Assembly: GCA_965237985.1 (NCBI GenBank)
Contig: OZ250161.1
Coordinates: 1,701,677-1,765,676, forward strand
Length of the DNA stretch: 64,000 nt
Origin: Candidatus Oxydemutatoraceae bacterium
Lineage (GTDB): Bacteria; Pseudomonadota; Gammaproteobacteria; Poriferisulfidales; Oxydemutatoraceae
Direction of reading: 5' to 3'
Each line of letters opens with the position of its first letter. Within the stretch, counting starts at the first letter, position 1. This document shows positions 1 through 64,000 of this stretch, piece by piece. The notes under the pieces were generated by a model, which did not search any database, was not told where the DNA came from, and saw nothing but the letters and a program-made list of their open reading frames with translations. The position numbers and the translations under genes were made by a program.

Positions 1-2470
1 GTTTCTTGTTTAGATACTTAAGGAAGACAAAGGACTTTTCCAGGTTGATATCCGTGAAGTCAATGATTTGAGACAGGTAGCCGTACATGCGAATAAAGGA
101 TTGAAGCTTGGAGCGGAAATCTTCTCTGGTGTCATCCTTTTCAATCTTGTTGAACTGAGCAACCACCGCATCAAGAATCGGGTGCAGGTTTCCTTCATCC
201 CGGTCTGTGCTGAAAAACACCTGGCAGAAACAATTGACGTCCTCGTCGGTGTAAAGATGAAATCCACGGATATTGCCCAAAGTGTCGTAAAGAAGATTCG
301 GGTCTGTCTCGCTCGAAAGGATGCTTGCCTGGTAGAACCTTTGGAAAGACTCTCTAATATCGTCAGGTTCATTTACGAAGTCCAGAACAAAGGTCTGGGT
401 CTTTCCCGAGGTCGTTCTGTTGAGTCTTGACAGGGTTTGCACACACTGAACCCCACCCAGCTTCTTGTCGACATACATCGACTGGACAAGGGGTTCATCA
501 AATCCTGTTTGAAACTTATCAGCAACGATGAGCAGTCGATACTTTGGATTCTTCAAGCCGAGGGGAACGTTGCCCGTATGCTCCAAGGTTCGATTCAGGC
601 TGTTTTCAGTGTACTTTTCACCATCCAGATCCACTTCACCAGAGAATCCCACCAGTGAACGGTAACTCATCCCTCGTTCCTCCAGTTGTCTGTTGATTTC
701 CTGGAAATACCAGACACAATGTTTGCGGGACCGGGTCGCGATCATTCCTCGTGATTGCCCTTGGATCTCTTTTGAACCCTTGTTGATCCAATGGTCCAAG
801 ATGATGTTTACTTTGTTGCGGATGGTCAGTTTGTGTGAATCAACATATTTCATGAGTTGTTTCTTCCCTTGGGAGGTGGGGATCTCGAGGTCTCCGTCTT
901 TGGTCTGCTTGAGCTTGAAGTAGCGTTTGTAGGTGGTGTAATTCTGTAGGACATCCAGAGTAAATCCTTCATGGATGGACTGTTCCATGGAGTAGATGTG
1001 GAAGGGGATAAACTGGCCTTCATCAGTCCTGGTGCCAAACAACTCCAGTGTCTTTTCTTTGGGAGTCCCGGTGAAGCCAAAGAAGGAAATATGGTCTTGT
1101 TTTCCGCGGCTTTGAATTTCTTGTCTCAGCATTTCTTCGTAATCGAATTCTCCATCGTCCTTGTCGGTCTTTGAAAGGGTTTTTTTTAACTCTTTCGACA
1201 GCTCCCCTGACTGGCTGGAGTGAACCTCGTCGATAATGACCCCGAAGGTTCGGTTGCCCAGTGATGTGATGGTCTCTGAGATGAAGGGGAATTTCTGGAT
1301 GGTCGTGATGACAATGTCTTTACCCTGTTCCAGGAACTCCCTGAGTTCCTTTGAACCTTTCTCAACGCCGCTCACCACACCGTTGACCTTCTCAAGTGAT
1401 CGGATCGTGTTCCTTAACTGATCATCCAGGACCGTTCTATCCGTCACTACAATGATCGTGTCGAACATCCTCCTGGTGTCACCCCTGGATCGATAAAGGG
1501 AGGTCAGGGTGTGTGACAACCAGCCTATGGAGTATGACTTGCCTGACCCCGTGGTGTGTTGGACCAGATAATTCTTTCCCACTCCATCTTTTTTCAATTG
1601 GCGCCGAAACTTGCGGATCAGGTTGAGTTGATGATAACGGGGGAAGATCAGGACCTCGGAGTTCCTGGTGTCGATCTTCTGGGTCTTTCCATTGAAGAAA
1701 TAACTCTTTTCCTGCGAGAGGTGGGCAAAGTTTTCCAGAATATCGAGGATGGAGTCTCGGCTCAGGATGTCTTCCCACAGATACTTTGTTCTGTACCCGC
1801 TCTTGACCGGAGGGTTTTCAAGGTCTCGGTTGTAGGGAAGGAAAAATGTTTTCGCAGCTGACAATCGTGTGGTCATTGAGACCTTGTCGTTATCCACACA
1901 GAAATGAACCGCGCATCTCTTGAAGCGGAGCAGGGGTTCTTTTGGATCTCTGTTGTTTCTGTATTGATTTTCCGAGTGACGAATGTTTTGACCGGTTAAC
2001 TGGTTTTTCAATTCCATCGTGACCAAAGGCAGACCATTCAGGAAAAGCACCATGTCAATCGAGTTCTCGTTTTGTTCCGAGTAGTGAAGCTGGCGGACAA
2101 CGGTGAATTTGTTGGATTGATAGAGTTTTTGGTGCTTAGGATTCAGGTCGCTTTTTGGCTGGAAGTAACAAAGGGCTAGATATTCACCGCGATCCACGAC
2201 CTTATTTCGGAGCACATCGATGATTCCTCGTTTGGCAATCTCGGCTGAAATGCGGGACAGGACTTTGTTCCCGGTATCCAGACCGTAGATTGTGTTGAGT
2301 CGATTCCAACTGTCTAGTTGAGTGGCCTTTATGAACTCGATCAGATCCTCGTGAATTAGACAGAGAGAACGGTCATAGTCGGAGAAATGACGAGGTCCAT
2401 AACCAATCGAACGCAGGTGCTTCTCAATATGGTCTTCAAACTTCCTCTCGTTGGGTTTCAAGTCGCTCAT
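1..2470 (-). CDS. hsdR: Type I restriction enzyme subunit R (runs off the window start)
   Basis: ATG at 2470 overlaps the hsdS stop (ATGA). Manual translation gives MSDLKPNERKFEDHIE..IDMVLFLNGLPLVTMELKN (nuclease motif), QHTTGSGKS (Walker A), VIIDEVHSSQ (DExH), FTGTPK and KFQTGFDEP..MYVDKKL..VQTLSRLNR. No stop seen before the edge, which explains its absence from the ORF track. Confidence 0.93.
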   Translation of the reverse strand, partial: MSDLKPNERKFEDHIEKHLRSIGYGPRHFSDYDRSLCLIHEDLIEFIKATQLDSWNRLNTIYGLDTGNKVLSRISAEIAKRGIIDVLRNKVVDRGEYLALCYFQPKSDLNPKHQKLYQSNKFTVVRQLHYSEQNENSIDMVLFLNGLPLVTMELKNQLTGQNIRHSENQYRNNRDPKEPLLRFKRCAVHFCVDNDKVSMTTRLSAAKTFFLPYNRDLENPPVKSGYRTKYLWEDILSRDSILDILENFAHLSQEKSYFFNGKTQKIDTRNSEVLIFPRYHQLNLIRKFRRQLKKDGVGKNYLVQHTTGSGKSYSIGWLSHTLTSLYRSRGDTRRMFDTIIVVTDRTVLDDQLRNTIRSLEKVNGVVSGVEKGSKELREFLEQGKDIVITTIQKFPFISETITSLGNRTFGVIIDEVHSSQSGELSKELKKTLSKTDKDDGEFDYEEMLRQEIQSRGKQDHISFFGFTGTPKEKTLELFGTRTDEGQFIPFHIYSMEQSIHEGFTLDVLQNYTTYKRYFKLKQTKDGDLEIPTSQGKKQLMKYVDSHKLTIRNKVNIILDHWINKGSKEIQGQSRGMIATRSRKHCVWYFQEINRQLEERGMSYRSLVGFSGEVDLDGEKYTENSLNRTLEHTGNVPLGLKNPKYRLLIVADKFQTGFDEPLVQSMYVDKKLGGVQCVQTLSRLNRTTSGKTQTFVLDFVNEPDDIRESFQRFYQASILSSETDPNLLYDTLGNIRGFHLYTDEDVNCFCQVFFSTDRDEGNLHPILDAVVAQFNKIEKDDTREDFRSKLQSFIRMYGYLSQIIDFTDINLEKSFVFLKYLNKK

Positions 2471-3780
2471 GGCAGTTCCTCAGTGACGCGAATCTTGCCG
2501 GTTACGACATCGGAGATGAGGGATTGACGGTATTCTTTGAGGAGATTGATTTTTTCGTTAGACTTATCAGTCAATTTATGGATTTTGACTGACTGTTCAT
2601 CCAAATATTCAGAAATCACAAGTTGTTCGTTACTCGGTGGAATGAATGAGACTTCTGACATAAACCCGTCTAGGTCTAAATTTTGAATCCCAGAAGTCTG
2701 TTTAATGTTTCGTAAGGTTTGCCCTTGGACGTAACCCGAAAACAAAATATAAACCAGATATCGTGGAACAACTAACTCCAAGTTTGGTCGACATAGATTA
2801 GTAAAGTTAGAGTTGATTGTTGGGTACTGTGGTTCTTTGTCCATCATTACAACACGACCAACCGGTGTCTTTTCTCCACCACCAGATTTTTCAAGAATTA
2901 AGTCGTTTTTTTGAACTAGTTTCCACGAGTCATTTTTTAGTTTTAGTGATCTGATGGTCGGAATGTCTTTCGAGATAGTCAGATTGGGAAAGTCGAATTC
3001 TGTTACACGAATAACTCTTACTAAATTTTCGACTTGTCCTTCCGCCGGATCATCCCCCCAAGAACCACCAAAATATTCGGAGAACAGTCGTTTATTGGAA
3101 ACATGTTTCCAATGACTCGGGATTTCACCAATCCATTCAATGCCACTATGTTCCATCTCAACATTCGAATCGAGACCTTTGGTAACACACTGGTTGATCA
3201 ACGCGGTTCGTTGTTCTTTGAGAAGCTCGACTTTTCGTTGGGTTTTCTCAATCAAAGAGTCGATCTGTTCGGTCTTCTTGTCGAGGTAACGGGAGATGAG
3301 TTTTTGTTCAGGGGATGGGGGTAGTGGAATAGTCGTATTCATTATTCCACTTACAGACGATCTTGGAAGCTTTACTCCTTCTGAGATACTGTTTACCGAG
3401 TCAATGAATAAACTTGATGACAGAAGGTTATATTGGAATTTTGGGAATATAGAATGAGGTCTCACAACGATCATTTCTCCCATAGATAATCCTGAAAACC
3501 CGCAAAAAACCACTTTGGAAAGATACACCCCAAGTTTGTTAAACAATGTGTCGTATTGCAGAAATTCTACGCCTTCAGTGCCGTGGTTGGAATAGAAATT
3601 AGTTACCTTCCCACTGAATGATTCAACATTTTCGGGAGATATTTTAATTTCTCCGTCTGAAGGGGGACGTTTTGTGGTTATAAGTGCAGAAACAATTTTT
3701 AATCTCTTCAATCCCCAATGACTCGGGATTTCACCTATCCACTCAATTCCACTTTCCTTGTATGCAGAGTACCTATTCAC
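2467..3780 (-). CDS. hsdS: Type I restriction-modification specificity subunit S
   Basis: Two conserved YK/ME.SGIEWIGEIPSHW blocks, PPS.EQ..I..YLD helices and C-terminal LKEYRQSLISDVVTGKIRV. Likely GTG start at 3780 (ORF track extends to 3819). TRDs are visibly AT-rich. Confidence 0.93.
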   Translation of the reverse strand: MNRYSAYKESGIEWIGEIPSHWGLKRLKIVSALITTKRPPSDGEIKISPENVESFSGKVTNFYSNHGTEGVEFLQYDTLFNKLGVYLSKVVFCGFSGLSMGEMIVVRPHSIFPKFQYNLLSSSLFIDSVNSISEGVKLPRSSVSGIMNTTIPLPPSPEQKLISRYLDKKTEQIDSLIEKTQRKVELLKEQRTALINQCVTKGLDSNVEMEHSGIEWIGEIPSHWKHVSNKRLFSEYFGGSWGDDPAEGQVENLVRVIRVTEFDFPNLTISKDIPTIRSLKLKNDSWKLVQKNDLILEKSGGGEKTPVGRVVMMDKEPQYPTINSNFTNLCRPNLELVVPRYLVYILFSGYVQGQTLRNIKQTSGIQNLDLDGFMSEVSFIPPSNEQLVISEYLDEQSVKIHKLTDKSNEKINLLKEYRQSLISDVVTGKIRVTEELP

Positions 3781-5485
3781 CCGGCACCTCCAAAGACAAC
3801 TGCCTGATCTCATCATCAAGCGACTTCAAATCCTGAGTGATGTCCTCAAGTTTTCTCAGGGGAGTGAATTTGTAAAAGTACTTCGTGAAATTGATTTCAT
3901 ATCCAACCTTATCCCTGGAACGATTCATCCATGAGTCCGGAAGGTGTGGCTGGACCTCTCTCTCAAAGTATTCATCCACGGATTCCGTAAGGGGGATCCT
4001 TTCGTGGTCTCTTTTTGAAGTGTCTGGTTTTGGATTACCCTTCCTGTCAGTCTTGACGTCTCCATTTTCGAAAAGAGGCTGTTCAATGACCACTTTTGTG
4101 TAGCCAAAGAATTCGTTGGAGTAGATTTTACAGAACTCTCCCTCTTCAAAGGACGTATAGATGTCATACAAATCTTCTGATTGTTGTTTCGTCACTTTCT
4201 TTCTCTTACTGCCAAGAGATTTCCGCATCTGTTTGAAAAAACTGGAACCGTCAATCAACTGAACTTTAGCTCTACGTTCAGGAGATTTTTTATTGGTCAC
4301 AATCCAAAAATAAGTCGTAATGCCCGAGTTGAAGAATAGTTGATCAGGAAGATATACAATGGTTTCCAACCAGTCGTTCTCGATGATCCACCTGCGGATT
4401 TCGGATTCACCACTCCCGGCATCACCCGTAAACAGGGGAGAGCCATTGAAGACGATCCCGATACGGGACCCTTCCGGACTCATCTTGTGCATCAGGTGTT
4501 GGAGAAAAAGGAGGGAACCGTCTGAGATCCGAGGAGTCCCAACGAAGAATCGACCATTCGGATCTTTACTCTCTTCCTTTACAAAATTCTTTTCGGACTT
4601 CCAACTGACCCCAAATGGGGGGTTGGTAATCATGTAGTCAAATGTCCGACCCTGGAGCCGATCGTCTGAAATGGATGAACATGGACCATGAATATTTTCG
4701 GGGTTTTCATCCATCATCAGGAGATCGGATTTGCAGATGGAATAGGTCACGTCATTCAGTTCCTGACCGTGGAGAATAATCTTCAGGTCTGGGTTGATGT
4801 TCTCGTGAACCCACTTCTTGCCGATGGTCAACATGCCGCCAGTCCCACAACAGGGGTCAAAGACTGTCCGGATCAATCCCTCGCCTTGCAGGTCTGGTTT
4901 GTCGCCTCCAAACAGAAAGGAGACCAACAGTTTTACCACATCACGGGGTGTGAAGTGGTCGCCACTTTCCTCGTTGGACATTTCCGAGAACCTGCGAAGG
5001 AGTTCCTCGCAGACTAATCCCATTTCGTGGTTGTCAATGACAGATGGGTGAAGATTGATCTCCGTGAACTTGTCAATGAGAAGATACAGGCGTTTGTGTT
5101 TGTGAAGTTTTTCAACCAGTGGTTCGAGTGAGAAATTTTCGATGATGTCCCGCACGTTTTTTGAGTAACCCTGAACATAGTTGTCGAAGTTCATAAAGAC
5201 GTTGGTGGGGTCACTCTTAATCCGGGATAGGTCGAACTTTGATGTATTGAAGAAGGAAAGACCAACCTGTCTCAGGATCACTGGAGAGGGATCAGAGAGT
5301 TGATCTTTGAATTTGTCGTAAAGTTCATACACCTCATCCTTCCTGGGCTCGAGGACACAATCCAGACGCCTCATGACCACGAACGGAAGAATGACTCGAC
5401 CGTATTCACTGGGTTTGAAGAGACCACGAAGGACGTCATCCGCTGACGACCAGATCAAGGATGACAGGCTGCTTGCACTGTTCAA
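3773..5485 (-). CDS. hsdM: Type I R-M N6-adenine methyltransferase subunit M
   Basis: IWSSADDVLRG, HFTPRDVV, FDPCCGTGGML (motif I), NPPFG (motif IV), GSPLFTGDAGSGESEIRRW and GYEINF. Confidence 0.95.
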   Translation of the reverse strand: MNSASSLSSLIWSSADDVLRGLFKPSEYGRVILPFVVMRRLDCVLEPRKDEVYELYDKFKDQLSDPSPVILRQVGLSFFNTSKFDLSRIKSDPTNVFMNFDNYVQGYSKNVRDIIENFSLEPLVEKLHKHKRLYLLIDKFTEINLHPSVIDNHEMGLVCEELLRRFSEMSNEESGDHFTPRDVVKLLVSFLFGGDKPDLQGEGLIRTVFDPCCGTGGMLTIGKKWVHENINPDLKIILHGQELNDVTYSICKSDLLMMDENPENIHGPCSSISDDRLQGRTFDYMITNPPFGVSWKSEKNFVKEESKDPNGRFFVGTPRISDGSLLFLQHLMHKMSPEGSRIGIVFNGSPLFTGDAGSGESEIRRWIIENDWLETIVYLPDQLFFNSGITTYFWIVTNKKSPERRAKVQLIDGSSFFKQMRKSLGSKRKKVTKQQSEDLYDIYTSFEEGEFCKIYSNEFFGYTKVVIEQPLFENGDVKTDRKGNPKPDTSKRDHERIPLTESVDEYFEREVQPHLPDSWMNRSRDKVGYEINFTKYFYKFTPLRKLEDITQDLKSLDDEIRQLSLEVPGE

Positions 5486-5572
5486 AAGATTGATTTCCCG
5501 ACAAAAAGATTGAAAAGAACCGGATATTCCTGAATTATCAACGACGGCTAGAGGGTGTCCATGAAACGAAAA

Positions 5573-7402
5573 TCATTCCACAGTGACGGATTTCGCCAGG
5601 TTGCGGGGTTTGTCGACGTCGGTGCCTTTCTGCAATGCGCAGTGGTAGGCAAGGAGTTGCAGGGGCAGGGAGAAAATGATGGGTGCCACCGAGTTTTCCG
5701 GAGCATCCACTCCGATGAGGTGGATGTTTTTTTCGTTGGCGAACCTGACTCCGCGGGCGGCGAAAACCAGGAGCTGTCCGCCGCGGGCGCTGACCTCTTC
5801 AAGATTTGTTTTGAGTTTGTTCAGCAGGTGGTCATTGGGGGCGACGGCAATAATAGGCATATCGGTATCCACCAATGCCAATGGCCCGTGTTTCAGTTCT
5901 CCGGCAGCATATGCTTCTGCGTGCAGATAAGAAATTTCCTTGAGTTTCAGCGCTCCTTCCATGGCAATCGGGTAATGCAGTCCGCGCCCGAGAAACAGCG
6001 CATGATTTTTTCTGGATATTTGTTCGGCAGCTATGGCGATCTGAGGCTCCAGTTTCAAGGCGTTTCCCAGACGTGCGGGAAGGTTGCGCAACTGCTGGAT
6101 GAGTAGCTGAATGGCTTTTTCCTGGTGGGGATTTCTTTTGATCAGCAGAATCACGATCAGCATCAAGGCGACCAGCTGCGTGGTAAACGCTTTCGTGGAT
6201 GCGACCCCGATTTCCGGTCCGGCGTGCGTCAACAGCACAAAATCCGCACTTCTTGCCAAGGTGCTGTGCGCGACGTTGCACAGTCCCAGTGTGGACAGGT
6301 AATTTTCGCTTTTCGCTTTTTCCAAGGCAGCCAGGGTGTCGGCCGTCTCTCCGGACTGGGAAATCGCAATGAACAGGGAATCACTGTGCCGTGCCTGTTT
6401 TCGATAACGGAACTCGCTTGCTATTTCCGCTTGACATGGCACTCCGGCAAGCTCCTCGCACCAGTATTTCGCCACCAGTGCGGCGTGAAAACTGGTGCCG
6501 CACGCCACGATATGCAGTCCGCGGGTCTGATCCAGAATCGGTTTCGCGTTGTATCCCAGGATTTCGTCAGGTACGGTGTTGTCGTGCAGCCTTCCTTCCA
6601 GGGTGTCTGAAACCGCACCGGGCTGCTCGTGGATTTCCTTGTGCATGAAATGTCGGAAGTTCCCGAGCTCGGAAAAATTCGTGTGCGGGTCAATCCGTTC
6701 CTCGTCCTGAGCCACACGGCGCAGTTGCTCGTCGTATACCTCCACCTGGTCGCAATCGCAGACGACCAGTTTGCGGTTTTCTAAAATCAGGAATCGCTTC
6801 GTGATGCCTGCCAGAGCCTGCACATCGGAAGCCAGGTAATTCGCCTGTTCTCCCAGTCCGACCACCAGCGGGCTGCCGTTGCGTGCACCCACCAGCTTCC
6901 GGGGCTCGCGTTCATCGAGGACTGCCAGTGCCCACGAGCCTGCCAGGTCTTGCGCCGCTTCCTGAACAGCCGACAACAGGTCTCTTCCCTGTTCGAGATA
7001 GAAACTGATCTGATGCGCAATCACTTCGGTGTCGGTGTCCGAGGAAAAAACAAAACCCAGTTTCTCCTGCTGCTCTTTCAGTTCCAGGTAGTTTTCGATA
7101 ATGCCGTTATGGACAACCGCAACGCGCCCACGTGACACTTGTGGGTGGGCGTTGTATTCCGCCGGTACTCCGTGGGTGGCCCAGCGTGTGTGAGCCACGC
7201 CAATGTGGCCGGAAACCGGTTCTTTCAGCAGCAATTTTTCCAGTTCATTGACACGTCCGGCACAACGTCGTATGTGGATGGCGTTGTTCTGCAATGTTGC
7301 GATGCCGCTGGAGTCATAGCCTCGGTATTCCAGCCGGTGCAGGCCCTCCAAAAGGACCGGGCAGACATCGTTTTTTGCGACCGCCGCGACTATCCCACAC
7401 AT
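5573..7402 (-). CDS. glmS: Glutamine--fructose-6-phosphate aminotransferase
   Basis: MCGIV..LEYRGYDSSG, HTRWATHG, SQSGETADT and C-terminal DKPRNLAKSVTVE. Confidence 0.99.
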   Translation of the reverse strand: MCGIVAAVAKNDVCPVLLEGLHRLEYRGYDSSGIATLQNNAIHIRRCAGRVNELEKLLLKEPVSGHIGVAHTRWATHGVPAEYNAHPQVSRGRVAVVHNGIIENYLELKEQQEKLGFVFSSDTDTEVIAHQISFYLEQGRDLLSAVQEAAQDLAGSWALAVLDEREPRKLVGARNGSPLVVGLGEQANYLASDVQALAGITKRFLILENRKLVVCDCDQVEVYDEQLRRVAQDEERIDPHTNFSELGNFRHFMHKEIHEQPGAVSDTLEGRLHDNTVPDEILGYNAKPILDQTRGLHIVACGTSFHAALVAKYWCEELAGVPCQAEIASEFRYRKQARHSDSLFIAISQSGETADTLAALEKAKSENYLSTLGLCNVAHSTLARSADFVLLTHAGPEIGVASTKAFTTQLVALMLIVILLIKRNPHQEKAIQLLIQQLRNLPARLGNALKLEPQIAIAAEQISRKNHALFLGRGLHYPIAMEGALKLKEISYLHAEAYAAGELKHGPLALVDTDMPIIAVAPNDHLLNKLKTNLEEVSARGGQLLVFAARGVRFANEKNIHLIGVDAPENSVAPIIFSLPLQLLAYHCALQKGTDVDKPRNLAKSVTVE

Positions 7403-7414
7403 TTTCTGACTCTG

Positions 7415-8827
7415 TTAATCCTTGGTTTTCGCTGAAACAGGGCGGGGGCGTTTCCAGCTGCGTACCGTGTGCTGTTTGCTGCGCGAGATCGTCAGTTGTT
7501 CTTTTTCAACGTTGTGAGTGATGACGGAGCCTGCCCCGATCGTGGCACTTTTTCCGATGTGAACGGGGGCAATAATCTGGGTGTTCGAACCGACAAACAC
7601 ATCATCTTCTATGACCGTTTGATGTTTGCTTTTGCCGTCGTAATTGCAGGTGATGGTTCCTGCTCCGATGTTGACTTCCTTTCCCACCGTGCTGTCGCCG
7701 ATATAACTCAAGTGCCCGACTTTGCTGCTCCCGCCAATCCTGCTGTTCTTTATTTCCACAAAGTTTCCGACTTTCGCCGCTTCCCCCAGCACCGTTTCGG
7801 GCCGGATACGTGCATAAGGACCCAGGACACAGCCTTTGCCGCATTGCAGTGCATCAAGGTGGGAAAAGGCCTTGACTTGTGTGCCATCTTCCAGGGTCAC
7901 ATCCTTCAGGTAGCAGTAGGGGCCAATTTCCACGTCGTTCCCGAGCTTCACCTCGCCGACGAAAATTACGCCGACATCGACGCAGACATTTTCTCCTGCT
8001 TCCACATTCCCGCGAATGTAGAGATTATTGGAGTCTCGCAGACGCACCCCGGACTTGCGCAAAGCGGCGGCACGATCCTGGTAAATCCAGTGCTCCACGT
8101 GTTCCAGTTCTGCCAAAGTATTGACACCGCGTGCTTCCTCGGCATTTTCAATCTGGCAGGATGCTACCCGGTGTCCGCTCGCAACAGCAATGCCGATGCA
8201 ATCTGTCAGGTAGTACTCCGACTGGCGATTGTCATTTCGGACTCGTCGAATCAGTTGTTGCAGTTCGCCGGCCCGTGCTGCCACCACTCCGACGTTGACT
8301 TCCAAAATGGCTTTCTCTGCCGTGCTGGCATCGGCTTCTTCCACGATGCGCAATACCCGCCCGTCATCATCGCGCAACACTCTGCCGTAACCGTGCGGGT
8401 TTTCGAGAACAGAGGTCAGAAACACCAGTTCGGCATCGGCAAGCCTGCCCAGTACCGTGGCACAACACGCCGCGGTCAACAGCGGCATATCGGCATAGAG
8501 AACCAGTACCGGAAGATCGGGTTCAAGTTTTGGCAATACACAGGCGACGGCATGCGCTGTGCCGTGCCTTTCCTCCTGGCTGTGCCAGTGAATGGGAATC
8601 TTTTGAGGCCAGCTGGCGGTGTCGTTTTCAACTGCCGTGCGGAGCTGATCGGCGTGGTGGCCGAGGACCAGATGCAAGGCATCCGGTGCCAGTTGTGTGA
8701 TGGTGTCAAGCGTATACGCGAGCATGGGTTTTCCGGCCAGGTCCAGCAAAGGTTTGGGCCTGCTGGTAGCGGTTCGTTTGCCCTCGCCGGCGGCCAGCAA
8801 AATGACGGCTTTTCTCGTTTTATGCAT
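7415..8827 (-). CDS. glmU: Bifunctional UDP-GlcNAc pyrophosphorylase / GlcN-1-P acetyltransferase
   Basis: LLAAGEGKR..PKPL, hexapeptide LbH region GNFVEIK..HLSYIGD..GAGTITCNYDG, directly upstream of glmS. True start is ATG 8827; the longer ORF in the track runs into the repeat array. Confidence 0.97.
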   Translation of the reverse strand: MHKTRKAVILLAAGEGKRTATSRPKPLLDLAGKPMLAYTLDTITQLAPDALHLVLGHHADQLRTAVENDTASWPQKIPIHWHSQEERHGTAHAVACVLPKLEPDLPVLVLYADMPLLTAACCATVLGRLADAELVFLTSVLENPHGYGRVLRDDDGRVLRIVEEADASTAEKAILEVNVGVVAARAGELQQLIRRVRNDNRQSEYYLTDCIGIAVASGHRVASCQIENAEEARGVNTLAELEHVEHWIYQDRAAALRKSGVRLRDSNNLYIRGNVEAGENVCVDVGVIFVGEVKLGNDVEIGPYCYLKDVTLEDGTQVKAFSHLDALQCGKGCVLGPYARIRPETVLGEAAKVGNFVEIKNSRIGGSSKVGHLSYIGDSTVGKEVNIGAGTITCNYDGKSKHQTVIEDDVFVGSNTQIIAPVHIGKSATIGAGSVITHNVEKEQLTISRSKQHTVRSWKRPRPVSAKTKD

Positions 8828-11800
8828 TTTGGCTGGGGCAGCTGGCGGGCGGTCCGGTCCTTTTGTTCTGGCCACGTGTTGCTGCCTGGCTGTGCCAGTG
8901 AATGGGAATCTTTTGAGGCCAGCTGGCGGTGTCGTTTTCAACTGCCGTGCGGAGCTGATCGGCGTGGTGGCCGAGGACCAGATGCAAGGCATCCGGTGCC
9001 AGTTGTGTGATGGTGTCAAGCGTATACGCGAGCATGGGTTTTCCGGCCAGGTCCAGCAAAGGTTTGGGCCTGCTGGTAGCGGTTCGTTTGCCCTCGCCGG
9101 CGGCCAGCAAAATGACGGCTTTTCTCGTTTTATGCATTTTGGCTGGGGCAGCTGGCGGGCGGTCCGGTCCTTTTGTTCTGGCCGCGTGTTGCTGCCTGGC
9201 TGTGCCAGTGAATGGGAATCTTTTGAGGCCAGCTGGCGGTGTCGTTTTCAACTGCCGTGCGCGGAGCTGATCGGCGTGGTGGCCGAGGACCAGATGCAAG
9301 GCATCCGGTGCCAGTTGTGTGATGGTGTCAAGCGTATACGCGAGCATGGGTTTTCCGGCCAGGTCCAGCAAAGGTTTGGGCCTGCTGGTAGCGGTTCGTT
9401 TGCCCTCGCCGGCGGCCAGCAAAATGACGGCTTTTCTCGTTTTATGCATTTTGGCTGGGGCAGCTGGCGGGCGGTCCGGTCCTTTTGTTCTGGCCACGTG
9501 TTGCTGCCTGGCTGTGCCAGTGAATGGGAATCTTTTGAGGCCAGCTGGCGGTGTCGTTTTCAACTGCCGTGCGGAGCTGATCGGCGTGGTGGCCGAGGAC
9601 CAGATGCAAGGTATCCGGTGCCAGTTGTGTGATGGTGTCAAGCGTATACGCGAGCATGGGTTTTCCGGCCAGGTCCAGCAAAGGTTTGGGCCTGCTGGTA
9701 GCGGTTCGTTTGCCCTCGCCGGCGGCCAGCAAAATGACGGCTTTTCTCGTTTTATGCATTTTGGCTGGGGCAGCTGGCGGGCGGTCCGGTCCTTTTGTTC
9801 TGGCCGCGTGTTGCTGCCTGGCTGTGCCAGTGAATGGGAATCTTTTGAGGCCAGCTGGCGGTGTCGTTTTCAACTGCCGTGCGCGGAGCTGATCGGCGTG
9901 GTGGCCGAGGACCAGATGCAAGGCATCCGGTGCCAGTTGTGTGACGGTGTCAAGCGTATACGCGAGCATGGGTTTTCCGGCCAGGTCCAGCAAAGGTTTG
10001 GGCCTGCTGGTAGCGGTTCGTTTGCCCTCGCCGGCGGCCAGCAAAATGACGGCTTTTCTCGTTTTATGCATTTTGGCTGGGGCAGCTGGCGGGCGGTCCG
10101 GTCCTTTTGTTCTGGCCGCGTGTTGCTGCCTGGCTGTGCCAGTGAATGGGAATCTTTTGAGGCCAGCTGGCGGTGTCGTTTTCAACTGCCGTGCGCGGAG
10201 CTGATCGGCGTGGTGGCCGAGGACCAGATGCAAGGTATCCGGTGCCAGTTGTGTGATGGTGTCAAGCGTATACGCGAGCATGGGTTTTCCGGCCAGGTCC
10301 AGCAAAGGTTTGGGCCTGCTGGTAGCGGTTCGTTTGCCCTCGCCGGCGGCCAGCAAAATGACGGCTTTTCTCGTTTTATGCATTTTGGCTGGGGCAGCTG
10401 GCGGGCGGTCCGGTCCTTTTGTTCTGGCCGCGTGTTGCCTGGCGTGCCAGTGAATGGGAATCTTTTGAGGCCAGCTGGCGGTGTCGTTTTCAACTGCCGT
10501 GCGAGGAGCTGATCGGCGTGGTGGCCGAGGACCAGATGCAAGGCATCCGGTGCCAGTTGTGTGACGGTGTCAAGCGTATACGCGAGCATGGGTTTTCCGG
10601 CCAGGTCCAGCAAAGGTTTGGGCCTGCTGGTAGCGGTTCGTTTGCCCTCGCCGGCGGCCAGCAAAATGACGGCTTTTCTCGTTTTATGCATTTTGGCTGG
10701 GGCAGCTGGCGGGCGGTCCGGTCCTTTTGTTCTGGCCGCGTGTTGCTGCCTGGCTGTGCCAGTGAATGGGAATCTTTTGAGGCCAGCTGGCGGTGTCGTT
10801 TTCAACTGCCGTGCGCGGAGCTGATCGGCGTGGTGGCCGAGGACCAGATGCAAGGCATCCGGTGCCAGTTGTGTGACGGTGTCAAGCGTATACGCGAGCA
10901 TGGGTTTTCCGGCCAGGTCCAGCACCTGCTGGTGCCGGTTCGTTTGCCCTCGCCGGCGGCCAGCAAAATGACGGCTTTTCTCGTTTTATGCATTTTGGCT
11001 GGGGCAGCTGGCGGGCGGTCTGGTCCTTTTGTTCTGGCCGCGTGTTGCTGCCTGGCTGTGCCAGTGAATGGGAATCTTTTGAGGCCAGCTGGCGGTGTCG
11101 TTTTCAACTGCCGTGCGCGGAGCTGATCGGCGTGGTGGCCGAGGACCAGATACAAGGCATCCGGTGCCAGTTGTGTGACGGTGTCAAGCGTATACGCGAG
11201 CATGGGTTTTCCGGCCAGGTCCAGCAAAGGTTTGGCCTGCTGGTAGCGGTTCGTTTGCCCTCGCCGGCGGCCAGCAAAATGACGGCTTTTCTCGTTTTAT
11301 GCATTTTGGCTGGGGCAGCTGGCGGGCGGTCCGGTCCTTTTGTTCTGGCCGCGTGTTGCTGCCTGGCTGTGCCAGTGAATGGGAATCTTTTGAGGCCAGC
11401 TGGCGGTGTCGTTTTCAACTGCCGTGCGCGGAGCTGATCGGCGTGGTGGCCGAGGACCAGATGCAAGGCATCCGGTGCCAGTTGTGTGACGGTGTCAAGC
11501 GTATACGCGAGCATGGGTTTTCCGGCCAGGTCCAGCAAAGGTTTGGGCCTGCTGGTGCCGGTTCGTTTGCCCTCGCCGGCGGCCAGCAAAATGACGGCTT
11601 TTCTCGTTTTATGCATTTTGGCTGGGGCAGCTGGCGGGCGGTCCGGTCCTTTTGTTCTGGCCGCGTGTTGCTGCCTGGCTGTGCCAGTGAATGGGAATCT
11701 TTTGAGGCCAGCTGGCGGTGTCGTTTTCAACTGCCGTGCGCGGAGCTGATCGGCGTGGTGGCCGAGGACCAGATACAAGGCATCCGGTGCCAGTTGTGTG

Positions 11801-12368
11801 ACGGTGTCAAGCGTATACGCGAGCATGGGTTTTCCGGCCAGGTCCAGCAAAGGTTTGGCCTGCTGGTAGCGGTTCGTTTGCCCTCGCCGGCGGCCAGCAA
11901 AATGACGGCTTTTCTCGTTTTATGCATTTTGGCTGGGGCAGCTGGCGGGCGGTCTGGTCCTTTTGTTCTGGCCGCGTGTTGCTGCCTGGCTGTGCCAGTG
12001 AATGGGAATCTTTTGAGGCCAGCTGGCGGTGTCGTTTTCAACTGCCGTGCGCGGAGCTGATCGGCGTGGTGGCCGAGGACCAGATGCAAGGCATCCGGTG
12101 CCAGTTGTGTGATGGTGTCAAGCGTATACGCGAGCATGGGTTTTCCGGCCAGGTCCAGCAAAGGTTTGGGCCTGCTGGTAGCGGTTCGTTTGCCCTCGCC
12201 GGTTCGGCCCTCGCCGTTTTATGCGGCCAGCAAAATGACGGCTTTTCTCGTTTTATGCATTTTGGCTGGGGCAGCTGGCGGGCGGCCCTCGCCGGCGGCC
12301 AGCCGGTCCTTTTGTTGGCTGGCCGCGTGTTGTTCTGCCTGGCTGTGTTCCTGCCTGGCTGTGTTCCT
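8575..12368. repeat. Tandem array of about 12 copies of a ~310-312 bp unit (about 60 bp upstream plus the first ~84 codons of glmU)
   Basis: Unit starts cctggctgtgccagtgaatgggaatc at about 8575, 8885, 9195, 9507, 9817, 10129, 10437, 10749, 11051, 11362, 11674 and 11985. The final copy is scrambled at about 12200-12368. Copies differ by small indels and SNPs. Confidence 0.97.
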
Positions 12369-12392
12369 GAGTCGGTGCAGTCATATTGCAAA

Positions 12393-13253
12393 TCATAAAA
12401 AGCGCAACGTGTCTTCGCAGATATGGACAAGCGTTTTGGTCGGGCTCATGAAGTGCGACACGAAGGGGACTTCAACCACTGCCGGATCGCCGGTCCTGCG
12501 CGCTTCGTTGCTGACCAGAAAATCAACCCCAGAAACCTGCTTCATGGTGGCAATCACTTCTTTCACAGTATAGCTTTTGCCGCTGCCAAGACATTCGTAT
12601 TCTCGCCTGGAAGGAGGCTGTTCAACCGCCTGGGTCACCGCGTCTGCGACATCCGACACGTGGATGTAATCGCGCACACAGGTGCCGTCTTTGGTGTCGT
12701 AGTCGCTGCCGTAAATGGCGACCTGTGGTTCTTCTCCGCGAACGGCCATGGCTACTTTGCGCAACAGGTGCGTGGGTTCATTGAAATTCCTGAAGCCGTT
12801 GGAGCCGCTGACGTTGAAAAAACGCAATATCGTCTGTGCCGGGCACAATTCTCTGATGATTTCTTCAGCCGCGACTTTTGATTTTGCATAAGGTGAAACT
12901 GGGGCGAAGGCTCCACCGGTGGACGCAAACACGAATTTCTCGAACTCAAGTTCGTGAATCACATTCATGGTTCCGAATGTATTGCTCAAATAATAGTTGC
13001 TTGGCTTTGCCATGGATTCCTCGACGGACACCAGCGCGGCACAGTGGACCACGCTGTCGTATCTTCGAGTCTGGGACTCGGATGCGGGGAGTGTCTGCCG
13101 GATGTCCCAAGGGAAAAAGCGCTTGGTGTACGCCTGGATGTCGTTTCCGGAATCTTCCAGGTCTGTCGCGACTACGGTGTGGCCGTTTTTGTTCAGCGCT
13201 TGGACAACGTGCGAACCAATGTAGCCTCGCGCGCCAGTGACCAGAACCTTCAA
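12393..13253 (-). CDS. NAD-dependent epimerase/dehydratase, short GalE-like
   Basis: VLVTGARGYIGSH, HCAALVSVEES, YAKSK (YxxxK), LRFFNV and YDTKDGTCVRDYIHV. Confidence 0.88.
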   Translation of the reverse strand: MKVLVTGARGYIGSHVVQALNKNGHTVVATDLEDSGNDIQAYTKRFFPWDIRQTLPASESQTRRYDSVVHCAALVSVEESMAKPSNYYLSNTFGTMNVIHELEFEKFVFASTGGAFAPVSPYAKSKVAAEEIIRELCPAQTILRFFNVSGSNGFRNFNEPTHLLRKVAMAVRGEEPQVAIYGSDYDTKDGTCVRDYIHVSDVADAVTQAVEQPPSRREYECLGSGKSYTVKEVIATMKQVSGVDFLVSNEARRTGDPAVVEVPFVSHFMSPTKTLVHICEDTLRFL

Positions 13254-13362
13254 AATCTTTCTCCGGCAAGTGATGGCATCGGCGTCCCCCCCCTCTTCCT
13301 GCCACGGGGTTCGGCGGTCGGAGGAAGACCCGGGAGCTCGCTTCGGAATCTCGCTCCCAAGC

Positions 13363-14142
13363 TCAACATTTTTTTCGTTCCTGTGGCTGGTCGCATGAAT
13401 TGGAGAGCGCGCTGATGGCCCCGCGCAACAAATTGACTTCGCGATTGCTTAAATGCACCCGCTGGAAAATCTGGCGAAATTTTCGCATCACGGTTACGGG
13501 CGCGCGCCCATTGAAAAAAAGCTTTTCTCCAAGAGAGGTCTCGAGATGGGAATACAATAGTTCCACTGCCTGTCCGCTTGCTGGTTCGTCCATCTCGTGC
13601 TTTGCCGCTTTCTCGTGAAAAATACGCTTGCCGCTGGCCAGGTGCCACTCATAGGCGATCACCTGCGCTGCGGAAGCCAAATTCAATGAGCCGAACTGTG
13701 TGTGGCACGGAATATGCAACTGGTATTGACACAAATCCATTTCACGATTGCTGAGCCCGGCACTTTCCCGACCAAAGACGACGGCAAAATTATGTCCGGG
13801 GTGCTCAGTGGCAATAGTGTGCATGGCTTCGCGTGGCACCAGGCATTGCCACCAGGCATGCCGGAGCCGGGCACTGGCGCCGAGCACCACTTGGTGATCC
13901 CGGAGTGCCTCTGCCAGGGTGGCAACGACTTTTGCCTGGTCCAGAATTTCATCCGCCCCGGCTGCCATCGCCGTTGCTTCCGGAGATGGGAAATGTTTCG
14001 GCCTGACCAGAGTCAGGTGTCCGATGCCCATGGTTTTCATGGCCCTGGCGACCCCTCCGATATTTCCCGGGTGAGTGGGTTCGACTAAAACAAAAGTTGG
14101 AGCACCTGAAAGGGGTAGGTTGTTTCGGGGGCCAGGCATCAT
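13363..14142 (-). CDS. trmJ: tRNA (cytidine/uridine-2'-O)-methyltransferase TrmJ/LasT (SPOUT)
   Basis: VLVEPTHPGNIGGVARAMKTMG, VFGRESAGLSN.E and SLNLASAAQVIAYE. Confidence 0.9.
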   Translation of the reverse strand: MMPGPRNNLPLSGAPTFVLVEPTHPGNIGGVARAMKTMGIGHLTLVRPKHFPSPEATAMAAGADEILDQAKVVATLAEALRDHQVVLGASARLRHAWWQCLVPREAMHTIATEHPGHNFAVVFGRESAGLSNREMDLCQYQLHIPCHTQFGSLNLASAAQVIAYEWHLASGKRIFHEKAAKHEMDEPASGQAVELLYSHLETSLGEKLFFNGRAPVTVMRKFRQIFQRVHLSNREVNLLRGAISALSNSCDQPQERKKC

Positions 14143-15260
14143 GGGCTGGGTGGCTGGTGCGCGTATTCAGAAGTAGTGGTGGCGTAGTGTTTGCCGCATT
14201 CGTGTACGGTTTCAACCAGTGCGGCCACGCTTTCCAACTCGGCTTGCGGGGTAATACCATGACCGAGGTTGAAAACGTGGCCGGGGCCGGCTCCGTAGGA
14301 TGCCAGAACTGCCCGGGCTTCACTACGCACTGCGTCTGGCGGAGCCTGCATGACCTGCGGATCCAGGTTGCCTTGCAGTGCCACCTGGCCACGCGTCCAG
14401 CGGCGTGCGCGCCCCAGGTCTACAGTCCAGTCCACCCCCAGCGCGTCGCTGCCGCTGTCGGCGAGGTGTTCGAGCCAGGCACCGCCGCCTTTGGTGAACA
14501 AAATGACTGGAATGCGTTCTCCGTCGTGGTGGCGAATGAGTTTTTCCATGACTCGCTTTGATGTGGCCAGCGAAAAGCGCAAAAACTTGCTTTCCGTCAG
14601 CAGTCCGCCCCAACTGTCAAAAATCATTGCGACGCGGGCACCAGATTCTATTTGTGCATTCAAAGAGGAAGCAATGCCTTCACTCAGCATGTCCAACAGC
14701 GTGTCCAGCAGGTCCGGCCGTTCAATCATCATGCGCCTGGCGTATGGAAAATTTTGTTTTGCAGAACCGTCAATCATGTATGCGGCCAGTGTCCAGGGGC
14801 TCCCGGCAAACCCGATGAGTGGCAATTTCCCCTCCAGCTCCGTGCATACGGAACGGATTGCCGCGCACAGGTAGTCGAGGTCTTCTCTGGCGTTTGCGAC
14901 GCGCAATTTTTTCAAATCCTTCTCGCAGCGTATCGGTTCTGGAAAAAATGGGCCGCTTCCTTCTTTGAAATTCAGTTCAAGCCCCATGGCTTCCGCCACG
15001 ACCAGGATGTCGGAGAAAATAATCGCGGCATCCAGAGGGAACCTTCGCAATGGTTGAAGTGTGGCTTCGCACGCGAACTCGGGAGTTTTACAAAGTCGCA
15101 AAAAAGATCCCGCCTGCTTTCGCAATTTGCGGTACTCGGGGAGGTAGCGCCCCGCCTGGCGCATAATCCAGATCGGAACAGTCGGGCAGGGTTCTCTGAA
15201 CAGAGCGCGAATCAAGAGATCGTTGCGCGCACTCTTCGCCTGGGGACCGGTTGGGGACAA
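14139..15260 (-). CDS. hemE: Uroporphyrinogen decarboxylase
   Basis: PIWIMRQAGRYLPEYR, AAIIFSDIL, LIGFAGSPWTL and HVFNLGHGI. Confidence 0.98.
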   Translation of the reverse strand: MSPTGPQAKSARNDLLIRALFREPCPTVPIWIMRQAGRYLPEYRKLRKQAGSFLRLCKTPEFACEATLQPLRRFPLDAAIIFSDILVVAEAMGLELNFKEGSGPFFPEPIRCEKDLKKLRVANAREDLDYLCAAIRSVCTELEGKLPLIGFAGSPWTLAAYMIDGSAKQNFPYARRMMIERPDLLDTLLDMLSEGIASSLNAQIESGARVAMIFDSWGGLLTESKFLRFSLATSKRVMEKLIRHHDGERIPVILFTKGGGAWLEHLADSGSDALGVDWTVDLGRARRWTRGQVALQGNLDPQVMQAPPDAVRSEARAVLASYGAGPGHVFNLGHGITPQAELESVAALVETVHECGKHYATTTSEYAHQPPSP

Positions 15261-15283
15261 ATTCTAGATTTGGTCTGACGACA

Positions 15284-16726
<1,443 letters not shown>

Positions 16727-16957
16727 TTACACCCTGCGTGGGTTGTAGATGGTGCTTTTTGGGGACTCAGAAATCAGGCGCCTTTTTCTGTTGCGTTTGC
16801 GTGAGAGGATCAGTTTGCGCTTGCGGGTCTCCGCAGGTTTTTCGTAACACTCTCTACGTCTGGCTTCCGCCAATATGCCAGCCTTTTCGCAAGAGCGCCT
16901 GAATCGGCGCAATGCAATGTCGACTGACTCGTTTTCCCTTAGTCTTATGCTCGGCAT
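16727..16957 (-). CDS. rpsU: 30S ribosomal protein S21
   Basis: [40 protein letters not shown]. Confidence 0.97.
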
Positions 16958-17119
16958 TCCCCCCTCGGTTGGTTAGCAATTTTGGTTGATGACAAACCCG
17001 CTATTCTATATCCGCTTAGGTCCTGGCGGCAAGTTTGGTGAATCGCGTCTGCGGGAAACATGATCATGTCCGCTTTTTCAGCCCATTGCTTCCCTGTTGG
17101 AAGCTGAAGTGTTGCTACC

Positions 17120-18966
17120 GGCTGCCAGGCTGCCGGAGGACGTGCCGTGGCCGGCGGTGCGCAATGTCGTCTCAGCGGGCGACTCTGTGCACGGGCGAAG
17201 TCTGGCGAGTGCCGTGCCGGAGGATGTGCCGCGGACCGGCGGTGCGCAATGTCGTCTCAGCGGGCGACTCTGCCTGCACGGGATTTCCGAAGTCTGGCGA
17301 GCTGCCAGGCCGCCGAGGACGTGTCGTGGACCGGCGGTGCGCAATGTCATCTCAGCGGGCGACTCTGCCTGCACGGGATTTCCGAGGACGTGTCTGGTGC
17401 GCTGCCAGGTTGCCGGAGGAGTCTGGCGAGTGCCGCGGGACCGGCGGTGCGCAATGTCATCTCAGCGGGCGACTCTGCCTGCACGGGATTTCCGAAGTCT
17501 GGCGAGCTGCCAGGCTGCCGGAGGATGTGCCGCGGACCGGCGTGTGCGCAATGTCATCTCAGCGGGCGACTCTGCCTGCACGGGATTTTCGAAGTCTGGC
17601 GAGCTGCCAGGCCGCCGAGGACGTGTCATGGGCCGGCGGTGCGCAATGTCGTCTCAGTGAGCGGCTCTGCCTGCACGGGATTTCCGAAGTCTGGCGAGCT
17701 GCCAGGTTGCCGGAGGATGTGCCGCGGACCGGCGGTGCGCAATGTCGTCTCAGCGGGCGACTCTGCCTGCACGGGATTTCCGAAGTCTGGCGAGTTGAGG
17801 TTGCCGGAGGTGTGCCGCGGACCGGCGGTGCGCAATGTCATCTGCGGGCGACTCTGCCTGCACGGGATTTCCGATGTCGGCGGTGCGCAATGTCGTCTCA
17901 GTCATCTCAGCGGGCGGCTCCACCTGCAACGGGATTTCCGAAGTCTGGCGAGCTGCCAGGCCGCCGAGGACGTGTCGTGGGCCGGCGGTGCGCAATGTCG
18001 TCTCAGCGGGCGGCTCTGCCTGCACGGGATTTCCGAAGTCTGGCGAGCTGCCAGGCCGCCTGTGCCGCGGGCCGGCGGTGCGCAATGTCATCTCAGCGGG
18101 CGACTCTGCCTGCACGGGATTTTCGAAGTCTGGCGAGCTGCCAGGCCGCCGAGGACGTGTCGTGGGGCGGCGGTGCGCAATGTCATCTCAGCGGGCGACT
18201 CTGCCTCGTGCCGGAGGATGTGCCGCGGACCGGTGGTGCGCAATGTCATCTCAGCGGGCGGCTCCACCTGCAACGGGATTTCCGAAGTCTGGCGAGCTGC
18301 CAGGCTGCCGGAGGACGTGCCGCGGGCCGGCGGTGCGCAATGTCATCTCAGCGAGCGGCTCTGCCTGCACGGGATTTCCGAAGTCTGGCGAGCTGCCAGG
18401 TTGCCGGAGGATGTGCCGCGGACCGACGGTGCGCAATGTCATCTCAGCGGCGGCTCTGCCTGCACGGGATTTCCGAAGTCTGGCGAGCTGCCAGGTTGCC
18501 GGAGGATGTGCCGCGGACCGGCGGTGCGCAATGTCATCTCAGCGGGCGGCTCCACCTGCAACGGGATTTCCGAAGTCTGGCGAGCTGCCAGGCTGCCGGA
18601 GGACGTGCCGCGGGCCGGCGGTGCGCAATGTCGTCTCAGCGAGCGGCTCTGCCTGCACGGGATTTCCGAGGTCTGGCGAGCTGCCAGGCCGCCGAGGACG
18701 TGCCGCGGACCGACGGTGCGCAATGTCGTCTCAGCGAGCGGCTCTGCCTGCACGGGATTTCCGAAGTCTGGCGAGCTGCCAGGTTGCCGGAGGATGTGCC
18801 GCGGACCGGCGGTGCGCAATGTCGTCTCAGCGGGCGGCTCTGCCTGCACGGGATTTCCGAGGTCTGGCGAACTGCCAGGCTGCCGGAGGACGTGCCGCGG
18901 GCCGGCGGTGCGCAATGTCATCTCAGCGGGCGACTCTACCTGCACGGGATTTCCGAAGTCTGGCGA
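17120..18966. repeat. Tandem array of about 20 copies of a ~96 bp GC-rich unit (95-97 bp, some internally deleted)
   Basis: Consensus ggcggtgcgcaatgtcRtctcagcgggcgRctctgcctgcacgggatttccgaagtctggcgagctgccaggYtgccggaggaYgtgccgcggRcc. The caatg motif recurs at 18529, 18626, 18721, 18817 and 18913. Confidence 0.95.
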
Positions 18967-19265
18967 CACGAGGGCGATACAGACCTGGAAGCAATGGTCG
19001 CGGAAAACCCGGCAAGCGGCGGCGGGGGAGGCAGTTCAAGCCATGTTCTGTGATCTTGGCATCGGGATTTGAGTCTCCTCTGGATGCCGCGTTTTCGGCC
19101 TGTACGAGCAAGATGATCAGGCACGATTGGTGGCACCGTCTGTCAGTTCGTCAAGGTCGTCGCTACCGTGACAATGGTGCACGGGCAAGCGTGGTTTCGT
19201 GTTGTTTGCCGCACCCGGCTACACGAGGAACGTGCAGCATGCGGGTTTGGCACCAGTTCGGTGTT

Positions 19266-22200
19266 TTATCTGACTACTCCGCTCAGAAACACTTTCAAGC
19301 GGAGCCTCACAACTTTCTGGCGTTCGACTGTCAGCATGATGTCGTTACTGCGTTCGCCGGCAGCAACGCGTACCATGAACATGGCCTCATCCAGGTCCCT
19401 CGGAACCAATAGTTTCAGCCTGGCTTGCCCGGCACCGTGGTTTTCCAGGAACTTTGCCGAGGTTCCTGATGTCGGGCCGCCAATCAGGCTCCAGGTCAAT
19501 CCGACGCGCGGCAGCAGGGTGTTCAGCGACACTACCAGGTCTTGGCTATGGGATGAAATGGTTTTGTTCAGGGGGGTGCTGTGGGCAAAAAGTGGGGCAG
19601 CGTCACTATTCTGCAGGCGTACAAATACCTGGTCTGTTTTGCCGCGGCCTTCCTCGCCGGCCACTTTGATTAAAAAACCAGTGCCGTCGATTTCCTCGCC
19701 AGAAAGCCTCGAATAGCGGACCAAGACTTCAGATGTCCCTGAAACCGTGTCTGAACTTTCCTCGCTGCTACCGTTCATAAAGTGCGCTACTGTGTAATCG
19801 CTGTAGGGATTTACAATCGTCCACACCCAGCTTTGCGGAGAGCCACCCTGGGCGACTGCGCGCAGAGTCACAGCCCGCGATTCTGGAGCGACATGCACGG
19901 TGACCTTGTCAGTTTCTAAAACTCCGTTGCCGGAAATTTCGCTGATCACCGGTGGCGCATCCACTTGGCGAACGATAACCCGTGTTTCAGCAGTGGCTCC
20001 CAGTGGGTCCCGGGTCGATACTGTGAATCCCCCCGTTGATTTTGATCCTTCCGGACGAGTGAACTGCACTTGGACGCTGGCGCCCGTGGCTCTTGTCGTA
20101 ATCTGGTTGTTGACCAAGAAGTTGAGCGTACTTTCTTCGGGCGTGCCCGCAATTCGCTGTGCAGACCACTCCAGCACATCCAGATCCTCCGGAACCTGGA
20201 CACCGGCAAGCAGTTCAAGGGATGCCCGACTGTCCTGTGTTGGGATGTCCAGATACCGTTCCCTCCCTCCCGATATGGTCGGAGGTTCACTCGGTGTTAC
20301 CAAAACCGTGATTTTGGCAGTTCCGTAGTTTCCCGTAACCCATACAAAAAATTGGTCATTTTCTCGAATTTCTTCCTTGGGCTGATACACCATGGTGGTC
20401 AGGGTGCCCGTTCCGGTGCTTGTGCAGGCGTTTTCATCCACGCCTGACAAAAAACAGATACGTCCTCTCTGCGGACCGGAATTCGGCGGAACCCACCATT
20501 CCAGGAAGTCCCTCCTGTCAGCCCGGGCACGCAAAGTCAAGGTCTTGCTCGATCTGTCGCCAGAAACCATACGCAGTATCGCTTCACCGTCAGACAGAAT
20601 CAGGGGTGGTGAGTCTGCCGCAGGTTGCGTGGTAAATGAATATTCTGTCATCGTTTTTCCCTCGTCGTTAGAGGTAGTGATGGCCACCCTGTGGCGGGAA
20701 TTACTTTGCAAACCTGGAAATTTTATTGTGATCTGGGGCAACTGATTGTCCAGGACTGAGGGGGTGCCCAAGGCAACTTTCCATTCTGCTATCGGCGTGA
20801 GATTGCCTTCCTGAAAAATCTGCAGGAAGTGTTCCAGGTTTGCATTTGTGCCGTTGGCTGCACCTTGGTTATAGCTGTCGTTTTTAGGAGCTGCCAGGGT
20901 GACATGCGTCTCCGTTACCCCTTCCCAAATCTGGATTTCAAGGGCTCTTGGCAAGTTCGGCAGACGAAAATGACCGGTTGCCGGATGACTCACCACTCCC
21001 ATCACTTTTGTGCGAACGGAATAGCTGACTGTGCTGCCGTTTTGGTATTCTGTTTGGATCCAAGCCAGGTGTTCATCGCGAATTTCAAAGCTTGTGGCAG
21101 TAACGTTTCGTACCAATCCTGAGATTTCCAGTTCGTGAAAGTCCACCAAAGATTCTGAACTTTGCCACTCCAATTTCAGCTTGGTGGAAAATTCCCACCT
21201 GGACACCAGCCCCTTTGGCGAAGCCGGGATCCTGGTCAGCCCGGTCAGTACGGGAAGCGTCCGGGCACTGCCAAAATGCCAGGACTCTGCGCTCCAGCCG
21301 GAATATGTCGCGGCTTCTTCGCACTTGCTGTCTGGCTTCGTCGGGCATTGCAGCTGTTTCAGAGTGCGTGGGAAGCTTTCCCGAATGTCTCCAGTGCTTA
21401 TGTCACCGATATTGGTGCCCGCGAAATCGTGTGCCAAAACCGTTCCGGCAACCTTGCCTGCCGAATAGCTGTAGCTGATGGACCACAGGTTGTATCCCGC
21501 AAAGCCACCTACCCAACGGTTTCCTTGTATGAATCCGGATGCGTAGCTGCCTGTGACTGTGGAGTTTGAAAAGTTCACGCCCACGAAACCACCCACCCGT
21601 TCATTTCCTGAAACCCTGCCGGTTGCGTAACTGTTGGCAATTTGTCCGTTGTTCACACCGACAAAGCCACCCAGATTGTGACTTCCTGAGACTGGGCCAG
21701 TCGCGTAGCTGTGGGTGATGAGGCCAAAGTTATTGCCTGTATGACCTCCCATGAAGCTGTTGAACGAAGCAGCCACAGGGCCTGGTCTGGGGTTCCCACG
21801 AACAGCTCCGGTCGCGTAGCTGTAGCTGATGTGGCCAAAATTAGCCCCCACGAGCCCCCCGGCGTCGCCATTTCCTGTGACCGACCCCGTGGCATAGCTG
21901 CGGGTAATGGTCCCCTGACGGTTTCTACCCACCAGACCGCCAATCTGTCGCGACAAACTGACCACCTTGCCAGTCGCGTAGCAACCAAGAATGTGCCCGC
22001 CAAGGTTGTCGCCTGCAAAGCCACCTACCCGGGAGGCATTGCCGCTTACCTGACCGGACGAAGAACTGTTTTTGATGGTGTTGACGTTCTGCCCGACAAA
22101 GCCGCCCAGCATGAAGGCAGAGGCCTTCTCAGTCCGCACCACCACGTGGCTGTGGCTGTTACTGATGATGCCTTCGTTCTTCCCCACCAGGCCGCCTGCC

Positions 22201-22781
22201 TGTTTGTCGCCACTGACAACCCCCATTGCAGTGCTGTTCACGATGATTCCCTCGCGATTGTGTCCCACCAGGGAACCAACCAAGGATCTGCCGGCGACTT
22301 CTGAGTTCACCAGGATTATCTGTTGTAGTGAGCTTCCTTTTTCGATGCTGGAAAACAGGCCTACCCTGTCATCTTCACTGAAATCGATGAACAGGTTTCT
22401 GATCCGGTAGCCCTGCCCATCAAAGGAACCAAAGAAAGGCTCAATGGGGGTAAAGCCTTTCCCGTCATTCCAGTTGTGGGTCAGGGTTGCGTCAATGTGG
22501 TTTGTCAGTTTGTAATGAGCCCGGAGGCTTGAGCGCATTTCCTGTAACTGGCAGAGTGTGGCGACTTGGTAAGGATCGTTTTTACTGCCACTGCCTTGCC
22601 AGGTTATTCGTTCGGAGAAGGAAGCACTGCCGTGCTGCGGAGCAACCGGCTCGTAGTTCCGGTGACATCCATCCTGTGCGTGAAGGCCGCTCACCAGGCC
22701 AGAGCAGAAAAACAACAGCGCGGCTTGACGCCGCACTGTTGCTACCCACTTGTAGAAGTTTTCTTTATTATTATTATTCAT
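19266..22781 (-). CDS. Large secreted/surface protein with GLUG-type beta-helix repeats followed by FN3/Ig-like domains (1171 aa)
   Basis: Signal-peptide-like N-terminus (..LLFFCSGLVSGLHA), GSGSKNDPYQV..QLQ, FDGQGYRIRNL and many GGLVG.N...I..SYATG.VSG repeats. Beta-rich C-terminal half. Confidence 0.85.
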   Translation of the reverse strand: MNNNNKENFYKWVATVRRQAALLFFCSGLVSGLHAQDGCHRNYEPVAPQHGSASFSERITWQGSGSKNDPYQVATLCQLQEMRSSLRAHYKLTNHIDATLTHNWNDGKGFTPIEPFFGSFDGQGYRIRNLFIDFSEDDRVGLFSSIEKGSSLQQIILVNSEVAGRSLVGSLVGHNREGIIVNSTAMGVVSGDKQAGGLVGKNEGIISNSHSHVVVRTEKASAFMLGGFVGQNVNTIKNSSSSGQVSGNASRVGGFAGDNLGGHILGCYATGKVVSLSRQIGGLVGRNRQGTITRSYATGSVTGNGDAGGLVGANFGHISYSYATGAVRGNPRPGPVAASFNSFMGGHTGNNFGLITHSYATGPVSGSHNLGGFVGVNNGQIANSYATGRVSGNERVGGFVGVNFSNSTVTGSYASGFIQGNRWVGGFAGYNLWSISYSYSAGKVAGTVLAHDFAGTNIGDISTGDIRESFPRTLKQLQCPTKPDSKCEEAATYSGWSAESWHFGSARTLPVLTGLTRIPASPKGLVSRWEFSTKLKLEWQSSESLVDFHELEISGLVRNVTATSFEIRDEHLAWIQTEYQNGSTVSYSVRTKVMGVVSHPATGHFRLPNLPRALEIQIWEGVTETHVTLAAPKNDSYNQGAANGTNANLEHFLQIFQEGNLTPIAEWKVALGTPSVLDNQLPQITIKFPGLQSNSRHRVAITTSNDEGKTMTEYSFTTQPAADSPPLILSDGEAILRMVSGDRSSKTLTLRARADRRDFLEWWVPPNSGPQRGRICFLSGVDENACTSTGTGTLTTMVYQPKEEIRENDQFFVWVTGNYGTAKITVLVTPSEPPTISGGRERYLDIPTQDSRASLELLAGVQVPEDLDVLEWSAQRIAGTPEESTLNFLVNNQITTRATGASVQVQFTRPEGSKSTGGFTVSTRDPLGATAETRVIVRQVDAPPVISEISGNGVLETDKVTVHVAPESRAVTLRAVAQGGSPQSWVWTIVNPYSDYTVAHFMNGSSEESSDTVSGTSEVLVRYSRLSGEEIDGTGFLIKVAGEEGRGKTDQVFVRLQNSDAAPLFAHSTPLNKTISSHSQDLVVSLNTLLPRVGLTWSLIGGPTSGTSAKFLENHGAGQARLKLLVPRDLDEAMFMVRVAAGERSNDIMLTVERQKVVRLRLKVFLSGVVR

Positions 22782-23166
22782 GTTCCTACTCTTGTGGTAA
22801 AAACACTACGCTCAAAGCGTAATGACGTTAGGCATACTGCATTCACATGCACGCACTTAACGTTGCCAGTATCATGACTCCAAGGAAAGTCTGTCAATAG
22901 CTCCTTTGTGGTATTCATGGGGTTCTGCCGTGCTGGGAAGAAACTTGCTGGAATTGCCACAAAAACGTCTAAATTCATTTCCTGTCACTACCTCCGGCAA
23001 CCCAACTCGGAGCGCGCTGGCTGCGTGCTAAAATTGCTGCCATGGGGCCTCCCTGCAGTTCAGCATCGCTCAGTCTAGGAAAGCGGGTTCAGCTGCGTTT
23101 CTTGTGTCACGACTTTTCCCGCAAATAGTTTTCCCTGCGGGCAGTTTCTGAGTAGCTGGTACGGTC

Positions 23167-25341
23167 TTGCTTGAAGCACTGAATGATCAGCAGAAACGGG
23201 CGGTCACGGTTTCGCCTTCCCGCTCGGCTATGGTTTTTGCCGGTGCCGGCAGTGGCAAAACGCATGTGCTGGCACACCGCATTGCCTGGTTGTGTGAAAG
23301 CGAAAAATTCTCGCCGGGAGATTTGTTGGCGCTGACGTTCACGAACAAGGCCGCCCGCGAAATGCGCGCCCGGGTTGAGCACACCCTGGGGCGTAGCGTT
23401 CAGGATCTCTGGATTGGCACTTTTCATGGAATTTGTCATCGCCTGCTCAGGCGGCATCGGGAGGCCGTGGGTCTGGCAAATCATTTTCTGATTCTGGATG
23501 CCTCAGACCAGCAACAGTTTCTGCGTCGGACCATGGCAGGGTTGAGTGTGGATACGCAGCGCGATTACGTCAGGAAAGTGCAACATTTCATTAACGGTTG
23601 CAAAGAACAGGGGTGGCGGGCGAAGTCAGTGCCGCAGGAATATCTAAAGCGTAGTCAGGAATATTTGCGCATATATGTGGCCTACGAAAAAGGTTGTCGG
23701 CAGTCCAATCTCGTGGATTTTGCAGAACTGCTCTTGCGCAGTTATGAAATGTTCGCAGATTGCGAAGAGGTTTTACGCCGTTACCGCTCGCGTTTTCGTT
23801 GCCTGCTGGTCGACGAGTTTCAAGATACGAATCAGATGCAATACAAGTGGTTGTGCAGGCTTGCAGGCGAAGAGATCCCCTTGTTTGTAGTGGGGGACGA
23901 CGATCAATCGATCTATGGCTGGCGAGGGGCCGATGCCGAAATTTTCAACAAATTTCGCCGCCACTTCCAAGACGTGTGTGTGCTGAAGCTGGAGCAGAAC
24001 TATCGTTCTACGAAAACCATTCTGGGTGTGGCGAATCACTTGATTGAAAACAACCTGCGCCGGAATGAGAAAAAACTTTGGACCGACGGAGATAAAGGAG
24101 AACCGGTGGCGGTTTTTACTGCCCGTGACGAAGGAGAAGAAGCGGCTTTCGTGGTTTCGAAAGCCCAGGAATGGGTGGATTCAGGGCGAAAGTACTGCGA
24201 AGCCGCGGTATTGTATCGCTCCAATGCTCAATCTCGGGTGTTTGAATCGGAACTGCTCAAGCAAAGGATTCCGTATCGCGTTTATGGCGGGTTTCGATTT
24301 TTTGAGCGTTCCGTCATCAAGGATGCCCTTGCTTACTTGAGCTTGCTGTGCAACTTCGCTGGTGATCACTTTTTTGTCAGAATCATCAACACCCCGGCGC
24401 GTGGGATCGGGCCGCGCAAACTCAGTGATTTGCGTGCGGTTGCTGAAGAACGCGCCTGCAGTTATTGGGAGGCGCTGGAATTTTTAACGACGCAACCCAG
24501 CGAATCGAAATACAAGTCGCTCGGCAGCTTCCGTCGTCTGCTTATGGATTTGCGTGAGTCTATTCGAGAGCGACCGCTTGTCGAACAGGTCAAACTGGTG
24601 ATTGAGAACAGTGGCCTGCTGGCACATCATCGTGCTGATGCGTCCGAAGCGGGGAGGTCGAATGTGGAGTATTTGCAGGAATTGGTCAATGCCGCACAGC
24701 AGGCACAGGCCGAGGGTGATGTCTCTGAGGAAAACATGACTCCACTGGAGAGTTTTTTGGCGCAGGCGACTTTGGAGTCCGGCATCGCTCAGGATGCAGA
24801 ATATGAAGATTGTTTGAGTCTAATGACTTTGCATTCCGCCAAAGGTCTGGAGTTTCCTCTGGTGTTTCTGGTTGGAATGGAGGAAGACCTGTTCCCGCAC
24901 AAGCGCTCGCTTGGGGACCCCGGCGGCCTCGAAGAAGAGCGTCGTCTTTGCTACGTGGGAGTGACCCGGGCGAAGGAGCGTTTGTTTATGAGTTTCTGTG
25001 AAGAGCGCTATGTTTTTGGAACCAGGACTAAAAATCATCGTTCACGCTTCATTGCGGAAATCCCTGGTGAATCCATAAGCGATCTTTGCCCCGAGCGCCG
25101 ATATGCTCGGGTACCGGTTGTTGACAGCGGCAGATTTGAATCTGGTGAAACTTTTCATGTCGAGTTGCCCCCGCAGGCTGGCATGATGGTCCGCCATGCC
25201 CGTCTGGGAGATGGAAAGGTCACCGATTTTTCGGGCCGGGGCGAGAGTTTACGTGCTCTGGTGCGTTTTCAGGGTGGTTCGAGCAAATGGGTGTTGTGGA
25301 ACTACTCCGGCCTGGAAATGCTTGACCATGGGTCTGATTGA
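23167..25341 (+). CDS. uvrD: DNA helicase II (UvrD)
   Basis: AGAGSGKT, TFTNKAAREM, LVDEFQDTN, VGDDDQSIYGWRG, LEQNYRST, MTLHSAKGLEF and EERRLCYVGVTRA. Confidence 0.95.
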   Translation: MLEALNDQQKRAVTVSPSRSAMVFAGAGSGKTHVLAHRIAWLCESEKFSPGDLLALTFTNKAAREMRARVEHTLGRSVQDLWIGTFHGICHRLLRRHREAVGLANHFLILDASDQQQFLRRTMAGLSVDTQRDYVRKVQHFINGCKEQGWRAKSVPQEYLKRSQEYLRIYVAYEKGCRQSNLVDFAELLLRSYEMFADCEEVLRRYRSRFRCLLVDEFQDTNQMQYKWLCRLAGEEIPLFVVGDDDQSIYGWRGADAEIFNKFRRHFQDVCVLKLEQNYRSTKTILGVANHLIENNLRRNEKKLWTDGDKGEPVAVFTARDEGEEAAFVVSKAQEWVDSGRKYCEAAVLYRSNAQSRVFESELLKQRIPYRVYGGFRFFERSVIKDALAYLSLLCNFAGDHFFVRIINTPARGIGPRKLSDLRAVAEERACSYWEALEFLTTQPSESKYKSLGSFRRLLMDLRESIRERPLVEQVKLVIENSGLLAHHRADASEAGRSNVEYLQELVNAAQQAQAEGDVSEENMTPLESFLAQATLESGIAQDAEYEDCLSLMTLHSAKGLEFPLVFLVGMEEDLFPHKRSLGDPGGLEEERRLCYVGVTRAKERLFMSFCEERYVFGTRTKNHRSRFIAEIPGESISDLCPERRYARVPVVDSGRFESGETFHVELPPQAGMMVRHARLGDGKVTDFSGRGESLRALVRFQGGSSKWVLWNYSGLEMLDHGSD

Positions 25342-25353
25342 GTCAGGAATACC

Positions 25354-26463
25354 GTGAAAAGAAGAAAATTTTTAGCGACGTTGGGGGGTGGAACTTTGTT
25401 GGGGACTACGGTTGCCCGGCCACTGCACGCGGCATCAAAAAACGGTCGATCCCAGTCATGGAACTGGCGCATGGTGACCACTTGGCCAAAAAACTTTCCC
25501 GTGCTGGGTACCGGGGCAGAAGAACTGGCCAGACAGATCACGAGCATGTCAGGTGGTCGCCTGCGCGTGAAAGTCTACGCGGCTCGCGAATTGGTGCCTG
25601 CTTTTGGTGTATTTGACGCGGTCTCCGACGGTGTTGCACAGATGGGCCACGGCTCGGCGTATTACTGGAAAGGGAAAAACCCCGCTTTCCAGTTTTTTTC
25701 GACTGTCCCTTTCGGGATGAATGCCTTGGAAGCCAATTCCTGGCTACAGGAAGGCGGCGGTCTCGAATTGTGGAGGGAGGCTTACCGACCCTACGGTTTA
25801 ATCCCTCTGGTGGCGGGTAATACCTCCATGCAGATGGCGGGCTGGTTTAATCGCAAAATTGAATCCCTCGCGGATTTCAAAGGCCTCAAAATGCGCATAC
25901 CGGGCTTGGGCGGAGAAGTGTTGCGACGCTTGGGAGGCACACCGGTGAATTTACCGGGTGGCGAATTGCTGACAGCGATGCAAACCGGCGTCATAGACGC
26001 CACAGAGTGGATCAATCCACACAGCGACCTGGCTTTTGGTTTGTATAAAGTTGCGAAATACTATTACTACCCAGGCTGGCACGAACCGGGCACCGTGCTG
26101 GAGTGCATGGTGAATGCCGAGGCGTTTGCAAAACTTCCGGAAGACCTTCAGGCGATTGTGGAAAACGCCGCTTCGGCTGCATGCCTGAGAATGCTCAGCG
26201 AAAATGCCGCCCGTAATCGGGGTGCCCTGCAGTCCCTGGTGCAAAGGTACAAAGTGCAGTTGCTGCGTTTGCCGGACCCGGTATTGGCGCAGCTCGGAAA
26301 AGTTTCTCTTGCCGTTGTCGGCACGCTTGCCAAAGAAAATGATTTCGCCGGGCGTATTTATGATTCCTACCGGGAATTTCATCAAAGTGTGCTGGCATGG
26401 CATGAAATTTCGGAGCGTGCTTACTATGAAATGGAGGCTGGACTGGCGGAAAAGCTCCCCTGA
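25354..26463 (+). CDS. dctP: TRAP transporter substrate-binding protein DctP (TakP-like, Tat signal)
   Basis: MKRRKFL twin-arginine signal, WRMVTTWPKNFP, GLKMRIPGLGG and YYYPGWHEPG. Confidence 0.92.
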   Translation: MKRRKFLATLGGGTLLGTTVARPLHAASKNGRSQSWNWRMVTTWPKNFPVLGTGAEELARQITSMSGGRLRVKVYAARELVPAFGVFDAVSDGVAQMGHGSAYYWKGKNPAFQFFSTVPFGMNALEANSWLQEGGGLELWREAYRPYGLIPLVAGNTSMQMAGWFNRKIESLADFKGLKMRIPGLGGEVLRRLGGTPVNLPGGELLTAMQTGVIDATEWINPHSDLAFGLYKVAKYYYYPGWHEPGTVLECMVNAEAFAKLPEDLQAIVENAASAACLRMLSENAARNRGALQSLVQRYKVQLLRLPDPVLAQLGKVSLAVVGTLAKENDFAGRIYDSYREFHQSVLAWHEISERAYYEMEAGLAEKLP

Positions 26464-26486
26464 AGAGGGCTTGTGGAGAAACGCTT

Positions 26487-27857
26487 CTAAAAAAGGATCC
26501 CAGGCAGCCATGTTGCCAGTCCAGGCCAGGTGGCAAGCATGCCGATCATCGCCAGCTGCAATGCCACAAATGGAATGCTTCCCCGGTACAAGTCCTCGGT
26601 TCTGACGCTTGGTGGTGCCACGCCCCGTAAATAAAACAAGGCAAACCCGAAAGGCGGTGTCAAAAAAGAAGTCTGCAAATTCACTGCCATGAGGACGCCC
26701 AGCCATATCGGGTCGGCGCCCATCGAGATTAGTGTGGGTGCCACGATTGGAACCACGACCAATGTGATTTCAATGAAATCCAAAACAAAGCCCAGAACAA
26801 ACATCAACAGCATGACGAAAGCCAGTGCCGAAAAGTATCCTCCCGGAAGATTGGACAAATAGTCGCTGATGACTTCATCGCCGCCGAAGCCGCGAAATAC
26901 CAGGGAGAAAAAAGTAGCCCCGATCAAGATCATGAATACCATGCAGCTGGTCCGTGTGGCTTCGATGACAATTGCTTTCAGCAGTTCACGGGACAGTCGC
27001 CGTTGCAGCCAAGCCAGCAACAGAACGCCGGTGGCGCCGATTGACGCCGCTTCGGTAGGAGTTGCGACACCGAAAAATATGGAGCCCAGGACCAGGAGGA
27101 TCAGCCCCACAGGTGCGAACAAGGTTTTGAGAATTTCGGCTAAAGAGGGATGTTTCTGCTCGTCTGAATTCCTGGTTGCGCTTGACGGGAAAGCCTCCGG
27201 GTTCAGATGTGTGTAAAAAAACAGGTACACCAGATACAGGATCACCAGGCCCAATCCAGGGATGAGGGCACCGGCAAACAGGTCTGTAATGGAAACGGAT
27301 TCAGGAGAAAAAACCCCCTGTTCCAGTTGGGATTTCTGATAGGCGGAAGAAATAGCGTCGCCGAGCAAAATCAAAGCGATCGAAGGTGGGATGATCTGCC
27401 CCAGCGTTCCAGACGCGCACACTATCCCCGAAGCCAGGCTCGGCTTGTATCCCTGTTTCAGCATGACTGGCAGGGATAGCAGCCCCATGGTGACCACCGT
27501 GGCGCCGACGATACCGCTGCTGGCTGCCAGCAGCGCCCCGATCAGCACCACTGCAAACCCGAGGTTCCCCCTGTGGCCTGCGAACAGGGCGCTGGTTTTG
27601 GTTAAAAGGTTCTCGGCGATACGGCTTTTTTGTAATGTGACCCCCATGATGATGAACAAAGGGATCGCCAGCAAAGTCGTGTTGGTGATGATGCCGTAAA
27701 CCCGGCCATTGATTGCCGACATGATGGCAGCGTCAAAGTCTCCGCTGAGGATTCCGAAAAAAGCAAAAAGCAGAGAAGCGCCGGCCAAGGTAAATGCGAC
27801 CGGAAAGCCTAGTAGAAGCAGCAGGATGATGCCCGCGAACAGGGCGAGGGCAATCAA
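26487..27857 (-). CDS. dctM: TRAP transporter large permease DctM
   Basis: GFPVAFTL, LLAASSGIVGATVV, GTLGQIIPPSI, ATPTEAA and QTSFLTPPFGFALFYLRGVAP. Confidence 0.94.
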   Translation of the reverse strand: MIALALFAGIILLLLLGFPVAFTLAGASLLFAFFGILSGDFDAAIMSAINGRVYGIITNTTLLAIPLFIIMGVTLQKSRIAENLLTKTSALFAGHRGNLGFAVVLIGALLAASSGIVGATVVTMGLLSLPVMLKQGYKPSLASGIVCASGTLGQIIPPSIALILLGDAISSAYQKSQLEQGVFSPESVSITDLFAGALIPGLGLVILYLVYLFFYTHLNPEAFPSSATRNSDEQKHPSLAEILKTLFAPVGLILLVLGSIFFGVATPTEAASIGATGVLLLAWLQRRLSRELLKAIVIEATRTSCMVFMILIGATFFSLVFRGFGGDEVISDYLSNLPGGYFSALAFVMLLMFVLGFVLDFIEITLVVVPIVAPTLISMGADPIWLGVLMAVNLQTSFLTPPFGFALFYLRGVAPPSVRTEDLYRGSIPFVALQLAMIGMLATWPGLATWLPGILF

Positions 27858-28363
27858 CGGTTTTTAAGCAGTATGCCGGCGTTGCCTATGAATGTGGCCA
27901 GGCTTTGCAACAGCAGCAGGGCAGCCATGACCGGCAGCAGGGATTTTAATAAAAAAACCAGAGGAAGACCTCCAGCCTCGGGCGAACTTTCCAAAACACT
28001 CCAGGACCGTGCCACGTAGTTGAAACTTAAAACCAGTGTGGTGATGCAAAACGGCATCAGCAGGACCAGCAGGCCAAAACAATTGACCAGGGCTTTGTGT
28101 CGTGGGCGCATTTTTCGATAAAAAATGTCCACCCTGACATGGCGGTCTTCCTTCATCACGCCCGCCATGCACAAAGCCAGTATGGTGGCGTGCAGGTAGA
28201 TGGCCACTTCCTGCAAATCGATGCGGCCGTAGTCAAAAGCGTAGCGCAATACGGCGACCGCGAAAGTCAGGAAGGTCAGAGGCAGAATGAGCCAGGCGGC
28301 GAAGCTTTCAGTTCGACTGGTGAAAGCCTCCAGACCACTGCGAATCTTATTCAAGCTGTGCAT
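27854..28363 (-). CDS. dctQ: TRAP transporter small permease DctQ
   Basis: LRYAF, HVRVDIFY and four TM segments. Overlaps the dctM start; likely start is ATG 28363. Confidence 0.9.
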   Translation of the reverse strand: MHSLNKIRSGLEAFTSRTESFAAWLILPLTFLTFAVAVLRYAFDYGRIDLQEVAIYLHATILALCMAGVMKEDRHVRVDIFYRKMRPRHKALVNCFGLLVLLMPFCITTLVLSFNYVARSWSVLESSPEAGGLPLVFLLKSLLPVMAALLLLQSLATFIGNAGILLKNR

Positions 28364-28424
28364 CTTCGTCCCGCTGTCTGCTTCGCATTTGCGATTGGAT
28401 TTTCGGGTGCTCTGGTGACGACAA

Positions 28425-29167
28425 AAGCCGGGCGGGGAAGCTTTCTGGCGACTGAGCAATGCCTCCTGTCGTCCTGTCTATTTGCCCGATGTGCTTCCGT
28501 CATGTCTCCCGGCACGTGATTGCACTTTCGCGGGTTTTTTGGCGGCAGTCGGGAAACTCGGAAAAGTCACAGGAAAGATGAGCCGGGCGGGGAAGCTTTC
28601 CGGCGACTGAGCGATTCCTCCTGTCGTCCTGTCTATTTGCCCGATGTGCTTCCGTCATGTCTCCCGGCACGTGATTGCACTTTCGCGGGTTTTTTGGCGG
28701 CAGTCAGGAAACTCGGAAAAGTCACAGGAAAGATGAGCCGCGCGGGGAAGTTTTCTGGCGACTGAGCGATGTTTCCAGTTCGGTGTGTCCTGTCTATTTA
28801 CCCGATGTGCTTCCGTCATGTCCCCCGCCTCGTGATTGCACTTTCGCGGGTTTTTTGGCGGCAGTCAGGAAACTCGGAAAAGTCACAGGAAAGGTGAGCC
28901 GCGCGGGGAAGTTTTCCGACGACTGCGCGATGCCTCCTGTCGTCCTGTCTATTTACCCGATGTGCTTCCGTCATGTCCCCCGCCTCGTGATTGCACTTTC
29001 GCGGGTTTTTTGGCGGCAGTCAGGAAACTCGGAAAAGTCACAGGAAAGGTGAGCCAAGCGGGGAAGTTTTCTGGCGACTGAGCGATGTTTCCAGTTCGGT
29101 GTGTCTTGTCTATTTGCCCGATGTGCTTCCGTCATGTCCCTCGCCTCGTGATTGCACTTTCGCGGGT
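28425..29167. repeat. Tandem array of about 4.7 copies of a 155-161 bp unit between dctQ and thrB
   Basis: The agcc..gcggggaag motif recurs at about 28426, 28581, 28736, 28897 and 29052. Two alternating internal variants (gcctcctgtcgtcctg vs gtttccagttcggtgtgtc). Confidence 0.93.
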
Positions 29168-30105
29168 TCCGGAACAGCTGCGGCACAGTTTCTGTGAAAT
29201 CGCAAAATATTTTTGAAGTAATCGGGATTTTTTATTTGTGTCAACTGCCCCGACAGGGGGAACAATTTGCTTTTTAGGCGCGAGATCCAGAAGCGCAGAG
29301 CGGCGCGGCGCAATGCGTCCCGCCAGACACATTCTTCTCCAGCATCGAGCGTGCGTCTGGCACAGTAGCTTTGCATCATGGCATGGAGCCGCTGTTTTTC
29401 CAGTTCGCCACGGGCGTTGAAACACCAGGCATTGATAGTGACCGCAAGGTCATAAATCAGCGCGTCATCACCGGCAAAATAGAAATCCAGTATGCCGGTC
29501 AGCATGCGACCGGAAAACAGCACATTGTCTGGGAACAGGTCCGCGTGAATGGTTCCTTGCGGCAACATGCCCAAAGATAATGTTTGCTGATGGAGCAGTT
29601 CACTGAGCAACAGTGTGCTGTCTTCGGGTGGTAACAAAGGCAGGAGCCGGTTCCCGTTTTTTATGCACCAGGCGAGCCCGCGAACGTTTTCGCGCCGATC
29701 CATAAAACTTTTCATGGCCATGTGCATCGCTGCGAGCGCGTCACCCACCAGGCGGCAGTGTGAGACGGTCGGGGTGCTGGCAGTACAGCCGGCGAGGTGC
29801 GCCACCAGAACCGCAGGCTTTCCGCGTAACTCTTGCAGGTAGTAGCCGTCCACATTGGCAACCGGGTTCGGTGCCGGCAAACCTGCACGCGCGACATGCG
29901 CCATGAGCGCCAGGTAGTAGGGCAGTTCGCGGTGTGCCAACCACTCGAACAGGGTCAGCACGTACCGCCCGTTGCTGGTATCCACGTAGTAGTTGGTGTT
30001 CACCACACCCTCGCTGATGCCTCGCAGGCTGACCAGCTTCCCAACGGCGTAACGGTCGAGGTATTTCTCAACCTGAGTTTCAGTGAGGTGGGTGTATACA
30101 GACAC
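29110..30105 (-). CDS. thrB: Homoserine kinase type II (APH-like fold)
   Basis: SVYT.L, GISEGVVNTNY, YVLTLFE, IHADLFPDNVLF, DFYFA and AALRFWISRL. Likely GTG start at 30105. The stop codon lies inside the repeat array. Confidence 0.92.
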   Translation of the reverse strand: MSVYTHLTETQVEKYLDRYAVGKLVSLRGISEGVVNTNYYVDTSNGRYVLTLFEWLAHRELPYYLALMAHVARAGLPAPNPVANVDGYYLQELRGKPAVLVAHLAGCTASTPTVSHCRLVGDALAAMHMAMKSFMDRRENVRGLAWCIKNGNRLLPLLPPEDSTLLLSELLHQQTLSLGMLPQGTIHADLFPDNVLFSGRMLTGILDFYFAGDDALIYDLAVTINAWCFNARGELEKQRLHAMMQSYCARRTLDAGEECVWRDALRRAALRFWISRLKSKLFPLSGQLTQIKNPDYFKNILRFHRNCAAAVPEPAKVQSRGEGHDGSTSGK

Positions 30106-30392
30106 AAGCAATCCTGTGAGCGTAATATATCAAAGTAATGGCAACTCCGGCACCCGGATTTTGTGCGACCTGTGAGCAACATGCACAGGTTTGCTGCGAA
30201 GCCAGCGGTTGCCGTGTCCAAATTTTTCTTCATGAGGCTGAGGAATGGTTCTGAAGGGCTGACCTTCGTTCCTCGGTAAAGGGTCAGCCAGATCTCGGAC
30301 GACCCGCAGGACTGAGTCATCAATGGCCGCCAAGCGCGGGGAACTTCGATAAAAGCATAACCCTCGACGTAACAAGTGCTGAATTCTATGCC

Positions 30393-31547
30393 TTGTCCGA
30401 TGAAAAGAAGGTTGCTCACACATTGTCAATCGTCCAGCAGCAGCTGCCCGAAAGGCACCTGCTTTCGCCAGCAGAGTCGCTGAATGCGTTGACTGTTGGT
30501 GCCCTGCATGCCGACAAATCCGTTGACTATTCCTTGGGAGATCGTGTGGATCTGTTGCCGAACAACGCACTGTTCAGCCCTGTTTCGCGCTTTGGTTATG
30601 GCTTCCGGCGTTCGGTTAAACCTGAGATTTTGTTTCCGGGTGGCCTCCAGCTATACAAGAAACCATCTACGGACGGCGCGCTTCGTTTTGAACTTTCTCC
30701 TTACAACAGAGCGCCCGGACAGAAAGTTGCCCAAGACAGTGGGAATGAAGGGGAACTTGAAAATTCAGGCTACACCTGCGGTACCAGCAATGCCGCGGCG
30801 CTGGCGACGCACAATGCCGCCAGGATTTATGAGGTGTTGACACAATTGTCGACAGAAGACGGCGAGAAAATTAAGGATGATCTGATGGCAGTGTTCATAA
30901 AAACCCTGCTGGTCCATGGTGCACAGCAGGGCACTCAAGCTCAGGGTGCTCTCGCTACACTGAAAACCTCAAAGAACGGGCGCCGATTCAAGGAGGTCAT
31001 CGCGCGGTATATCGGCTATGGTTCGGTAAATGCCGAACGTGTTCTGGCTTGTACCGAACAGCGCGGCACGGTCTTGGGGGGTGGTGAAATTGGAGATGCG
31101 AAGATTCATGAATATGATTTTCCGCTGCCACCAGGTTTGTCTGAAAGCCAAGAATGGCGCCGCATGGTGGTCACGCTGGCGTGGTTTTCCCCGATCAATC
31201 CGGGCCATCGTAATTTACGGGAGGCCAGGCTTGCCTGTGTTCCCACCGAAAAGTGGGGGCAAACGCCTTTGAAGCTGAAGAGAATGTCTTCAGACTTCAA
31301 TCAGGTGAGGCGTGGTACAGTGCAACACGAGATTCTGGAGGGAAAGAGTGAAGTGTCTCGCTATGAGAAAAACGGCAATATCAGTTTGCAGATCACATGC
31401 AACGCCGACGCAACCGAAAACTTGAGCGTCGGCATTCCCTATGGTCTGGCTGTCACGCTCGAAGTGGCAGAGAGTGTGAAAATCCCTGTTTATCAGCAAA
31501 TCCGTGCTGGAATCCGTGCTGGAATCCGTGCTGGAATCCGTGCCTGA
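30393..31547 (+). pseudogene. C-terminal fragment of an S8 (subtilase) peptidase, IetS-like
   Basis: LLSPAESLNALTVGA, SPVSRFG.G...VKPE..FPGG, GTSNAA (catalytic Ser) and RRGTVQHE. The N-terminal catalytic Asp and His regions are absent. Confidence 0.75.
31499..31544. repeat. 12-bp microsatellite (aatccgtgctgg) x~4 encoding IRAG repeats at the S8 fragment C-terminus
   Basis: Directly visible; the protein ends IRAGIRAGIRAGIRA. Confidence 0.9.
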
Positions 31548-31649
31548 TGAACTGTTGGGGTTGTTGCGAGACAACCGTAGATGTGTTGTCCGCTGACTTT
31601 TCCGATTTGTCGGACGCAGTCCCTTGGTCTTGTTGTGTGCTGGCTTCTG

Positions 31650-31960
31650 GATGACCGGACTTGGTCTGAACCGTGCGCAGACAAGTGCATTCCATTGCTG
31701 TTTGCGACCTTGGGGCGCGAGATGAAAAGATTTCGGGATGATGATTGATGTCGGCGCGACCGTGACGGGCAGGAGTTTGCCGAACGCATAGTGCCAGGAG
31801 TTGCATTTGTCGCAACAGGCGGGCGAAACCCTCTTCGACGGCTGCAGTTCGGCACGAATTATGATTTTGTTTTTGTCGACGAAGAGGGGGTTGCAGCGTA
31901 CACCCCCAAAATCACTTTTCGATTTTCTGAGCAGTTTTCGCCAGTGCAAAGAGGGTTGAT
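31650..31960 (-). mobile_element. Possible degenerate ISL3-family transposase N-terminal (zinc-finger) remnant
   Basis: Translation IIIRAELQPSKRVSPACCDKC...Y..GKLLP loosely resembles the zf-ISL3 region. No DDE domain or inverted repeats seen. Confidence 0.25.
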
Positions 31961-32389
31961 GGTCTGTTTCTGAGGTGCTTTTGCCCTGCAATTGTCCGAA
32001 GCCATTTGTCGGGGGGGATGTTTGCCAGAGATGGTTTTGTTCCGTGTCGATCCTTCCATTGGCTGTGCCTGTTCGGAAACACCGATGCCTGCTGCTTGGG
32101 TGGTGGCCTGTCGTTCAGATTCTTTGGGGTTGACGGGGGGAGAAGGCTTTGGTTTTGGTGCCGGGCGGAGTACTGGTTTGAGTGGCTGCTGCCGACTTGC
32201 CACTCAGAACTTTTCGCCAGATTGTCGATTGTGTTCCACTTGTGTTCCTCATAGATCGCGATATGGAGGAGTGTGCTCCCAAGCGGTGCGACAGGTTGCG
32301 AAGAGGCTGTCAATTTGAGCGAGCACCGGGGAAAGTCAGGGGGGGCGGAGTGTTTGCTGTCCGGATTCTGTGGTCATGTTGGTGACATC

Positions 32390-35086
32390 ATGATGAAGAA
32401 AAATTTTTTACTGGTTGACGGGTCTCACTACCTTTTTCGCGCTTATTTTGCGTTGCCGAGACTGACTGCTCCCGACGGGCATTTGACGGGTGTGATTTAC
32501 GGAGTCGCTGCGATGTTGAAAAGGCTTTACGAGTCTGGGAAATACGATTATTTTGCAGTGATTTTTGATGCCCCCGGGGGCAATTTCCGACACGAGATTT
32601 TTCCACAATATAAAGCCAATCGTCCGCCGACTCCGGAAGATCTGTCACAACAGTTTGCGCCGACGCTGGAACTGGTATCAGCTCTGGGCTATCCCGTGAT
32701 CCAGGTCCCGGACGTGGAGGCCGACGATGTGATCGCGACTTTGACTCGGCAGGCACAAAATCGGGAAGTGTCGGTGATCATTGCCACCGGGGACAAGGAT
32801 CTGGCACAGCTGGTTGGTGAGCAGGTCACGATTTATGACTCGATGAAGAATGTGCGCCTGGATGCAGCCGCAATCGAGAAAAAACTGGGTGTGCCACCGA
32901 GGCTGGTCGGTGATTTTCTAGGGCTCGCCGGGGATAGCGTCGACAACGTGCCCGGGGTCCCGGGGGTGGGGCCTAAAACAGCGATTGCCTGGTTGAACAA
33001 GTTTGGAAACCTGGATGAAATCATGCGGCATGCTGCGCAAATCAAGGGGAAAGTCGGCGAGAAACTGCGGCTGGCAATTGCGGATGGAAGTCTTGTGCTT
33101 TCCAGGGAACTGGTCGCTTTGCGTGCCGATGTGAAACTGGAACACGCATATGAAAGTATGCAGGTGAAAGCGGCAAACGAAGAACGTCTGCGCGAACTGT
33201 ATCAAAGTCACGGTTTCAAGAAATGGTTGTTGGAACTGAATGCTCCTGCCGATCAGAAGATCATGAGTGCTGCTCTCGGATGTGATTACGACACCATATT
33301 GACGGAGAGTGAACTGGAAGCATGGATTGCGCGGTTGCGGGAGAATGGTTTTTTTGCCGTGGATACCGAAACCGACAGCCTGGATTACATGAGTGCGCAA
33401 CTGGTTGGCATGTCGTTTGCCATTGCCCCGGGAAAAGCGGCTTATGTGCCTTGCGGTCATGACTATTCCGGTGCGCCCAAGCAGATTTCGCGCGACAGGC
33501 TGTTGGAGCTGATCGGGCCGGTGTTGGAGGATCCCCGAGTCGGCAAGGTCGGTCACAACCTGAAATTCGATTGCAATGTACTGGCTCGCTATGGCATCAG
33601 TCTCGTCGGCATTCGCTCGGATACGATGCTGGAGTCTTATGTCTACAACTCGGTGGCGACAAGACATAATCTGGACAGCGTTGCGCACCATTATCTGGGA
33701 CTGGCAACCACCCGTTTTGAAGACATCGCCGGCACGGGCGCCAGACAAAAAACTTTCAATCAAATTGCTTTGTCGGAAGCGGCGCCATATGCCGCGGAGG
33801 ATGCCGATTTCAGTTTGCGCCTGCACGAGCACTTCCAGCCGAAATTTGCAAATGAGACGGGTTTGCGAAGCGTGCTGCACGATATTGAAATTCCCCTGCT
33901 TTCGGTCATTGCCGATGTCGAGCGCACCGGTGTGTTGGTGGATTGCGCAGCATTGAAAACGCAAAGTGCGGAACTGCATGAGAAACTGTTAGAGACCCGG
34001 CGGCTTGCTTACGAAGCGGCTGGCCACGAATTCAATTTGAATTCATCGCAGGCTACTGCGCAGGTGCTGTTCCAGGAAAAGCAACTGCCGGTGATTCGCA
34101 AAACTCCCGGTGGCCTTCCTGCCACTTCCGAGGATGTGTTGCAGGAACTGGCGAAAGATCATGTTTTGCCGAATTTGATTCTGGAGCATCGCCTGCTCAG
34201 CAAGTTGAAGTCCACCTACACCGACAAACTGCCGCAATTGGTTCATCCCGTAAGCGGCCGGGTACATACGCAATATCATCAGGCGGTGACGGCGACCGGG
34301 AGACTGTCTTCTTCCCACCCCAACCTGCAAAACATCCCCGTTCGCACCGAGGTGGGGCGTCGGGTGCGCGAAGCGTTTATTGCGCCGCCTGGATATTGCC
34401 TGCTGTCCGCGGATTATTCACAAATAGAGTTGCGCATCATGGCCCATTTGTCCGGCGATGAAAGATTGTGCGCGGCTTTTGCACAAAACGAAGATGTGCA
34501 CAGGTCCACTGCCGCCGAAATTTTTTCCATCCCTCTTGCGTCAGTGGATACAGAACAAAGACGGATTGCGAAATCCATCAATTTTGGTTTGATTTACGGG
34601 ATGACCGAGTTTGGTCTGGCCAGACAACTGAGTCTCAGCCGCCGGGAAGCCGCGCATTATCGGGAGCGTTACTTTGCTCGTTATACGGGTGTGCAGGATT
34701 ACATGGAAGCAACCCTGAAAAGGGCGAAGAGCATGCGCTACGTGGAAACGGTGTTTGGCCGCAGACTGTCTTTGCCGAACGTCAATGCCCGAAATTACCA
34801 TGCCAGAAGTTATGCGGAGCGCAGCGCGATCAACGCTCCAATGCAAGGCAGTGCTGCCGACATCATCAAAATCGCCATGATCGATTTGCATCGTTGCCTG
34901 ATTCAAAGCTCCCTGGATGCGAGAATCATCATGCAGGTCCACGATGAACTGGTTCTGGAAGTCGCTTTGGACGCGGTTGAACAGACGGTCGGCAAGTGTC
35001 GTGAACTGATGGTTGCGGCTGCCCCTCTGAAAGTGCCCGTACAGGTGTCGATCGGCTGGGGGAAACACTGGAATGTGGCGCATTGA
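32390..35086 (+). CDS. polA: DNA polymerase I
   Basis: LLVDGSHYLFRAYFA (5'-3' exonuclease), AVDTET (3'-5' exonuclease), TGRLSSSHPNLQNIP, SADYSQIELR, AKSINFGLIYG and QVHDELV. Confidence 0.98.
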   Translation: MMKKNFLLVDGSHYLFRAYFALPRLTAPDGHLTGVIYGVAAMLKRLYESGKYDYFAVIFDAPGGNFRHEIFPQYKANRPPTPEDLSQQFAPTLELVSALGYPVIQVPDVEADDVIATLTRQAQNREVSVIIATGDKDLAQLVGEQVTIYDSMKNVRLDAAAIEKKLGVPPRLVGDFLGLAGDSVDNVPGVPGVGPKTAIAWLNKFGNLDEIMRHAAQIKGKVGEKLRLAIADGSLVLSRELVALRADVKLEHAYESMQVKAANEERLRELYQSHGFKKWLLELNAPADQKIMSAALGCDYDTILTESELEAWIARLRENGFFAVDTETDSLDYMSAQLVGMSFAIAPGKAAYVPCGHDYSGAPKQISRDRLLELIGPVLEDPRVGKVGHNLKFDCNVLARYGISLVGIRSDTMLESYVYNSVATRHNLDSVAHHYLGLATTRFEDIAGTGARQKTFNQIALSEAAPYAAEDADFSLRLHEHFQPKFANETGLRSVLHDIEIPLLSVIADVERTGVLVDCAALKTQSAELHEKLLETRRLAYEAAGHEFNLNSSQATAQVLFQEKQLPVIRKTPGGLPATSEDVLQELAKDHVLPNLILEHRLLSKLKSTYTDKLPQLVHPVSGRVHTQYHQAVTATGRLSSSHPNLQNIPVRTEVGRRVREAFIAPPGYCLLSADYSQIELRIMAHLSGDERLCAAFAQNEDVHRSTAAEIFSIPLASVDTEQRRIAKSINFGLIYGMTEFGLARQLSLSRREAAHYRERYFARYTGVQDYMEATLKRAKSMRYVETVFGRRLSLPNVNARNYHARSYAERSAINAPMQGSAADIIKIAMIDLHRCLIQSSLDARIIMQVHDELVLEVALDAVEQTVGKCRELMVAAAPLKVPVQVSIGWGKHWNVAH

Positions 35087-35264
35087 TCCTCAAGGAGGAT
35101 GGTTTCGCGGTTTTGCCGGACCCAGACATTGCCCGATTGCGCGACTGCCGGAGACGGTTTTTCTGACCAGCAACCCGGTGCCAGACGGGGGCTGGTGCTC
35201 CGGACCTGCCGAATATTCTCTATGAGGCTTCCTCTGGGGTAAAATTGTCAGGTCTCCCATAAGC

Positions 35265-37238
35265 TTGCAGCGGGGTCGGGGTCTGTTCAGTGTCGGAGCC
35301 TGCGGTTTTATTGATTCACGGGTAGTTTTTATGGAAAAAACCATTTTTTGGCGCCGGATGACTGCCCATCCGATGTTGCAGCCGCTGGTTCGGAAACTGG
35401 TGCGCACAGATACGTTTGAAGTCTTGCGCCGGGTAAAGCGCCTGTTCCAGGTTTTACATGGTTCGGCTCGCCGCCAACTGGTGCTCGCGCAACTGGCTTA
35501 CGTTGTACGTGATGTTGGTGCCACGCTTTCCGTAGGTGGATTCGCGTTGCTGTTGATCCTGCTCAATGCGCCTTCTCTGGCCGTGCAACATCCGCAGCTG
35601 GCATTTATCTACCATCTGTTTGATTTTGGTGTTGAAGAAAACTTCTTGCTGGCCGTCAGTGTATTTTTTGTTTTTTTTCTGATCTGCGAGAAAGCGTTTT
35701 TTCTTTTTGCGACCTGGTACAGCCAGCGTGCGGTGGAATACCTCACGCGCACATGTGCGGTGGATCTTTATCGCTACTACATCACCCTGGACTATGAAAA
35801 ACATATCAGTTTGAGCCAGGCCGAAATATTCACACGCAGCATGGACAGCCTGGAAAGTGTTACCAGAACCAACGTTCTTCTCTTGATCACCCTGTTTTCA
35901 GCAACGGTCAATATCATTTTGGTGATGGTATTCCTCGGGAGTTACTACCCTTTGGCCACTTTGGCAATGGCGGGCGGAATTTTTTTCACCTACTACGTGG
36001 TTTACGGTGCTTTGCGACAGAGGATCATTCGTTACGGGAAGGAAATGCATTTTACCAAGGCTAGGCAGTACAAGTTTCTGCGCGAAGGGGTGTCCGGGTT
36101 TCTCGAGGTGTTATTGCGCGGCAAGGCTCAGGAATTTTGTCACGAAATCGACCAGATCATGACCCGCAGAGCTCGGATCAAAGTGAAGCTGGTGATGTTT
36201 GCCCAAGCCATCCAGCCCATTATTACCGCTTTTGGGATGCTGTTTGTTTTAGGTGTGATCAGTTATTTCGTGTATTTTGACAACCCGGGGCTTGTCTTTC
36301 CAGCTTTGGCACTTTTCGTGGCCGGGGGGATCAGGTTGTTACCGGCCGTACAATCGGTTTACAGCACCATGCAAGGCGTGAGCAGCTCGTCCTATCAGTT
36401 CCACTTGGTGATGGGTGACTTGGAAAAGGCACTGGAACAGCGAGAAAGGGATCGGGAACTGGGCCTGAAGGACGGGCAAAAAGTGATTTTGAGAAAAAGC
36501 GTGCGGTTTGAAAACGTGAGTTATAGCTACCCGGGTCAGAACCAGTTCGCGGTCCGGAACATCAGTCTGGATATTCCTGCCGGAAAAGTGGTTGCGTTGT
36601 GTGGCAGATCAGGGAGTGGGAAAACCACATTGGCGCGTTTGCTCGGTGGTCTGCTGGTCCCTCGAGAAGGGGAAGTGATCATTGACGACCTTGTCCTCAA
36701 AACAGATAAACGCTTCTGCCGAAGCTGGCAAACTTCCATCGGCTACATGACGCAAAGTCCCTATTTTATGGACGATACGGTAGCGGCAAACGTCAGTTTT
36801 GAATTGAAGCCAGGGGCGATTGACCGTGAAAAAATCTGGGAGGTTTTGCAAGTCGCGCAACTGGATGATTTTGTGAAAGCACTTCCCAATGGCCTGGATG
36901 AAATCGTTGGAGAGGAAGCCCAGAAATTCAGTGGTGGACAGATGCAAAGAATTTCCATTGCCAGGGCTCTGTATGCGGACGCGACTTTGTTGTTGTTGGA
37001 TGAAACCACCAGCTTCCTGGACGCGATTACGGAGAAAAAAATCGTTGATGGCGTATTGTCCATGCGTGGTAAAAAAACGATCGTGGTCATTGCACACCGC
37101 CTGGACATCATGCGCCACGCCGACCTGATCTTTCTGATTGATGAAGGTCAGGTGACTGCCCGTGGTTCTTATCAGGAATTGCTGGACAGCAACGAAGTGT
37201 TCAGAAAACTTGCCAGGCAGTATGCAGAACAGTCGTAA
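35265..37238 (+). CDS. ABC exporter, fused permease/ATPase (PglK/MsbA-like glycolipid or polysaccharide exporter); start uncertain
   Basis: N-terminal TM domain, RLLPA.Q..Y, GRSGSGKTT, FSGGQMQRISIARALY, LLLLDETTS and VIAHR. ATGs at 35331, 35358 and 35373 are plausible true starts. Confidence 0.88.
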   Translation: MQRGRGLFSVGACGFIDSRVVFMEKTIFWRRMTAHPMLQPLVRKLVRTDTFEVLRRVKRLFQVLHGSARRQLVLAQLAYVVRDVGATLSVGGFALLLILLNAPSLAVQHPQLAFIYHLFDFGVEENFLLAVSVFFVFFLICEKAFFLFATWYSQRAVEYLTRTCAVDLYRYYITLDYEKHISLSQAEIFTRSMDSLESVTRTNVLLLITLFSATVNIILVMVFLGSYYPLATLAMAGGIFFTYYVVYGALRQRIIRYGKEMHFTKARQYKFLREGVSGFLEVLLRGKAQEFCHEIDQIMTRRARIKVKLVMFAQAIQPIITAFGMLFVLGVISYFVYFDNPGLVFPALALFVAGGIRLLPAVQSVYSTMQGVSSSSYQFHLVMGDLEKALEQRERDRELGLKDGQKVILRKSVRFENVSYSYPGQNQFAVRNISLDIPAGKVVALCGRSGSGKTTLARLLGGLLVPREGEVIIDDLVLKTDKRFCRSWQTSIGYMTQSPYFMDDTVAANVSFELKPGAIDREKIWEVLQVAQLDDFVKALPNGLDEIVGEEAQKFSGGQMQRISIARALYADATLLLLDETTSFLDAITEKKIVDGVLSMRGKKTIVVIAHRLDIMRHADLIFLIDEGQVTARGSYQELLDSNEVFRKLARQYAEQS

Positions 37239-37359
37239 AAACACGGAAAGTTCTCCGCGAGTTCAGAGTCTCCGAGGTGTGTTCCCCGGACTGTTCGCTG
37301 GACTGTCGTGATGCTGGAGGCCGGGTCATCATGGCTTAGAACCCGCCCGATCGATGCTC

Positions 37360-37420
37360 TTGCCGGGGTTGTCGCCGGGGTTGTCGCCGGGGTTGTCGCT
37401 GGGGCTGTTGGCGGGCTGTT
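37360..37420. repeat. 12-bp microsatellite (gccggggttgtc) x3 plus degenerate copies, upstream of rlmE
   Basis: Directly visible. Confidence 0.85.
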
Positions 37421-37536
37421 CAGTTCGGCTGGCCCGGAGGCTTGAGTGAAGGGTGGTCCTGCTGTGAAAAAAACCTGCGTATCGGTGGATATTGACCTCC
37501 TTGTGATTTGCCTGTCTGGCCCCCATATTGCGAGAC

Positions 37537-38151
37537 ATGAAAGCAAGCAGTAAACGCTGGTTGCAGGAGCGATCCCGAGACCCTTATGTGAAGTCGGCTC
37601 GCGAGCAGGGCTGGCGTTCACGCGCGGCCTTCAAGCTTAGCCAGCTTGATCAGAAACACCATTTGTTCCGCCCCGGCATGCAGGTGATTGATCTCGGTGC
37701 TACGCCGGGAGGATGGAGCCAGTATGCCGTTTCCTGCGTTGGTTGTGACGGCACTGTGGTGGCAGTGGATGTGGTGCGGATGGTTCCCATGCCCGGCGTG
37801 CATTTCGTGTATGGTGATGGCACTCAGGCGCAAGTGCGAAGCACTGTGCTTGCGTTGCTTGGGGGAAAGAAAGCGGGAATCGTCATGTCTGATATGGCGC
37901 CACACTGGTCGGGACATCCGGTCGTGGATATGCCGAAAGCGGTCGCCTTGGCCTGCGCTGCCCTGGATTTTGCCAGGGAGTGTCTGGCTCGGGGCGGAGC
38001 CCTGCTGGTAAAATTATTTCAGGGAGAAGGTTGTGACGCTTGTTTGTCGAGGCTGAATGAGGAGTTTTCCGAGTTGCATATCGTGAAGCCTCCGGCTTCG
38101 CGAGCGCGGAGCCGGGAAATTTATGTCCTGGCCAAGAAATTTAATCTATAA
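37537..38151 (+). CDS. rlmE: 23S rRNA Um2552 methyltransferase RlmE/FtsJ
   Basis: SSKRWLQE...DPYVK.A...RSRAAFKL, DLGATPGGWSQ, SDMAP and KPPASRARSREIY. Upstream of ftsH. Confidence 0.96.
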   Translation: MKASSKRWLQERSRDPYVKSAREQGWRSRAAFKLSQLDQKHHLFRPGMQVIDLGATPGGWSQYAVSCVGCDGTVVAVDVVRMVPMPGVHFVYGDGTQAQVRSTVLALLGGKKAGIVMSDMAPHWSGHPVVDMPKAVALACAALDFARECLARGGALLVKLFQGEGCDACLSRLNEEFSELHIVKPPASRARSREIYVLAKKFNL

Positions 38152-38188
38152 TGTCGTGGCATTCAGTGATCAGGAGGATTTATGACTG

Positions 38189-40129
38189 ATGGGTGATTTG
38201 ATGAAAAACCTGCTTTTGTGGGCTGTGATTGGTGTTGTGTTGATGACGCTGTTCAGCAACTTTGTTTCGCGTGAAGAAAAACCCAGGTACGTGAACTACT
38301 CGCAGTTCGTTGAGGATGTGCGTGCGGGACGCGTAAAAAGCGTCGAAATAGAATCTGATGATCGTACGGTAAACGGGACTTTTACTGATGGTCAAACGTT
38401 CCAGACTTTCAATCCGGGCGACAGCGAATTGGTGAACGATCTGCTGAGCAACAAAGTGGAAATCCGGACGGTTCCAGAGAAAAAACCGTCGCTGTTGCTT
38501 GACATCTTCATCAGTTGGTTCCCGATGTTGCTCCTGATTGGGCTTTGGGTGTTTTTCATGCGACAAATGCAGGGTTCAGCCGGGGGGCGCGGGGCAGTGA
38601 CTTTCGCGAAAAGCAAGGCGCGCCTGATAAACGAAGGTCAAATCAAAGTGACTTTCAAGGATGTCGCTGGCGTGGAAGAAGCGAAAGAAGAGGTCGTGGA
38701 GCTGGTCGAGTTTTTGCGTGACCCTGCCAAGTTCCAAAATCTTGGTGGCAGAATTCCCAAAGGTGTGTTGATGGTCGGTCAGCCAGGAACCGGTAAAACG
38801 CTTTTGGCCAGGGCCATTGCCGGCGAAGCGGAGGTGTCGTTTTTTTCCATTTCCGGTTCGGATTTTGTGGAAATGTTTGTGGGTGTTGGTGCTTCCCGGG
38901 TGCGTGACATGTTTTCCCAAGCCAAAAAACACTCGCCATGCATTGTTTTTATCGATGAAATTGACGCGGTGGGCAGGCATCGAGGAACAGGTCTTGGTGG
39001 TGGGCACGATGAGCGTGAACAGACACTGAATCAGTTGCTTGTGGAAATGGATGGATTTGAAGGCAATGAAGGAATCATCGTGATCGCCGCAACCAACAGG
39101 CCGGATGTTCTTGATCCGGCGTTGTTGCGTCCCGGGCGTTTTGATCGACAGGTAGTGGTGCCGTTGCCTGATGTGCGTGGCAGGGAGCAGATTCTCAAAG
39201 TACACATGGCTAAAGTCGTCCTGGATAAAAAAGTGCGCCGGGATATTTTGGCGCGGGGCACGCCAGGCTTCTCCGGCGCTGATTTGGAAAACCTGGTCAA
39301 TGAAGCGGCTTTGTTTGCGGCACGTGCCGACAAGAAAACCGTGGAAATGGAAGACTTCGAGAAAGCGAAAGACAAAATCATGATGGGTGCTGAACGACGC
39401 TCCATGGTGATGAGCGAGGATGAAAAGAAATTGACGGCTTACCACGAATCGGGGCACGCCATTGTTGGTCGCCTGGTGCCGGAGCATGATCCGGTTTACA
39501 AAGTGACGATTATTCCGCGTGGCCGCGCTTTGGGTGTGACGATGTTTCTTCCCGAAAGGGATATGCTCAGCCATAGTCGTCGCAAGCTGGAAAGCCAAAT
39601 TTCCAGCCTGTTTGGTGGACGTGCGGCAGAAGAATTGGTTTTTGGAACGAACGCGGTCACGACCGGCGCTTCCAACGATATTGAAAAGGCGACGGAGATT
39701 GCTCACAACATGGTGAAGGTTTGGGGTTTGTCCGAACGACTTGGTCCGCTTGCCTACGGCAAGAAAAATAGTTACCCGTTTCTGGGTCACAGTCTGGCGC
39801 GCAACGAGGATGTATATTCACAGGAAACCGCCAAAATAATTGACGAGGAAGTGCGCAGAATCGTCACGGAGAATTGTGAGCGTGCCAAGTCACTGCTTGA
39901 GGAAAATATCGATATACTGCATCTGATGGCAGAAGCATTGATGAAATACGAGACCCTGAATGGCAGTCAGCTTGATGAGATCATGGCAGGTCAGCCGCCG
40001 AGTATGCCGGAAGGATGGAACGACAGTGAGGATTCGGATGACACGGGCACTCTTTCAGGTTCGGAGCGGGCAGATACGGATACGGATGTCTCCGAGGCTG
40101 AGTTGGGCGGGGCAGCCAAGGGGCACTAG
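38189..40129 (+). CDS. ftsH: ATP-dependent zinc metalloprotease FtsH
   Basis: Two TM segments, [23 protein letters not shown] and HESGH. Confidence 0.99.
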
Positions 40130-40203
40130 TTGTTTGCAGCTTTGCGGCCTGCAGATGCCGATTTGCTTATTTCAGTGTAGCGAATTCCGGGGAAACATTC
40201 CGG

Positions 40204-41529
40204 GTGTTGACCCCATTCGGAACTGACGGTCTGCGCGGCAAAGTCGGCCGCCATCCGATGACCCCGGGTTTTGTCATGAAATTCGGCTGGGCCTTGGGCC
40301 GCGCTTTTATTTCCCCACAAAGCGATATGGTTGTGATTGGCAAAGATACCCGCCTGTCCGGCTACATGTTTGAATCAGCCTTGGAAGCCGGTCTTTCGGC
40401 GGCAGGGGCATCGGTTCTGTTGCTCGGCCCCTTGCCGACTCCGGGAGTTTCCTTTATCACGAAAAAAGAAAAAGCGGTTTTGGGAATTGTGATCACTGCT
40501 TCTCACAATCCTCATGGTGACAATGGCATCAAATTGTTTTTCGGAGACGGGCGCAAGCTTTCACACGAAAGTGAGTCATTGATCACAGAGTGGCTCAACA
40601 AACCCATGCAAGTCGTGGCATCTGATTCCCTTGGGCGAGCTTGGCGTGAGGAGCGAGCCTCTGACATGTACGTTGACTATTGTCTGGAGATTGCTGGGAA
40701 ATTGGATCTCAGCGGCATGAAACTGGTTTTGGACTGTGCGAATGGTTCTGCCTACAGTGTTGCCCCTCGGGTTTATCAACGCCTGGGGTGTGAGCTGACT
40801 GTGATCGGTGGGCATCCGGATGGCTTGAATATCAACCGCAAGGTTGGAAGCATGGAACCGCAACAGTTGCAACGTGTCGTGCGCGCCCAAGAGGCGGACA
40901 TGGGTTTGGCGGTGGATGGGGATGGAGATCGTCTGCTCATGGTGGATGATCATGGAGAACTGGTCGAAGGAGATGAGTTGCTGGCGATTATTGCCTGCCA
41001 CCGTCAGGCGACCGTTGGCCTCGTCGGCATTGTGGGGACTGAAATGAGCAGTGTGGCATTGGAGCGGGCAATGGTCGAGCGCGGGATTGCCTTCAGGCGG
41101 GCTGCCGTTGGTGATCGGAATGTATTGCAGTTAATGGACGAACTGGACTGGGCCCTCGGGGGGGAGAGTTCAGGACACATCATTTGTTTTGATAAAGTGG
41201 ATACCGGAGATGCCATCGTTGCTTCACTGGAACTGATGAAGGCATTGCGAGACAGAAAGGAAAAACTGAGTGAGGCAAAACAAGTCATGAAAAAATTGCC
41301 CCGGGTCCTGGTGAACATCCCTTTGAACGGAGCGTTCGACATCGGTGACGAGGATCTGCAGTCTTTGTTGTTCAAAGCACGGGAGCGTCTCGGGGACACA
41401 GGACGCGTGCTGGTGCGCAAATCCGGTACTGAACCGTTGCTCAGGGTGATGGTGGAAGCGGAGCTTCTTGCTGATTGTAATTACTGGTCCAAACGCATCA
41501 GTGCCTGCATCAGTAATGCAAGCGAATAA
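40204..41529 (+). CDS. glmM: Phosphoglucosamine mutase
   Basis: FGTDGLRG, GKDTRLSGYM, TASHNP..DNGIK, DGDGDR, GGESSGH and RKSGTEP. Confidence 0.96.
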   Translation: MLTPFGTDGLRGKVGRHPMTPGFVMKFGWALGRAFISPQSDMVVIGKDTRLSGYMFESALEAGLSAAGASVLLLGPLPTPGVSFITKKEKAVLGIVITASHNPHGDNGIKLFFGDGRKLSHESESLITEWLNKPMQVVASDSLGRAWREERASDMYVDYCLEIAGKLDLSGMKLVLDCANGSAYSVAPRVYQRLGCELTVIGGHPDGLNINRKVGSMEPQQLQRVVRAQEADMGLAVDGDGDRLLMVDDHGELVEGDELLAIIACHRQATVGLVGIVGTEMSSVALERAMVERGIAFRRAAVGDRNVLQLMDELDWALGGESSGHIICFDKVDTGDAIVASLELMKALRDRKEKLSEAKQVMKKLPRVLVNIPLNGAFDIGDEDLQSLLFKARERLGDTGRVLVRKSGTEPLLRVMVEAELLADCNYWSKRISACISNASE

Positions 41530-41540
41530 GCGAAACTCGG

Positions 41541-42338
41541 TTGCACGTGGTGGATCGTTTTCTGGTTATCGCCAACTGGAAGCAGAACGGCGACCGTGTT
41601 GCAAATCAGCAGTTGCTGAGTGCCGTGCTTGTGGCGGGACCTTGGCGGGGAATCGAGGTTATAGTCTGCCCACCGCTCGTGTATATTGAACAGGTTGCCA
41701 CCATTTTGGCAGAAAGTTTCATGATGCTTGGCGGTCAGCAGGCAAGTGACCGGCGGGGAGGTGCTTATACAGGGGAAGTATCCGCCACCATGCTTGCCGA
41801 ATTTGGTTGCAAGTGGGTGGTGGTAGGTCATTCGGAACGACGTTTGCACTATGGTGAGAACGAAGAACGCATTGCCAGGAAGCTCCAGGCTGTGTGTGAC
41901 TCCGGGATGATTCCGATCCTGTGTGTCGGGGAAACGCTGGAGCAGCGCGATGCCGGAACAGACCGGGAAACGGTCGATCGGCAGTTGCAGGTTTTACAAA
42001 AGCTGTGTGACAGTGAAGGAGAACAGGCGAGTGAAATGGTGGTTGCTTACGAGCCGGTGTGGGCGATCGGGTCTGGGCAGGTTCCTGCGCCAGGTGATAT
42101 CGAAGGCATGCATGGTTTCATCAAGTCTCGTTTGGAAAAGTTGCTGGGGAAAAGGGGACGGGAAAGCAGGGTGGCGTACGGCGGCAGCGTCAATTGTGCG
42201 ACTGCGCCTGGCCTGCTGGCTTTGGACCATGTCGACGGCATTCTGGTGGGCGGGGCATCGTTGCATGCGGAAAGCTTTGTCGGGCTATGTTCTCTGGCGG
42301 CGGAAGCGGTTGGCGAACGTGGTGTGCAGACATCATAA
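41541..42338 (+). CDS. tpiA: Triosephosphate isomerase
   Basis: ANWKQN, GAYTGEVS, GHSERR, AYEPVWAIG, YGGSV and LVGGASL. Confidence 0.97.
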   Translation: MHVVDRFLVIANWKQNGDRVANQQLLSAVLVAGPWRGIEVIVCPPLVYIEQVATILAESFMMLGGQQASDRRGGAYTGEVSATMLAEFGCKWVVVGHSERRLHYGENEERIARKLQAVCDSGMIPILCVGETLEQRDAGTDRETVDRQLQVLQKLCDSEGEQASEMVVAYEPVWAIGSGQVPAPGDIEGMHGFIKSRLEKLLGKRGRESRVAYGGSVNCATAPGLLALDHVDGILVGGASLHAESFVGLCSLAAEAVGERGVQTS

Positions 42339-42357
42339 TTTTACATAGGAGTATTTT

Positions 42358-42762
42358 GTGTTATACGGGGTTTTGCTTGGGTTTGATGCTGTTCTGGCCG
42401 TAGTTTTGATCACGCTTATTCTGGTTCAAAGGGGTCGGGGGGCGGAAGTAGGTGCTGCTTTTGGTGCCGGTGCGTCCGCATCTGTTTTCGGCGCGCGCGG
42501 AATGGTGTCGTTTTTGACCAAACTGGTGGCGGTGCTTTCCGCAGTGTTTTTACTGAACAGTTTGCTTCTGGCTTACGTGGCCAACCGTGATTTCGTTTCC
42601 CAAAGCGTGACCGAGCAGAGTGTTGTCGAGGAAAGAAGCGAGGTCGATCAGAAGATTGACTCCGAATTGGAAGCATTGCATCCGGAAGCGGTACCTGATG
42701 CAACTTTGGCTGAGGACGTTCCCGGCTCGGCACCATCGCCGATTCCTAAAATTCCCGATTAG
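42358..42762 (+). CDS. secG: Preprotein translocase subunit SecG
   Basis: LILVQRGRGAEVGAAFGAGASASVFGARG...FLTK; located between tpiA and tRNA-Leu. Confidence 0.95.
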   Translation: MLYGVLLGFDAVLAVVLITLILVQRGRGAEVGAAFGAGASASVFGARGMVSFLTKLVAVLSAVFLLNSLLLAYVANRDFVSQSVTEQSVVEERSEVDQKIDSELEALHPEAVPDATLAEDVPGSAPSPIPKIPD

Positions 42763-42764
42763 AA

Positions 42765-42850
42765 GCCGATGTGGTGGAATTTGGTAGACACGCTGTCTTG
42801 AGGGGGCAGTGGCGAAAGTCGTGCCGGTTCGAGTCCGGCCATCGGCACCA
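42765..42850 (+). tRNA. tRNA-Leu (GAG), first copy
   Basis: GCCGATG...CATCGGC-A-CCA acceptor stem, anticodon arm CTGTC-TTGAGGG-GGCAG, long variable arm and GGTTCGAGTCC T-arm. Canonical position after secG. Confidence 0.97.
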
Positions 42851-42930
42851 GTTTAAGCAACGTGATTGACGCGAAGTCGGATGAGTGCTTTCTCGATGCC
42901 GTCGCCGATTCCTAAAATTCCCGATTAGAA

Positions 42931-45487
42931 GCCGATGTGGTGGAATTTGGCAGACACGCTGTCTTGAGGGGGCAGTGGCGAAAGTCGTGCCGGTTCGAGT
43001 CCGGCCATCGGCACCAGTTTAAGCAACGCGATTGACGTGAAGTCGGATGAGTGCTTTCTCGATGCCGTCGCCGATTCCTAAAATTCCCGATTAGAAGCCG
43101 ATGTGGTGGAATTTGGCAGACACGCTGTCTTGAGGGGGCAGTGGCGAAAGTCGTGCCGGTTCGAGTCCGGCCATCGGCACCAGTTTAAGCAACGCGATTG
43201 ACGCGAAGTCGGATGAGTGCTTTCTCAAATGCCGTCGCCGATTCCTAAAATTCCCGATTAGAAGCCGATGTGGTGGAATTTGGCAGACACGCTGTCTTGA
43301 GGGGGCAGTGGCGAAAGTCGTGCCGGTTCGAGTCCGGCCATCGGCACCAGTTTGACCGATTGACGTGAAGTCGGATGAGTGCTTTCTCAAATGCCGTCGC
43401 CGATTCCTAAAATTCCCGATTAGAAGCCGATGTGGTGGAATTTGGCAGACACGCTGTCTTGAGGGGGCAGTGGCGAAAGTCGTGCCGGTTCGAGTCCGGC
43501 AACGCGATTGACGCGAAGTCGGATGAGTGCTTTCTCGATGCCGTCGCCGATTTCCAAAGTTCCCGATTAGAAGCCGATGTGGTGGAATTTGGTAGACACG
43601 TTGTCTTGAGGGGGCAGTGGCGAAAGTCGTGCCGGTTCGAGTCCGGCCATCGGCACCAGTTTAAGCGACGCGATTGACGCGAAGTCGGATGAGTGCTTTC
43701 TCGATGCCGTCGCCGATTCCTAAAATTCCCGATTAGAAGCCGATGTGGTGGAATTTGGCAGACACGCTGTCTTGAGGGGGCAGTGGCGAAAGTCGTGCCG
43801 GTTCGAGTCCGGCCATCGGCACCAGTTTAAGCAACGCGATTGACGTGAAGTCGGATGAGTGCTTTCTCGATGCCGTCGCCGATTTCCAAAGTTCCCGATT
43901 GGAAGCGATGTGGTGGAATTTGGTAGACACGTTGTCTTGAGGGGGCAGTGGCGAAAGTCGTGCCGGTTCGAGTCCGGTCATCGGCACCAGTTTAAGCGAC
44001 GCGATTGACGCGAAGTCGGATGAGTGCTTTCTCGATGCCGTCGCCGATTCCTAAAATTCCCGATTAGAAGCCGATGTGGTGGAATTTGGCAGACACGCTG
44101 TCTTGAGGGGGCAGTGGCGAAAGTCGTGCCGGTTCGAGTCCGGCCATCGGCACCAGTTTAAGCGACGCGATTGACGTGAAGTCGGATGAGTGCTTTCTCA
44201 AATGCCGTCGCCGATTCCTAAAATTCCCGATTAGAAGCCGATGTGGTGGAATTTGGCAGACACGCTGTCTTGAGGGGGCAGTGGCGAAAGTCGTGCCGGT
44301 TCGAGTCCGGCCATCGGCACCAGTTTAAGCAACGCGATTGACGCGAAGTCGGATGAGTGCTTTCTCGATGCCGTCGCCGATTTCCAAAGTTCCCGATTAG
44401 AAGCCGATGTGGTGGAATTTGGCAGACACGCTGTCTTGAGGGGGAAGTGGCGAAAGTCGTGCCGGTTCGAGTCCGGCCATCGGCACCAGTTTAAGCAACG
44501 TGATTGACGCGAAGTCGGATGAGTGCTTTCTCAAATGCCGTCGCCGATTCCTAAAATTCCCGATTAGAAGCCGATGTGGTGGAATTTGGCAGACACGCTG
44601 TCTTGAGGGGGCAGTGGCGAAAGTCGTGCCGGTTCGAGTCCGGCCATCGGCACCAGTTTAAGCAACGTGATTGACGCGAAGTCGGATGAGTGCTTTCTCA
44701 ATGCCGTCGCCGATTCCTAAAATTCCCGATTAGAAGCCGATGTGGTGGAATTTGGCAGACACGCTGTCTTGAGGGGGCAGTGGCGAAAGTCGTGCCGGTT
44801 CGAGTCCGGCCATCGGCACCAGTTTAAGCGACGCGATTGACGCGAAGTCGGATGAGTGCTTTCTCAAATGCCGTCGCCGATTTCCAAAGTTCCCGATTGG
44901 AAGCGATGTGGTGGAATTTGGCAGACACGTTGTCTTGAGGGGGCAGTGGCGAAAGTCGTGCCGGTTCGAGTCCGGCCATCGGCACCAGTTTAAGCAACGT
45001 GATTGACGCGAAGTCGGATGAGTGCTTTCTCGATGCCGTCGCCGATTCCTAAAAACTCCCGATTAGAAGCCGATGTGGTGGAATTTGGCAGACACGCTGT
45101 CTTGAGGGGGCAGTGGCGAAAGTCGTGCCGGTTCGAGTCCGGCCATCGGCACCAGTTTAAGCAACGTGATTGACGCGAAGTCGGATGAGTGCTTTCTCAA
45201 ATGCCGTCGCCGATTCCTAAAATTCCCGATTAGAAGCCGATGTGGTGGAATTTGGCAGACACGCTGTCTTGAGGGGGCAGTGGCGAAAGTCGTGCCGGTT
45301 CGAGTCCGGCCATCGGCACCAGTTTAAGCAACGTGATTGACGCGAAGTCGGATGAGTGCTTTCTCGATGCCGTCGCCGATTCCTAAAATTCCCGATTAGA
45401 AGCCGATGTGGTGGAATTTGGCAGACACGCTGTCTTGAGGGGGCAGTGGCGAAAGTCGTGCCGGTTCGAGGCCGGTCATCGGCACCA
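42931..45487 (+). tRNA. 16 additional tRNA-Leu(GAG) copies (about 10 structurally intact, the others with stem mutations or deletions)
   Basis: Copy 5 lacks the 3' acceptor strand. Copies 8 and 14 lack a 5' C. Copy 11 has an anticodon-stem mismatch. Copies 6, 8 and 14 carry a C>T in the anticodon stem. Copy 17 has T-arm changes. Confidence 0.88.
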
Positions 45488-45660
45488 GTTTAAGCAAAGC
45501 GATTGACGCGAAGTCGGATGAGTGCTTTTTGGCGTTCGTCTGTTGGCAGATTGTCAGCGCCGGGTGCTTCCCTCCAATGCGCCTTTCATGACACTTTGCA
45601 GCTCGCCTGCTCGCCTGCTTGCCTGCATGCCTGCTTTCTGGTTTCCCACAATCCAGCGCA

Positions 45661-46479
45661 GCCGACAATGAGCCAGGGCAGTTGCTTGACGAGGCGATCT
45701 GTCGGCTGGTTCGCCCGGGGATTTCTCGTCCGCAGGGGGTGGTTTGTAGCGTTGCGCCGGTTCCAGTTTCCATACCAAAGGAAAGAACGCAGCAGGGTCT
45801 GCCTGCAACTGCCGACCAGCCTGCTTTCCCCCACCTTTGGTGAATCAGGGTTTTGTGCCTAGTTGCGGCGGTGCGGTTGGGTTGAGCAAGTCCCGCGGGT
45901 ACAGCTGCCGGCTGGTGAGCCGTTCGCGTGCTGCCGACAATGAGCCAGGGCGGTTGCTTGACGAGGCGATCTGTCGGCTGGTTCGCCCGGGGATTTCTCG
46001 TCCGCAGGGGGTGGTTTGTAGCGTTGCGCCGGTTCCAGTTTCCATACCAAAGGAAAGAACGCAGCAGGGTCTGCCTGCAACTGCCGACCAGCCTGCTTTC
46101 CCCCACCTTTGGTGAATCAGGGTTTTGCGCCTAGTTGCGGCGGTGCGGTTGGGTTGAGCAAGTCCCGCGGGTACAGCTGCCGGCTGGTGAGCCGTTCGCG
46201 TGCTGCCGACAATGAGCCAGGGCGGTTGCTTGACGAGGCGATCTGTCAGCTGGTTCGCCCGGGGATTTCTCGTCCGCAGGGGGTGGTTTGTAGCGTTGCG
46301 CCGGTTCCAGTTTCCATACCAAAGGAAAGAACGCAGCAGGGTCTGCCTGCAACTGCCGACCAGCCTGCTTTCCCCCACCTTTGGTGAATCAGGGTTTTGT
46401 GCCTGGTTGCGGCGGCGCGGTTGGGTTGAGCAAGTCCCGCGGGTACAGCTGCCGGCTGGTGAGCCGTTCGCGTGCTGCC
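45661..46479. repeat. Tandem array of 3 copies of a 272 bp unit
   Basis: gccgacaatgagccagggc at 45661, 45933 and 46205; the array ends at about 46479. Confidence 0.95.
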
Positions 46480-46847
46480 TTTCGGCACGTCGTCAGGTGT
46501 CTTTGGTGAATGAAGGTCGCGTGCTCTTGGGATCATTCACGAGCAATACCAGGTTGCTGGCTGGTTTTTGTGTCATTTGTTTTTTTACCGGCAAGGGTTC
46601 CAGCAGGGAAGTCATGAGCTGAAAAAACGGGCATTTCTAAATGGGAAAAAGCGGACAGGATCAGCCTGGGCGTGAGGGTGGACGTGTTGCGTACTGAACG
46701 CGGGTTGTTTATCCTCCCTCCAACGCAAGCCATGCTGTTTCTTGGGTGTTCCTTGTGTACTTTTCGGTACATGGCAAAAGAACTCCCCCAATCGGCATGA
46801 GTGCGTAAAAAACATTTTCTCTATTTGAAACAACAAGGACAGGTGAT

Positions 46848-48320
46848 ATGCATGATTTTCTAGATTTGTCAATTTGGGAATACTCGCTGATTATTTTTGC
46901 TGTAGTGCTGGTTTCCAAACTGTTCAGCAAGAAAACAAGAACTGTTGATGTGCTGTGGTTCATTGTGGCGGGGGCCGTGCTCACGAACCTCGACCTGTTG
47001 CCGGAGCATAATGAATTTCTGGAAACCATCGGTGAATGGGGAATTGTGTTCATCATGTTTGCTCTTGGTCTCGAGGAGGATCTGGGGCGTTTTTCGCAGG
47101 GACTGAAGCGTTGCATGGGCATCGCTTTGATCGGTGCGGCATTTCCGTTTCTGGCTGGTTACTCAACGGCCAGCATATTTGGCTACGACCATGGTTCCGC
47201 TATGCTGTGGGGGCTGACAATGACTGCAACTGCGGTCAGTCTGACGATGATGAGCCTGCGCGGCGACTTTATGCATCGGTCCACGGCAGCGACGGGGATT
47301 ATGACGGCCGCCGTAGTTGACGACGTATTGTCCCTGATTGGCGTTGCGATTCTTATTCCGATCATTTTGGTAAGTGCCGCCGACGACGGTGCCGGTGCGA
47401 TAAGTTTTACGGAAATTCTGTGGATCTGTTTCAAGGTCATCATCTTTTTTGCCATTACTTTGTTTATGGGGCTGGTCGCCTTTCCTGAGCGCACTCCGAA
47501 GAAACTGCCTCCGAACCCAAGTCTTTACCAGAGGCTTGATTACCAGGTCAGCCGTGCGATGGGCTTCTTGGGCGCAAGACGGTTCTTAATGTTGCACAAG
47601 GGTGAGTTCACGCCTCTGATAATGCTTTTTATCGCAATGTTTCTAGGCGTTACGGCGCATAAGCTCGGATTCCACCCCGCCATCGGTGCTTACTTTGCTG
47701 GATTGTTTCTGCATTCCGACTATTTTGTGAACGTGAAAATCAAAAGGACCCGCAACGAGGAAGGGGAAGTCATCGAGGAAGAAGAGAGGGATGACCAGTT
47801 CGAAAAAACCAGATATGTGATTGAGCATTTAGCCTTCACGATTTTTGGTCCAATCTTTTTCGTCAATCTGGGCGGCAAGCTGGTATTCGATGTCGATGTG
47901 ATGCTAAAGGCACTGCCGGTGGTTGCTGTCCTCTATCTTGCAGTCGTTGTTTTTCAGATCCTTTCGGCTACTTTGGCAGCGCGCTTTACGGGTGGATACA
48001 AGTGGCACGAAGGTGTGATGATTGGTTTCGGCATGCTGGGTCGGGCGGAACTGGCCTTTATTGTGATCGACATTGCTTTTGTCGATCACAAGATTATTGA
48101 TGTCACCCAGTTTTATGTTTTGATGATCACCGCGTTTTTGCTGAACATCACGGTGCCGCTCAGTCTCAAATGGTGGAAGCCCTACTATTTGGGCTTCAAG
48201 CGGCTCAGTGTTCTTGGTGTCTGCCTGTCCCGTCCAGAACCGGCACCCGTTCCGACGGATATGCCTGAGTACCGTGACATGATGGATGAAGAGCGAAAGC
48301 GGTATCTGAAAGACGATTAG
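46848..48320 (+). CDS. Cation:proton antiporter (CPA2/NapA-like Na+/H+ exchanger)
   Basis: Multi-TM protein with MFALGLE, TATAVS, AAVVDDV, IGAYFAGL, PIFFV and GMLGRAELA. RBS ACAGGTG upstream. Confidence 0.9.
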   Translation: MHDFLDLSIWEYSLIIFAVVLVSKLFSKKTRTVDVLWFIVAGAVLTNLDLLPEHNEFLETIGEWGIVFIMFALGLEEDLGRFSQGLKRCMGIALIGAAFPFLAGYSTASIFGYDHGSAMLWGLTMTATAVSLTMMSLRGDFMHRSTAATGIMTAAVVDDVLSLIGVAILIPIILVSAADDGAGAISFTEILWICFKVIIFFAITLFMGLVAFPERTPKKLPPNPSLYQRLDYQVSRAMGFLGARRFLMLHKGEFTPLIMLFIAMFLGVTAHKLGFHPAIGAYFAGLFLHSDYFVNVKIKRTRNEEGEVIEEEERDDQFEKTRYVIEHLAFTIFGPIFFVNLGGKLVFDVDVMLKALPVVAVLYLAVVVFQILSATLAARFTGGYKWHEGVMIGFGMLGRAELAFIVIDIAFVDHKIIDVTQFYVLMITAFLLNITVPLSLKWWKPYYLGFKRLSVLGVCLSRPEPAPVPTDMPEYRDMMDEERKRYLKDD

Positions 48321-48983
48321 GCTGGTGTGGTGTTCAGCGTGCCGTCCTGAACAGTTATGAATATTGGGTTCGTGAGTTATGGAACCGTCTTGTCGTTTCG
48401 GACAGTTTGTTCTTTTCGCCAGAATGGCGGGGGATTTTTCCTTCCGAAACTCTCAGTCCCGTGCTCATTTGACCAACGGCCAGGCTGGTGCGGTATTCTT
48501 TGTAGATGGGTTGGTTGATGGGATTAGGGTATCGAATGCCTTGCGGCTTGGTGCGCGGGGCGTTCCCAATCCTCCCATATTGTTGAATTTCAGATCAGTT
48601 TGGCGGATTCTTTTTTAGCATGGCGACGTGAGCTTCCCATAGGCACCTTGTAAGCTTATGAGTCTGCGGGCCAGACGCCTTGGTCACCAGACCAAGGCTG
48701 TGCTGAAGCGCAAAGGTATGGTGGTCGACAACAGGCAAGATCAGCAGACCTACGATCAGATCAGGGGGGGGCGGGCTCGCGGGATGATCCTGGTACCTGT
48801 CGCAAAGTGAATGGGAAATGCGCGCCGTGCCTGTGCCGGACCGGTTTTTTCGCTCCGCCACCGATGGTCATGTACCGACCTTCGTATCAATCAGAGCTTC
48901 CCTGTGAAAAACAGCCCTGATCAGTTTTTGCACAGCCGATGGGCTCGATGCGACATTGGGTTTGTTCCTCGGTTCAGGTGGCG

Positions 48984-49190
48984 TCAGAGCGGTTCTGCCT
49001 TCTCAAGGTCGGTGTCGTCGAAGTTCGTGTCGGTGAGTCTGGCACCGCTCAGGTTTGCTTCTTGAGGCGAAGCCTGGCTGAAATTGGTAGCCGATGGGGT
49101 CGTCGCCTTTTGGACTGGCATCACGCAGAACAGACTCTTCAAGAACCACGTTGTCCAGGTTTGCCTCTGTCGGATTGTCGCCTGGACTGA
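48984..49190 (-). pseudogene. Frameshifted remnant of a pentapeptide-repeat protein
   Basis: EANLDNVVLEESVLRDA and ATNFSQASPQEANLSGARLTDTNFDDTDLEKA occur in two different frames. Confidence 0.5.
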
Positions 49191-49343
49191 CACCACAGCA
49201 ACTCTGCCAGCTTACTTTCAGTTCTGATCTAAAAGTTTGCGTCCCGAATGGTCGTGAACAGCACCGCCACCATAGGCAGGAAGATCCCCTGTCGGGTGAC
49301 GTGCATGCCATGCCAGGTTTTCGGGGGCTTGATCTCCTTATCT

Positions 49344-50549
49344 TTAATCCGCTTTTTGTGGTGTGGCTTTGACGCTTGTTTGACGGAGCATTCCCCGGTA
49401 AATCTCGCTATCGCCGACGACCCCGACCATCCTGCCATTTTCTTCGATCAGAACAGGTGTTCCGGTCTGATGGCGAATTTGTATCGCCGCATGCATGCGC
49501 AGTCTCGGTGATGCGGTGACAACGACGTCATCTCCCAGGGAATCCAGGTCGAGGTCGGGTGTATGGGAAACGAGTCGACGCTCTTTCCCCTCGACTCGGA
49601 CCTTGGTCACGCGGCCGTCATCGTCCAACACCACTCTGTTGTGGCCTGACCAGTCCAGCAGGCGTTCGTCGCCTTCCCGTTTGAGTTTTGCCACACTGGT
49701 CATCAACGAGGTACATCTGAGCACTTGCAGTGGGTTCATGTGGGCGACGAAGTCGGCGACGTATTGACTGGCCGGCTGTAGAACGATCTCCTCGGGTTTG
49801 CCGTACTGGACTATACGCCCGCCTTCCATGATGGCAATGTGGGAGCCGATTTTAATAGCTTCGTCCAGGTCGTGACTGACAAAAATGATGGTTTTCTGGA
49901 GTGTGCGTTGCAGCTCGAGCAGCTCGTCCTGGAGGTGATTGCGGATCAGTGGATCAAGTGCGGAAAATGGCTCGTCCATGAGCAAAACCTCGGCATCGGT
50001 AGCGAAGGCACGCGCAAGACCGACGCGTTGCTGCATGCCGCCGGAGAGCTCATGGATAAAACTGTCTTTCCAGGGGGACAGATCCACGAGTTTTAGTTTT
50101 TCCGCCACGATTTCCCGGCACTTTTTTTTGCCGATGCCACGAAGTTCCAGCCCGAGTCCGACATTCTCCTCCACAGTGCGCCAAGGCAACAGGCCAAAAT
50201 GTTGAAATACCATGGCGATCCGATTCATCCGAAATTGCCGCAGCGTCGCAGCGTTACAGTTCGCTACATCGACAGTTTTGTCCTTGGTGGTAATAAATAC
50301 TTCACCGTGCGTGACCTCGTTGAGACCATTGACGGCGCGTAGCAGAGTCGACTTCCCCGACCCGGAAAGGCCCATAAGAACACAGATCTCCCCTTCCTCG
50401 ATGGTCATGGAACATTTTGAAACGCCCAGAATGCTGCCGGTTTGCTCGCTGATTTCTTCACGCGACTTGCCGGCGTCGGCGAGCAGCAACGCGGCTTTCT
50501 TCTCGTCGCCGAAGATGATGCTGACATTTTTGAATTCGACTGCGGGCAT
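49344..50549 (-). CDS. choV: Choline/glycine-betaine ABC transporter ATP-binding subunit (ChoV/CbcV)
   Basis: LMGLSGSGKSTLLRAVNGLN, ELSGGMQQRVGLARAF and MDEPFSALDPLIR. ATG at 50549 with RBS GGAGG. Confidence 0.9.
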   Translation of the reverse strand: MPAVEFKNVSIIFGDEKKAALLLADAGKSREEISEQTGSILGVSKCSMTIEEGEICVLMGLSGSGKSTLLRAVNGLNEVTHGEVFITTKDKTVDVANCNAATLRQFRMNRIAMVFQHFGLLPWRTVEENVGLGLELRGIGKKKCREIVAEKLKLVDLSPWKDSFIHELSGGMQQRVGLARAFATDAEVLLMDEPFSALDPLIRNHLQDELLELQRTLQKTIIFVSHDLDEAIKIGSHIAIMEGGRIVQYGKPEEIVLQPASQYVADFVAHMNPLQVLRCTSLMTSVAKLKREGDERLLDWSGHNRVVLDDDGRVTKVRVEGKERRLVSHTPDLDLDSLGDDVVVTASPRLRMHAAIQIRHQTGTPVLIEENGRMVGVVGDSEIYRGMLRQTSVKATPQKAD

Positions 50550-50551
50550 GA

Positions 50552-51400
50552 TTATTTCCTCCCCTTCTGAGTTTCCCTTCGCCGGCAAATCCGGTCCAGC
50601 AATATGGCAAGCACCACGATCGCGATTCCTGCTTCCACTCCGTTTGCGATATTGACTGTGTTGAGTGCCCTGACGACTGGATTACCCAGGCCGCCGGCAC
50701 CAACCAGCGTTGCGATTACGACCATCGACAGAGACAGCATGATGCACTGCGTCAGCCCAGCCATAATCGTAGGCATTGCGTGTGGCAGTTCGACTTTCCA
50801 AAGCACTTGGCTATTTGTCGCCCCGAAAGACTCCGCCGCTTCCGTCAAGGTTCTGGGGACAGATGAGATACCGAGATGGGTCAACCGGATCGGGGCTGGA
50901 ATGGCAAAGATTACGGTTGAAATGAGGCCAGGAACCACGCCGAGGCCGAACAAAACCAAGGTCGGGATCAGATAGACAAAAGTGGGGATCGTCTGCATGA
51001 GGTCGAGAACCGGACGCAAAGCGGTCCACAGCCACGGCCGGTGGGCGGCGGCCACGCCCAGGGGAATGCCGGTAACCATGCAGACAGTTGTTGCAAACAC
51101 TATGAGAGCAAAGGTCTCAATCGTCTCTTGCCAGTACCCGAGGTTCAGGATCAGGATCAGGGAAAGAATAACCCCAACGACCAGTGGCCACTTTCGGTGG
51201 ACCAAAAAGGCAATGGCCGCGACCAGGAAGATCAGAAAAAAGGGATTGGCAGAAAGCAACAGTTCGGTCAGTCCATCCATCGCGAATCGTAACGAGTCCG
51301 ATATGAGGTCGAAAAACCAGGCGAAATTTCTATCTATGAAGTCGATGAAATTCTCCGCCCAGCTTCCTATAGGTATTTTGTTGTTAAGAATCCATTCCAT
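50552..51400 (-). CDS. choW: Choline ABC transporter permease (ChoW/CbcW)
   Basis: KIPIG.W, RPVLDLMQTIPTFVYLIP, EAAESFG and QCIMLSLSMVVIA. ATG at 51400. Confidence 0.9.
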   Translation of the reverse strand: MEWILNNKIPIGSWAENFIDFIDRNFAWFFDLISDSLRFAMDGLTELLLSANPFFLIFLVAAIAFLVHRKWPLVVGVILSLILILNLGYWQETIETFALIVFATTVCMVTGIPLGVAAAHRPWLWTALRPVLDLMQTIPTFVYLIPTLVLFGLGVVPGLISTVIFAIPAPIRLTHLGISSVPRTLTEAAESFGATNSQVLWKVELPHAMPTIMAGLTQCIMLSLSMVVIATLVGAGGLGNPVVRALNTVNIANGVEAGIAIVVLAILLDRICRRRETQKGRK

Positions 51401-51972
51401 GATTTTCTCCACTTTGTTTAGCTGAGGCGCAGTGCCTGGAATTCCTTTTCTTTCGCAGTGAAAGCCGGGTTGCGGGGCCAAGGGCAAAATTTTGAACCTG
51501 CCGGCCTTTTTTTGTGATCAGCAGCTTCTGGTGTGACTGGACCAGCCTCATGGCATTTACATCGCCAATGGTTGTGCCCCTCCCCAGAACATCCAGTGAG
51601 GACATTCGGGTAGCTTTTCAGTCCAGTAACAGCCGACTTGTCGGCATTTCGCGCTCCGCCTGTAACCGCTTCCATGCTGTCATTTTCCCTCAGCCTGCGC
51701 GCATGAAAGCTTGCCTGCTGAAGGCCTGGCATTCGGGTAACTCCGGCCCTACTCCCTCCGGGCCGACAAGGCGTCCCAAGTGCTCACGAATTGCCCCTTG
51801 TGCCTGCTCACGAATCACCCTCGCCCATTACCCCCCACAGCCCCTTCTCATGTTGTTGAACGGGTTGTGCCGGTTCAATTCGTGTGAACCATTAGCGCCC
51901 GGGACATCTCTTGTGCATCAAGACGGACAGGATGGTCGATCAGGATGTGAATGAAGTTTTGAAGACTTTGAT

Positions 51973-52926
51973 CTAAAGCTTCAGGTGTGCCCGGACTGCC
52001 GCCAGGCCGTCGCCTTTACCGTCGAAGGTTGTGACGCCGTCAAGCCAAGCGACGAAAGCATCGGGATGGGCTTTCAACCAAGCAGTCGCTGCATCGGTGG
52101 GTTTTAACCTCTTGTCCAGAATTCCTGTCATGACTTCATTTTCCATGGCCAGGGTGAATGAGAAATTGCCCACCAGGCGCCCAACGTTCGGACACTCCTG
52201 GGTATAGCCCTTGCGAACGTTGGTGTAGACAGTCGCGCCACCGAAGTTCGGGCCGAACCAGTCGTCTCCGCCCGTGAGGTAAGCCAGATCGAAGTTTGCG
52301 TTCATTGGGTGCGGTTCCCAGCCCAGGAACACGATCCACTCGCCACGTCTCACTGCCCGTTTGACTTGCGACAACATGCCTTGCTCGGAAGACTCGACTA
52401 TTGAAAAGTCCTTCAGTCCAAAAGCATTCTTATCGATCATTTCCTGGATCAGGCGGTTGCCATCGTTGCCGGCTTCGATCCCGTGGATTTTGTGTTCAAG
52501 TTTTGCGTGAAATTTGGCAATGTCAGTGAAGTCCTTGAGTCCCGCGTCCGCGACAAATTGCGGGACGGCAAGGGTGTATTTGGCTCCACTCAGGTTGGCT
52601 TGCAGCACTTCGACAGAGCCTTCATCACGGTATTTGGCAATATCCGCTTCCATGGTTGGCATCCAGTTGCCCAGGAACACGTCCACATCTTTGTTCTTGA
52701 GGCTGGCGTAGGTCACGGGAACCGCCAGGAACTGGCTTTTAGGCTGGTATCCCAGGCCCTCCAGAATTACTGTCGCGATGGCGTTCGTCGACGTGATGTC
52801 GGTCCAGCCGACATCCGAAAAGGTGACTTTTCGGCATGATTGTGGGTCAGCTGCCAATGCCCATTGCGCCATGGCAACAAGTGCCAAGGCAACGATGGAG
52901 TGTTGGAATCCTGTTTTTTTGAACAT
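51973..52926 (-). CDS. choX: Choline ABC transporter substrate-binding protein (ChoX/CbcX)
   Basis: Signal peptide, FSDVGWTDIT, VFLGNWMP, GAKYTLAVP, GIEAGNDGN, SSEQGML and FLGWEPHPMN. RBS GAGGAGG before ATG 52926. Confidence 0.92.
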   Translation of the reverse strand: MFKKTGFQHSIVALALVAMAQWALAADPQSCRKVTFSDVGWTDITSTNAIATVILEGLGYQPKSQFLAVPVTYASLKNKDVDVFLGNWMPTMEADIAKYRDEGSVEVLQANLSGAKYTLAVPQFVADAGLKDFTDIAKFHAKLEHKIHGIEAGNDGNRLIQEMIDKNAFGLKDFSIVESSEQGMLSQVKRAVRRGEWIVFLGWEPHPMNANFDLAYLTGGDDWFGPNFGGATVYTNVRKGYTQECPNVGRLVGNFSFTLAMENEVMTGILDKRLKPTDAATAWLKAHPDAFVAWLDGVTTFDGKGDGLAAVRAHLKL

Positions 52927-53208
52927 GTCGAGCCTCCTCTTCTTCAAGCACCTACGCCCCCAGATCAGTTGAAAGCACCACTGGGAGCAGTAAGTAAAAA
53001 CCCACTTTGGTCACTTGGTCCCTTCAGTATCTTCAGCATATCCGGTCGCTCTTGCCGACGACCCTGCTGAAATTTCAGTATGGCAAAGTTTTCAGACTTG
53101 CACAAGGAAAAATTCGTGTAAACGTACGGGTTGTGGGGGTGCTTGGCAAATCATTCAATTGAACCATCTCTACTTTGGCTTTGCTGGCCTGAATGGACGA
53201 CCATCTCT

Positions 53209-54673
53209 GTGGTGAATCCGCATCTGCTACAACTCTACATTGGTGGTCGCTTACGTCGATGGGAGGTCGCGGCAAACATTCGAATCTGTAAATCCTGCAA
53301 CCGGGCAAACTATCTGTGCGCTCCAGGTGGCGTGTACCGAAGATGTAGATCTCGCTGTTGCATCCGCCCGGGAGGGGTTTGCGGTGTGGTCGCGCATGAC
53401 CGGCACGCAACGTGGTCGTGTTCTCATGGACGCGGTACGTTTGTTGCGTGAGCGCAACCGTGAACTTGCTGAGCTTGAGGTTCAGGATACCGGAAAACCG
53501 ATTCAGGAAGCCGAAGTGGTTGATGTGGCTTCCGGTGCGGACTGCATCGAGTATTTTGCCGGACTCGCATCGAAACTGGAAGGAAGTTGCGTGGATCTTG
53601 GCAGTGCGTTCTTTTATACACGACGTGAGCCGCTTGGCGTGTGTGCCGGTATTGGTGCCTGGAACTACCCGATCCAGATCGCCTGTTGGAAGTCCGCACC
53701 GGCCCTCGCGTGTGGCAATGCGATGATCTTCAAGCCATCCGAAATGACACCATTGACGGCGCTGAAGCTGGCAGAGATCTATAGCGAGGCGGGACTGCCG
53801 GACGGTGTGTTCAATGTCGTGAATGGATTCGGCGCGACGGGTATGGCACTTGTCAGCCATCTGGGAGTCGCGAAAATTTCTCTTACCGGGTCAGTTGCCA
53901 CCGGAAAAGAAGTCATGGCAGTCGGTGCCAGAATCTTGAAACATGTCACCTTGGAATTGGGCGGTAAATCGCCCTTGCTCATTTTTGACGATGCGGATCT
54001 TGATCAGGCGGTTTCAGCCGCCATGATGGTGAACTTCTACACGCAGGGGCAGGTCTGCACCAATGGCACCAGGGTTTTTGTGCAGGAGGGTATTCACGAT
54101 GACTTCATGAGGCGACCGAGCGAACGTACCCGCAAGATTCGCATCGGAGATCCCATGGATCCCGAAACGCAAATGGGGTCTCTGATCTCTCAGAAGCATT
54201 TAGACACTGTGTTGGGCTATATTGAGGCCGGCAAGGCGGAAGGTGCCGAACTTGTCAGTGGTGGTGGACGGGTGAATTCTCGGAGTTTGTCGAACGGTTT
54301 CTTTGTCGAGCTCACGGTCTTCAATTCCTGCACAGATGATATGACCATCGTACGCGAAGAAATCTTCGGTCCGGTCATGTCGGTGCTCGTATTTCGGGAC
54401 GAGCATGAGGTTGTGCAACGTGCGAACCACACGGAATTCGGCCTTGCAGCGGGGCTCTTTACCAGTGATCTGAAGCGAGCGCATCGCATCGTCGCTCAGT
54501 TGCAGGCGGGTATTTGCTGGATCAACAACTACAACATTACGCCGATCGAGATGCCTTTCGGCGGCTACAAAGAGTCGGGCTACGGGCGTGAAAACGGTCT
54601 CGCCGCTCTTGAGCATTACACGCAACTCAAGAGTGTTTATGTCGAAATGGGGACTGTAGAATCGTCTTTCTGA
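53209..54673 (+). CDS. betB: Betaine aldehyde dehydrogenase with an apparent +1 frameshift near the 5' end (possible pseudogene; in-frame part 53240-54673)
   Basis: [35 protein letters not shown] and EEIFGPV. The N-terminal QLYIGGR is in a different frame from [15 protein letters not shown]. Confidence 0.85.
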
Positions 54674-54675
54674 CT

Positions 54676-55360
54676 GAAAACCGGTTTTGGAAACGAAGGA
54701 ATGAAAATGTTTGATTACGTCGTTGTTGGTGCCGGGTCGGCGGGTTGCGTCTTGGCAAATCGTTTGAGCGAAGACCCAAATGTGAGCGTGCTGCTCTTGG
54801 AAGCCGGTGGCAATGACCGGAGCATCTTCATCCAGATGCCGACGGCTCTTTCAATATCCATGAATATGAAGTTTTACGACTGGTACTTCGAGACCGACCC
54901 GATGGAAAAACCGGTTTTGGAAACGAAGGAATGAAAATGTTTGATTACGTCGTTGTTGGTGCCGGGTCGGCGGGTTGCGTCTTGGCAAATCGCTTGAGCG
55001 AAGACCCAAATGTGAGCGTGCTGCTCTTGGAAGCCGGTGGCAATGACCGGAGCATCTTCATCCAGATGCCGACGGCTCTTTCAATACCCATGAATATGAA
55101 GCGCTACAACTGGCACTTCAAGATCGCCCCGGTGGAAAAACCGGTTTTGGAAACGGAGGAATGAAAATGTTTGATTACGTCGTTGTTGGTGCCGGGTCGG
55201 CGGGTTGCGTCTTGGCAAATCGCTTGAGCGAAGACCCAAATGTGAGCGTGCTGCTCTTGGAAGCCGGTGGCAATGACCGGAGCATCTTCATCCAGATGCC
55301 GACGGCTCTTTCAATACCCATGAATATGAAGCGCTACAACTGGTACTTCGAGACCGACCC
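54676..55360 (+). repeat. Tandem triplication of a 230 bp unit (RBS plus first ~67 codons of betA); gives two 77-aa truncated copies at 54701-54934 and 54931-55164
   Basis: atgaaaatgtttgattacg at 54701, 54931 and 55161. Confidence 0.96.
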
Positions 55361-56855
55361 AGAGCCATATTGCAATGATCGCCGGATGCATGTCCCGCGC
55401 GGCAAGGTCATTGGTGGGTCATCTTCGATCAATGGCATGGTTCATGTACGCGGTCATTCCTGTGATTTCGATGGCTGGCAGGAACAGGGCGCGGACAACT
55501 GGGGCTATCGCCACTGCTTGCCTTATTTCCGCCGTGCCGAAACCTGGATCGGTGGTGGCGACGACTATCGTGGTGATCACGGTCCACTTGGCGTTTGCAA
55601 TGGCAATGGCATGAAATTAAACCCGCTTTATCAGGCATTCATCGATGCCGGTGTTGAAGCGGGATATGGTGCTACAGAGGACTACAACGGTTATCGCCAG
55701 GAAGGATTCGGCCCCATGCATATGACCGTCAAGAATGGGGTGCGCGACTCTGCCGCCAATGCCTATCTCAAGCCTGTCATGCGTCGAGCGAATCTGAAGG
55801 TGATCACACAAGCTCTCACCACTCGTATCGTTCTGGATGACAAGAAGGCAACTGGTGTCGAATATACCCGTGGCGGCAAGACGAGTATCGTCAAGGCAAA
55901 CCGGGAAGTTCTCCTTGCGGCCGGTTCGATTGGCTCGCCTTGGATTCTCCAGCTTTCCGGCATCGGGCCCAGACAGGTTCTTGAGGAGGCCGACATCGAG
56001 CTCAGGCATGACCTTCCGGGAGTTGGGGAGAATCTTCAGGACCATCTGGAAGTCTACTTCCAGTATCGTTGCAAACAGCCGATCACGCTGAATGGCAAGC
56101 TGGGCCTGATCAGCAAAGGCTTGATCGGGATGCGCTGGTTCCTTTTCAAAAGCGGCCTTGGCGCGACGAACCACTTTGAGTCCTGTGCCTTTATTCGTTC
56201 CCGGGCGGGGGTGAAATGGCCGGACATTCAGTATCACTTCCTGCCCGCGGCGATGCGGTACGATGGCCAGGCTGCTTTTGACGGCCATGGCTTTCAAGTT
56301 CATGTCGGACCGAACAAGACAGAGTCCCGTGGCAGGGTCCAGATCAAATCAGCTGATCCGCATGAGAAGCCCAGCATTCTCTATCGCTACCTGATGTCTG
56401 AAGAAGACCGGGCAGACTGGTGCAGAGTCATCAGACTCACACGGGAAATCATTATGCAGCCAGCGATGGATTCCTATCGCGGTGGGGAGATCCAGCCGGG
56501 CAAGGACGTTCAAACGGATGCCGAAATCATCGCGTGGGTTCGCGAAAATGTGGAAAGTGCCTACCACCCTTCGTGCACCTGCAAGATTGGTTCGGATGAT
56601 GATCCCATGGCAGTGCTGGATTCTGAATGTCGGGTCCGCGGGATTCAGAACCTGCGTGTCGTTGATTCATCCATATTCCCCACCATCACAAACGGAAATC
56701 TCAATGTGCCAACGATCATGGTCGGTGAAAAAGCGGCGGATTTGATTCGCGGGCGCGAGCCCCTGGCGCCATCGAATGTGCCATCATGGGTTGATCCCGA
56801 ATGGCGGACGCGGCAAAGGCAGGGGCAGCCAAAGAGACCGCCGGTTGTTTCCTGA
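55161..56855 (+). CDS. betA: Choline dehydrogenase (GMC oxidoreductase)
   Basis: [46 protein letters not shown] and AYHPSCTCK. Follows betB. Confidence 0.95.
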
Positions 56856-56908
56856 CGAGCCAACCTGAGCTTTCGTCGCTGACCCTGAAAGACTTTCGGT
56901 CTGTGCCT

Positions 56909-58515
56909 GTACGAACCTGGGCATAACCCTCCACTCACTACGTGCCGTGGCTGTCGCAGGCAGCGCGGGCGACACCGCAATCAGAAGCCGTAGCGACGGT
57001 CAGTGCGTGCGTCGCGCCTGTCGTTATGGTGGTAAACCATCGCAGACATCCCTGGAGCAGTGCTTTCTCAGGATACCAGGGCCGGGTGGTCCGGGGTTTT
57101 TGAGGCTGTGCAACGCGTTTGACCAGATGCCGGTGGGTGGATCCTGCCAGTGCGGACCGCTCGATGAGATGGTGCCGTACGAACCTGGGCATAACCCTCC
57201 ACTCACTACGTGCCGTGGCTGTCGCAGGCAGCGCGGGCGACACCGCAATCAGAAGCCGTAGCGACGGTCAGTGCGTGCGTCGCGCCTGTCGTTATGGTGG
57301 TGAACCATCGCAGACATCCCTGGAGCAGTGCTTTCTCAGGATGCCAGGGCCGGGTGGTCCGGGGTTTTTGAGGCTGTGCAACGTGTTTGACCAGATGCCG
57401 GTGGGTGGTTCCTGCCAGTGCGGACCGCTCGATGAGATGGTGCCGTACGAACCTGGGCATAACCCTCCACTCACTACGTGCCGTGGCTGTCGCAGGCAGC
57501 GCGGGCGACACCGCAATCAGAAGCCGTAGCGACGGTCAGTGCGTGCGTCGCGCCTGTCGTTATGGTGGTGAACCATCGCAGACATCCCTGGAGCAGTGCT
57601 TTCTCAGGATGCCAGGGCCGGGTGGTCCGGGGTTTTTGAGGCTGTGCAACGTGTTTGACCAGATGCCGGTGTGTGGTTCCTGCCAGTGCGGACCGCTCGA
57701 TGAGATGGTGCCGTACGAACCTGGGCATAACCCTCCACTCACTACGTGCCGTGGCTGTCGCAGCGCGGGGGGCGACACCGCAATCAGAAGCCGTAGCGAC
57801 GGTCAGTGCGTGCGTCGCGCCTGTCGTTATGGTGGTGAACCATCGCAGACATCCCTGGAGCAGTGCTTTCTCAGGATGCCAGGGCCGGGTGGTCCGGGGT
57901 TTTTGAGGCTGTGCAACGTGTTTGACCAGATGCCGGTGGGTGGTTCCTGCCAGTGCGGACCGCTCGATGAGATGGTGCCGTACGAACCTGGGCATAACCC
58001 TCCACTCACTACGTGCCGTGGCTGTCGCAGCGCGCGGGGCGACACCGCAATCAGAAGCCGTAGTGACGGTCAGTGCGTGCGTCGCGCCTGTCGTTATGGT
58101 GGTAAACCATCGCAGACATCCCTGGAGCAGTGCTTTCTCAGGATGCCAGGGCCGGGTGGTCCGGGGTTTTTGAGGCTGTGCAACGTGTTTGACCAGATGC
58201 CGGTGGGTGGTTCCTTCCAGTGCGGACCGCTTGATGAGATGGTGCCGTACGAACCTGGGCATAACCCTCCACTCACTACGTGCCGTGGCTGTCGCAGCGC
58301 GGGGGGCGACACCGCAATCAGAAGCCGTAGCGACGGTCAGTGCGTGTGTCGCGCCTGTCGTTATGGTGGTGAACCATCGCAGACATCCCTGGAGCAGTGC
58401 TTTCTCAGGATACCAGGGCCGGGTGGTCCGGGGTTTTTGAGGCTGTGCAACGTGTTTGACCAGATGCCGGTGGGTGGTTCCTGCCAGTGCGGACCGCTCG
58501 ATGAGATGGTGCCGT
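56909..58515. repeat. Tandem array of 6 copies of a 267-268 bp unit between the convergent betA and choX2
   Basis: gtacgaacctgggcataacc at 56909, 57177, 57445, 57713, 57980 and 58247. Confidence 0.96.
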
Positions 58516-58728
58516 CCTCAATCCTCTGTTCAAAGGGCTCGCTCAAGAAAGTCTGGCGGAGATTCCGGGGACGCCGGCGTTCAGCTATACATGTCTGGGA
58601 TGTCTTAGTGCCAGTCGGGAAGGGTGGGGTGAGATGAGATGAGATGAGATGAGATGGAACGGCCGGGATGGATGAGAAGGATGGGAATGATAAGGTTGAC
58701 GGGAGACTGTTCCTTCTTTTTTCAAAAC

Positions 58729-59679
58729 TTAAAGTCCGAGATGTGCTTTTACTGCCGACAGACCGTCTTTGCCGTCGAAGGTCGTAACCCCGTCAAGCCA
58801 GCTGGTGAAAACGTCTGGATGGGCTCTCAGCCAGCCAGTCACGGCCTTCTCAGGCTTCAATCCCTGGTCCAGGATTTCTGCCATGATTTCGTTTTCCATG
58901 GCCAGCGTGAATGAGAGATGGCTTACCAGCCGGCCAGCGTTCGGGCATTCCTTGACATAGTTTTTGCGCACATCGGTGAAAACGTTGGCTCCACCGAAGT
59001 TTTGACCGAACCATTTGTCGCCTCCTCCAAGATAAACCAGATCGAATTCTGTGTTCATCGGGTGCGGTTCCCAACCCAGGAATACGATCCACTCGCCACG
59101 TCTTACCGCCCGTTTGACTTGTGACAACATGCCTTGTTCGGAAGACACGACGACTTCGAAGCCTTTCAGTCCAAGCTCGTCGCCATCGATCATTTTTTGC
59201 AACTGGCGATTGGCACCGTTACCCGGTTCGATTCCGTAGATTTTGTCACGGAGTTTGTCGCGAAATTTGGCAATGTCGGTGAAGTTTCTGAGTCCCGCGT
59301 CCGCGACAAACTGCGGAACTGCGAGGGTAGATCTGGCACCTTTGAGGTTGGCTTGAAGCACTTCAATAGAACCGTCATCAAGATATTTCTTGATGTCACC
59401 TTTCTGGGTTGGCATCCAATTGCCCAGGAACACATCCACATCCTTGTTCTTGAGGCTGACGAAAGTGACGGGAAGAGACAGGAACTGGCTTTTAGGTTTG
59501 TAGCCCAAACCCTCCAGCACTACTGAGGCCATGGTGTTTGTTACCGCGAGTTCGGCCCAGCCGGTGTCCGAAAAAGTAACCTTTTGGCATGATTTTGGGT
59601 CACCCGCCCACGTTCCGTTGGTCATGACAGCTAGTGTCAGGGCAACGATGGAAGACTGGAACCCCGTTTTTTTGAACAT
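58729..59679 (-). CDS. Second ChoX-family (quaternary amine) substrate-binding protein, orphan paralog
   Basis: Highly similar to 51973-52926 (MFKKTGFQ.SIVAL, LKNKDVDVFLGNWMP, FLGWEPHPMN). Likely start is ATG 59679. Confidence 0.9.
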   Translation of the reverse strand: MFKKTGFQSSIVALTLAVMTNGTWAGDPKSCQKVTFSDTGWAELAVTNTMASVVLEGLGYKPKSQFLSLPVTFVSLKNKDVDVFLGNWMPTQKGDIKKYLDDGSIEVLQANLKGARSTLAVPQFVADAGLRNFTDIAKFRDKLRDKIYGIEPGNGANRQLQKMIDGDELGLKGFEVVVSSEQGMLSQVKRAVRRGEWIVFLGWEPHPMNTEFDLVYLGGGDKWFGQNFGGANVFTDVRKNYVKECPNAGRLVSHLSFTLAMENEIMAEILDQGLKPEKAVTGWLRAHPDVFTSWLDGVTTFDGKDGLSAVKAHLGL

Positions 59680-59811
59680 GGTATGCATCCGGGTCTGTGG
59701 CCCCTTCACGCATTTTGAACCTGGCACTTCAGGTGGCACCAGGGTGGGAACACCAGTCAACTGAAAGCGACATTGGGGTGGATGTCTGGAAATGACTTTG
59801 CGTAACGCGAA

Positions 59812-60327
59812 TCACTCGGCATTTTCTCTTGTCGGACCCAGAACAAATTCGGCTCCTTCGTTCTTCAACCTCTCGTACGGGGTAGTGTAAGGAACCCCGA
59901 AATCGGTACAGACATTCGGAATCTTGATCTTCTTGGATTCTGGACCCACTGGCATCTCGTGCGTCACGACTGTCCATTCGTGTGCCGCTGCATGGGCTAC
60001 CAGCCAGCTGTCGGCACCATCTAGAAAGTTCGCCTTTTCCTTTTGATCATATTCCTGATTCTCAACCTTGGCAGCAACGCTCTTGATTCTCGTGGTCACG
60101 ACATCGTCAGCCGGCAAGAAAAAACCCCTTCTGCGTTGTTCTTCTGTCCATGTTGCGAGTTTGTCCTTACCCTTTCCGAGCTCATCAGCGACTTTTTTGA
60201 TGCTGGCGACTTTTTCGTTGCGGTTTTGCGCAGTGAGCCACTCCCAAAAGGCGGGGCAAAAATCAAAGCCATAGTGGAAATTCTGGGCCTGGATGAAGAC
60301 ATTGCTGTCCAGCAGGTAGCGGGTCAT
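59812..60327 (-). CDS. DUF4411 family PIN-like protein
   Basis: YLLDSNVFIQA..HYGFDFCPAFWEWL, ADSWLVAHA, VVTHE and KIKIPNVC. Confidence 0.88.
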   Translation of the reverse strand: MTRYLLDSNVFIQAQNFHYGFDFCPAFWEWLTAQNRNEKVASIKKVADELGKGKDKLATWTEEQRRRGFFLPADDVVTTRIKSVAAKVENQEYDQKEKANFLDGADSWLVAHAAAHEWTVVTHEMPVGPESKKIKIPNVCTDFGVPYTTPYERLKNEGAEFVLGPTRENAE

Positions 60328-60335
60328 GACGCTCT

Positions 60336-61502
60336 TTATTCTCGTGATGCCAGTTTCTGGAAGCTTTTAGTGCCTGTAATGCCCAGCATGTGGAAGGCAT
60401 CACGGAAAAGCGTTTCCCCCTCAAGCGTGCTCGGGATGACCGCGCGGACGAAGCGGTGACTCACACGCGCAACGAGTGTCCGGTAAAAATCACCTCCCCC
60501 CCCTTTCTTTCTGGCCTGTTTGGACAACTGTTCCTGCTCGTTTTCCGAGGCTGATGCAAAGGTCTCGCGGTCCAACCATTTTGCATCCAGCAGTCTTCTC
60601 AGGATTACCAGCCTGCTGACTTTGAAATGTTGGGAAAGACGTGACATTGCATCGGTAGGCGATTCGTCGTCTCCAAGCATAGTGAGCAGGTTTGACATCG
60701 GCACCAGAAATTCGGCAGCAACTGCGTTACACCAGGTCTCTTCTCTGCGAGATTCAGTCGAGGACGAAGCGCTTGTATTTGACAGGGCTGAACGGTCGAG
60801 CCACAAATGTGCCAGTTCATGTGCCAGAGTGAACATTTGTGCCGATTTTGAGTCGGCACCATTGATGAAGACGAGCGGTGCATATTGGTCAGAGAGTGCG
60901 AAACCACGAAACTCCTGGGTGTCCAGGCGGCGATGGGGGTTGTTCAAAACTACGCCACTCACCATCACCATCACCCCGGCCTCGTCGACCTTTTTAATGA
61001 ACAGGCGCAGAGCTTCGATCCATGTCCGGCACTTCAGGTGCTCAGCCATCTTGAAAGCAAGCTTCTCATGCATGTCCGCTGCGACGGGTTCCGGTTTCAT
61101 GACGAGTGTTACGCTACCCACAAAGTCCCGCACTGATTGCCGGGTTCTTCGGGCAAAGTCGTGATACCAGTTCTGTCGTTCCTGACAAGCATAGATTGTG
61201 TCCAGGAGATTGGGGCTGGGCCGTTCCGGCTGGTGGCTGCCAAGGGTCCGAAAATCAGGGATCGGCAAAGGCTCTTTCGGTGGTTTCGACAAGAAAAGAT
61301 ACCCGACTGGTGCGTGCACCGCTTTGGCGAACTTCTCAATTTGACGCAAAGTCGGACGCACCGTACCTTGTTCCCAGTCGGAGAATTTTGGAAAACGCCG
61401 TTTGAGCTTCTCGACTTCCTCACTGTCGAGTGCTGCGCGCTCCAGTGCCCAGCGGATCAGCTCCGGCTGGATCGCGACGCGCATCATGCGAGCTTTTGCC
61501 AT
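60336..61502 (-). CDS. XRE-HTH + ImmA/IrrE family Zn metallopeptidase
   Basis: PELIRWA.ERA, WEQGTVRPTLRQIEKFAK, PIPDFRT, FRGFALSD..APLVFINGADSKSAQMFTLAHELAH (HExxH) and E.WCNAVAAEFL. Confidence 0.92.
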   Translation of the reverse strand: MAKARMMRVAIQPELIRWALERAALDSEEVEKLKRRFPKFSDWEQGTVRPTLRQIEKFAKAVHAPVGYLFLSKPPKEPLPIPDFRTLGSHQPERPSPNLLDTIYACQERQNWYHDFARRTRQSVRDFVGSVTLVMKPEPVAADMHEKLAFKMAEHLKCRTWIEALRLFIKKVDEAGVMVMVSGVVLNNPHRRLDTQEFRGFALSDQYAPLVFINGADSKSAQMFTLAHELAHLWLDRSALSNTSASSSTESRREETWCNAVAAEFLVPMSNLLTMLGDDESPTDAMSRLSQHFKVSRLVILRRLLDAKWLDRETFASASENEQEQLSKQARKKGGGGDFYRTLVARVSHRFVRAVIPSTLEGETLFRDAFHMLGITGTKSFQKLASRE

Positions 61503-62065
61503 TGAACTCTGGTATCAGCAGATATTCTCTGCCATGGCCGCCTCCAGGGCCTGATCAGCAATTTTTGCCGTGTGCCGGTTCGGGATAGAGTCAGCTTTCA
61601 GCTGCTCATCAGGCTGGTTATGGTTTCCGAAGTCAGGCCGACCCCCACCGGGTTTCTTTTCAGCAGGCCGCAGCGACTGAATATCGCGACGAAAAACTGC
61701 GTGAGCTTTTGTTTGCAGGATGCTTTCTCCTTTCCGGAGGAGGACTTTGGAATGTTTGTCAAGCGCTGGAATATCGCGAAGTTTTGCCGCGCAGGCAACC
61801 GACAACAGGCATTCCAAGGTGTTGTCTGCGAAGGAATGGGACGGAGCGAGTCGAACTCTGTTCCTCGCCCAGAAAGGAGGAATGACATTGCGTACAGGCA
61901 ATCGGCGCCGGCAGAGAACAGCTTTTTCCGGCATCTGGTTGTTTCTGGAATGTCGCACGGCTCCGTGCATATTGTGGAAGATTGACCGCGAAAAAACCAG
62001 AACCGCAGGCGGTCTCGTTCCGCTTTGCGAGTCGGTCGCTGTTTTGTGTTTCTCGGCGCGATACC

Positions 62066-62106
62066 CAAAACAAAAAAGCCACCCCCTGCAGACTGCGAGG
62101 GCGGCT
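62066..62106 (-). terminator. Rho-independent terminator downstream of tRNA-fMet
   Basis: On the minus strand, the hairpin AGCCGCCCTC-GCAGTCTGCA-GGGGGTGGCT is followed by TTTTTGTTTT. Confidence 0.7.
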
Positions 62107-62118
62107 CCACTGTTTTAT

Positions 62119-62193
<75 letters not shown>

Positions 62194-62594
62194 CCGTTTG
62201 GCAAAACGAAACGAATTTTCATTCTAGACCGCCTTGTTTCCAGAAACAAGGAAAGCACCTGTTGCAGGCCTTTCCGGCGAATAGGGATTTCGGGGTTTTT
62301 GGTTGCGGTCTGGCAGCGTTTTTTCCGGGTGTCTGAGTAGCTTGAAGCACGATTGAGCGCCTGCTTCCAAGTTTTGACGAAAGGCTTGATTTTGCAGGCA
62401 AGGGACTTTGCCGGTGCCTTGTGGCGCTTCTGGCTGCCGCTTATTCCCGCCGGCATCTCAGTGGTGTTTTCTGGTGGCTAGATTCGTGCCATGAACCTTG
62501 TGCCTCACAACGTTCCCGTTCCGTCGTTCCGCTGTGCTCCAGATGTTCGTTTTCTGGATGCTGTACGGGGCAAAAAGTGATCGCCGGAAAATTG

Positions 62595-63128
62595 ATGGTT
62601 TTTGTGCTGTCGGCAATGCTCGTATTGTTGCCGGCCTGCTCGAAATCCTCCCGCGATTCGCAGGCGCAATCCTCTGCTGCCGATGACGGCACAGCTTCGC
62701 ATCCGCCAAAGGTGACGTCCCTACCATCCGGCATCAATAACGACAGTGCCCCGCCCCTGATCACCGTGACTCCGGGGCAACCCGGGGAAGAGGCTGTGCC
62801 TCGTCTCGAAGCACCTGAAAATTCTCCTCGACCTGCCGACAACCGCTGTGTCGACGAGGAAAAATTCCGCTCGGCGCTCGCGTCGGAAAATGTTGAAAAC
62901 GGTTCAGATGACGCTCTCGCACAAAGGACAGCACTGGAAAATGCGATGTACCCCCTGGTTATGGAACTTGTGGCTTGCCTGGATGTCATCAGCAGACAAT
63001 TGCATCGCCTAATGGTTGAAAACGAATTGCCGACCCACAACGGGGAGCAGGATATTGCCGCCGACCAGGCCGCCGCCATGCGCCACTATGAAAGTCTGGT
63101 GGAAATACGCGCCGGTCAAAGTGAGTAG
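62595..63128 (+). CDS. Hypothetical lipoprotein
   Basis: Hydrophobic leader with lipobox LLPA-C, followed by a Ser/Pro-rich linker. The stop overlaps the start of the next gene. Confidence 0.55.
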   Translation: MVFVLSAMLVLLPACSKSSRDSQAQSSAADDGTASHPPKVTSLPSGINNDSAPPLITVTPGQPGEEAVPRLEAPENSPRPADNRCVDEEKFRSALASENVENGSDDALAQRTALENAMYPLVMELVACLDVISRQLHRLMVENELPTHNGEQDIAADQAAAMRHYESLVEIRAGQSE

Positions 63129-64000
63129 CGACGGAATGCTGGTGCCCCGGTATCTTTTGACAGCCTTGCTGGCTTTTCCGGCTTTGTGCCCGGCTGCGTC
63201 CATGGCGGGGCGTGTTTCGCCTGGCGCGATTGCAGCAGAACCGTACGTTGCTCAGCAGGGTAGTCTGATTTACCGCATAGCTGTTGCAGTAGCACCAGGG
63301 GTCAGGGGGCATGCGCCGAATCTTGCCCTGGTATACGACAGCCAGGGCGGCGATGGGGTGGTTGGCAAAGGCTGGAGCCTGGAAGGGGGTTCTTCCATAC
63401 ATCGTTGTCCGGCAACGCTGGCCGATGACGGGGCCCAGAGAGGAGTCTGGTTCAATCGGGAGGATGCGGTGTGCCTGGATGGAGAAAAACTGCTGGTATT
63501 GGAAAGTGGTCACTGGAGCGATACGGAAATGCGTCTGCGCAACGAGGTGTTCGCGCGTGTTCTACCGACGCGCAGTCGGCAGGGCGCACTTGGCTTTACG
63601 GTGGAGACCAGATCAGGACTAAAAAATCACTACGGCGGTGATAGCAGCCATCAAATTGAAAGCAGTGCAGAACCCTCGTTCACGATGTCCTGGCTTTTGC
63701 GCGAGAGTTACGACCAGGCGGGGAATCGGATCCGTTTTTATTACTCGGGTACGGCTGGAGAAAAACACCTGGTACGTATTGAATACAGTATTCACGCCGT
63801 TGAACTGGAATACGAAGATCGCGAAGCACCGGTCAACAGCTTTGTATCGGGCGCGCAACTCACGCTTTCAAAGCGATTGAAAACGATCAGATCGTGGACT
63901 GAGAAGACACTGGTTCGTGAATATCGCCTGAATTATTCCCACGACCTACTGGATGGTTCTGCGATTCTGGAAACCATCACCGAATGTGGGGGCGGTGATG
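63121..64000 (+). CDS. SpvB/TcaC-like N-terminal domain protein (RHS/YD-repeat Tc-toxin type), runs off the window end
   Basis: Manual translation: signal-like leader, then YRIAVAVAPGVRGHAPNLALVYDSQGGDGVVGKGWSLEGGSSIHRCP...DAVCLDGEKL...YDQAGNRIRFYY. Open to the edge, so missing from the ORF track. Start is GTG 63121 or ATG 63136. Confidence 0.82.
   Translation, partial: MSSDGMLVPRYLLTALLAFPALCPAASMAGRVSPGAIAAEPYVAQQGSLIYRIAVAVAPGVRGHAPNLALVYDSQGGDGVVGKGWSLEGGSSIHRCPATLADDGAQRGVWFNREDAVCLDGEKLLVLESGHWSDTEMRLRNEVFARVLPTRSRQGALGFTVETRSGLKNHYGGDSSHQIESSAEPSFTMSWLLRESYDQAGNRIRFYYSGTAGEKHLVRIEYSIHAVELEYEDREAPVNSFVSGAQLTLSKRLKTIRSWTEKTLVREYRLNYSHDLLDGSAILETITECGGGD

Follow-up and report, generated by a model that had tools for sequence, protein, structure and literature searches.

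The window analysed here is a stretch of 64,000 nucleotides from the single-contig chromosome of a Candidatus Oxydemutatoraceae bacterium (G000 below). It carries seven tandem arrays with long units, several of which overlap the end of a gene. Copy numbers and percentages of matches are those reported by TRF.

5573-7402, glmS, downstream of glmU
7415-8840, minus strand, glmU, intact; the start is approximate, as the ORF is readable on to 9019 or 8875
8575-12202, unstranded, array 1: 312 bp, about 11.6-11.7 copies, 98% matches
17121-19073, unstranded, array 2: 96 bp, about 19-20 copies, 73% matches
27854-28459, minus strand, dctQ, one flank of array 3
28426-29168, unstranded, array 3: 155 bp, about 4.7-4.8 copies, 91% matches
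29110-30111, minus strand, phosphotransferase gene, other flank of array 3
42358-42762, plus strand, secG, intact; stop codon 27 nt into array 4
42736-45528, plus strand, array 4: 166 bp, 16.8 (about 17) copies, 95-98% matches
45661-46479, unstranded, array 5: 272 bp, 3.0 copies, 98% matches, intergenic
54677-55360, plus strand, array 6: 230 bp, 3.0 copies, 96% matches
55161-56855, plus strand, betA (GMC oxidoreductase), intact; its start lies within the last unit of array 6
56903-58515, unstranded, array 7: 267 bp, 6.0 copies, 97% matches, beginning 48 bp past the betA stop

All seven arrays listed in a preliminary description of this DNA were recovered by TRF, and their sum of 12,126-12,233 bp agrees with the earlier estimate of about 19% of the window. 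Such arrays occupied 0 bp of a shuffled 400-kb control, and none was found by TRF in 50 kb of E. coli K-12. Array 2 has a main TRF span of 17121-18966, with one TRF row continuing to 19073.

At least four of the units straddle a gene edge, as had been proposed. Array 1 begins within the glmU ORF, and its unit combines the 5' coding end of glmU (about 240-265 bp) with upstream sequence (about 50-70 bp). In the 534-aa ORF the nucleotidyltransferase domain begins at residue 72, and homology to both same-genus relatives (G001 and G002) ends at window position 8840-8841. Both relatives lack the array and have about 270 bp at that place. The unit of array 6 begins 4 bp past the betB stop and comprises the betB-betA spacer and about the first 195-200 nt of betA, including its start and N-terminus. 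The segment is single-copy in G002, while the betB-betA junction of G001 carries a different duplication, derived from the betB 3' end. In array 3, the units contain the N-terminal segment of dctQ in diverged form (its local alignment scored 50, the shuffle maximum being 24); the site measures about 41-43 bp in both relatives. Array 4 begins 27 nt ahead of the secG stop, and its unit runs from the final 27 nt of secG through a spacer and a tRNA-Leu(GAG) to a second spacer. ARAGORN identified 16 copies of this tRNA, and one further unit has a 19-nt deletion. At the syntenic site, G001 and G002 have one tRNA-Leu(GAG) each.

Array 2, flanked by a gltD-like gene and the gene for a GLUG-motif protein, had no match in a Pfam search and corresponds to a gap of about 160 bp in both relatives. 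Array 5 is located upstream of a Na+/H+ exchanger gene (46848-48320), and no counterpart was found in G002 or G001. ORFs across arrays 2 and 7 matched no Pfam family above the cut-off. At or just past the betA 3' end, where array 7 is found in G000, G001 and G002 have their own, unrelated arrays; the region just 3' of betA is thus arrayed in all three species, which hints at a site preference.

Genome-wide distribution and placement relative to genes

What the window shows locally holds for the whole genome. With strict TRF settings (period of at least 50, length of at least 300 bp), 161 arrays were found, covering 176,814 bp of the 2,000,500-bp chromosome (8.8%). They are spread evenly, at 2-15 per 100 kb, and are 0.3-7.4 kb long, with copy identities from 67% to 100% (median 95%). 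Of 257 arrays, 115 have units of 100-300 bp, where the size distribution shows a hump, and 101 of the 161 arrays have periods that are not multiples of 3. Pieces of adjacent genes are recognisable within units. The GC content is 54.7% in arrays versus 51.5% in genes, in a genome of about 52% GC. By a crude gene caller, 73% of the genome is occupied by genes anchored outside arrays and 18% by other intergenic DNA; the same caller gave coding densities of 0.74-0.82 in the genus versus 0.76-0.89 in relatives. Relaxed TRF settings added little, raising total coverage to 9.6% of the genome and detecting arrays in 3.1% of the intergenic DNA left over; the claim that most spacer DNA consists of decayed arrays is unsupported.

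Array positions were compared with 200,000 random placements of same-size units on the array-collapsed genome, which put 59-60% of units inside genes. The observed share was only 4-19%, namely 6 of 161 for genes anchored outside arrays (P = 7e-52) and 31 of 161 for genes called on the collapsed genome (P = 3e-26), the calls coming from a home-made codon-bias caller that over-extends 5' ends in places (glmU, for example, was counted as internal). The earlier statement that no gene interior is interrupted is therefore correct for the window, but not for the genome, with 6 to 31 of the 161 arrays inside ORFs. Among the 31 arrays inside genes, 22 had a period divisible by 3 (p = 2e-5), versus 38 of 130 elsewhere; an out-of-frame 92-bp array is located within a dead recQ gene. 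Arrays persist almost only where no gene is broken.

Among the 155 arrays outside gene interiors, 48% were wholly intergenic (32.5% expected for non-disruptive positions), 26% spanned a 3' edge (20% expected), 16% a 5' edge (22% expected) and 8% both edges (18% expected). Edge-straddling was thus not enriched among non-disruptive positions, and the simulation led us to reject the targeting of gene edges, which the preliminary description had regarded as the places of amplification. It had also emphasised that one intact gene copy is always left. This is a geometric consequence of duplicating a segment across the end of a gene, together with the action of selection. The intergenic excess (48% versus 32.5%) could reflect a mutational preference or genes missed by the crude caller.

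The same data bear on the possibility that the arrays are artefacts of assembly, amplification or strain merging. The sequence is a metagenome-type single contig, comparisons were made by contigs, and copy numbers are those of the assembly. An artefact, however, cannot know the positions of genes, and the avoidance of gene interiors (p <= 3e-26), together with the mostly in-frame arrays inside ORFs, therefore rules it out for practical purposes. Copies also differ by substitutions, some shared and some private, whose spectrum is AT-biased, and the trait occurs at different loci in three separate genome records of the genus, while eight relatives lack it. Independently built k-mer contigs (two runs, one sample) break exactly at the array borders, and the word depth of short pieces inside arrays is 2-3 times that of the flanks. 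We regard an artefactual origin as extremely improbable.

Unit junctions, copy variation and the tRNA-Leu array

The window arrays consist of head-to-tail copies of local sequence that is single-copy at the corresponding loci of G001 and G002. Copy numbers were near-whole (within 10%) for 78 of 106 arrays with at least 94% matches, and after exact refinement a remainder of only 0-12 bp was left in 51 of 110 arrays. Whole copies with only short outer-junction homology are a feature of VNTR or minisatellite loci. Each unit of 96-312 bp repeats as a whole and directly adjoins the next, with no spacer between, which is not the layout of a CRISPR. Only 12 of 12,880 unit pairs were related between loci, mostly in neighbouring arrays, and the arrays are not dispersed mobile repeats (IS, MITE, REP/BIME). 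The coding repeats of large repetitive proteins account for a minority, the 22 in-frame arrays inside ORFs, and not for the seven window arrays or most of the others.

No motif was found at 110 left and 110 right boundaries (at most 0.09 bit per position; the best 6-mer had z = 3.8). Predicted folding was slightly stronger at boundaries than in the background (-13.2 versus -11.9 kcal/mol, p = 2e-4), but boundary GC was also higher, and hairpins were discarded as a cause, the difference being weak and confounded by GC.

Variation among copies is informative on how the arrays grew. Among 621 variant sites, 342 were common to several copies versus 279 singletons, and four arrays showed over-dispersed, higher-order variant patterns. 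Shared variants outnumber private ones, which excludes an origin in a single burst and contradicts rolling-circle amplification of that type, one of the earlier suggestions. Similarity within arrays was flat with distance (92.3% for adjacent copies, 92.1% for copies at least three apart, p = 0.78), which counts against simple stepwise slippage, because slippage would predict a fall with distance. Edge copies were slightly more diverged than inner copies (91.6% versus 92.5% identity, p = 0.026). Private changes were AT-biased (157 GC>AT versus 91 AT>GC), and GC-biased conversion was rejected as the source of the higher GC of arrays.

A dedicated molecular system, such as a site-specific recombinase, rolling-circle or reverse-transcriptase copying, or a mobile element, appears very improbable in the light of these data. 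Burst-like copying could yield both the hump in unit sizes and the about equal divergence of copies within an array. Yet there is no boundary motif, the units are unrelated, and the excess of shared variants argues against a single burst. Moreover, RVT_1, Ku and the ATP-dependent ligase domain were not found in G000, G001 or G002. The earlier observation that no reverse transcriptase is available to explain the arrays thus extends to all three genomes of the genus, and we rejected both reverse transcription and NHEJ as sources.

Array 4 differs in one respect. Substitutions affected 10 of 1447 cells in the tRNA part and 45 of 1342 elsewhere (odds ratio 0.20), so that variation is about 5-fold lower in tRNA segments than in the remainder of the unit. 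Rfam scored 13 of the 17 units as tRNA with at least 40 bits (12 of them at 46.7-49.1), and Leu(GAG) accounts for 16 of 60 tRNA genes in the genome, nearly all other anticodons being single-copy. This is the one case where copies look constrained, and given the low variation of its tRNA part, not every array is neutral. These data favour the view that selection maintains arrays for a role in regulation or dosage, for example as a 5'-end expression dial or for the supply of tRNA-Leu(GAG).

We nevertheless consider selection for function improbable. CUU and CUC together make up 28.5% of Leu codons in G000, versus 30.8% and 30.0% in G001 and G002 with their one syntenic tRNA. Units are unrelated between loci and are found at genes of unrelated function, and none of the seven window arrays is conserved in the two congeners. 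The copy-number dial on expression that had been envisaged found no support, as 5' edges are under-represented relative to 3' edges (25 versus 40 arrays, null 52:48, p = 0.03) and the glmU array contains no promoter-like (sigma-70-like) site.

Related genomes and repair genes

The congeners, filed as Candidatus Porisulfidus and Oxydemutatoraceae, have their own arrays. In the stretch syntenic to the window, we found 8 in G001 and 2 in G002. Fourfold-site identity between the nearest genomes is 65%, against a median of 95% among the copies of an array, which fits arrays that are younger than the species. Arrays with a period that is not a multiple of 3 occurred at 5.0, 5.5 and 2.0 per 100 kb in G000, G001 and G002, respectively, and only twice in 800 kb of eight more distant relatives, which have almost no arrays outside coding repeats. 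The G001 array figure of 16% is inflated by coding repeats, as a period divisible by 3 is seen in 18 of its 29 arrays and two of the sampled stretches fall within clusters of large repetitive genes. Together with the number of arrays in G000 and their wide range of identities, the different arrays of the congeners bear out the earlier view of a long-running property of the lineage rather than a local oddity. A literature search, with most subscription journals outside its scope, found no report of the trait for Porisulfidus, Oxydemutator or any sponge symbiont.

The accumulation of arrays could be due to the loss of a repeat-suppressing function in the genus, for example RecQ or a stand-alone flap nuclease similar to Xni/ExoIX. 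RecQ suppresses illegitimate recombination in E. coli. Yeast rad27 mutants and E. coli mutants in the polA 5'-nuclease, which lack flap-nuclease activity, acquire short-repeat-flanked duplications, a signature that the junction remainders of 0-12 bp match. In G000, recQ is a pseudogene, with fragments that contain TGA stops and are interrupted by the 92-bp array, and recQ had no match in G001 and a weak match in G002. Outside the genus, a stand-alone 5'-nuclease of about 300 aa was found in 13 of 16 family genomes; inside it, in 0 of 3.

Neither loss is restricted to the genus, however. No recQ was found in G004, G005, G007 or G019, and no flap nuclease in G013, G011, G014, G019, G020 or G022. 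G019 lacks both, yet has 0 arrays in 100 kb, and the six arrays of G013 all have periods divisible by 3. The 5'-nuclease domain of Pol I is kept in all genomes searched. The genes recA, recO, recR, recJ, xseA, mutS, mutL, dnaQ and polA are present, as are a UvrD-like helicase and an AddA/RecB-like helicase-nuclease. The SbcD match in G000 was below the cut-off. sbcB/ExoI was found in 0 of 11 genomes, which is uninformative, because array-free genomes lack it as well. The 16 repair and replication families searched thus provide no genus-specific loss that would correspond to the missing repeat-resolving function postulated earlier, and we consider this explanation unlikely.

Among the families searched, no genus-specific gene loss or gain was found, and any cause proposed below for the array load is putative.

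Origin of the arrays and known counterparts

Together, the above observations are probably best explained if the seven arrays sample a genus-wide mutational regime of local duplication, re-amplification, selective purging and turnover in a sponge-associated gammaproteobacterium. An array would be born when misalignment, homology-independent or microhomology-mediated, produces a second head-to-tail copy of about 100-350 bp of local sequence; such an event could arise during replication or repair anywhere in the chromosome. The variant patterns suggest that misaligned exchange or re-slippage among copies then adds, removes or re-duplicates units or blocks, which would result in mosaic and higher-order structure. 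Gene-breaking arrays are purged by selection, as the placement statistics show, and the survivors are intergenic, in frame, or straddle a gene end, necessarily with one intact gene. Copies would diverge by ordinary AT-biased point mutation and eventually be lost; turnover appears to be faster than speciation, with no array outliving a species split.

On the best reading, most arrays are tolerated junk. Their accumulation in the genus is likeliest due to a raised ratio of birth to loss under weak selection in a host-restricted population, and the loss of RecQ and of the stand-alone flap nuclease possibly helped. Many arrays of 2-3 copies at 3-5% divergence persist despite recA, recO, recR, recJ, mutS and mutL, and this persistence counts against the mutational regime outlined above. 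A bolder proposal, which we advance only tentatively, is that the genus has a heritable, lineage-specific regime that creates 100-350-bp arrays faster than they are deleted, caused by a change in replication or repair outside the searched families.

Such an array load is rare in bacteria, with Ehrlichia ruminantium as the one known and closest precedent. About 8% of its genome consists of repeats, with units of about 150 bp and partial gene duplicates. We know of no 16-copy tRNA array in Ehrlichia. Both organisms have a small host-associated chromosome, low coding density (by the crude gene caller, in our case) and many non-coding arrays (161, or 8.8% of the genome, here). Reports on E. ruminantium describe long intergenic regions full of tandem repeats, low coding density, and expansion and contraction targeted at non-coding tandem repeats (PMC10710844, PMC3159434, PMC7343930). 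It is described as an alphaproteobacterial obligate intracellular pathogen of about 29% GC (PMC7343930), unlike the present gammaproteobacterium of about 52% GC from a clade of sponge symbionts. Variation is seen between strains in E. ruminantium, but only between species here.

Ordinary bacterial genomes contain a handful of VNTR or minisatellite loci, the mycobacterial MIRU being an example. The arrays share with such loci and with microhomology-mediated tandem duplications the head-to-tail arrangement, a junction homology of few bases and a location mainly outside coding sequence, but differ by their extent, with 8.8% of the genome in units of at least 50 bp at 161 independent loci (strict TRF). 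Microhomology-mediated duplications are reported to be head-to-tail and reversible, with few bases of junction homology (PMC8639346), and a 2025 survey reports enrichment of tandem repeats up- and downstream of prokaryotic genes, at a mean coverage of 2.1% (PMC12418385).

As in Portiera aleyrodidarum BT, one symbiont lineage is repeat-rich and its relatives are not. The BT lineage is described as having proliferated intergenic tandem repeats, expanded intergenic DNA, no deletion bias, structural instability and loss of replication and repair genes, and its sister lineage as lacking these features (Sloan & Moran 2013, PMC3673631). Apart from one variable tandem segment of 6.1 kb, the Portiera repeats reported there are microsatellites, with a sharp peak at 7 bp, versus units of 100-350 bp here, and dnaQ and many repair genes are reported as lost (PMC3673631), whereas dnaQ, mutS, mutL and recA are present in G000.

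Mosaic and higher-order structure, slightly diverged edge copies and birth-and-death turnover are also known from eukaryotic satellite and minisatellite DNA. In Entamoeba, tRNA genes are reported inside tandem units that make up more than 10% of the genome (PMC2652664). Unlike eukaryotic satellites, the arrays have no common family, each locus having its own unit, and they are short (0.3-7.4 kb) and without sign of a chromosomal role.

Bacterial genomes are regarded as compact because deletion outpaces insertion and DNA without function is purged. A free-standing chromosome of 2 Mb in which some 160 young, mutually independent arrays of long units fill close to 10% of the length is a rare exception, despite retention of recA, recO, recR, recJ, mutS and mutL, and the arrays of sister species differ in site and load. 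With three comparable closed genomes and array-poor relatives, one can ask what determines how the birth of tandem duplications is balanced by their loss. The case also shows one source of raw material in the form of gene-end fragments and of additional start regions and tRNA genes. On the practical side, short-read MAGs of such lineages will collapse array loci, and ORF callers will call spurious genes within arrays. If the genus indeed has a heritable array-forming regime, it would represent a bacterial counterpart of satellite DNA, with loads that differ several-fold among three sister species, and co-option for gene dosage would already have taken place in some arrays, the 16 tRNA-Leu genes being an example. 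The genus would then be a natural system for finding what keeps bacterial genomes free of satellite-like DNA.

Tandem arrays in the window and around the chromosome

All seven long-unit arrays listed in the preliminary description were recovered at the same coordinates by Tandem Repeats Finder (TRF), and they make up 19% of the window (12.1-12.2 kb in total).

Tandem arrays of the window (window coordinates, numbered by position; unit length and copy number by TRF)
8575-12202: array 1 (glmU), 312 bp x 11.7, 98% matches
17121-18966, in one TRF row to 19073: array 2, 96 bp x 19, 73% matches
28426-29168: array 3 (dctQ), 155 bp x 4.7, 91% matches
42736-45528: array 4 (tRNA-Leu), 166 bp x about 17
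45661-46479: array 5, 272 bp x 3.0
54677-55360: array 6 (betA), 230 bp x 3.0
56903-58515: array 7, 267 bp x 6.0

The flanking genes confirmed by Pfam are glmS, glmU, dctM, dctQ, tpiA, secG, betB, betA and a gene for an OpuAC-type binding protein. Four units had been assigned to gene edges (glmU, betA, secG/tRNA and dctQ), and this assignment was correct. The start of array 1 falls within the glmU ORF. In the longest version of this ORF, residue 72 is the first of the nucleotidyltransferase domain, and the homology shared with the two congeners (G001 and G002, two genomes of the same genus) runs out at window 8840-8841. The array 6 unit starts 4 bp past the betB stop and includes the betA start, the array 4 unit starts 27 nt ahead of the secG stop, and the 155-bp units of array 3 contain a diverged dctQ N-terminal segment (alignment score 50; 100 shuffles reached 24 at most). 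No comparable arrays were found in a shuffled 400-kb control or in 50 kb of E. coli K-12.

Open reading frames at array 2 (window coordinates)
17035-19412 (+): three forward frames, all open over the 96-bp array (525-672 codons; starts 17035, 17147 and 17835; ends 19053, 19072 and 19412)
19266-22781 (-): gene for a 1171-aa GLUG-motif protein

Pfam gave no match for any of the three ORFs across array 2, and the stretch 17035-19412 is missing entirely from both congeners. ORF callers should be expected to report spurious genes here and within the glmU and betA arrays. Segments of the GLUG-motif gene have dozens of matches in G001, at 297-440 kb and 2.10-2.57 Mb, and several in G002. The matching loci resemble large families of genes for repetitive surface proteins, a possible source of some of the additional megabase in G001.

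The observation of seven arrays is thus confirmed, and the phenomenon is much larger than was reported. The genome containing the window (G000) is a single contig of 2,000,500 bp, 95% complete by marker genes, with the extremes of its cumulative GC skew about half a genome apart. TRF found 165 arrays of at least 300 bp, of which 161 have a period of at least 50 bp; these 161 sum to 176,814 bp (8.8% of the genome). Arrays occur at 2-15 per 100 kb the whole way round the chromosome, with a median period of 220 bp (quartiles 149-288), a median copy number of 3.9 and a median match of 95% (5th-95th percentile 79-99%). Periods show a hump at 100-299 bp, which holds 115 of all 257 arrays in the genome. 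Units were related in 12 of 12,880 pairs, nearly all from neighbouring arrays. The window is dense (19%), yet it is no special region of the genome.

Three loci of the same contig (C1) can be noted separately. One 148-151-bp unit recurs in four arrays about 3 kb apart, nested in a repeat of about 3 kb (1082254-1091286); the arrays at 62717 and 65263 have a common unit; and about 105 copies of a 14-bp unit (1829691-1831179, 88% matches, 1.5 kb) form an array in a size class apart from the others.

Placement of arrays relative to genes

As a null model for placement, every array was collapsed to one unit and 200,000 units, matched in size to the real ones, were placed at random on the collapsed genome, with genes called by a simple codon-bias caller. 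Random units fell wholly inside a gene in 59-60% of cases. Observed arrays did so in 6/161 cases with genes anchored outside arrays (P = 7e-52), and in 31/161 with genes called on the collapsed genome (P = 3e-26), a guard against circularity whose count holds at least one false case, glmU, from an over-long ORF. The period was divisible by 3 in 22 of these 31 in-gene arrays (p = 2e-5), versus 38 of the 130 others.

The remaining positions were analyzed on the 155 arrays outside gene interiors. Observed versus expected shares were 48% versus 32.5% for wholly intergenic arrays, 26% versus 20% for 3' edge arrays, 16% versus 22% for 5' edge arrays and 8% versus 18% for both-edge arrays (chi-square p = 2e-6 across these non-disruptive classes). 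Gene edges as such were not enriched among the non-disruptive positions in the G000 simulation. The preliminary description had proposed a lineage-wide process that amplifies gene boundaries; the lineage-wide process stands, and the tie to gene boundaries reflects survivorship rather than targeting. Array placement is the residue of purifying selection: a duplication spanning a gene end necessarily leaves one intact gene, and 5' and operon-junction duplications are more costly than 3' or intergenic ones.

Arrays do arise inside genes and persist once the gene no longer matters. Outside the window, at G000:C1:622171-623161, recQ is reduced to fragments that carry TGA stops in frame and are separated by an array of 92 bp x 5.9 (96% matches) built from the gene's own helicase-motif coding sequence.

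Array anatomy and candidate causes

In 78 of 106 high-identity arrays, the copy number is whole to within 0.1 unit. After exact boundary refinement, the end remainder is 0-12 bp of extra homology in 51 of 110 arrays, the signature left when a discrete segment bounded by very short homologies is duplicated. No boundary motif was detected on the left or right of these 110 arrays (at most 0.09 bit per position, best 6-mer z = 3.8).

In the 35 arrays with at least six copies, 342 variant sites were common to several copies and 279 were private. The carriers of a variant were clustered in a few arrays, and in four they were over-dispersed and alternating, indicating higher-order structure. Divergence was slightly greater in edge copies than in inner copies (91.6% versus 92.5% similarity, p = 0.026), and similarity did not fall with distance within arrays (92.3% versus 92.1%). 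Arrays have a GC content of 54.7%, compared with 51.5% for genes and 50.8% for other intergenic DNA, and it is higher still in older, longer arrays (Spearman -0.36 with percent matches), despite an AT bias of private substitutions (GC>AT 157 versus AT>GC 91).

These patterns suggest that arrays would be born by microhomology-mediated misalignment and, judging from the variants, would grow as units or blocks are repeatedly re-duplicated and lost via misaligned exchange between copies. The two later steps are shown by the data: selection filters the products, and mutation finally erodes the arrays. More speculatively, the size hump might reflect homology long enough to re-align, combined with a cost that rises with unit length.

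Array 4 carries 16 tRNA-Leu(GAG) genes (ARAGORN), out of 60 tRNA genes in the genome, and each congener has one. Across its 17 units, substituted cells number 10/1447 in the tRNA versus 45/1342 in the remainder of the unit (odds ratio 0.20, p = 3e-7, with cells that are not independent). One unit has a 19-nt deletion; in Rfam, two units are marginal and one falls under the gathering score. The copies look constrained, or harmful when mutated. Leucine codon usage in G000 gave no sign of adaptation to the extra genes relative to the congeners, with no shift to CUY (28.5% of Leu codons versus 30.0-30.8%).

Profiles of 16 repair and replication families, and three for alternative mechanisms, were searched. 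In G000, recA, mutS, mutL and xseA scored over the cut-off and a full-length recJ just under it; a UvrD-like helicase, an AddA/RecB-like helicase-nuclease, dnaQ, recO, recR and Pol I, including its 5'-nuclease domain, are also present. ExoI was not found in any of the 11 genomes searched, and Ku, an ATP-dependent ligase domain and RVT_1 were not found in any of the three genus genomes. Loss of recQ or of a flap nuclease was considered as a genus-specific cause. A pseudogene in G000, recQ has a weak match in G002 and no match in G001; a stand-alone Xni/ExoIX-like 5' (flap) nuclease of about 300 aa is missing from all three genus genomes and present in 13 of the 16 other family genomes. Neither loss is confined to the genus: one more distant relative (G019) is without both genes and has 0 arrays in 100 kb, and another (G013) is without the flap nuclease and has only in-frame arrays. 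Coding density, crudely estimated, does not clearly separate the genus (0.74-0.82) from relatives (0.76-0.89).

Turnover within the genus and known repeat-rich genomes

The closest genomes to G000 are G001 (uncultured candidatus Porisulfidus sp., 3.0 Mb) and G002 (Candidatus Oxydemutatoraceae bacterium, 1.92 Mb), both chromosome-level, with GlmS 86% identical to that of the window. Using the same TRF settings, we analyzed 200 kb per congener and, for eight other genomes of the family or order, 100 kb per genome. The G001 sample, two stretches of which fall in repetitive-gene clusters, contained 29 arrays (16%; period divisible by 3 in 18/29), and the G002 sample 7 (4.3%). The eight other relatives had 0-6 arrays each, probably coding repeats, because the period is divisible by 3 in all but two of them. 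Arrays with other periods occur at 5.0, 5.5 and 2.0 per 100 kb in G000, G001 and G002, respectively, versus 2 in 800 kb of the others, so that the trait is a property of the genus.

The window is syntenic with 581-645 kb of G001 and 1038-1087 kb of G002. The sites of the seven arrays are short single-copy spacers in both congeners: about 270 bp versus 3.6 kb in the window at glmU, about 160 bp versus 2.2 kb at array 2, 41-43 bp versus about 800 bp at array 3 and, in G002, about 240 bp versus 3.9 kb at arrays 4 and 5. The syntenic stretch has its own arrays at other gene junctions, eight in G001 and two in G002. The one place where all three species have arrays is just 3' of betA, and there the units are unrelated.

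Arrays at or just past the 3' end of betA
G000: window 56688-58515
G001: pieces L161-L164, 58649-59488 along the joined syntenic stretch
G002: pieces L165-L167, 44419-45059 along the joined syntenic stretch

Either recurrent array formation at a hot spot or a very old array that has since diverged completely may account for this stretch. Elsewhere in G001, gene-edge arrays consist of partial tandem copies of the 3' end of glmS and the 5' end of dnaQ (C1:576214-578688 and 1632811-1633626); both loci are single-copy in G000. At fourfold-degenerate sites of 12 orthologues, G000 is 65% identical to either congener. Copies within arrays resemble one another much more closely, so that the birth and loss of arrays outpaces the divergence of the species.

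Three lines of evidence reject an assembly artefact: the signature of selection, substitutions shared among copies and the difference from relatives. In addition, independently built k-mer contigs from two runs of one sample break off at the borders of array 2 (17130, resuming at 18938) and array 3 (28491, resuming at 29111); contig pieces of 65-96 nt inside arrays have a word depth up to about 3x that of the flank. The genome itself may derive from these two runs, and the contigs give no copy numbers.

The closest precedent is Ehrlichia ruminantium. Full-text literature searches returned no report of the array trait in sponge symbionts. Portiera from Bemisia is in a related repeat state, with microsatellites, and has lost dnaQ (PMC3673631). 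A 2025 survey (PMC12418385) gives a mean tandem-repeat coverage of 2.1% in prokaryotes, enriched outside coding regions; by that measure the arrays here are biased in the usual direction and are unusually dense. The genus is a new, independent case of the rare Ehrlichia-type repeat-accumulating bacterial genomes, with three closed sister genomes at hand for pursuing the cause of array accumulation.

What the first reader, a model, noticed from the sequence alone, without database searches (positions are those of the whole stretch)
42733..45529. Head-to-tail array of 17 tRNA-Leu(GAG) genes
Seen: 17 units of ~166 bp, each with the last ~9 codons of secG, the tRNA and a spacer. About 11 copies fold normally and end in CCA; the others carry a 3' deletion (copy 5), a 5' single-base loss (8, 14) or stem changes (6, 11, 17). 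Linked variants such as gatttccaaagttccc + ttgtcttgag recur in non-adjacent copies 6, 8 and 14, which suggests unequal crossover or conversion rather than random read error. Established: the secG-linked tRNA-Leu(GAG) is normally single-copy. Inference: possible roles are tRNA dosage amplification, a buffer against anticodon nucleases, decoy integration sites, or neutral satellite. The unit junction also creates TTCTCR-N17/18-TAAAAT just upstream of most copies, a possible per-copy promoter.
Basis: partly seen in the sequence, partly recalled or inferred. Interest (0 to 1): 0.82.

Follow-up and report, generated by a model that had tools for sequence, protein, structure and literature searches.

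The report
Seventeen tandem tRNA-Leu genes, repeat-rich genome
A bacterial symbiont-type genome carries 17 head-to-tail copies of one leucine tRNA gene, but this is one of about 186 similar tandem arrays that fill 9% of the genome, so the tRNA was most likely swept up in a genome-wide duplication habit and not amplified for its own sake.

Summary
Window 42736-45528 contains 17 head-to-tail units of 147-168 bp. Each unit has the last codons of secG, a tRNA-Leu(GAG) gene and a spacer. Twelve copies score as good tRNAs, two carry a mild change, two lack an acceptor-stem base and one is 3'-truncated.

The dosage and defence interpretations are not supported. The whole 2.0 Mb genome holds about 186 unrelated long-period tandem arrays, 9.1% of its DNA. 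The tRNA array ranks sixth by copy number. Two congeners show the same habit (17% and 3.6% of sampled DNA). In one of them an independent 2 x 369 bp duplication at this locus cuts through the tRNA. Use of the Leu codons CTT and CTC is unchanged compared with the congeners.

Best reading: this is a passenger amplification made by a genome-wide, sequence-independent tandem-duplication process and reshaped by unequal exchange. The copies are probably co-transcribed from the secG promoter, and the tRNA surplus is tolerated.

The exact copy number and expression remain unverified, because only contigs of public runs could be laid and no RNA run was listed. The array itself is a new variant of a known kind. 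The genome-wide array load is the more interesting observation.

The parts
42310..42339 (+). promoter-like site TTGGCG-18-CATAAT just upstream of secG; candidate start of the transcript that would read into the array
   Evidence: 9 of 12 consensus positions; a consensus match only
42358..42762 (+). secG (134 aa); its last ~9-12 codons form the 5' part of the repeated unit
   Evidence: Pfam SecG 6.3e-16; ORF
42736..45528 (+). tandem array of 17 units of about 166 bp (secG tail + tRNA-Leu(GAG) + spacer)
42765..42850 (+). copy 1, tRNA-Leu(GAG), ancestral D-loop T (GGTAGAC), 49.1 bits
   Evidence: same letter in both congeners
42931..43016 (+). copy 2, canonical (GGCAGAC), 46.7 bits
43097..43182 (+). 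copy 3, canonical, 46.7 bits
43264..43349 (+). copy 4, canonical tRNA; its unit is 162 bp because of a small deletion in the spacer
43426..43500 (+). copy 5, 3'-truncated pseudo-tRNA (a 19-bp deletion removes the 3' acceptor strand and CCA)
   Evidence: (tRNA positions 1-75 only); no ARAGORN or Rfam call
43573..43658 (+). copy 6, D-loop T and C27>T (G-U pair), 46.7 bits
43739..43824 (+). copy 7, canonical
43904..43989 (+). copy 8, lacks one C of the 5' acceptor strand, also has C27>T and C65>T; 30.5 bits, probably non-functional
44070..44155 (+). copy 9, canonical
44237..44322 (+). copy 10, canonical
44403..44488 (+). copy 11, C41>A mismatch in the anticodon stem, 40.0 bits
44570..44655 (+). 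copy 12, canonical
44736..44821 (+). copy 13, canonical
44902..44987 (+). copy 14, lacks one C of the 5' acceptor strand, also has C27>T; 30.0 bits, probably non-functional
45069..45154 (+). copy 15, canonical tRNA (the secG-tail part of its unit carries an insertion)
45236..45321 (+). copy 16, canonical
45402..45487 (+). copy 17, T-loop U60>G and C65>T, 39.6 bits
45515..45542 (+). 12-bp hairpin after the last copy. The right breakpoint of the unit lies in its loop, so internal units keep only the 5' arm
   Evidence: -28.2 kcal/mol for 45488-45570; the internal spacer folds no better than its shuffles
45661..46479 (.). second, unrelated tandem array (272 bp x 3.0, 98% matches) in the same intergenic region
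46848..48320 (+). Na+/H+ exchanger gene, the conserved downstream neighbour
   Evidence: Pfam PF00999; synteny with the congeners

Best explanation
The array is a passenger amplification. A 166-bp segment was duplicated head to tail. It runs from the last codons of secG, through the complete secG-linked tRNA-Leu(GAG) gene, to a point in the loop of the hairpin that follows the tRNA. Repeated unequal exchange or conversion then expanded and reshuffled it to 17 units. The process responsible is not aimed at the tRNA. It is the same sequence-independent tandem-duplication habit that has produced about 186 locus-specific arrays (9% of the DNA) in this genome and comparable loads in its congeners. 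(Shown: anatomy, genome-wide context, independent events in congeners. Inferred: the mechanism of origin and the neutrality.)

Each unit carries a whole tRNA with encoded CCA, and no terminator-like site lies inside the array. The copies are therefore most likely transcribed as one long precursor from the secG promoter and cut out by the ordinary tRNA-processing enzymes. Twelve good copies and two mildly altered ones would then feed the tRNA-Leu(GAG) pool, and three copies would be dead. This step is inferred and was not tested. The surplus is probably tolerated, not selected for.
For: (1) Genome-wide context.
- TRF on the whole 2,000,500-bp genome gives 187 non-overlapping arrays of period >=60 bp, 8.85% of the DNA. 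Merged at the smallest period this is 186 regions and 9.1%.
- 13 arrays have >=10 copies and 7 have >=15. The tRNA array ranks 6th by copy number, and 8 arrays are at least as long.
- 164 of the 187 unit consensus sequences resemble no other array.
- By a crude ORF map, 102 arrays are intergenic, 67 overlap a gene end and 18 lie within genes. Overlaps involve 74 gene 3' ends and 62 gene 5' ends. An array that takes in a gene's 3' end, as this one takes in the secG tail, is therefore common here; the mutS tail is repeated in the same way.

(2) The same habit in relatives.
- G001 has 29 arrays in 140 kb (16.9%) and G002 has 9 in 140 kb (3.6%).
- Other genera have 0.4-1.0% (G003, G005, G015, G019) or 6-8% (G007, G010).

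(3) The same locus in congeners.
- G002 has one tRNA and no repeat.
- G001 has an independent 2 x 369 bp tandem duplication that starts inside the tRNA at the anticodon stem, so its second copy is a 5'-truncated pseudo-tRNA. Duplication at this locus therefore happens without regard to tRNA function.

(4) No sign of demand for the tRNA.
- Use of CTT+CTC is unchanged compared with the congeners.
- The genome has one 16S gene.
- Every other anticodon has one gene, except Met (4) and Leu-taa (2).

(5) Decay and mosaicism.
- 3 of 17 copies are dead or nearly so and 2 carry a mild change.
- The variant sites pass the four-gamete test and variants occur in blocks.

(6) Read-through is plausible. There is no terminator-like site on the + strand between 42590 and 46547. 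The hairpin is complete only after copy 17.

(7) Contigs from raw data.
- Logan contigs of two runs of one sample reproduce the left entry: flank contigs of 12,400 and 11,244 nt stop at 42765.
- One contig of 123 nt in X2 bridges an internal head-to-tail junction.
- One contig in X1 carries the exit into the right flank.
- Repeat-internal pieces listed for X2 have depths of 184.7-893.5, against 92.3 for the flank.
Against: - 16.8 copies is in the top 4% of this genome's arrays, so some selective push for expansion cannot be excluded.
- Variable sites are fewer in the tRNA part (6 of 86) than in the rest of the unit (12 of 80), and the tRNA variants sit in fewer copies. The site counts do not differ significantly (Fisher p = 0.13) and the copies are not independent. 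Even so, the trend fits purifying selection on the tRNA copies.
- The other TR-rich relatives keep 44 tRNA hits (G002, G007, G010) and G001 has 53. A 17-fold tRNA amplification is thus unique to this genome among those examined.
- The cause of the genome-wide arrays is unknown. recQ loss does not track it, and no hairpin or motif marks array boundaries.
- Expression of the copies was not tested. The exact number 17 rests on the assembly alone.
Confidence: 0.68

Rival explanations
1. Selected amplification. The duplication process supplied the raw material, but the array was driven to and held at about 17 copies because extra tRNA-Leu(GAG) is useful. It could raise decoding capacity for CUU/CUC or buffer the pool against a tRNA-cleaving toxin or defence nuclease.
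For: - The array is in the upper tail of copy number (rank 6 of 186).
- There are fewer, rarer variants in the tRNA part than in the spacer (6/86 against 12/80 sites).
- 12 of the 17 copies are fully canonical.
- A precedent exists in phage T6, where segmental amplification of a tRNA-Tyr gene overcomes a tRNA-cleaving defence (PMC13096335, abstract read).
- Laboratory Pseudomonas fluorescens gains tRNA copies by tandem duplication under selection (PMC7661048 and PMC10954465, abstract starts in the search listing only).
Against: - CTT+CTC usage is the same as in the congeners (28.0% against 29.6% and 29.3%), and the commoner Leu codons are served by single genes.
- The genome has one rRNA operon.
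- Three copies are dead, and two of them share a deletion that spread within the array.
- In G001 the duplication at the same locus destroys the second tRNA copy.
- Six other arrays with >=15 copies exist. The two that were scanned against Rfam contain no known RNA.
- No tRNA nuclease was looked for or found.
Confidence: 0.18
2. Assembly artefact. The locus holds far fewer copies, and the assembler expanded or mis-joined a short repeat.
For: - The exact number 17 could not be checked, because only contigs and not raw reads could be laid.
- In run X1 the listed repeat-internal pieces have depths of 29.5-254.6, against 162.3 for the flank. Taken piece by piece that does not demand many copies.
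Against: - The units differ by a mosaic of substitutions and indels, including unique ones in copies 4, 5, 11, 15 and 17, which an assembler does not invent.
- A different assembler (Logan contigs) recovers the junction, the entry and the exit. In X2 the repeat pieces reach 2.0-9.7 times the flank depth.
- About 186 other arrays exist in the same single-contig genome, and similar loads are seen in the separate single-contig genomes G001 and G002.
- 2.8 kb is short for long reads. The sequencing technology of this assembly was not verified.
Confidence: 0.06
3. Remnants of serial integration and excision of mobile elements at the tRNA-Leu attachment site, or a set of decoy att sites.
For: tRNA 3' ends are common integration sites (established knowledge, recalled). 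G001 has a partial tRNA copy downstream of the intact one.
Against: - Units contain the entire tRNA plus 29 bp of upstream secG sequence, not just a 3' tRNA fragment.
- Only the unit's own spacer lies between copies.
- The neighbours are secG, a second local repeat and an Na+/H+ exchanger gene. The one long ORF across the array's end (45396-46106, - strand) has no Pfam match, and no integrase-like product was seen among the eight neighbouring ORFs scanned.
- The partial copy in G001 is followed by the same flank as the intact copy for more than 130 bp, so it is a tandem duplication and not an attL/attR pair.
Confidence: 0.02

Closest known systems
Multi-copy runs of one tRNA gene in Shewanella tRNA arrays (Tran et al. 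2015, PMC4758250; passages read)
   Same: [quoted passage not shown]
   Different: Those runs sit in mixed arrays with other tRNAs, in genomes that I recall as fast-growing and tRNA-rich (recalled, not checked). Here a single isoacceptor is amplified with a piece of the upstream protein gene, in a genome with one rRNA operon and an otherwise single-copy tRNA set. The supplementary tables that list the patterns could not be seen.
tRNA array units as defined by Tran et al. 2015 and Morgado & Vicente 2018 (PMC4758250 passages read; PMC5966550 abstract start in the search listing only)
   Same: High tRNA gene density: 16 genes in 2.8 kb.
   Different: The definition asks for at least 20 tRNA genes. 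The arrays described hold many isotypes and are attributed to horizontal transfer. This array has 16-17 genes of one anticodon at the native secG locus.
Tandem duplications that raise tRNA gene copy number in Pseudomonas fluorescens SBW25 (PMC7661048, PMC10954465; abstract starts in the search listing only)
   Same: Spontaneous tandem duplication changes tRNA gene dosage.
   Different: Those abstracts describe 'large-scale' duplications arising in laboratory populations, in one case after a tRNA gene had been deleted. Here the unit is 166 bp with 17 copies, the copies have diverged by 2-5%, and there is no evidence of selection.
SegB-driven segmental amplification of tRNA-Tyr in phage T6 (PMC13096335; abstract read)
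   Same: A short segment with a full tRNA gene is amplified in tandem and raises the tRNA supply.
   Different: It is driven by a homing endonuclease under pressure from a tRNA-cleaving defence system, in a phage. No such enzyme or pressure is identified here.
Intergenic tandem-repeat proliferation in the whitefly endosymbiont Portiera BT (Sloan & Moran 2013, PMC3673631; passages read)
   Same: A host-associated bacterium whose intergenic regions have filled with tandem repeats, with tandem copy-number variation, in a setting of altered replication and repair gene content.
   Different: The Portiera repeats are mostly 7-bp microsatellites, plus one 6.1-kb unit, in a 0.36 Mb genome that has lost dnaQ. 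Here periods are 60-2000 bp (median 237) and mutS, mutL and xseA are present.
secG-leuU arrangement of E. coli
   Same: glmM-secG-tRNA-Leu in the same order, with the tRNA 14 bp after secG. It is single-copy in 5,426 genomes.
   Different: One copy only; the tRNA is 77% identical. That the two genes are co-transcribed in E. coli is recalled, not tested here.

Membership tests
tRNA-Leu(GAG), secG-linked (leuU-type) gene | Cloverleaf scoring above the Rfam tRNA gathering score | tested here: met
   16 of 17 copies score >=29 bits (12 at 46.7-49.1, 2 at about 40, 2 at about 30). Copy 5 has no match.
tRNA-Leu(GAG), secG-linked (leuU-type) gene | Anticodon GAG, long variable arm, discriminator A73 and encoded CCA | tested here: met
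   ARAGORN reports anticodon gag in 16 copies. The cmscan alignment shows an inserted variable arm of more than 10 nt. The sequence ends ...CATCGGCACCA in 16 units.
tRNA-Leu(GAG), secG-linked (leuU-type) gene | Position directly downstream of secG in the glmM-(tpiA)-secG context | tested here: met
   for the window and the two congeners; for E. coli.
tRNA array unit (Tran et al. 2015) | At least 20 tRNA genes in the region | tested here: not met
   16 callable genes and one truncated copy. The definition is quoted in the abstract listed.
tRNA array unit (Tran et al. 2015) | Density of at least 2 tRNA genes per kb | tested here: met
   16 genes in 2.79 kb.
tRNA array unit (Tran et al. 2015) | Many isotypes; acquired by horizontal transfer | tested here: not met
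   There is one anticodon only. The locus is native and syntenic with the congeners.
Tandem amplification evolving by unequal exchange (satellite-like array) | Head-to-tail units sharing one junction | tested here: met
   All 16 junctions read GCTTTCTC(G/AA/A)ATGCCGTCGCCGATT.
Tandem amplification evolving by unequal exchange (satellite-like array) | Mosaic distribution of variants among units (recombinant haplotypes, blocks, higher-order period) | tested here: met
   All four combinations occur at two sites 8 nt apart. Some variants are confined to the proximal or the distal half of the array. TRF reports a 333-bp super-period.
Tandem amplification evolving by unequal exchange (satellite-like array) | Copy-number polymorphism among cells or populations | not testable with these tools
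   Only contigs of public runs could be laid. Raw long reads are needed.
Integrase-mediated att duplication at a tRNA gene | Partial 3' tRNA repeat flanking foreign DNA that carries an integrase | tested here: not met
   Units hold whole tRNAs with 5' flank and no foreign DNA lies between them. None of the eight neighbouring ORFs scanned gave an integrase family.

The most novel reading that the evidence does not exclude
The tRNA array may be the most visible product of a lineage-specific and so far undescribed process. That process fills these small symbiont-type gammaproteobacterial genomes with hundreds of locus-specific 60-2000-bp tandem arrays, a kind of bacterial satellite DNA: 9% of this genome and 4-17% of sampled DNA in its congeners. 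It is not explained by loss of recQ, recJ, mutS/L or xseA. As a side effect, this genome is a natural experiment in which one tRNA gene of a minimal set is present in 12-14 working copies under one promoter.
Probability: 0.4. Interest if true: 0.8.

Novelty: new variant of a known kind. Interest (0 to 1): 0.55.

Why it matters
The array shows that even a core translation gene in a minimal tRNA set can be amplified 17-fold in a natural genome, apparently without a matching shift in codon usage. That bears on how tightly tRNA gene dosage is constrained in slow-growing bacteria.

The context matters more. A closed 2 Mb bacterial genome with 9% of its DNA in about 186 unrelated long-period tandem arrays is far from the usual compact bacterial genome. 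The habit is shared with congeners and, patchily, with other genera of the family. It would give a tractable system for asking what normally keeps tandem duplications rare in bacteria. It also warns that short-read MAGs of these lineages will collapse a large part of the genome.

Tried and rejected
1. recQ loss as the cause of the arrays: rejected.
- recQ is missing from G001 and G002 and is a broken remnant in G000, while it is intact in low-repeat G003.
- However, recQ-less G005, G015 and G019 have only 0.4-1.0% arrays, and recQ-positive G010 has 6.2%.

2. Other repair genes: no pattern.
- mutS, mutL and xseA are present in all 5 genomes tested.
- recJ lies just under the cut-off in 4 genomes and is absent from low-repeat G003.
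- The ExoI C-terminal domain is absent from all 5.

3. Hairpins at array boundaries as a general feature: rejected. The mean folding energy of 60-nt windows at array starts and ends (-13.3 and -13.7) is the same as inside arrays (-13.6). The hairpin at the right edge of the tRNA array is a single case.

4. A shared boundary motif: none. The best k-mer p-values are 2-3e-4 among 500-1800 k-mers.

5. A dispersed repeat family: rejected. Only 23 of 187 units fall into 8 small clusters.

6. Coding repeats: periods modulo 3 split 72/58/57.

7. RNA evidence: no RNA holder was listed, so nothing can be said about expression.

8. Runs X3 and X4 (another organism label, another study) hold a relative about 91% alike at secG and the tRNA. 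Their contigs do not cover the junction bins. A part without cover proves nothing, so no conclusion is drawn on copy number there.

9. Rough k-mer mass. Summing the depth bins 42758-43700 and dividing by unit length and flank depth gives about 10 units (X1) and about 19 units (X2). The tool warns that the depths are summed over organisms and are not copy numbers, so I do not use this figure.

10. The exact junction 36-mer was not found in the metagenome contig collection (0 stretches).

11. Literature.
- The searches for 'Porisulfidus' (4 papers, none on repeats by title or abstract start), 'Oxydemutatoraceae' (0 papers), long tandem repeats in symbiont or sponge genomes and tandem tRNA repeats found no description of this array or of the genome-wide arrays.
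- This covers only the held library, and supplements were closed.

12. TRF did not report the duplication in G001. The repeat finder did.

14. One search was an empty script that did nothing.


Full report
OBSERVATION. ARAGORN finds 16 tRNA-Leu(gag) genes on the + strand between 42765 and 45487 and only one other tRNA in the window. TRF reports a 166-bp period over 42736-45528 at 95-98% matches, with a 333-bp super-period. Cutting at a unit anchor gives 17 units of 147-168 bp. A BLAST of copy 1 against the whole genome returns 17 places, all in this array, one of which covers tRNA positions 1-75 only.

ANATOMY. Each unit consists of three parts:
- the last 27 bp of secG with its stop codon (probably about 10 bp more, now diverged at the junction);
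- 2 bp, then an 86-bp tRNA ending in ACCA;
- a 51-bp spacer.

The right breakpoint lies after GCTTT, in the loop of a 12-bp hairpin that is complete only after copy 17.

Against the Rfam tRNA model (gathering score 29 bits), the copies score as follows:
- copy 1: 49.1 bits;
- eleven copies: 46.7 bits;
- copies 11 and 17: 40.0 and 39.6 bits;
- copies 8 and 14: 30.5 and 30.0 bits;
- copy 5: no match.

The alignment of the 17 units explains the scores:
- Copies 8 and 14 lack one C of the 5' acceptor strand, which would cost two acceptor pairs.
- Copy 11 has a G-A mismatch in the anticodon stem.
- Copy 17 has a T-loop and a T-stem change.
- Copy 6 has a G-U pair in place of G-C.
- Copy 5 has lost 19 bp, including the 3' acceptor strand.

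The D-loop T of copies 1, 6 and 8 is the ancestral letter, because both congeners have it. The other 14 copies have C.

The variants are mosaic. The D-loop site and the C27 site lie 8 nt apart and show all four combinations. Spacer variants occur in blocks along the array: one is confined to units 2-9, and another is found in unit 1 and units 11-16.

LOCUS AND RELATIVES. The gene order is ftsH, glmM, tpiA, secG, tRNA-Leu, Na+/H+ exchanger. It is kept in the two genomes of the same genus.
- G002 has one tRNA and no repeat.
- G001 has one intact tRNA and an independent tandem duplication of 2 x 369 bp. Its unit starts inside the tRNA at the anticodon stem, so the second copy is 5'-truncated.
- Of 40 relatives in the order, 38 have exactly one full copy of this tRNA.
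- In a sample of 400 scored genomes of the class, this genome has 17 matches, five others have 2 and none has more. This is a floor, because two candidates were scored per genome. Four of these genomes are flagged unpublished.
- E. coli has the same glmM-secG-tRNA-Leu arrangement, with a median of one copy in 5,426 genomes.

THE DECISIVE CONTEXT. The window lies in a single-contig genome of 2,000,500 bp.
- TRF on the whole genome finds 187 non-overlapping arrays of period >=60 bp, 8.85% of the DNA.
- Merged and read at the smallest period, there are 186 regions covering 9.1%. The median is 3.1 copies, 13 arrays have >=10 copies and 7 have >=15. The tRNA array ranks sixth by copy number, and eight arrays are at least as long.
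- Seven arrays lie in this window alone. One of them (272 bp x 3) is in the same intergenic region as the tRNA array.
- The arrays are local duplications and not a dispersed family: 164 of 187 unit consensus sequences match no other array.
- By a crude greedy ORF map, 102 arrays are intergenic, 67 overlap a gene end and 18 lie inside genes. 3' ends (74) and 5' ends (62) are hit about equally.
- Periods show no preference for multiples of three.
- The last ~50 codons of mutS are repeated twice more downstream of mutS, with the same anatomy as the secG tail here.

With the same pipeline, sampled DNA gives the following array loads:
- G001: 16.9% (29 arrays in 140 kb);
- G002: 3.6% (9 arrays in 140 kb);
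- four genomes of other genera: 0.4-1.0% (80-120 kb each);
- two further genera of the family: 8.1% and 6.2% (80 kb each).

The record titles of the two congeners call them an uncultured 'candidatus Porisulfidus' and a 'Candidatus Oxydemutatoraceae' bacterium.

WHAT CAUSES THE ARRAYS. I could not find the cause.
- recQ is absent or broken in the genus but does not track array load across the family.
- mutS, mutL and xseA are present, recJ is present in the genus, and the ExoI domain is absent from all five genomes tested, repeat-rich or not.
- Array boundaries show no excess of hairpins and no shared motif.

The process is therefore described only by its products. It is sequence-independent, it is tolerated mainly where it does not break genes, and it turns over fast enough that arrays are not shared between congeners at the two loci examined (secG and mutS).

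HOW THE ARRAY PROBABLY WORKS.
- A promoter-like site precedes secG (42310-42339).
- No terminator-like site lies on the + strand inside the array.
- Internal units lack the 3' arm of the hairpin.

The simplest model is one long secG-tRNA(n) transcript processed by the usual enzymes. That model is inferred.

The scanner accepts only the six TTCTCA versions, at 9 of 12 positions. The TAAAAT is not conserved in the congeners.

SELECTION OR DRIFT. Against selection for dosage:
- CTT+CTC are 28.0% of Leu codons here, against 29.6% and 29.3% in the congeners.
- CTG and TTG are commoner and each has one tRNA gene.
- The genome has one 16S gene.
- Three copies are dead or nearly so.
- In G001 the duplication at this locus cuts through the tRNA.

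For some constraint:
- Variable sites are fewer in the tRNA part (6 of 86) than in the rest of the unit (12 of 80). This is not significant (Fisher p = 0.13) and the copies are not independent.
- The copy number is in the top 4% of the genome's arrays.
- Three of the four other repeat-rich relatives keep 44 tRNA hits, and G001 has 53.

I read this as a tolerated by-product, with a minority chance that expansion was favoured.

READS.
- Two runs of one sample hold the stretch. They may be the source of the assembly. No RNA run is listed.
- Flank contigs at depth 162.3 (X1) and 92.3 (X2) stop at the first base of tRNA copy 1.
- A 123-nt contig in X2, at depth 361, bridges the unit 2/3 junction.
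- A contig in X1 runs from a unit into the right flank.
- Other repeat-internal pieces in X2 have depths of 184.7-893.5.

This shows that the junction exists in the raw data and hints at many copies. It does not measure the number.

COMPARISON WITH WHAT IS KNOWN.
- Runs of more than 12 copies of one tRNA gene are reported within Shewanella tRNA arrays (PMC4758250, passages).
- Tandem duplication changes tRNA dosage in laboratory Pseudomonas (PMC7661048 and PMC10954465, abstract starts in the search listing).
- A phage amplifies a tRNA gene to escape a tRNA-cleaving defence (PMC13096335, abstract).
- Intergenic tandem repeats proliferate in Portiera BT (PMC3673631, passages).

The present array fails the formal definition of a tRNA array unit, which asks for at least 20 genes; those described hold many isotypes. 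It differs from all of the above in unit size, homogeneity and context. My searches of the held library found no description of this array or of the genome-wide load. Supplements were closed.

VERDICT.
- The array is a new variant of a known kind. Interest is moderate, 0.55.
- The genome-wide array load deserves its own follow-up.

Noticed in passing
whole genome G000 (window = G000:C1:1701677-1765676): About 186 long-period (60-2000 bp) tandem arrays cover 9.1% of a 2.0 Mb single-contig genome. They are mostly intergenic or overlap gene ends, and they are unrelated to one another. Congeners have 16.9% and 3.6% of sampled DNA in such arrays. Other genera of the family have 0.4-1.0% or 6-8%.
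   Followed up: partly
window 8575-12202; 17121-18966; 28426-29168; 45661-46479; 54677-55360; 56903-58515: Six further tandem arrays lie in this window alone: 312 bp x 11.7 at 98% matches; 96 bp x 19 at 73%; 155 bp x 4.7; 272 bp x 3.0; 230 bp x 3.0; 267 bp x 6.0. Their content was not examined.
   Followed up: no
L066 1184-1564 (G000:C1:128683-129063, - strand): Two extra copies of the last ~50 codons of mutS lie downstream of the intact mutS gene, inside a 231 bp x 3 array. The anatomy matches the secG tail in the tRNA array.
   Followed up: partly
G000:C1:622171-623161 (+ strand; outside the window, no locus fetched): Broken remnant of recQ with in-frame TGA stops, overlapped by a 189 bp x 3 array at 622547-623093. 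recQ is not found in the two congeners.
   Followed up: partly
L067 1701-1785, 1800-1854, 4620-4704, 4712-4782 (- strand): A second tRNA duplication. Two tRNA-Leu(taa) genes lie 2.9 kb apart. One is next to a full tRNA and the other is next to a partial tRNA match (model positions 9-63).
   Followed up: no
L013 6094-6828 (G001): An independent 2 x 369 bp tandem duplication at the same secG-tRNA-Leu locus in a congener. It starts inside the tRNA and leaves a 5'-truncated pseudo-copy.
   Followed up: yes
G001 whole genome: 53 tRNA matches, against 42-44 in four relatives. Some are near-identical pairs a few hundred bp to a few kb apart, for example 118482/118849 and 1827646/1832019. The most repeat-rich congener therefore also carries duplicated tRNAs.
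   Followed up: no
window 45830-45850 and L013 6440-6462: The 272-bp repeat unit downstream of the tRNA array and the end of the 369-bp unit in G001 share the stretch CCTTTGGTGAAT. Both arrays were therefore built from the ancestral intergenic sequence.
   Followed up: no
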